Assembly (NCBI GenBank): GCA_964035545.1
Contig: CAXIUT010000228.1
Span: forward strand, 1-20,883
DNA: 20,883 bases
From: Bugula neritina
Taxonomy: Eukaryota > Animalia > Bryozoa
Direction of reading: 5' to 3'
Shown: positions 1 through 20,883 of the stretch, in pieces
How the letters are laid out: each line of letters starts with the position of its first letter
Position numbering within the stretch: position 1 is the first letter of the stretch
Program-made: the position numbers and the translations under genes
The notes under the pieces: generated by a model
The model's input: only the letters and a program-made list of their open reading frames with translations
What the model was told of the DNA's origin: nothing
The model's database searches: none

Positions 1-104
1 CCAACCCCAACCCCAACCCCAACCCCAACCCCAACCCCAACCCCAACCCCAACCCCAACCCCAACCCCAACCCCAACCCCAACCCCAACCCCAACCCCAA
101 CCCC
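1..104 (+). repeat. Left telomere, (CCCCAA)n
   Basis: Perfect C4A2 tandem array from base 1 to 104, the Tetrahymena-type ciliate telomere repeat. Confidence 0.99.
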
Positions 105-137
105 ATTATAGCATATAATAAATATTATAGCATATAA
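105..137 (+). repeat. Subtelomeric 14-bp direct repeat ATTATAGCATATAA x2 (period 19)
   Basis: Identical copies at 105-118 and 124-137, between the telomere and the ATG at 142. Confidence 0.85.
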
Positions 138-141
138 ATCG

Positions 142-1255
142 ATGGCTCGTTAGATTATCAAAAGGAATACTATTAATATATAACAAAATGAGTTAGTTCA
201 TTCTTTGTTGAATGTGATTCGTGGTCGAGAGAACAGTTTGATCTTTTTTTTAGAAATGGTTTCTCTTGAAACTTAAAAATACAATCCTACTCAGTATAAA
301 ACTTTTAAATAATAATTTATCACTAAACAAAAAAGTGCCACTCAAAATATCAAAACCATTATTTGGAAAATATCAAACTTTATCTCAACAAAGTATCTAT
401 TAGTATATGTAGTTTGATTAAATCATTTTGGAATAAGTTAAAAAATATCCTTAAAGTTGCCTTCTAGAGAATCAAAGTGATTTAAATAGTTGATATAGCT
501 GTTGAAAGGTTCTATTAACAAATATATAAAAATATAGATCTTTTTTATCAAACGAGTATGCCTATTAAAGAGCTTTTGTATATTTAGCAAATTTTACAGC
601 AAAGAGCTGTTGAAATAATATTAAGTGTAAAGAAGAGTAAAAGTAATAGTTTTAGTTGCAATAAAATAAGAAGTGAAACTATTCTTAAAAAGAAAAGTAA
701 TCAATAAAGAAATCATTCGGCTAATAAAATTAGATAAAAACAAATAACTGCTGTTGATGAATTAACTATTATCAAATAGTCAAATAGAAGTAAAAGAAAA
801 ATGAAAATAAAAAGTGGATAAGTAGATTACAAAAGGTATTATCAATTATACATAGATGTCAAACTTCATTAAATAGACTATAAGGCAAGTTAACTGATAT
901 TATGGAGAGTAAAATAGATTATCAGATTGATAGAAAGAAGACTCAGAGCTAGAATTAAAATATATTGTTTTAGTGTCTTTTTAATAGAAATATTAATAAC
1001 TTAAGAATAATTGGAAAATATCAATAGAATTGTAATTGCTTTATGGAGAAGATTAAAAAGTTGAAGGAAAAGTAAATTCGTCGAAATAAAGCTAAATTTA
1101 TGAAGAGATTGGTTGAAAGTGAGTGTAGATAGAACAGAGAGGTGAAGTAGAAGGAGACAAGTGGTAAGATATTGAGACAGAAAACTTAGAAGGGAAAGAA
1201 GGTTTTAATAAAGAAGTAGTAAATAAAAGCCAAGAAAATATCTACATCAAAATGA
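142..1255 (+). CDS. Hypothetical basic (K/R-rich) protein, 357 aa, 2 introns
   Basis: ATG at 142 and TGA at 1253-1255. The frame is open with TAR=Glu after removing 20-nt introns 393-412 and 836-855 (1074 nt = 358 codons). No domain recognised. Confidence 0.8.
393..412 (+). other. 20-nt spliceosomal intron
   Basis: gtatctattagtatatgtag; removal restores the frame; A at -6. Confidence 0.85.
836..855 (+). other. 20-nt spliceosomal intron
   Basis: gtattatcaattatacatag; removal restores the frame; A at -6. Confidence 0.85.
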
Positions 1256-1306
1256 TAATTTTTAAACTAATATCTTGTTATAATATTTACAATTGAATTC
1301 TGAAAG

Positions 1307-4300
1307 ATGAACCACGTTTTATAGTTGAATTCTAGACGGTATATAGTACGGCAGCAGCATCAAAAAATGATGCTTTTGACATTTCCTTCCTTGAAGTTAC
1401 TTCATAAACTATATCTCAATACTACCTTTTCTTGTATTAATAAACAAACTAAAGAGATTATGTCTATCTATCAAAATTAAATTACTATTATTAAAGCAGT
1501 AGTAAGTCCTTTGCAATTGGCTATTACTCAACAAACTTTTATTGATTGGCAAGCTAGTGGAGGAATACTCATGGAACATGATATCGTCCTCTATAGTCTT
1601 CATGGCATTGTTTTTTATAACAGAGCAAGCGATATTGAAAAGGCTTGGCAAGTGGAGGTGATTCAGGATATATAGGAAGTGAAAAGTAGTCCTGGAGATG
1701 AAGTTATTGCTATGAAAGTAAAATAACCCAATAATTCATTGTTTATTTGGAGGATAGCTTAGCCTTCAGTCAAACCACATCAATAGATAATCTTAACACA
1801 GCCGATAGTTCAATGGTAGTTCATTTATAATAATCTTTTAGCTATACTAACAGCATCATAGCTTCGTATATACATTTTAGGTTCTCAGCAGCAATTTAAC
1901 TTATATCATTTTTATTTGATAAATGCTCGTTCTTTTTGCTGGATAGATTATCCTCTGGTCGATAGGGAGCAAAGACTATCAGTGAATAACGTTATTTTGA
2001 TGTAGAGAAGAGCTATAGCTAATATAGTGGAGTTATACTAGTTGTAGAAGCGAGTATTGGAATCTTAGTGTTCTGTGATAGGGTCTATTTTATTAAGGTA
2101 CAAATCTGTGAATATGAAAAGAGTTATTGGTTGTTGGAGGGAAGAGGATCGGATTGGACTGGTATGTTAGACTAAGAATAGAGAGTTATTTACTTTTGAA
2201 ATGAACAGGAAGATGAAAATATACCGAGTGAAGGCCAATTAGTAGTGTTTGGGTGCTAATGTCAATGAAGTATATGTGAATGGTAATTTGTTGCTGGTTA
2301 AAGATAGAACTCGTTGGAAATATTATAAGATAAAAGCTGAGAAGACATATTAGTTGTTGGAGTAGCTGGATTGTTAAAAAGCTTTTATTGGTTCTTAAAA
2401 TAAGATATACTACTTGTATTAACAAGCTGTTTATATAAAAGAGGTGGGAGGGATGCGTGGTGATCCAATTGCATTCAAATATCCTGGTGTTTAGAAAATA
2501 CACTACTTGAATTCAACTAAATAGGCATGTTATATCATTGCTGGTATAAGATTTTTCAAAATAACAGATACTGCTGTAACATCAGTAGGTTTTGCTATCA
2601 AAAATGAGAAAGCTGAGTTAGTCTATATTGATCGATTGACTCAGACTTTAACTTATCGGATGGGATCTCAGAAGATGTTGTTAAAGTACCAGATCGGTGC
2701 AAAGGTGACAGTTGTTATGAGCAAGTCGAGTAGCAAAGATTTGGTGGCAGTGAAGGGCGGGAGATGGATATAGCAAGATGAGCAAGAATTTACATTAGGA
2801 ATGGGAGATAAAGTCCTAGCTACTTTTTATTTATCAAAGTTGTTAAAGATACTTGACAATGAAAACAAGTTATTCCAATATTCAATTCACAGTATAAGCG
2901 GAGACGGTCTTATTTTGGTTCTAAAGAACTATGTATTTTTTTTACAAGTGGTATAGGACGAGAGAGGATGTGAGATAGTATTGATAAAGAGAAGTAATAC
3001 AGTTTTATATCATCGTTTTAATCCTCATGCTCATGTAGTTAAATTAGTGGATTCATCGAATCTATCATTTTGGATTGGAAATAGAGTTATACAATTGGGT
3101 GGTAGAATCAATCCTCATGCTATTATCGATCCATACTTGCCTCCTTAAACCTTAATGGCTAAACAGCTAGAATTGAAAAGAGTTTTTCCACCACATCATC
3201 CGAGAATATTAGAATTGTTGATTTAAACTAATAATTTGACTTTGGTTTTGGAGTTGATAAAAGTTGTTAGAAAATGGTTTTTAAAGAAATAACATACTCT
3301 AGCTTAGCTACATAAAGATATTGGAATAGATTTTGTTTCTGATATTTTATGGAGTAATAGAGAAGAAGATCTAAGTCGATGGCCTTAGCAAAAAACTATC
3401 TAATAGTCATAATTGATGAAAACATTTGCAACTGAGATGATGGATAATTTTTAATAGATAAATTTGAAATAAAGAGGTCCATTCAGATTTGAAAGTATTC
3501 TTCAATCTCTTGCTTATTTTTTATCTAATTCTAGAAGTGTAGATTATTTTTCACAATCGACTCTTATTTTGGCCAAGAGTTCAATTATGAAAGGAAAAGC
3601 TTTGAATAGCATGCATATTGCTCAACTAATGCACTCTTTAAATAAATAAGAAGCAGCTCTTTAGTTAAAGCCTGAGAAAGTGACTTGGGAATGGATGAAG
3701 GAATATTCTATTCCTTTTTGGATTGGAAATAAAGAAATGCTAAGAAAGTGGATTTAGTAATTTGCTGGAGCTGAGTATCGTAGAAGTAAGGAACCTTTTG
3801 ATTGTTTGTTTTGGTATTTGTTGGTTGGAAAAAGATCTTTGGTTACTACACTTTTTAAAAATCATAAAATAGATTCAAAATAACACGATTCAATAGCTAA
3901 CTTTTTGACTAGGGACTTTACATAGGCAAAAAACCGTTCAGCTGCTATAAAAAATGCCTATGTTTTGATCGATAAGAAGAGATATTTACATGCTCTAGCT
4001 TTTTTTATTTTAGGTGAATCGATTGATGACTGTATGCGTTTCTGTACAGACAGATTGAAAGATATGAATCTGACTTATACGTTTATATTGTTTTTTAAAG
4101 ATGCTGACATAAGTTATTTGTTATCTGTAATGTAAAAAGGAGATATATGGATGAGACATATAAGATATAAGATAGCTGGAGAGCATATTAGAAGTTATAA
4201 TTGTCTTTTTTAGGAAAATGACCAATTAAATTGGAGTTATCAGCCTCCGTTGACTGGTTTCCATCCTGCAGCTATTTAATTTGCACAAAAAATAAGAAAT

Positions 4301-6604
4301 TCTGTTCCTGTTAGAAGATAACTATAGGCTCAAAATCAAATAAATCAATCAAGTAATGACATTTTTGATGATTTTTTTGGATCATCTTCTACCACAGTCG
4401 AATAAACTAAAATATAAAAGATATAACTCAAAGGTGATATTGATGAGTTGAAACCTCAAGCTGTTGGGTATTTTTTGAAGGAAGGAGTGCCTGTAATGGC
4501 TTTGGCTATTTAGGATTCTAACTAGGAAGCAAAGTAGGCTTATTCTTTTTAATTATACAAGTTAGGAGGAGAAGTTTAGGCTTCCATGGAGTCAGTGGTG
4601 ATTGGACTTGAAGATAAGTTAGCTATTTTTAAATGTTATAAAGCAAATAAAAAAATTAATTAAATAGTGAGTTTTATCTAGAAATAAATATAGAAGTTTA
4701 AATATAATTTAGGACATGTTCATTTAGTGCAAATAATTGAGACTAAGAAACATATATTGGGCTAGATATTACATTTTGGTTATTTTGCATAAAAAATAGT
4801 AATACTGTAGCAATAAAGATAAGATGAGTAATAGAAACCTAGTTCTTACAGCAAAGTGATTTAACAGTTGATAGTGTTATCAAAAGTGAGTAAGATATTG
4901 GTTTGTTTGATTTTATAAGATTTTTAAGACCTTCTTCAATGCATATAGGATTTAAGATAGCCTAATTTAAAAGTTAATGTTGATTTATGGTAAAGATTTA
5001 GGACACTTTATGATGATGTGGTATAGCATAAGAAAGCAAAACAGCTAAAACAAATGGATTATTTTTAACATGCTTTTATTTCTACTTATAGAGCTATCAA
5101 AAAAGAATAAATATATAGAATGGAACTTTAAATAACTTCATAGTAAGCTGCTATTTTGATAATTAAGATATGTGTTTTGACATATTTATCAAGAATAAGA
5201 TTCCCTGTACAATAAGAGTTAGTATAATTGAAAAATACTAGCTTAGAATATTTAAATAACTGGATCACTAGCTATAAATATACAAATATTGTTGACTAAT
5301 ATAGAATTCTGTTGAGAGAAGGCACTCAATCTAAATTAAAACTATCTGTATTAAATCATGTTTTTGATAAATATTTTATTCAGGTCTTTGATATTATGAC
5401 CATTGTTCATTCCGGATTCTTTTAACAACATTTTATATCTGCTCAATAAGATAAAATACATGAATTGCAAGCGATTTAGGTGTTTAGAAATAAACAAGAT
5501 GGATTGAAAAGTTTTATTATTAATAAACATTAAGGAAAAGGTCTTTAATGTATAGCTTTATTCAAAAGATTGATTAAAAAGTTTTAATTATGTGAGAATC
5601 TGGTTAAAAGATAAAGAACTAGAGATAGCTATGGATTATTAGCTTAAGATAGTGGGTATAACAATGTATCTCAAATAGACCCTATAGTTTATTTAAAAGC
5701 TAAAAACCCGCCTCCAATTGATTAAGCTTTAAATTGGATCATAAATAAAAGAAAGTATCTTAGTGAGAAAGATTTTCCTAGAGTTAATGCTAATTTTTCT
5801 GAGAAAGGGTATATGAGACAAATAGAAGCACCATATTTGGATTATAATTAACTTAATTCGATAGAATGCCATCCTTTTCTTCCTTTTTATCTCATAGGCG
5901 GAAAAGGTTTGATATAAGTTGGTCACATGAACAATCTTAAAAATTTTGATAGAGTTAAGTGTCCAGGTATGAGCTAAATAGTCAAATTGCATTCTAGTGG
6001 TCAGAGAGTAGGAGCTATAGATTCTTCAGGAAATTTAGGTTTATATAATTTTGATCCATCATTTCATAATAACTGTGTCTATTCTTTAAAGAAAAATTCA
6101 ATAATAGACTTTTGCTATCTCAAACCAAGTGTTCTAGCAACTATATCTCAATCGTCATTGCAAGTTATTGACACTTTGATTCATCCTAAAAGACAAATGC
6201 AATTCAGACAGGCATTCAATAAAGATCCAGTTGAAGTGACAGCAACAAAAGACAATAAAATAATAGTACTAAGAAAGAACTAGGTTTTGATTTATGACAT
6301 TCGAATGTAGAGGTTATAAGGTTCAAAAGATTTAAAAGGAAAGGGAAAATCTATTTATTTATAGGATAAGGTACTATATGTGGGAATGTCAGATTCAAAG
6401 GTGAAAGCTTTCGATGTTTTCAATGAAAATAACAACTACGAAACAATTCGAGTGGGATCATCAGGTATAAATAAAATTAATATAGATGATAAAGATCGAT
6501 AAAGTATTGATCAGTTGATAGGCTATGACAATATAATAATGGCGATGAGTAACGAAGGTTCTATTTACTATTTACCTCAATTGGGCAAAGATGCGTTCAA
6601 GTGA
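1307..6604 (+). CDS. RAV1: Rav1/DMXL (rabconnectin-3 alpha, RAVE complex)-like WD40 protein, ~1760 aa
   Basis: A single 5298-nt frame with no internal TGA. The Rav1p_C-like block at ~3180-4090 reads FPPHHPRILELL...TWEWMKEYSIPFW...LRKWIEEFAGAEY...PFDCLFWYLLVGK...ANFLTRDFTEAKNRSAAIKNAYVLIDKKRYLHALAFFILG, matching the DMXL motif AALKNAFSLLGKQRF..AAFFLL. C-terminal WD repeats include ECHPFLPFYL, VIDTLIHP and IYDIR. Probable 21-nt intron at 6465-6485. Confidence 0.9.
6465..6485 (+). other. Probable 21-nt (3n) intron
   Basis: gtataaataaaattaatatag fits the GTA...AYNTAG consensus. It is frame-neutral, so it cannot be proven from DNA alone. Confidence 0.6.
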
Positions 6605-6684
6605 TAAGAATTCTTTATAAAGCTATTTATGTTAGTTAATATATAAAGTATGATATAAGCTATAGATTTAATTATCAAATAAAG

Positions 6685-7291
6685 ATGACAAACGTGAATC
6701 ACAAAATAAACCAAGTAAAAATCATTCTATGAAGTACGAAGATAAAGTTAACAGTCTTTATAAACAAATATAAGGACTTGAACAATAGGCCAAAAACTAT
6801 CTACAAAAATCAAAAGAATCGAAGGGATCTGCTCGATAAATGTATAAGCAAAAGTGTATGATGGCTCTCAAAAAAAAGAAACAAATCGAACAACAAGCTA
6901 AAAATTATAATTCTCATCAAAATATGCTTCAGCAGGCAGCTTTCAATATCTAAAATGCTCAAAACCAAAAATAAATGGTAAAGTTTTTGTTATTTAGTAT
7001 GCAGGCCTTCAAACAGCAGTTTAGGCTCAGAAATAGGCGATCAAAGGAGTTGATGTGGACAAAATGTATGATATCCAAGATGAGATGATTGATATGAAGA
7101 TGCAGAGTGATATGATGAACGAAATGATGAACAGGAACTATGACATGGATGTCGATGAGGACTAGTTCTAAGATGAGTTTATGGAGTTTCAGAAGGAAGT
7201 AGCTATTGAGAAGAAGAAAAATCCTAATATTGGGAATATCAAAAAGGAACAGGTTCCTTCACAGTCTATCGACGATATTCTTAAAATGTGA
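6685..7291 (+). CDS. VPS60: Snf7-family ESCRT-III subunit, Vps60/CHMP5-like, 188 aa, 2 introns
   Basis: Reads YKQKCMMALKKKKQIEQQ...QQAAFNIENAQNQKEM...VDVDKMYDIQDEM...MNRNYDMDVDEDEFEDEF. Introns at 6715-6734 and 6978-6997; TGA at 7289-7291. The family call is firm; the subfamily is less so. Confidence 0.88.
6715..6734 (+). other. 20-nt intron with AAG acceptor
   Basis: gtaaaaatcattctatgaag contains an in-frame TGA. Removal joins ATG 6685 to the Snf7 frame. Confidence 0.8.
6978..6997 (+). other. 20-nt spliceosomal intron
   Basis: gtaaagtttttgttatttag; required to keep the Snf7 domain in frame. Confidence 0.92.
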
Positions 7292-7300
7292 TAGATATCA

Positions 7301-8278
7301 TCAACAACAGCTATAATATTTATTATCAAGCAAATTGCAACCTGATTCGATCTTTTGACTCTCTTAGAAAGTGGGAATAAAAGATTGCCAGCTTTGTATG
7401 GTTTAGTTTCCACTATTTCTGGTGGGCTAGGTCATAAAATTAATCCAATTCTGGATGATTCCTTTGGAGAAAGGATTGTATCCAGAAGGAAGATGCTTTA
7501 GATAGCTGATATTTCTTTTTCTCCAGTGTTCCCAAGTAGTAATTCCACTTGAAATGATTGCAGTATGATATATAAGAAGATATCCTGTGAAAAAGATAAA
7601 CCCAAGATCTAAGAGCATAAGAAGGAATATTGACCATGTAATGAGGTAATGAAGTTCTAGCTGAAGATAATCAAAATAGGAAGGTAATTGGTAAATAGAA
7701 ATGAAGGTAGAAATATTATTGATTGTCTGAAAGAAGAGAAAAAGATAAAAAGGTTTATGGTTATGACGACCTACACAGTTTCCTATCCAGAAACAGTGAT
7801 GATCAAACCTTTAAATGCACACTTGACATTTTCTACAATGTTTAGTTCGATAATCACAAGTTATTTTACATTTTTTGCAGTAATATTTATTAGGTTTTTT
7901 TGAACCTAATAGTCCATTCTAACTTTAATCATTTTATGGCTAAATTTCTTATTTCAGCTAAACTGATATAGTAATAGGAGTCGTATCTATTTTGTTGCAT
8001 TGAAGATAAACTTTAAGAGCTAAATAGTAAAAGAGAAATGATAATCCAATATTGCCAAAAGAACAAATCAAAGAGGTTTTACTAATCTATGAAGCAAAGT
8101 TTTATCCTTTTTCATAGTATTATTAAAGTATGCAGAGATAAGCGAAAAAGATTCCAACCATTGTAGTTGGTATAAAGCAAAAATAGAAACTTTTAGCTCC
8201 GTCATAAGCTTGTTGCTCGTGTAAAGTTAATATTTTTCGTAGTTGTTATGGTTGAGTTTAATGGTATTTATTTTCCAT
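7301..8278 (-). CDS. DHHC protein S-acyltransferase (palmitoyltransferase), 325 aa, intronless
   Basis: Reads [45 protein letters not shown], with 4 hydrophobic segments, a TTWE motif, [12 protein letters not shown] and C-terminal DNKYYSCC. Ends in TGA-TGA. Confidence 0.96.
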
Positions 8279-8287
8279 AATAACAAT

Positions 8288-8601
8288 TCAAAAGATAATT
8301 ATGAGTATTATAAGAACAATCATGAGGCAACAGAGTAGCCAGCAGGCACAAATTTGATTAATATCTAAATAGCTAAAATATTACCATGAGTTTATAGAAG
8401 TTATCCTATTTATTGATTGAGTTCTTTAAGTCTTCCAGTCGTTAAATCTACCTATTAGTCTAGTTGCCCTATCATCCTGTTTTGCCTATTAACTTCATTA
8501 TTAATATTTTGGCCTGTATGCTTCATTCTAGATGCAATTTAGTGTATTTATTCAATATGTTCGTCTTGGTCTTGTTGTAGTCGATGATGTCCGTATTGCA
8601 T
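8288..8601 (-). CDS. Minimal Qc-SNARE (syntaxin-6/8, Tlg1 or Bet1-like), 97 aa, 1 intron
   Basis: Reads QDQDEHIEEIHEIASRMKHTGQNINNEVNRQNRMIGQLDEEVDLTTGRL, with the 0-layer Q. C-terminal TM segment is ICACWLLCCLMIVLIILIIIF. Intron at 8365-8384. Confidence 0.9.
8365..8384 (-). other. 20-nt spliceosomal intron
   Basis: gtaatattttagctatttag on the minus strand; removal joins the SNARE motif to the TM anchor. Confidence 0.9.
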
Positions 8602-8634
8602 TTAATATTTGATTATTTAGATTAGTAGTAAATG

Positions 8635-8677
8635 ATTATCAGATAGTAAGTTATTATCAGATAGTAAGTTATTATCA
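8635..8677. repeat. 18-bp tandem repeat, 2.4 copies, overlapping a stop codon
   Basis: ATTATCAGATAGTAAGTT at 8635-8652 and 8653-8670, plus a partial copy at 8671-8677. Confidence 0.93.
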
Positions 8678-9514
8678 AATGAAGAAAGAACGGCTTATTT
8701 TTTGTTGTATTTGGGAGGCTTTTCTTTGGGCATGATTGACTTATCGAAGAAAACCTTTAAATCTTTCTTTTCTTGCTAATTTAAGAGTAGAATTATGATT
8801 TAAGTCATAAAAATGTTAGTAGTTGACATTTGATCGATATTTCATTGTATTTATATTTGTTTTTTCAAGATTAATGAATTTCTCTTATTGTTCTTAAAGA
8901 AGCTATTTTCTAATAAGCTATCTTTCTTATTTAAGATATCCTTTTCTCAATGTCTATTTTAAATTCAATGTTTTTTATAATTCTTATTGTTTCTTTGAAT
9001 AATTATTGATTGTTTTATTATTATTGTTAAATTGTTATTTGAATTATTCTTCATTTATTTCTTTAAGGTCAGAATAGCTATCTTATTTTTCATAACTTTT
9101 TATCACAGAATCTGGTCGATATTTTCTATGTTTTTTATTACTGAACTTTTTAGTCTTTATTTTAGGTGATTATTCACCCATATTTATTGCTTTATCGATT
9201 ACAGGAGATGATTAAGGTAAGTTATTTATCTTTCTGTATTATTTCATATCATCTTGAACCTTTTTTATCTAATTTTTGACATAGTTTGTTGAATAAGAAG
9301 TTGCTGAATAATTGCTTTAGAGACTTTAACTGCAAAAACTTTAATTTTAAGAATTATTTTATTTATTGAATGAATTATCAACAGCATTGTTTAATAATTA
9401 TTCGATAACTTTTTGTCTTGCTAGCTCTTCATATAGATTAGTATCTAAATAGGATATTTATTCTTTTTTATTTTTAATTTGTTCTTCTAATCCATAAAGT
9501 TCATAGTTTTACAT
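8675..9514 (-). CDS. Hypothetical low-complexity/coiled-coil protein, 279 aa
   Basis: An 840-nt frame from ATG (9514) to TGA (8675) with no internal TGA. It begins ATG-TAA (M-E-N-Y-E-L-Y-G-L-E-E-Q). Confidence 0.8.
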
Positions 9515-9572
9515 TGTTAATAAATAACAGACGATTTATCAATACCCTATCTTATATTAAAATTATTCACGA
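9515..9572. promoter_or_regulatory. Putative bidirectional promoter (58 bp)
   Basis: AT-rich spacer between two divergent ATGs. Positional inference only. Confidence 0.4.
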
Positions 9573-10987
9573 ATGAAGTGTAGTTAGTCTCCTCCTGATA
9601 ATAAGCAAAATTAGACTACAATAAGAACTAATAGTAAGTATGAACCACTTCGTAAACCTCATTTTAGGTTGAGAGAGCTAAAAAACTCTGGAACCAATAG
9701 AATAGATATATCATCATCTCCAAAGAGAACAAATGAGATAGTAACTCACGTTAGTATGGCAAATCAAACGATGAGAACAAGAGATAAAAAGATGAATAAT
9801 ACTACTAATAACTTTTATAGCAATTTATCTAAAATTGTAAAGGTAGGGTCGCCTTAGAGATAGGAGAGAAGTTCAATGAGAAAAACCTTTTTCAATAAAA
9901 GAAATAATCATGAAAGTAGTCCTTAGAAATCGACTCCTTCGAACTCACTTATTTTTAATAAAACAAGCGTTAATTTTCATAGACAAGATATCTTCAAGAA
10001 TGAGAACAATAATAACTATCTCAATAAATATAAAATTATCAAATAGTTAGGAAAGGGATGCTTTAGCACTGTTTTTCTAGCTAATAAACAAAATAACATC
10101 AATAATAGATTTAGCAAGTCTCCTCTTTAATTTAATCCTTAAGTAGATGAAGATGGAAATCCTAATTTAACAGAGATGATCAATCAAAGAAACGATATTC
10201 TTCCTCGTTTAAGTCAGGAACAAAGTTTGAAGAATAGTTAGACTACAAATGAATCATAATCTAATTTGGTGGCTATTAAGGTGTACTAAAAGTTTAAAAT
10301 GAACAAAGATCCTAGTAAATTTAAAAATATCAAAAAATAGATAAACATAATGCAAAATTTGAATAACTAAGGTGTGATAAAGTTATACTAGAGTGTATAA
10401 ACTTTGACGAAAATAAGTTTAGTTGTAGAATATGGAGGTGAAGAGTCTCTGCTTGAATATGTAAAACACAACTATCCTTTATCTATTGAGACAGTAAAAA
10501 GTATAAGTTATCAATTGATAAAAGCTATTTCTTATTTGCATGATAAAAATATTGTTCACAGAGATATTAAACTTCAAAATGTATTGATTAATAAAGACAA
10601 TATCAAACTCATTGATTTCGGTTTTAGTTGTCTAAGTATCTTTCTACCTATATAGCCCATAAACAACAGAAGTTAAGTGCTATTTGTGGAACTCCTAACT
10701 ATATGGCTCCAGAAGTGATCAGTAAGAAAGAATATATTGGTGAGCAAACTGATATTTGGTCTTATGGAGTTGTTGTCTTCGCACTAGCATAGGGACGACA
10801 TCCTTTCAAAGCTGAAAGTTATAGTTAACTGTAAAGACTAGTTAATAAAGGTAAATATTAGTTTAGAAAAACTTGGTAGCAACCATTTAAAGACTTTCTC
10901 AATCGAATACTAAGAGTAAAGGCATCAGAAAGACCAACTTCTCACGAAATAATGCAGATGCGTTGGTTGAAATAAATCCAACAATGA
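9573..10987 (+). CDS. Ser/Thr protein kinase, CAMK group (MARK/AMPK-like), 464 aa, 1 intron
   Basis: Motifs present: [58 protein letters not shown] and ERPT. Intron at 10636-10655; TGA at 10985-10987. Confidence 0.96.
10636..10655 (+). other. 20-nt spliceosomal intron
   Basis: gtatctttctacctatatag; required to link DFG to the APE motif in frame. Confidence 0.95.
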
Positions 10988-11014
10988 TTAATAATATTCA
11001 TTTGTTATAAAAAG

Positions 11015-11563
11015 ATGTAATCCGTAAAATCTTTATTCAAATGGGACATGCCAATCATATCTAAGCCACCAAAGAAAAAGTTCATCGAAAAGATGCCTTT
11101 TTTGGTGGATCTTGATCATTGTAATAGATTTAGACCTCTATTTGATGGAAATACATTTCGGGAGGAAGTTTTTGATACTGAAGGATAAATTATTTCATTT
11201 ATTGATCAAAAAGCAAAGAAAGAATATGAGAGTTATTCTGATAATAATAAGTATGTTACTTATTGTATTGGAACTGTTGGAATTATGTTTGCTGCTTTTT
11301 GTCATAAAGTCAAGTTTATCAGTCGTTTATTAGGATAGAAATCATGGAAAATGTTTAGTTTAAGGTTACTTTTTGTTGGCATTCCTTACTATTATATTGA
11401 GAAAGTAATGCCTTAAATATAAGAAGAGCAGATTTCTTTACTTTATTCTAAAGTGAAAGATAAGTATAGACAATTTAAATTATCTGGGGATTTAATAGCA
11501 TTAAACAAAGATATAGAACTCTAAGATTTTATTCTAAAATAAGGAAATTAAGAGCTAATTTGA
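11015..11563 (+). CDS. Hypothetical small membrane protein, 182 aa
   Basis: aaagATG context and a 549-nt open frame to TGA. Hydrophobic segments are YVTYCIGTVGIMFAAFC and MFSLRLLFVGIPYYYI. Confidence 0.78.
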
Positions 11564-11608
11564 TTTCGATATGATAACTTTTATAGAATATTATATTTAA
11601 CTATCGAT

Positions 11609-14523
11609 ATGTAGTGGGAATTCAGGAAGTCTCTCTAGTCATTTGAAGGATACAAAAGAACTGTTTCAATTAGAAACTAAATAGAAAATGGAGATTAAAG
11701 TGCACTTGGCATTGTGGTAAGAGAAATTTAGTTGATTCTTAATGATAAAAATTAAAAAATTTTACCTAAAGTTTTGGCAGTGAGAGTATGATAGTTAATA
11801 TGTAGTTTGCAAGAGATATTATGATATTGGGACAGGAAGAAATAGTTAAAAGAATTTAAAAGTTGGTCCCTCAGCTGACTAAAATATGTTCTCATGATAT
11901 GACTTCTCCAGATCCTGATCGAGGATAAACTTTCTTTCAAGATCATCCAGGTTCATTTCTATTCATACAGCTTATTTAAAGGCAAGCAATGAAGATGAAA
12001 AGAAAGAGATTGAAACTCTTGGATCAACATATCTGATATTAAGTTTAGAATCGATTTTTCACTGGGCTAAATGGATTCCTTTTGATTCTAATGGGCAATA
12101 AAGTATTTATGTTAAAGCTTATCAAAGTTTGATTGATCGAGGAGTTACTTTTCCTTCATCTTTTCACTACTACAAACAATCTGATACAGAAAAGTATTTC
12201 ACTTTTTATCTAGATTTAAAAATACTTATAAAATGTAATTTTTTACTGATAGTTATGAATCAGCATATTCTGAAAATTCTTCATCAGTTCATCAATCAAG
12301 GATAAGTGAAGATGAGAGACAAAGTCGATCTGGATGGGAGAAGAAAAGTAAAGCTTAGGATTCAAAAGGGTTTCATACAAGTTAAGAATATACTGGTTAA
12401 GGTAGATTTCTAAAAACTGTTCCTGAGATGATGGAGTATCTAGGTGATCTTAGAAAGAATAAAAGTAGAAAAACTGGTCCTTTAAAGTAAATTTATAAGA
12501 CAGTTCAAGATATGTATGAAATTAGAGGTTAGCTAGGTAAACTTCCAAAAGATGAAAAAAGATGGGCATAAAATTATATCATAAACTATAGTCTTTTTAG
12601 TACTAATATGATAGGTTATGATGAGCTGCTTCAACGTAGTCTTTCTCAAGAAGTTGTTATATAGTAAGGAATTCAAGAGGAAGATATCACAATAAACAAA
12701 TAAGCTAAGCAGACTCCAATTAAATTTCATCAATTAAACCCTCAAAAATCTATAAAAGACTCAAGCAAGATTCAAAGGAATGAACTAGGAGGTTCTCGAG
12801 CAGATTCATAAATAAAAAAACAAGAGTATTAGTTGAAAGTCAAATTGAATTCATTAGCTGTAGAAGTCGAGTAAAAAGATAACCAGATTGCAATTATAAA
12901 ATCAAATCATGAAAAGTAGAAGAATAGAATAATTGAAGATTACGAGACAAGGATAGAGTTGATAAAGATAGAGGTGAAGAAGGGACAAAATGATCGAGGG
13001 TCATTTTAGAAATAGTTGTAAAAAGAAAATAATAAACTAAGGCATAGAGTAGCTAGTCTTTAATAATAACTTAATAGCAATAATTATAATACCAATAGAT
13101 AGAGAGATTTAGAGTCAGAAAGAAATCATCTTTTGACTAAAGTCAAGAGACTATAGCTTGAAAATTAAAAATTACAACAAATTAAGGTTGTTAATAGAAA
13201 TGCTGATAAATAAGTTGTTAATTTATAAGGCGTTATCAAAGAAAAACAAAGTAGTTTGGAAATGTTGAAAGCTGAGTTAAAAAAATCAGAAAAAATATGT
13301 CAAAATTATCAAGATGAAGCAACTCTCTACAAATCATAACTGATAAATTAAAGAGCTAAGCATTAACAGAAGATGAATACTTTAGCTAAATCTAAAGGAG
13401 GTTTAGATCAGTAAACTAAAGCATTGAAATAGAAAGTTTTGGAATATCGAAAAACACTAGATATCAAGGAAATATAAACTTTGAATTTAAGAGAATAACT
13501 CAAACGATATCAATCTAAGGTTAGAGATTTTAACTAGAAAAAATCTATAGCAGGAGTTGATACTTATCGAAATGAACATTTGATTAAAAGCAAAGCAGGA
13601 CAGTATCAGTCACCAGCTAGATTACAAAGTCCTATGCAGTAATTATAACCTTTTCGAGGCAATGTATATAATAATTAAAAATAACTAAAGTTTAATAACT
13701 ATGAGGACTTATATCTAGAGTTGAAGCCTAATAATAAGGAATTATTTATCAGATTATGTAGATGTGGATTTAAAAGAAAGGATATTTTATTGAAAGAAAA
13801 TGAGTTGTAGATAGGAATTATTAGTGATGTGATATCAGAGGGAAAACTTAAATTTGTATTACACTTTACTAATACTTCTTAAAAACAGGTTTAAAACCTT
13901 AAAATAGACTTCAATATGGCCAACTCATACATAAGTACTCTTGACTATTAAATTTAAAATAAGTATAATATTATTATAATTTAGATATATTTTTTGCATT
14001 CAACCTCAAGAACAAGAAAAGGTTATAGTTGTTGTTAGTAATAAGTAGCCTCCTTTTCTCAAATAAAGAGCTATCCTTGAAGTGTCTTTTGAGTATTATA
14101 TATTTTATATAGAAAACATGGCGCTATGTATAGTAGTAATATCTTTTTACCTTTTCTTATTCCTAAATTTTATGACTTCTACAAGCCCAAAACAATAAAA
14201 CTTCCATAAAAGAATAAAAATCCAAGATAGATGATCCAATTTCGTTATAGTAAAAAGATGATACCGAAACCAACTAGCTTGAGATCTTTTTTCGAATAGA
14301 TCTAATAAATATCATCAAATGTATAAATTATTTTACTTAGAGATTCTAAGTTGAGGCATATCATCGTTTGACAGATCTTTCTGTCAGGTTGCTTTTAACT
14401 TTAGCTCCTGATACTTAGGCTTTGCAATTGGATGTTATGGCATTGAGGGAGAATATAAATTAGAAACAGAGATATGTATTTTAATAGTTGATTAGTTTCA
14501 TGGAAATTGCCTTTAGAAGATGA
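11609..14523 (+). CDS. Putative trafficking adaptor: VHS-like N-terminus + coiled coil + alpha-adaptin-appendage-like C-terminus, 930 aa, 6 introns
   Basis: Open after removing 11786-11805, 11951-11970, 12194-12213, 13963-13984, 14093-14112 and 14321-14340 (2793 nt). VHS-like end: LESIFHWAKW...YVKAYQSLIDRGVTFP. Ear-like region: FIRLC...ILLKENELEIGIISD...KFVLHFTNTS...IQPQEQEKV...IFLPFLIPKFY. The gene model is firmer than the domain calls. Confidence 0.75.
11786..11805 (+). other. 20-nt spliceosomal intron
   Basis: gtatgatagttaatatgtag; contains an in-frame TGA. Confidence 0.88.
11951..11970 (+). other. 20-nt intron, GTT donor / CAG acceptor
   Basis: gttcatttctattcatacag; restores the frame; A at -6. 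Confidence 0.82.
12194..12213 (+). other. 20-nt spliceosomal intron
   Basis: gtatttcactttttatctag; restores the frame. Confidence 0.85.
13963..13984 (+). other. 22-nt spliceosomal intron
   Basis: gtataatattattataatttag; restores the frame; A at -6. Confidence 0.8.
14093..14112 (+). other. 20-nt spliceosomal intron
   Basis: gtattatatattttatatag; restores the frame. Confidence 0.85.
14321..14340 (+). other. 20-nt spliceosomal intron
   Basis: gtataaattattttacttag; restores the frame to TGA 14521. Confidence 0.85.
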
Positions 14524-14592
14524 TTTAAATATTTGTATTAACTTTTATTTTAAATATATTATAGAACTAAAAATGATAGAAAATATACAATT

Positions 14593-15559
14593 TCAAATAT
14601 CTCCTTCGGGCAAGGCTTTTATGGAAGATAATTTACATCCTTTTTGATAAAAACTACTTTTAATGTTTTTCTTCAATTAAGATATTTAATGAGTGCTTTT
14701 CATTGTTTTTTTGCTATTTAAAGTTGGTAATCTTGAATTTGGTATTTTTTCATAAACTTTTTTTGGATTTTTAACTTCTTGTCGATCTTTATTAATTTTA
14801 TACATAGTTGTGAGGACACTGATCGAATTATTTTTTGGAGATTTGAATCCACTGATTAGAATTTTTTATGCATTATATCCATAGTTGTATTGTTGATTTT
14901 TTTAAGGTTTTTTTTTTTTTTACAAGTAAGTTTGGAGGTTTTTCATCTTGCATTGTTTATAATGATTCAATTCTTTATTTTCTTTGTCTATGAAAATTCT
15001 AAATTTTAGTTGTGCTAAAATCTTTTTGAATTTATCCTTCGAGAGGAATAAGTCCTTTTCCAGTGGAAAATCGATAATGTTTGGAATTATTAACACTATG
15101 TGATGTTCTTTATATTCCTAAAGATGATACAATGGAAAGTATAGAATCTCTTTTCTACTTGATTTGATATTCTTGTTTACACTAGCCTATAGCTTATCTG
15201 ATGCATAGATAATCATTGATTACCCTTTGAGGTTCTTACTCTTGATTTATAGTAATATCGTTAACATAGACATTTGGAGATATACTGGTATTAATGGTCA
15301 TTTATAATTCTCTAATAACAAGATTTAGATGTTTTCGGAAGTTATTTTATTCAATAACTTTTATTTAAGTATCTACTTTATCAACTACGTCATCAATGAT
15401 GTTATTAACAATTTTGAAGGCACTGGGAAAGGGGTATCGATTAAGAAAGACGTGATTTTAGTTGAGAAGAGGTCCTGTATGAGTAAGAGTGCTTTTTCTT
15501 TGTTTGACAAGAGTGTTTACTTTTCTGAGCGATACAAGATTTTATGTGTTTCTTTTCAT
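14593..15559 (-). CDS. Hypothetical protein (~321 aa) with an apparent 1-nt frameshift at an A14 run
   Basis: ATG at 15559. Read as given, the frame ends at TGA 14750-14752 (269 aa). Dropping one base of the homopolymer at 14908-14921 gives a frame running to TGA 14593-14595. The 3' end is therefore uncertain. Confidence 0.65.
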
Positions 15560-15600
15560 TTTTCCAAATAAATGTTCTAAAAAGTAAAAAATAATATTAA
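15560..15600. promoter_or_regulatory. Putative bidirectional promoter (41 bp)
   Basis: AT-rich spacer between two divergent ATGs. Positional inference only. Confidence 0.35.
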
Positions 15601-16749
15601 ATGCATAATAAAAGCTATCTAACTTATCACCCATAAGTAATCAAAAAAGTAACTGAAACATCAATAAATAAATCACTGAAAATGCCCTAAATGAATATCT
15701 AGTAAATGGCTGCTTAACTAATCCACAAATAGCGTATGAAAGTATCTGAACTAAATATTCAAATCAGTGCTTATAGAGTTCAAGTATAACTATAAGAAAA
15801 CAATAAAATTGATCATGGTCCATACATTTAAAGTATTGAACGCGAAATCAGTAATATTCACAATGAGTAAGTTTATGTTAACTAACAAATAGCAAATTGT
15901 CAGCAAGTGGAAAATCAAGTTACACCTATGTAGTATTATTTATGGAAAAAGAAACAAAGAATTAATACCTATGATGCATCTATCAGCTAGCTGTGCAAGG
16001 AAATATAATTAGAAAGAGAAGAACTGGAAAATGCTATTGAGGACTACAAGCATGAAGGGTAAGAAATGATTGGATAAATATAGAGATTGGAAGAAAGATT
16101 AGGACAGTTAAACAGTTCATCACCAGATGCTAAAGGATCTAGGAAAAATAGTTTAGAATAAACCTATGAGTAGTTGAATGCCTAGAATCGTAAATTAAAG
16201 GAAGAGTATTCTAATTTAAGTAATAATCATGACTTTTTGCAGTAGAACAAAGATATTGTTGTTATGAAGATCAGCGATAATATAAAATCTATTGAATCTA
16301 CTTTGAAGAATTACTTTTAGGGCGAAAAGAGTAAGTTAGTTAAAGAGTTTAAAAATATTCAATTTTAATCAAAAAATTACTAAATATCTCCTATAAATTC
16401 ATAGGAACAAAAATACAAGATAGATCCTCTTCTACATGACTATGCTTTCAAATTGAAATAATTATATAATGCAGCTCCTGAAGAAATACAGAAAGTTATC
16501 GTCAATATAATGCAACCTTTGGTTTGGTAAAAGTTTTATTGGAAAGATTTTCTAGAAGTGGAGCCTAAAAGTGAACAAATTTACACATAATATCGAAAAC
16601 TCTAAGCGGAATACATGTAGAACTAGTAAAAAACATAAAAATTGCAGCAAATGATAAAAGACACAAGTAATTAGTTGGCTAATGAGCAAATGCGATCAAC
16701 TGACTTAACATATAACATAAAGAAGTTGAGAAAGCAGGTTAAGAAGTGA
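15601..16749 (+). CDS. Hypothetical coiled-coil protein, 382 aa, intronless
   Basis: A 1149-nt frame with no internal TGA and E/K/L heptad-like composition. Ends TGA-TAT-TGA. Confidence 0.83.
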
Positions 16750-16767
16750 TATTGATATTGTATGAAT

Positions 16768-17232
16768 TCATTTATCAAAAGAGTGTTAGTCGATATTATA
16801 TAGCATGATATCTAACTTGGAATTTCTTTGGAGTTGTTCTTGCGCATATTTTTCATATGATCCCAGAAGTTCTTACTAGTTGAAGGAGGCATTAGCAGGT
16901 ATTTTCAATTTATATTCAAGATATTTCTTTAAGAACAATGCCTCTCTGACTTTTTATTATTCTTAGAGTTAATGCTAATTGATCGAGTTCTGATAAAAGT
17001 TGTATTTGGCGTAGAAGTATCCCCAAACCACAAATGTTAGCATCACTGTCTTCTATATCCAGCTTACAAAACTGAGTTGGATATTGCGGGAACGAATGTA
17101 AGTGTGTAAAGCAAAGAAGGATCCTAAAGTGAGACCCCATTTGATAGATGTAAAAGTATAAGGATACCTGAAGATATATTTCCCCTGAAGGTAATCTAAT
17201 TTTTTAATTGAGAGTCCATCTTATTCTGACAT
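16768..17232 (-). CDS. Two-TM protein, possibly COX20-like, 154 aa
   Basis: A 465-nt open frame reading RYPYTFTSIKWGLTLGSFFALHTYIRSRNIQLSF...MLTFVVWGYFYAKYNFY, followed by a charged helix. The CDS is solid; the COX20 resemblance is tentative. Confidence 0.75.
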
Positions 17233-17294
17233 CTGATCAGAAAATATATGTTAGTATGTAAATGACTTGAAATATTTCTTTATTGATAAAAATC
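17233..17294. promoter_or_regulatory. Putative bidirectional promoter (62 bp)
   Basis: AT-rich spacer between two divergent ATGs. Positional inference only. Confidence 0.35.
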
Positions 17295-20200
17295 ATGTTT
17301 GGACCAGCTCAAAATGTGTCAAATCAACGTGGATATCCTGTACCTCAGGCAGCTCCAGCTAACAACTTCCCTCAACCTTACTACTAACAGGTTAATTACG
17401 CTTAGAATCCAAGCCATTAAATGGTTGGAACAATGATTAATCGATCCTAATCTCAGTATCAACAGGGTTATCCTGGTAACATGCCCAATCAGCCTTCATT
17501 GATTCAACCTCCAGCTTTAAATGCAGAAGAAAATATAAACACGAATTCTCAGTTTATACCACAGGGAAATGGAAATAATAATTAACAGAGTTAGTTCTAG
17601 GGATATCAGAATCAAGAAGGAGGATGGAATGAGGAAATGGCAGCTGTTTTTTGGTAGCAGAGATGTATGACAATACTTGACCGTTTTCAATGGTTTTTTT
17701 AGAGGTTTTAAATATTAAAGGAGTAGTATGGAGGATTGAGTGACTAAATGCAAAAGATGGATTCTTAAGAATAATGGCATCAATTTCAAATGCATCATGA
17801 CTAGTTTCACGAAAAGTAGTTCTTTATTAATGAAGAATATTATAGATGGAACAGTAGTTGGCAGCTGTTTTAAATGAAAATTAACAACTAATGGAACAAA
17901 AAATGTCTCATGATAATTAAAATGTTTGGTAACAGCGATATCAGGAACTATTGGGCAAGTAATATATCTATTTACTTAGTTTTAAATCATTGCAAGATGA
18001 TATGGCACATATTGAAGCCAATGGAGCAAGTAAAGAACCAGGATCTGGATCTGGAGTACCTCCCGAACAATATCAAAACCTAGAAGATCAATTTACATAA
18101 TTGGAGTATCAATATGGGTAAGTAGTGAAGGAGTTGCAAAAACAGCAAAGTGTAGATTACCAAGAGCAATATTAAATGCAGATCAATGACTATCGTCTTT
18201 AAATATAAAGTTTTAAGGTTAAATTTTAAAATTTACATCGATAAAACTAGTAATTACAGCAAATAATGGTCGATCTTTAGAAACAGAATCAATTTTTATC
18301 TGAACAAGGAGATCAGAGATATCAGGAATTAGATAGGATAATTCAACAAAAATAGATTGAAATCGAACAGTTACAAAGAGATTTTAGATAAAAAAGTGGT
18401 AATCAGGAAATGGTAAAGCAATATGAGATGGCTTTAAATTAGAGAAACAAGTAAAATGAGGAATTAAGACAGGTTTTGATGAATCGGGATACGTAGTGGG
18501 TAAGTGAAAGGATGAATATGCAGACTAATGAAGAGTAATCTCGTAGATTTATGCAAGCTTAATTTGAAAAACAAATTGTTCTCAAAGAATAAAATATAAA
18601 ATAAATGGAAAAAACTATCCTTGGTTTACAGAATAGTAGTAAAGTGAATGCTGATAGTAGTCAAAAAATATAAAATCTATAGAAGAAATTAAGTCATTTG
18701 GGGCACTAAGTAGTAGCTTTGAACTAAAGTTTAAAGAAGAAAAATCAATAATTAGTTTAATTAAGAGGAGTTAGCTATTAAGTTTAAAAATTAAGATAAA
18801 ATCAAGAAGTCTATGGAAAAATAGCCTAGGAAAAGGAAAGATTAGTTGATAATTTAAAGAAAAAGCAAAGTTAGTTAGATGGAATGCATAAGTAGATAGA
18901 ATAGTTAACTATGAGAGTTCAGTAGGTTACCAATAAACGTCAATAGTATTCTACTCGCAACTTGATGGCTTAAATATAAGATTTGAATGATCAGATCAGA
19001 AGAAACTAGGGAGAGATTAGTCGAATTAAAAGTATAATATAGTTGAAAGAAGAGTATTGTCTTCAATTATAATAAGATCTAAAAAAATCTAATTAAAAAT
19101 ATATCATAGCCGAACAAACTTTATCTTTCTAGCGTGGAAATTGGAGATAAAAAGAGTTAAAGTTAACCAGTAATACCTCATAGCATGAGAAAAGAATTAA
19201 AAATTTAGATTATTAGTTTAATCTACAATTGAAAGATAACCTTGAAAGAGAGATTAGTTCATTAAGAAAACAAAAAGGAGAGAGATAATAAGTGATTCGT
19301 ACAATGGAAGAAACTTAAATAATATTAAGATCTAAGATGGCAGTTTTATAGAAGCAGAAAGGCAATTTTGATCGTGATATAAATTTGATGAAGAATAAAT
19401 AGCACTAATTGGAAAGAATAAATGCTGAGAAAATGAAAAAGATTAAAGAATTATAAATTGCTTGTCTCTACAAGTAAGAAGACCTTGAAAACTATAAACA
19501 ACTTAATCTAAATATGAGTAGTGATGTTAGTAGAAGTCGTGGAGAAGTTGAAGAGCTGAATTGTTTAATTGGAGATAGAAATAGAGTTATTGAAGATTTG
19601 CAGAAACAAATTAAAGAACAGATTGGTAGAAACGAAGTAACTGACAGAATTAAAATAGAAAATAGCAAGTTGAAACTATCATTAAGGACTCTTGAAGAAG
19701 AGCTAGAGAAGATGAAATTACATAATTAATCTAAGAAACAGAGCAAAGTTAGTCATAAAAGCTAATTTTAGAAATAATAGCGTTCGATGATAAATAGTTT
19801 ACAGCAGTAGAACCAATACTTGAAGCAATAGTTGGCAAAATCATTATAAAAAATGATTCCTACTTCTCAGAGAGAGATGCCAGTATCTCAGAAGGAGGTT
19901 ACTATGCGTGGATTTAATGATTATAAATCAAGTAGTAATGCTACAGTTGATTTAAACAAACGTTTGAACGAATTCAATAGTAAGTTACAGATGACTATTG
20001 GGAAGAATGATTTGCAGCATTCTCAATCTCAAAAATTGATATCTTTTTGGGAGAATGAAAGAAAAGATTTAATCTAAAAATATGAAGGATAAATTAGAGA
20101 ATTAAAAGGATAACTCAAAACGAAAACTTAACATTCACAGGTAACTTAGAATTTTAGAGGATAAAGTCAGAGGAGACAGACTAGAATGACTCTAGAAGAT

Positions 20201-20698
20201 TAAAGAATAAGAGAAGAAGTTGTATTTTTTAGACAAAAAGTGCAAGAAATGGAGAGAAGGAATTAAAATTTGATAAAAATTAATTAAGAGTTAAGAAGCA
20301 AGATTGACGGAGTTTTAAAAAATAAACAATCAGTTAGTACTAATGATTTCTACAAATAGCAAAATAAGTTACTTGAAAATGAAAACTAATCTTTGAAAAC
20401 TCGATTGAAGAAAATTGGAGAAGAAAATAAAGATTATAAAATATAGTTAGGTTCCCAAAACTCAAAGATAAATCAAGATTATTAATTCAAAATTTTGTAA
20501 TTGGAAATGACTATTCAAGAAATGCAAAGAAAAATATCATATTTACAAGTTCAAAAAATATCAATGCCAGAAAAATCTGTTGGATCACCCATATCGTCAA
20601 AGAGCAAACCTTTATCGCCAAAAGGAAAGAACAAATAAAGCCAATTTTTTAAACAATAAGTTGGATATGTATTAGGTCGAAGTGACTATTATAGTTGA
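17295..20698 (+). CDS. Large coiled-coil protein with Q/N/P/Y-rich N-terminus, ~1120 aa
   Basis: ATG at 17295, intron 17816-17835 and probable intron 17959-17979. After that a single frame runs to TGA 20696-20698 and includes the supplied ORFs at 19514 and 19853. Confidence 0.87.
17816..17835 (+). other. 20-nt intron with AAG acceptor
   Basis: gtagttctttattaatgaag; removal joins the N-terminus to the coiled-coil frame. Confidence 0.82.
17959..17979 (+). other. Probable 21-nt (3n) intron
   Basis: gtaatatatctatttacttag fits the consensus but is frame-neutral. Confidence 0.65.
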
Positions 20699-20794
20699 AA
20701 ATTGAGTTTTTGATTATTATTAAAATATTATCAAGTATTAAATCATATATTATAAATGATCAAATCAATCAATATATTTTAATAAAAAACTTAA

Positions 20795-20883: not shown

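Follow-up and report, generated by a model that had tools for sequence, protein, structure and literature searches.

How short a spliceosomal intron can be, and what causes this minimum, is an open question about the spliceosome, and the 15-nt introns of heterotrich ciliates have so far been the chief natural example. In Blepharisma, about 79% of the introns are 15 nt and 10.5% are 16 nt long, with the consensus GTAAWWTTTATWTAG (PMC13685798, PMC9004412), and in the 15-nt introns position 10, or −6 counted from the 3' end, is a conserved A (PMC13685798). Paramecium introns have a median length of 24–25 nt, and their length affects splicing efficiency (PMC12862383). For the peritrichs Campanella sinica, Epistylis hentscheli and Vorticella campanula, intron lengths were described as "similarly narrow" (PMC13685798, 2026); modal length, consensus and branch position are not stated for them in the text of that paper. 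A genetic code in which TAA and TAG encode glutamate has been reported for Peritrichia, with a single origin there (PMC10553269).

Here we analysed a stretch of DNA of 20.9 kb (the window). Its first-pass annotation had described near-uniform 20-nt introns with an A at −6, attributed them to a ruler-like spliceosome, and compared them with the short introns of heterotrichs and the more variable ones of Paramecium. Both comparisons agree with the published data, since heterotrich 15-nt introns do have the A at position 10 (−6) (PMC13685798) and Paramecium intron lengths are broader (PMC12862383).

Results

The window spans an entire ciliate macronuclear chromosome, with C4A2/G4T2 telomeres on both ends. 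TGA is its sole stop codon, and TAA and TAG are read as glutamate, as in the peritrich code. TAG was aligned with the invariant Glu of the kinase alphaC helix in 162 HSPs, and the Glu of the APE motif is encoded by TAG in a related wastewater contig (L040). In codon substitutions against a syntenic relative (L041, NCBI GCA_020049755.1), TAA was paired with GAA 24 times, TAA 9, TAG 9, GAG 2, CAA 1 and CAG 1, while TAG was paired with GAA 10 times, TAG 6, GAG 4 and TAA 2; pairing of TAA/TAG with CAA/CAG was thus almost absent. The earlier assignment of both codons to glutamate is confirmed by these alignments. As Peritrichia are reported to use this code (PMC10553269), the host ciliate, judged from its codons, belongs to the oligohymenophoreans with the peritrich code rather than to the heterotrichs; the annotation had likewise considered it probably not a heterotrich. 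Peritrichia are its putative home, based on the code and on the relatives found in wastewater metagenomes. The ciliate chromosome was found within the genome assembly of an animal.

Fourteen introns were recovered in the window (Table 1), of which 12 are 20 nt, one is 21 nt and one is 22 nt long. All 14 start with GT and end with AG, as U2-type introns do, and all carry an A at −6 that is followed by a pyrimidine (−5); among the 12 20-mers, 10 have T at −7, and the acceptor departs from TAG as AAG twice and as CAG once. The earlier counts of 20-mers and of the 22-mer and the relaxed acceptors were reproduced exactly, as were the bases at −5, −6 and −7 in the listed introns. The 21-mer at 17959–17979, which had been proposed as frame-neutral, corresponds to a 20-nt intron of the syntenic relative.

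Table 1. Introns and one further candidate in the window, with the corresponding site in the syntenic relative L041.
Position	Strand	Length (nt)	Sequence or splice sites	Phase	Gene and reading frame	Site in L041
393–412	+	20	GTATCTATTAGTATATGTAG	2	first gene; joins frame 0 to frame 2	
836–855	+	20	GTATTATCAATTATACATAG	2	first gene; joins frame 2 to frame 1	
6715–6734	+	20	AAG acceptor		Snf7-like gene, 10 codons past ATG	20 nt, GTA..A(−6)..CAG, same site; ATG and exon flanks conserved
6978–6997	+	20		0	Snf7-like gene	20 nt, gapless alignment; flanks conserved, interior diverged
8365–8384	−	20	GTAATATTTTAGCTATTTAG		minus-strand gene	20 nt, GTACTCTTGTATTTATGAAG, site and strand identical
10636–10655	+	20		1	protein kinase, DFG-APE interval	20 nt
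11786–11805	+	20		0	adaptor-like gene 11609–14523; bridges two reading frames	20 nt
11951–11970	+	20	rare GTT donor, CAG acceptor		sole donor able to bridge frames	20 nt, canonical GTA...TAG
12194–12213	+	20		2	bridges frames; open codons on both sides (91 upstream, 621 downstream)	20 nt
13963–13984	+	22	GTATAATATTATTATAATTTAG		both exon flanks conserved	20 nt
14093–14112	+	20			flanks conserved in a coding-like manner	20 nt, interior identity 0.18
14321–14340	+	20				20 nt, GTC donor, A at −6
17816–17835	+	20	AAG acceptor		coiled-coil gene	20 nt
17959–17979	+	21	GTAATATATCTATTTACTTAG		frame-neutral	20 nt, GTA..A(−6)..CAG, between conserved flanks
4493–4513 or 6465–6485		21			1,766-codon gene; second 21-mer, candidate	

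For the two introns of the first gene, the support is that of the reading frames. Just three GT..AG options bridge the junction at 393–412, the intron at 836–855 is the sole candidate for its junction that fits the consensus, and the frame-specific coding scores switch at both places. Since both exon flanks of the 22-nt intron are conserved in the syntenic relative, the adaptor-like gene continues beyond 14080. In the relative, the frame across the site of 17959–17979 is kept solely by removal of the 20-nt intron.

The kinase intron was followed most widely. The DFG motif is encoded in another frame than the APE motif, the homology shifts frame at 10636–10655, and the protein variant with the 20 nt removed obtained the best score against homologues; the coding frame is thus interrupted and a continuous homologous protein is restored by removal, as expected of a U2-type intron. 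Besides L041, about 30 relatives also carry a 20-nt intron at this site; it is present in L025 (GC 52%), L026, L027 and L041, and in about 22 others it was shown via read-through peptides. Codon 5 of these peptides is always I, M or T, and therefore position 15 of the intron is A. The wastewater contig L040 carries an intronless kinase orthologue whose junction is exactly A|CC, as predicted. For this clade, the public protein collection already contains dozens of kinase fragments in which translation reads on into the intron.

For twelve of the window introns, the syntenic relative has a counterpart at the orthologous site, and its length there is 20 nt in 12/12. Among the nine pairs of the same length, positions 4–14 are 33% identical and the exons about 70%, and A15 is identical in 9/9 pairs compared base by base. 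Position is thus kept between species and the interior is free to evolve in the 12 orthologous pairs, again as in U2-type introns. No intron gain or loss was found between the window and this relative. By these comparisons the 20-mers are real, conserved intervening sequences: they interrupt the coding frames, keep their position and length, and can be precisely absent.

The length distribution was analysed in 195 kb of contigs from the same ciliate with model-free length correlations, which replaced Viterbi gene finding as too imprecise. Sequences of the form GTA..AY(−6)..AG occurred 131 times at length 20 against 40.2 ± 6.5 at other lengths from 10 to 300 (z = 14.1), and no excess over background was detectable at 19, 21, 22 or 23 nt. 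At 15 or 16 nt, the modal and the minor length of the heterotrich type, there was no excess after satellite removal. When frame-bridging GTA..AG candidates were picked regardless of the A, 52 were obtained at length 20 against 15–26 at the remaining lengths of that frame class (11–35 nt), and 88% of these 52 had A at −6, the background being about 35%. The sharp 20-nt mode that the first-pass annotation had named as support was observed for these motif matches, and A at −6 was more frequent than the background. After background subtraction (about 117 excess 20-mers), the excess at −6 was A +117, C −2, G +1.5 and T −12, that of the donor was GTA +95 with GTT, GTC and GTG about 0, position −5 was T in 76%, and the acceptors were TAG in 63%, AAG in 20% and CAG in 15%. 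The A at −6 (position 15) is close to invariant. Candidate 20-mers occur in all three phases, intron density is about 0.6 per kb of DNA, and one length makes up about 85–100% of the recognisable introns. For introns of the GTA..A..AG type, the lengths form one spike at 20 nt; the statement that almost all introns are 20 nt is limited to this type, because the statistics miss introns that lack the pattern or are very long. The spike recurred in L041 (16 matches at length 20 against 4.6 ± 2.3) and in L038 (13 against 4.5 ± 2.3), and the GC content of the clade members ranges from 29% to 52%.

In the window, GTA-N11-AY-NN-AG of length 20 had 16 matches where the measured background predicts about 4.3, and 11 of the 16 are introns of Table 1; the intron at 11951–11970, with its GTT donor, lies outside the motif. 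The other five matches were false or unsupported. The one at 10831–10850 is crossed by the kinase homology in one frame, that at 14163–14182(−) was rejected, together with 16968–16987, for coding-like conservation or for having no GT..AG in the relative, and 1072–1091, 4799–4818 and 12154–12173(−) have no frame support. The alternative 18106–18125 was excluded in favour of the intron at 17816–17835, since the coding score of 17836–18105 favours frame 1. An excess at length 16 was traced to one 29-nt satellite in L007. A 35-nt intron proposed by the codon-usage Viterbi gene finder would destroy the DFG motif of the kinase, and the finder also merged genes. No tandem arrays of 20-nt introns were found in the ciliate sample.

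All off-size introns are longer than 20 nt, namely the 21- and 22-mer in the window and, at the kinase site, those of a few relatives with 22–23 nt; none shorter than 20 nt was seen in the window or the relatives. A length of 22 nt characterises a subclade, directly in L039 and as deduced for P0169, P0171, P0179 and P0184, and the intron of P0082 is probably 23 nt, so that orthologous introns take lengths of 20, 21, 22 and, probably, 23 nt. Within the 22-nt subclade the A keeps its distance of 15 nt to the 5' end and hence lies at −8; in the 21- and 22-mer of the window it keeps its place at −6 and hence lies at position 16 or 17. Neither distance of the A is therefore strictly fixed.

A search of public runs found no RNA run with the window sequence. 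Four public runs over the window were low-coverage DNA, in which the introns were crossed unspliced without joints. Searches for U2 with the Rfam model and two sequence patterns, and for the Pfam families SF1-HH, Slu7 and Prp18, gave hits limited to large host contigs, and an Rfam scan of the ciliate loci returned tRNAs only and no snRNA; these absences are uninformative because the assembly covers the ciliate only in part.

Discussion

We consider it likely that these elements represent ordinary spliceosomal introns of the GT-AG (U2) type in a peritrich-code ciliate, kept at a lineage-specific minimal size. From sequence comparison we infer that they are removed at the RNA level, that A15 acts as the branch point and that a minimal-length mechanism operates. 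In the proposed layout, a near-invariant GTA donor would be followed by eleven unconstrained AT-rich bases, the invariant A15, two variable bases and an H-A-G acceptor, where A15, mostly in a T-A-T context, is the presumed branch point. The distances from the 5' splice site to the A (15 nt) and from the A to the 3' end (6 nt) would each lie at the lower bound of the spliceosome of this lineage; insertions of 1–3 nt occur on either side of the A and would be tolerated, and shorter introns were not seen. As 20 is not divisible by three, a retained intron would shift the reading frame.

A stricter reading, which we regard as possible but rather unlikely, is that the spliceosome or a bridging factor measures a fixed distance both from 5' splice site to branch and from branch to 3' splice site, so that splicing is efficient at 20 nt alone and any other length, longer or shorter, is selected against. 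Such a two-sided ruler would account for the single spike with no detectable excess at 19, 21, 22 or 23 nt and for the 20 nt kept in all 12 orthologues of the relative although interior divergence is saturated, and the drop of splicing efficiency on either side of 23–26 nt in Paramecium bursaria (PMC12862383) demonstrates that two-sided optima exist in short-intron ciliates. It is at odds with the persistence of 21, 22 and probably 23 nt orthologues, one of them through a whole subclade, with an A that is constant to neither end in the off-size introns, and with deviations that are all longer, as a one-sided limit predicts. Of the ruler-like spliceosome first proposed, the single 20-nt length has stood, but a strictly fixed position of the A has not. 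A minimal-length limit fits the data at least as well, and the two cannot be separated on these data.

Another role for the A at −6, within a longer 3' splice-site motif (A-Y-N-H-A-G) that a protein factor recognises, with the branch point lying elsewhere or at variable As, appears improbable. Every lariat requires an A, and none of the other positions is conserved; in several 22-nt orthologues (P0179 type) A15 is the sole A in the 3' half, and the same −6 A in heterotrich 15-nt introns has been read as the branch adenosine (PMC13685798, PMC9004412). Nevertheless, the surrounding bases carry little information and bear no resemblance to UACUAAC, a spacing of 6 nt between branch and 3' end is very short, and in the 22-nt subclade the A is found at −8 and not at −6.

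It is very hard to believe that the 20-mers are not spliced at all, being skipped or tolerated in translation (programmed frameshift, bypass) or representing remnants of DNA elimination or assembly artefacts. GTA donors and HAG acceptors are spliceosomal signals, the elements are found in all three phases, and independent assemblies as well as reads from other runs contain them. Their interiors are free to evolve, as those of a bypass signal would not be, the intronless orthologue in L040 equals the spliced product, and macronuclear DNA with telomeres has already undergone DNA elimination; the sole point in favour of this account is the negative outcome of the search for RNA runs. A chance pattern in AT-rich DNA is already refuted: although about a quarter of the window motif matches are false (about 4.3 expected, five false or unsupported found) and motif-matching 21- and 22-mers show no excess over background in 195 kb, the excess is confined to length 20 (z = 14), A at −6 is enriched among candidates chosen blind to it (88% against about 35%), and orthologous sites are conserved.

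Returning to the minimal-size reading, we tentatively extend it, in a conjecture that may well prove wrong, to the whole peritrich-code clade over its GC range of 29%–52%. Its spliceosome may have hard lower limits of 15 nt between 5' splice site and branch A and of 6 nt between branch A and 3' end, which would pin nearly all introns at exactly 20 nt and make length itself one component of the splicing signal; in heterotrichs the second limit would be the same and the first would be 10 nt. If such limits exist, a comparison of lineages would reveal the component that sets the minimal distance between 5' splice site and branch.

The ciliate described here offers a second, independent setting for the question of minimum intron length, with a fixed 20 nt and the same spacing of 6 nt between the A and the 3' end. 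That orthologous introns keep an exact length while the interiors scramble is a clean natural demonstration of selection on length alone. Standard gene finders and read aligners, with their larger assumed minimum intron size, will mis-annotate such genomes, as will gene callers for metagenomes.

Among known systems, the 'pygmy' introns in the nucleomorph of the chlorarachniophyte Bigelowiella natans are 18–21 nt long, number in the hundreds, are of the GT-AG type and span a range of 3–4 nt around 19 nt. They belong to a reduced endosymbiont nucleus of an unrelated lineage, and their length distribution is slightly wider than that of the ciliate here. Paramecium belongs to the same ciliate class and likewise has AT-rich GT-AG introns in which multiples of three are disfavoured, but in contrast to the single length found here its introns spread over about 20–35 nt, with the middle half at 23–26 nt. 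In 1994 Russell et al. reportedly saw this range bottom out at about 20 nt. The three peritrichs with narrow intron lengths share the genetic code of the ciliate here (PMC10553269). The closest likeness in form is with the heterotrichs (Stentor, Blepharisma, Fabrea, Condylostoma; 15–16 nt), which have a near-fixed, ultra-short length, a GTA donor and, as far as described in the sources cited above, a conserved A 6 nt from the 3' end within a T-A-T-W-T-A-G 3' module. The ciliate here differs in its length of 20 nt instead of 15, which is not a multiple of three whereas 15 is, in its greater intron density, in TAR encoding Glu, and in five extra bases between donor and A (15 against 10 nt). Since the 6-nt spacing is the same and the total is different, the segment between the 5' splice site and the putative branch A would be the part that differs between the lineages.

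Intron length distribution

GTA...AG pairs with AY at -6/-5 (-6 being the sixth base from the 3' end) were counted at every spacing, independently of gene models, in 195 kb of the ciliate comprising the window and contigs C10-C25. Length 20 gave 131 pairs against 40.2 ± 6.5 at the other lengths from 10 to 300 (z = 14.1), so this pattern-based histogram bears out the sharp 20-nt mode expected in the first-pass annotation; the runner-up, length 253 with 58 pairs, was as expected given 290 tests. No excess was detected in the 195 kb at lengths 19, 21, 22 and 23 (31, 33, 31 and 30 pairs), and non-GTA donors showed no measurable excess genome-wide. With background taken as the average over twelve control lengths that share its frame class and subtracted, about 100 excess 20-mers remained, with A at +3 and at -6 in ~100% (excess at -6 of +117 for A and ~0 for C, G and T), T at -5 in 76%, and T, A, C and G at -3 in 63%, 20%, 15% and ~0, respectively. 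Candidates picked solely for joining two long open frames numbered 52 at length 20 and 15-26 at each neighbouring length in that frame class (11-35 nt), and 88% of these 52 had A at -6, a base not used in the selection. The claim that A at -6 exceeds background thus stands on both counts. Introns occurred in all three phases.

Introns of the window and its relatives

The window introns (Table) were recovered exactly as first annotated, together with the base features then described: every one has A at -6 followed by a pyrimidine, ten of the twelve 20-mers have T at -7, and AAG (twice) and CAG (once) occur as acceptors. The other 21-mer of the first-pass annotation, at 4493-4513 or 6465-6485, is a candidate, from a length class no commoner than chance in the 195 kb. 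Intron interiors had 19% GC, adjoining exons 27%. The motif GTA-N11-AY-NN-AG matched 16 times in the window, against ~4.3 expected from the measured background, and 11 of the 16 matches are listed introns; one 20-mer stayed outside this count owing to its GTT donor.

Table. Features of the window and of other loci
Feature	Coordinates	Strand	Remark
20-nt introns (twelve in window)	8365-8384	-	the minus-strand member
20-nt intron	11951-11970		GTT donor
22-nt intron	13963-13984		
21-nt intron	17959-17979		
Putative 20-nt introns (two of the twelve)	393-412; 836-855		placed from reading frames and coding scores
Rejected motif match	10831-10850		contradicted by kinase homology
Rejected motif match	14163-14182	-	coding sequence conserved in L041
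Rejected motif matches	1072; 4799		no frame support
Rejected motif match	12154	-	no frame support
Kinase gene	10260-10987		TAG at 10338
Open frame	1307-6604		1,766 codons
C4A2 repeats	1-105		window start
G4T2 repeats	20795-20883		window end
tRNA gene	L006:6787-6858		anticodon CUA
29-nt array	L007:5310-7533		2.2 kb, ~76 copies
Internal telomere tract	L007:5249-5309		adjoins the array
tRNA-like genes	L010:8553-9135		three in tandem, 102-114 nt

Using the exon upstream of the kinase intron as query, 41 orthologous fragments were found in genome and metagenome assemblies, in which gene callers had read straight on into the intron. In ~22 of them DFGFS-x-L was followed by S, five residues, and Q or a stop, which translates back to GT, 15 nt, and CAG or TAG, that is, a 20-nt intron; because the fifth residue was always I, M or T, A lies at position 15 (A15, the -6 base counted from the 5' end). 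In DNA, the related contig L025 carried GTACCTTTTTTCCTATTCAG at this site in a genome of 52% GC, and 20-mers were also present in L026, L027 and L041; the wastewater contig L040 was intronless, with its join exactly at the predicted A|CC.

Contig L041 from a related ciliate (GCA_020049755.1), whose sequence was also found in three SRA runs (L042, L043 and L044; Logan DRR424543, SRR26992862 and SRR30541747), was syntenic with window positions 6663-18114 at 65-75% nucleotide identity. It had same-site introns for 12 window introns, all 12 exactly 20 nt. Since the 22-mer and the 21-mer each corresponded to a 20-mer there, both are genuine introns, lengthened by one or two bases. A base-by-base comparison of nine pairs of equal length gave identity in 9/9 at positions 1-2, 15 and 19-20, while positions 4-14 showed 33% identity, which is saturation at this base composition, against ~70% in the exon flanks. 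The donor at 11951 was GTT in the window and GTA in L041, and that at 14321 was GTA in the window and GTC in L041. L041 and the related contig L038 both had the length-20 spike. Judged from these comparisons, the 20-mers are real intervening sequences.

Gene order was common to the window and L041 over at least 11.5 kb, from a Snf7-like to a coiled-coil gene. The species behind L041 turned up in several public data sets of independent origin, and further relatives (L025, L026, L039 and L040) in wastewater and other metagenomes. The single open frame of 1,766 codons showed no frame-restoring intron, and nothing in the syntenic relative matched it at the nucleotide level; other genes of the chromosome averaged one intron per few hundred bases. 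Dozens of database proteins of the clade (P0006, P0008, P0089, P0151-P0184) were gene-caller fragments that end at TAA/TAG and extend into the 20-nt intron, so standard pipelines mis-annotate these genomes.

Genetic code and chromosome setting

Long reading frames in the window were closed by TGA alone, with TAA and TAG frequent inside them. In 162 alignments the kinase TAG fell on the alphaC glutamate, an invariant residue; L040 had TAG as the Glu codon of its APE motif, and window TAA/TAG sites were E or D in close orthologues. Window TAA was paired in L041 with GAA (24), TAA (9), TAG (9), GAG (2), CAA (1) and CAG (1), and TAG with GAA (10), TAG (6), GAG (4) and TAA (2); GAA/GAG paired reciprocally with TAA/TAG, and CAA and CAG almost exclusively with each other. 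These pairings and the kinase sites make TAA, TAG, GAA and GAG one synonymous family, confirming the earlier reading of TAR as Glu, a code reported for Peritrichia and said to have a single origin there (PMC10553269). The CUA-anticodon tRNA reads UAG and is consistent with TAG reassignment.

Telomere repeats on both ends indicate that the window (contig C237 of the 216 Mb assembly) is a complete ciliate macronuclear chromosome. Animal-type U2, SF1, Slu7 and Prp18 genes were located on large contigs and most small contigs had the same telomeres as the window, so the ciliate is a passenger in an animal assembly, which represents its genome only partly. Internal telomere tracts in several other small contigs (C10, near 9.7, 11.0 and 19.6 kb; C11; C14; C15) make these look like several ciliate chromosomes fused end to end by the assembler. 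The 29-nt array in C11 (L007) was the source of a spurious surplus of GTA..TAG pairs at 16 nt. The tRNA-like genes of L010 adjoin a telomere and were not called by ARAGORN; their acceptor and D arms are of class II, and each carries an insert 3' of the anticodon loop, probably a tRNA intron.

Discussion

By sequence, the GTA donor, HAG acceptor and single conserved A are major-spliceosome signals. In their 3' half, T-A-T-N-T-A-G, the introns match the 15-nt introns of Blepharisma (GTAAWWTTTATWTAG), where the conserved A lies at position 10 (-6; PMC13685798), and work on heterotrichs has read that A as the branch adenosine (PMC9004412); A15 may therefore be read as the branch point, which would leave 15 nt from the 5' splice site to the branch and 6 nt from there to the 3' end. 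No RNA run was found among the public runs that contain the window sequence; four public runs matching it were low-coverage DNA crossing the introns unspliced. Ciliate snRNA and splicing-factor genes were not found in the partial ciliate assembly or the loci examined.

The first-pass proposal of ruler-like fixed spacing agrees with the single 20-nt spike, but A keeps neither distance strictly. It stays at -6 (position 16 or 17) in the window 21- and 22-mer, and at position 15 (-8) in a 22-nt kinase subclade, where it is the sole A of the 3' half in some members; extra bases thus occur on either side of it. All off-size introns found exceeded 20 nt (21, 22 and probably 23), and none shorter was seen. 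A soft two-sided length optimum, as reported for Paramecium bursaria (PMC12862383), is a possible alternative. Two lower bounds, one from the 5' splice site to A and one from A to the 3' end, with introns driven down onto both, would produce just this combination of unfixed distances and no shorter introns. As 20 cannot be divided by three, retention of such an intron causes a frameshift, which agrees with the avoidance of multiples of three generally seen outside heterotrichs (PMC13685798).

A full-text literature search for 20-nt ciliate introns found nothing. Three sequenced peritrichs are said in one sentence of a 2026 paper to have "similarly narrow" intron lengths, its main text specifying neither a length nor a consensus nor where the branch lies (PMC13685798). 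Paramecium introns are known as short but variable in length, whereas those described here are near-fixed. Near-fixed tiny introns were already known in heterotrichs, at 15 nt rather than 20, and the present ones have five extra unconstrained bases between donor and A. Apparently new here are a class of exactly 20 nt with A15, the fact that it is conserved at orthologous positions within a clade whose GC ranges over 29-52%, the rule that length deviations go upward only, and a 6-nt 3' module that this lineage has in common with heterotrichs.

Follow-up and report, generated by a model that had tools for sequence, protein, structure and literature searches.

UAA and UAG (together UAR) are decoded as glutamate in the peritrichs Campanella umbellaria and Carchesium polypinum (PMC4967479, PMC10553269), a reassignment credited to Sanchez-Silva et al. 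(2003, Curr Biol 13:442, as cited in PMC4967479), and the eRF1 of C. polypinum has a GTS loop without threonine (PMC10089648). The evidence for this code, NCBI translation table 30, has previously come mainly from transcriptomes and single genes. Other codes share part of it. Oligohymenophorea sp. PL0344 likewise has UAG as glutamate and UGA as its only stop, but reads UAA as lysine (PMC10553269). In table 6, the code of Tetrahymena, Paramecium and Oxytricha, UAR are also sense codons that are heavily used in AT-rich genomes, with UGA again the only stop, but their meaning is glutamine. Table 31, that of Blastocrithidia, has UAR as glutamate too, although this trypanosomatid reads UGA as tryptophan and uses UAA additionally as a stop (PMC12153298).

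The DNA described here (the window, meaning the whole stretch of 20,883 nucleotides that was analysed) very probably uses UAA and UAG as ordinary glutamate codons and UGA as its sole terminator, and is thus identical at all three codons to table 30, the "peritrich" code. It shares heavy UAR use with table 6 genomes, but differs from them in what UAR means; it differs from PL0344 at UAA, for which lysine is rejected at p ~1e-12; and it differs from Blastocrithidia in that UGA never occurs in frame, and instead ends genes. The code itself is not new: as the first-pass annotation of the window had said, it is a known and rare one, with UAR as glutamate established for peritrichs (PMC10553269, PMC4967479, PMC10089648). 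The material presented here is instead a telomere-to-telomere chromosome, together with several uncultured relatives.

Chromosome structure and reading frames

Telomeric repeats can be read directly off both ends of the window:

1-104, no strand assigned: left telomere, (CCCCAA)n
20795-20883, no strand assigned: right telomere, (GGGGTT)n

With telomeres at both ends, the 20.9-kb window represents an entire macronuclear chromosome from a ciliate. It is densely packed with genes. The CCCCAA/GGGGTT repeat, which is that of Tetrahymena and Paramecium, indicates a ciliate, and such telomeres suggest one of oligohymenophorean type. By an approximate count there are 12-13 genes, including the following:

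142-1255, forward strand: first gene, in several exons or frames, with no function assigned; TGA stop at 1253-1255
12185-14080, forward strand: coiled-coil ORF of 631 codons, with 32 TAA, 14 TAG and no in-frame TGA
14593-15640, reverse strand: gene without assigned function, in two overlapping frames; TGA stop at 14593-14595
15529-16749, forward strand: coiled-coil ORF of 406 codons, with 23 TAA and 13 TAG; TGA stop at 16747-16749
16768-17292, reverse strand: small ORF of 175 codons; TGA stop at 16768-16770
17271-20698, forward strand: long coiled-coil gene, spread over frames 17271-18128 and 17834-20698; TGA stop at 20696-20698

Pfam searches with one piece of the first gene, one piece of the 14593-15640 gene and the 175-codon ORF returned no match. 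The 406-codon ORF converges on this last ORF, with the two stops 18 bp apart.

With TGA as the only stop, the longest ORFs of the window extend over 5,298-5,301, 2,865 and 1,896 nt, against 384 nt for the longest ORF delimited by the standard stops; across 200 mononucleotide shuffles, the longest TGA-only ORF had a mean length of 1,264 nt and a maximum of 2,055 nt. Across eight long ORFs, TGA accounts for none of the 4,913 in-frame codons, versus 151/4,905 and 169/4,905 (3.1-3.5%) in the two alternative frames. In these ORFs, TAA (203 codons, 4.1%) and TAG (126 codons, 2.6%) have equal frequencies in and out of frame, and together constitute 329 of the 4,913 codons, or ~6.7% of residues and 56% of all glutamate codons. 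In-frame TAA and TAG are demonstrably sense codons in every gene of the window, within which UGA is very probably the only stop and is not decoded as an amino acid.

Conservation of the UGA stops

Orthologous loci came from uncultured relatives: six syntenic loci and four more, representing at least five distinct lineages with GC contents of 26-46%. Their contigs originate from several unrelated metagenomes and one further run, with none from the named peritrich transcriptomes. One of these loci, L001, has kept the gene order of the window across the upstream gene, Rav1, Snf7 and DHHC, and segments of the first gene (142-1255) match ORFs that directly precede the Rav1 orthologue in L001, L003, L004 and L005. 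The genes most relevant to termination are:

6654-7291, forward strand: Snf7/ESCRT-III family gene, in two frames with a short intron; TGA stop at 7289-7291
7301-8278, reverse strand: DHHC palmitoyltransferase gene (Pfam DHHC, 3.1e-21); TGA stop at 7301-7303
9258-10987, forward strand: Ser/Thr protein kinase gene, with the N-lobe in frame 9258-10718 and the C-lobe in frame 10616-10984; TGA stop at 10985-10987

The two pieces of the Snf7 gene scored 19 and 21.4 bits against Pfam, under the gathering score. Its counterpart in L001, at 60-62% identity, has its stop at the same position of the alignment. The convergent DHHC stop is 9 bp away, and the DHHC orthologue in L001 (50% identity over 316 aa) can be aligned as far as the final codon of each ORF. 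For both genes, the alignment runs through the final sense codon and is followed by TGA in each species. The first-pass annotation had all 13 genes ending in TGA, a statement that is partly circular, as the ORFs were defined by TGA; it gains independent backing for DHHC and Snf7 from these alignments. Its broader claim that TGA is the only stop is borne out by the conserved stop positions of these two genes and by the empty in-frame count.

It is very unlikely that termination depends on context, such that UAR encodes glutamate but UAA or UAG also ends some genes, or UGA is sometimes read as an amino acid. Such systems have precedents in Blastocrithidia, for UAA and UAG, and in karyorelicts and Condylostoma, for UGA (PMC4967479, PMC12153298, PMC10089648), and a 192-codon ORF (10988-11563) follows the kinase TGA in the same frame. 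However, this ORF carries a separate ATG 27 nt further on and looks unrelated to the kinase, whose domain (Pkinase matches of 3.1e-22 and 3.5e-13 with two pieces in Pfam) ends normally before the TGA; it is more probably a separate small membrane-protein gene than a product of readthrough. Furthermore, TGA is missing from all 4,913 in-frame codons, and the conservation of DHHC and Snf7 with L001 extends to the codon just ahead of TGA in both species.

Meaning of UAA and UAG in orthologous genes

The longest gene contributes many of the informative codons:

1307-6604, forward strand: Rav1/DMXL-like (RAVE complex) gene of 1,766 codons, in which 52 TAA and 45 TAG are in frame and TGA is absent ahead of the stop; TGA stop at 6602-6604

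It has a Rav1p_C match in Pfam (1.1e-14, piece 3926-4132) and orthologues in L001-L010 that are 33-57% identical, and the gene is open in these relatives only if TGA alone is a stop. The relatives have the same code, meaning the inference rests on their GAA and GAG codons and on interchange of the kind seen between synonymous codons, rather than on organisms with the standard code. Codon-level alignments of the four syntenic genes were used to count partners at well-aligned columns, with lysine, glutamine, tyrosine (table 29) and aspartate as the alternative meanings. The partners in L001 were:

Window TAA: Glu 21, TAG 9, Asp 6, Gln 3, TAA 2, Arg 1, Asn 1, Lys 0
Window TAG: Glu 17, Asp 8, Gln 5, TAA 4, TAG 2, six singletons, Lys 0
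True Glu codons: Glu 42, Gln 7, Asp 6, TAG 5, TAA 4

The profile of the true glutamate codons matches that of TAA and TAG. TAA is found opposite glutamate as often (21/32) as GAA and GAG are (42/64), whereas TAG is so somewhat less often (17/36; p=0.09), and against L005 the corresponding fraction for TAG is 14/24. Glutamate is the maximum-likelihood residue for TAA and for TAG separately, against both L001 and L005, with aspartate the next best in L001 (lnL deficits of 30 for TAA and 16 for TAG). Fisher tests reject lysine (1e-11 to 5e-14), tyrosine (1.5e-7 to 2e-14) and aspartate (2e-6 to 4e-9), and the comparison with orthologues also rejects asparagine as the meaning of TAA. Glutamate is again the commonest standard partner in the reverse direction, and with lineages L006-L010. 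From one species to another, TAA, TAG, GAA and GAG readily replace each other, as expected of synonymous codons, and across lineages the UAR share of glutamate codons climbs from 26% to 71% as GC content falls. On this comparison of gene sequences, the code is evidently common to the whole clade of uncultured relatives.

Variation within the species provides a further view. Reads of the same species in other sequencing runs, present at low coverage, contained 22 population variants in Rav1, 16 of which are synonymous in its frame, and one of which is informative on TAA or TAG:

4445-4447, forward strand: GAG in the window but TAG in conspecific samples, with contigs from runs X2 and X4 carrying G>T at 4445

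This polymorphism is a small piece of support for TAG as glutamate. A Codetta-style profile, for which 145 distant homologues of Rav1/DMXL were used, also favoured glutamate for TAG (+6.6, with the runner-up residue at +1.9), but was undecided for TAA (asparagine 4.4 and glutamate 4.2, over 28 mostly unconserved columns), because most of the sites lie in columns that are not conserved in Rav1/DMXL. In public protein collections, the Rav1 family of the relatives is present only as fragments of 76-142 aa; those from closer relatives (P0002, P0003, P0004 and P0015) have glutamate at the TAA of WI[TAG][TAA]FAG and at further sites.

A split code of the PL0344 type, with TAA as lysine, TAG as glutamate and TGA as stop, is published for a ciliate of the same class (PMC10553269). 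Lysine would fit as well as glutamate at several TAA sites (VY[TAA]K and coiled-coil sites), is slightly preferred (0.17) in the distant-profile column of the TAA at 3758, and is found at one TAA site each in fragments P0001 and P0048. Yet this reading is scarcely credible, as at well-aligned columns lysine is opposite none of the TAA codons (0/32 in L001, 0/22 in L005), nor any TAG (0/36 in L001), whereas true lysine codons are opposite lysine at 112/178 and 85/115 positions respectively (p=1e-12 and 2e-11). Lysine is absent from the six best likelihoods, and the TAA-TAG exchanges in 13 of 85 columns against L001 would each have to be a change between lysine and glutamate.

Individual sites in conserved proteins

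The first-pass annotation had cited particular codons as diagnostic, and each is exactly where it was placed: in the kinase, TAA at 10287 (VY[TAA]K), TAG at 10338 (KK[TAG]INIM), and TAG at 10389 with TAA at 10398 (LY[TAG]SV[TAA]T); on the reverse strand, TAA at 7811-7813 (CI[TAA]RFDHHC) and LD[TAA][TAG]VD at 8446-8463; and in Snf7, TAA at 6951 (NI[TAA]NA), and TAG at 7163 with TAA at 7169 (DED[TAG]F[TAA]DEF). Four of them are standard glutamate codons in L001: GAG at 6951, 7169 and, amid 100% local identity, 7811, and GAA at 7163. Two examples are not diagnostic on their own, namely the TAA in NN[TAA]GVI and the pair in the SNARE-like gene:

8320-8841, reverse strand: Q-SNARE-like C-terminal ORF containing LD[TAA][TAG]VD, with a weak syntaxin 8 match

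A 27-aa piece of this ORF weakly matched the SNARE motif of syntaxin 8 (1gl2_D, E=0.018) and had no match in Pfam, and no orthologue was visible at the end of L001. By the heptad register, the two codons fall between the core layers, at surface positions, and therefore do not discriminate.

The kinase carries UAR sites at 10287, 10338, 10368, 10389 and 10398, and its register was set by comparison with CDK5, MARK and others in the PDB:

10338-10340, forward strand: TAG at the kinase alpha-C glutamate position, by register

The hinge provides the anchor, with residue 10 of the piece aligning with CDK5 residue 81 and position 78 of the Pfam profile. The TAG is exactly 30 codons ahead of the hinge glutamate codon (10428), and the alpha-C glutamate of CDK5 and CDK2 (E51) is 30 residues ahead of E81. 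On this register, the TAG at 10338 is at the alpha-C glutamate position. The assignment was made by register rather than by orthology: the related loci contain a single kinase (L005, 959-1834), which covers the C-lobe and was rejected as an orthologue because it is a paralogue.

These sites also bear on table 6, in which both TAA and TAG would be glutamine. No other reassignment is as common in ciliates, and it is inferred to be ancestral for Oligohymenophorea (PMC10553269); glutamine also ranks second or third among the partners of TAA and TAG. Nevertheless, there is next to no likelihood of its applying here. Firstly, TAG occupies the alpha-C glutamate position, and L001 has GAG or GAA at the sites in DHHC and Snf7. 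Secondly, only 3/32 TAA and 5/36 TAG are opposite glutamine in L001, against 47/87 of true glutamine codons, and true glutamate codons have the same minor glutamine fraction (7/73). Thirdly, glutamine incurs lnL deficits of 53 for TAA and 41 for TAG against L001, and 9 and 6 against L005. Fourthly, Fisher tests reject it for TAA and TAG respectively at 6.5e-6 and 4e-5 against L001, and at 0.002 and 0.017 against L005. Hence the proposal that both codons mean glutamate is upheld by maximum likelihood against L001 and L005, with lysine, glutamine and tyrosine rejected at p values from 0.02 to 1e-14.

Interpretation of the window as pseudogenes, or as germline (micronuclear) DNA, was rejected, as the telomeres, purifying selection and the conservation of synteny speak against both.

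Discussion

Recognition of table 30 has direct consequences for annotation, as had been anticipated in the first-pass annotation. Tables 1 and 11 break up every gene of the window, while table 6 would convert 329 of 4,913 codons, and with them 56% of glutamates, to glutamine, mistranslating ~6.7% of the residues of the eight ORFs and altering the charge at each.

By analogy with other reassigned codes, UAA and UAG would be read by one or two glutamate-charged tRNAs with UUA and/or CUA anticodons, and eRF1 would have lost recognition of UAA and UAG but kept that of UGA. ARAGORN found no tRNA genes in the window or in loci L001-L006, an Rfam scan of the window returned nothing, neither rRNA nor another marker, and searches of sequencing runs found no RNA run containing the genes. 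Nor was a paper on a peritrich macronuclear genome found in the open literature.

It is unlikely that this organism and its uncultured relatives constitute a non-peritrich lineage in which UAR independently came to encode glutamate, or that their UAR tRNAs are of unusual descent. Were either true, a telomere-capped complete genome would offer the first direct look at a switch from glutamine to glutamate.

With UAR as glutamate under table 30, the window extends the earlier record in two ways: the code can be followed along an entire chromosome and across no fewer than five uncultured lineages, and the use of UAR rises as GC content falls. As the genome is available, it enables a direct test of which tRNAs read UAR as glutamate, and of how eRF1 changed.

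Results

Under the standard stops, no ORF in the window exceeds 384 nt; once TGA alone counts as a stop, frames extend to 5,301, 2,865, 1,896 and 1,461 nt, and the longest such ORF in shuffled sequence averaged 1,264 nt (200 shuffles, maximum 2,055 nt). The eight long ORFs (4,913 codons) contain no in-frame TGA, whereas it accounts for 3.1% and 3.5% of the triplets of the two other frames; the in-frame frequencies of TAA (4.1%) and TAG (2.6%) match those out of frame. Therefore both TAA and TAG are sense codons, and coding frames avoid TGA. Searches with stop-free pieces of the TGA-only ORFs matched the Pfam families Rav1p_C (1e-14), DHHC (3e-21) and Pkinase (3e-22 and 3.5e-13), with a Snf7 match under the gathering score; the syntaxin 8 SNARE motif was matched weakly.

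Ten orthologous loci, representing at least five lineages of uncultured relatives, were assembled as comparators, six from a metagenome contig search with a stop-free Rav1 piece, and four from exact look-ups of fragment proteins. Each contains a Rav1 orthologue with 33-57% amino-acid identity to that of the window, and these orthologues are open only when TGA is the sole stop. The locus L001 also has the gene order of the window: upstream gene, Rav1, Snf7, DHHC.

Table. Lineages of the ten loci, their GC, and the share of UAA and UAG (UAR) among Glu codons in one Rav1 gene each.
L001/L002/L003; GC 0.45; L001 7349-12856, 26% at GC 0.45
L004/L005; GC 0.31 (L005 also given as 0.32); L005 7256-13111, 49% at GC 0.32
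L006
L007 and L008; L008 GC 0.31; L008 2-2899, 64% at GC 0.31
L009/L010; GC 0.26; L009 346-5709, 71% at GC 0.26
Window gene 1304-6601; 60%

Among the relatives, the UAR share tracks base composition, and in the AT-rich lineages it is the former stop codons that now serve as the main Glu codons.

The DHHC and Snf7 ORFs of the window and L001 align to their last codons, with TGA following in both. Nothing in the window sequence points to in-frame TGA, or to TAA or TAG as terminators, consistent with the first-pass annotation's claim that TGA is the only stop. Searches of sequencing runs found no RNA run containing these genes. The kinase TGA is followed in the same frame by a 192-codon ORF (10985-11563), with an ATG of its own 27 nt downstream (approximately 11015). 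This ORF has two predicted hydrophobic segments and gave no match in a Pfam search, and its product looks like a small membrane protein unrelated to the kinase. It is probably a separate gene on a very compact chromosome, UGA readthrough being the less likely reading.

Gln is the usual ciliate assignment for UAR, and a split code exists within the same class; the key question was whether both codons mean Glu. In that split code, of Oligohymenophorea sp. PL0344, UAA is Lys and UAG is Glu (PMC10553269). Codons were aligned between orthologues, keeping gap-free columns with at least 40% identity over ten flanking positions.

Table. Residues or codons in L001 opposite window codons.
TAA (43 sites): Glu 21, TAG 9, Asp 6, Gln 3, TAA 2, Arg 1, Asn 1, Lys 0
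TAG (42 sites): Glu 17, Asp 8, Gln 5, TAA 4, TAG 2, six singletons, Lys 0
GAA/GAG (73 sites): Glu 42, Gln 7, Asp 6, TAG 5, TAA 4

As controls, Lys stood opposite 112 of 180 true Lys codons, and Gln opposite 47 of 89 true Gln codons. Using substitution frequencies drawn from the same alignments, Glu was the maximum-likelihood residue for both codons, whether the comparison was with L001 or with L005; with L001, the runner-up, Asp, was lower by 30 (TAA) and 16 (TAG) lnL units. The table 6 code, in which both codons take the usual ciliate meaning of Gln, fails: Gln lies opposite only 3 of 43 TAA and 5 of 42 TAG sites in L001, loses 53 and 41 lnL units there and 9 and 6 against L005, and is rejected by Fisher tests for the two codons (6.5e-6 and 4e-5 with L001; 0.002 and 0.017 with L005). 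The split code fails on the absence of Lys from all 43 TAA sites, with Lys rejected for both codons (1e-11 to 5e-14). Fisher tests likewise rejected Asp, Asn and Tyr for both, the last eliminating table 29.

In the counts used for these tests, the fraction opposite Glu was equal for TAA (21/32) and GAA/GAG (42/64). The reverse comparison and further lineages gave the same picture, with TAA, TAG, GAA and GAG interchanging between species in the manner of synonymous codons. Hence codon alignments, likelihoods and Fisher tests all support the original reading of TAA and TAG as Glu. Glu codon usage in the eight ORFs is TAA 34.5%, GAA 29.5%, TAG 21.4% and GAG 14.6%.

The example sites of that annotation were all placed exactly. 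L001 has GAG at the DHHC site (7811) and at Snf7 sites 6951 and 7169, and GAA at 7163. The TAG proposed as the kinase alpha-C Glu (10338) was judged by register rather than by an orthologue: the stop-free piece from 10401 corresponds to CDK5 residues 75-148 and to positions 71-146 of Pfam Pkinase, placing the hinge Glu at 10428, exactly 30 codons downstream of the TAG, the same spacing as from the alpha-C Glu (E51) to E81 in CDK5 and CDK2. The TAA of NN[TAA]GVI and the SNARE pair lie at variable or surface positions, and are no proof alone.

An exhaustive profile-free search found 150 Rav1/DMXL relatives. In a profile of 145, omitting the five closest fragments, TAG scored +6.6 for Glu and +1.9 for the next residue; for TAA, Asn (4.4) and Glu (4.2) nearly tied, with Lys at -0.7, because most sites fall in unconserved columns. 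Several TAA and TAG sites correspond to Glu in fragments from closer relatives; the TAA of WI[TAG][TAA]FAG, for instance, is Glu in these, but Lys or Gln in more distant homologues. Contigs from four public runs covering the Rav1 gene belong to the same species, and 16 of 22 variant positions are synonymous in the proposed frame; if TAG is Glu, a GAG/TAG variant at 4445 in two runs counts as a further synonymous change.

Both ends of the AT-rich window (GC 26-34%) carry telomeric repeats, read from the sequence:
1-104, left telomere, (CCCCAA)n
20795-20883, right telomere, (GGGGTT)n
It is therefore a complete, 20.9-kb ciliate macronuclear mini-chromosome, with approximately 12-13 genes.

About 40 bp separate the left telomere from the start of the first gene, and about 100 bp separate the last stop (20698) from the right telomere. 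Convergent stops are 9 bp (Snf7 and DHHC, 7289-7303) and 18 bp (16747-16770) apart, and same-strand genes leave 27-51 bp from stop to next ATG (1255-1307; 10985-11015). With such packing, adjacent transcripts must overlap, or have almost no UTRs. Frame switches over short overlaps in several genes (17271-18128/17834-20698; 6654-7085/6782-7291; 10616-10718) fit very short introns. Antisense to Rav1 (3483-5096, minus strand) lie long TGA-free ORFs, 315 and 223 codons in length, which also match relatives' antisense ORFs by BLAST; they were rejected as genes, since they mirror the conserved sense frame.

L001 (47-kb contig) and L005 (97 kb) extend far past the point of the window's left telomere (compared with window 1-1300), and in L001 the upstream gene is separated from Rav1 by approximately 4 kb containing other ORFs. 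Lineages therefore differ in gene content and in where their chromosomes break.

Discussion

These comparisons demonstrate what the three codons mean, that they are heavily used, and that the code is conserved throughout a clade. The code itself is already known, as the first-pass annotation recognised: NCBI table 30 has UAR as Glu and UGA as the only stop, and all three assignments are found in the window. It was described for peritrichs (Sanchez-Silva et al. 2003, as cited in PMC4967479), confirmed by Campanella and Carchesium transcriptomes (PMC4967479, PMC10553269), and attributed to several Sessilida (Heaphy et al. 2016, as cited in PMC10089648). The organism is likely a peritrich.

Judging from other reassigned codes, UAA and UAG would be read by tRNAs that accept Glu and have UUA and/or CUA anticodons, and eRF1 would be restricted to UGA. 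Neither such tRNAs nor eRF1 were found in the window; in the peritrich Carchesium polypinum, the eRF1 GTS loop is reported to lack Thr (PMC10089648).

In public protein collections, the relatives' Rav1 family consists only of 76-142-aa fragments (P0001-P0004 and P0015; loci L007-L010), called between TAA/TAG 'stops', a direct demonstration of the annotation damage done by the wrong code. The practical value is that the assembly should be translated with table 30, and the genome opens the way to the as yet undescribed part that tRNAs and eRF1 play in the peritrich code.
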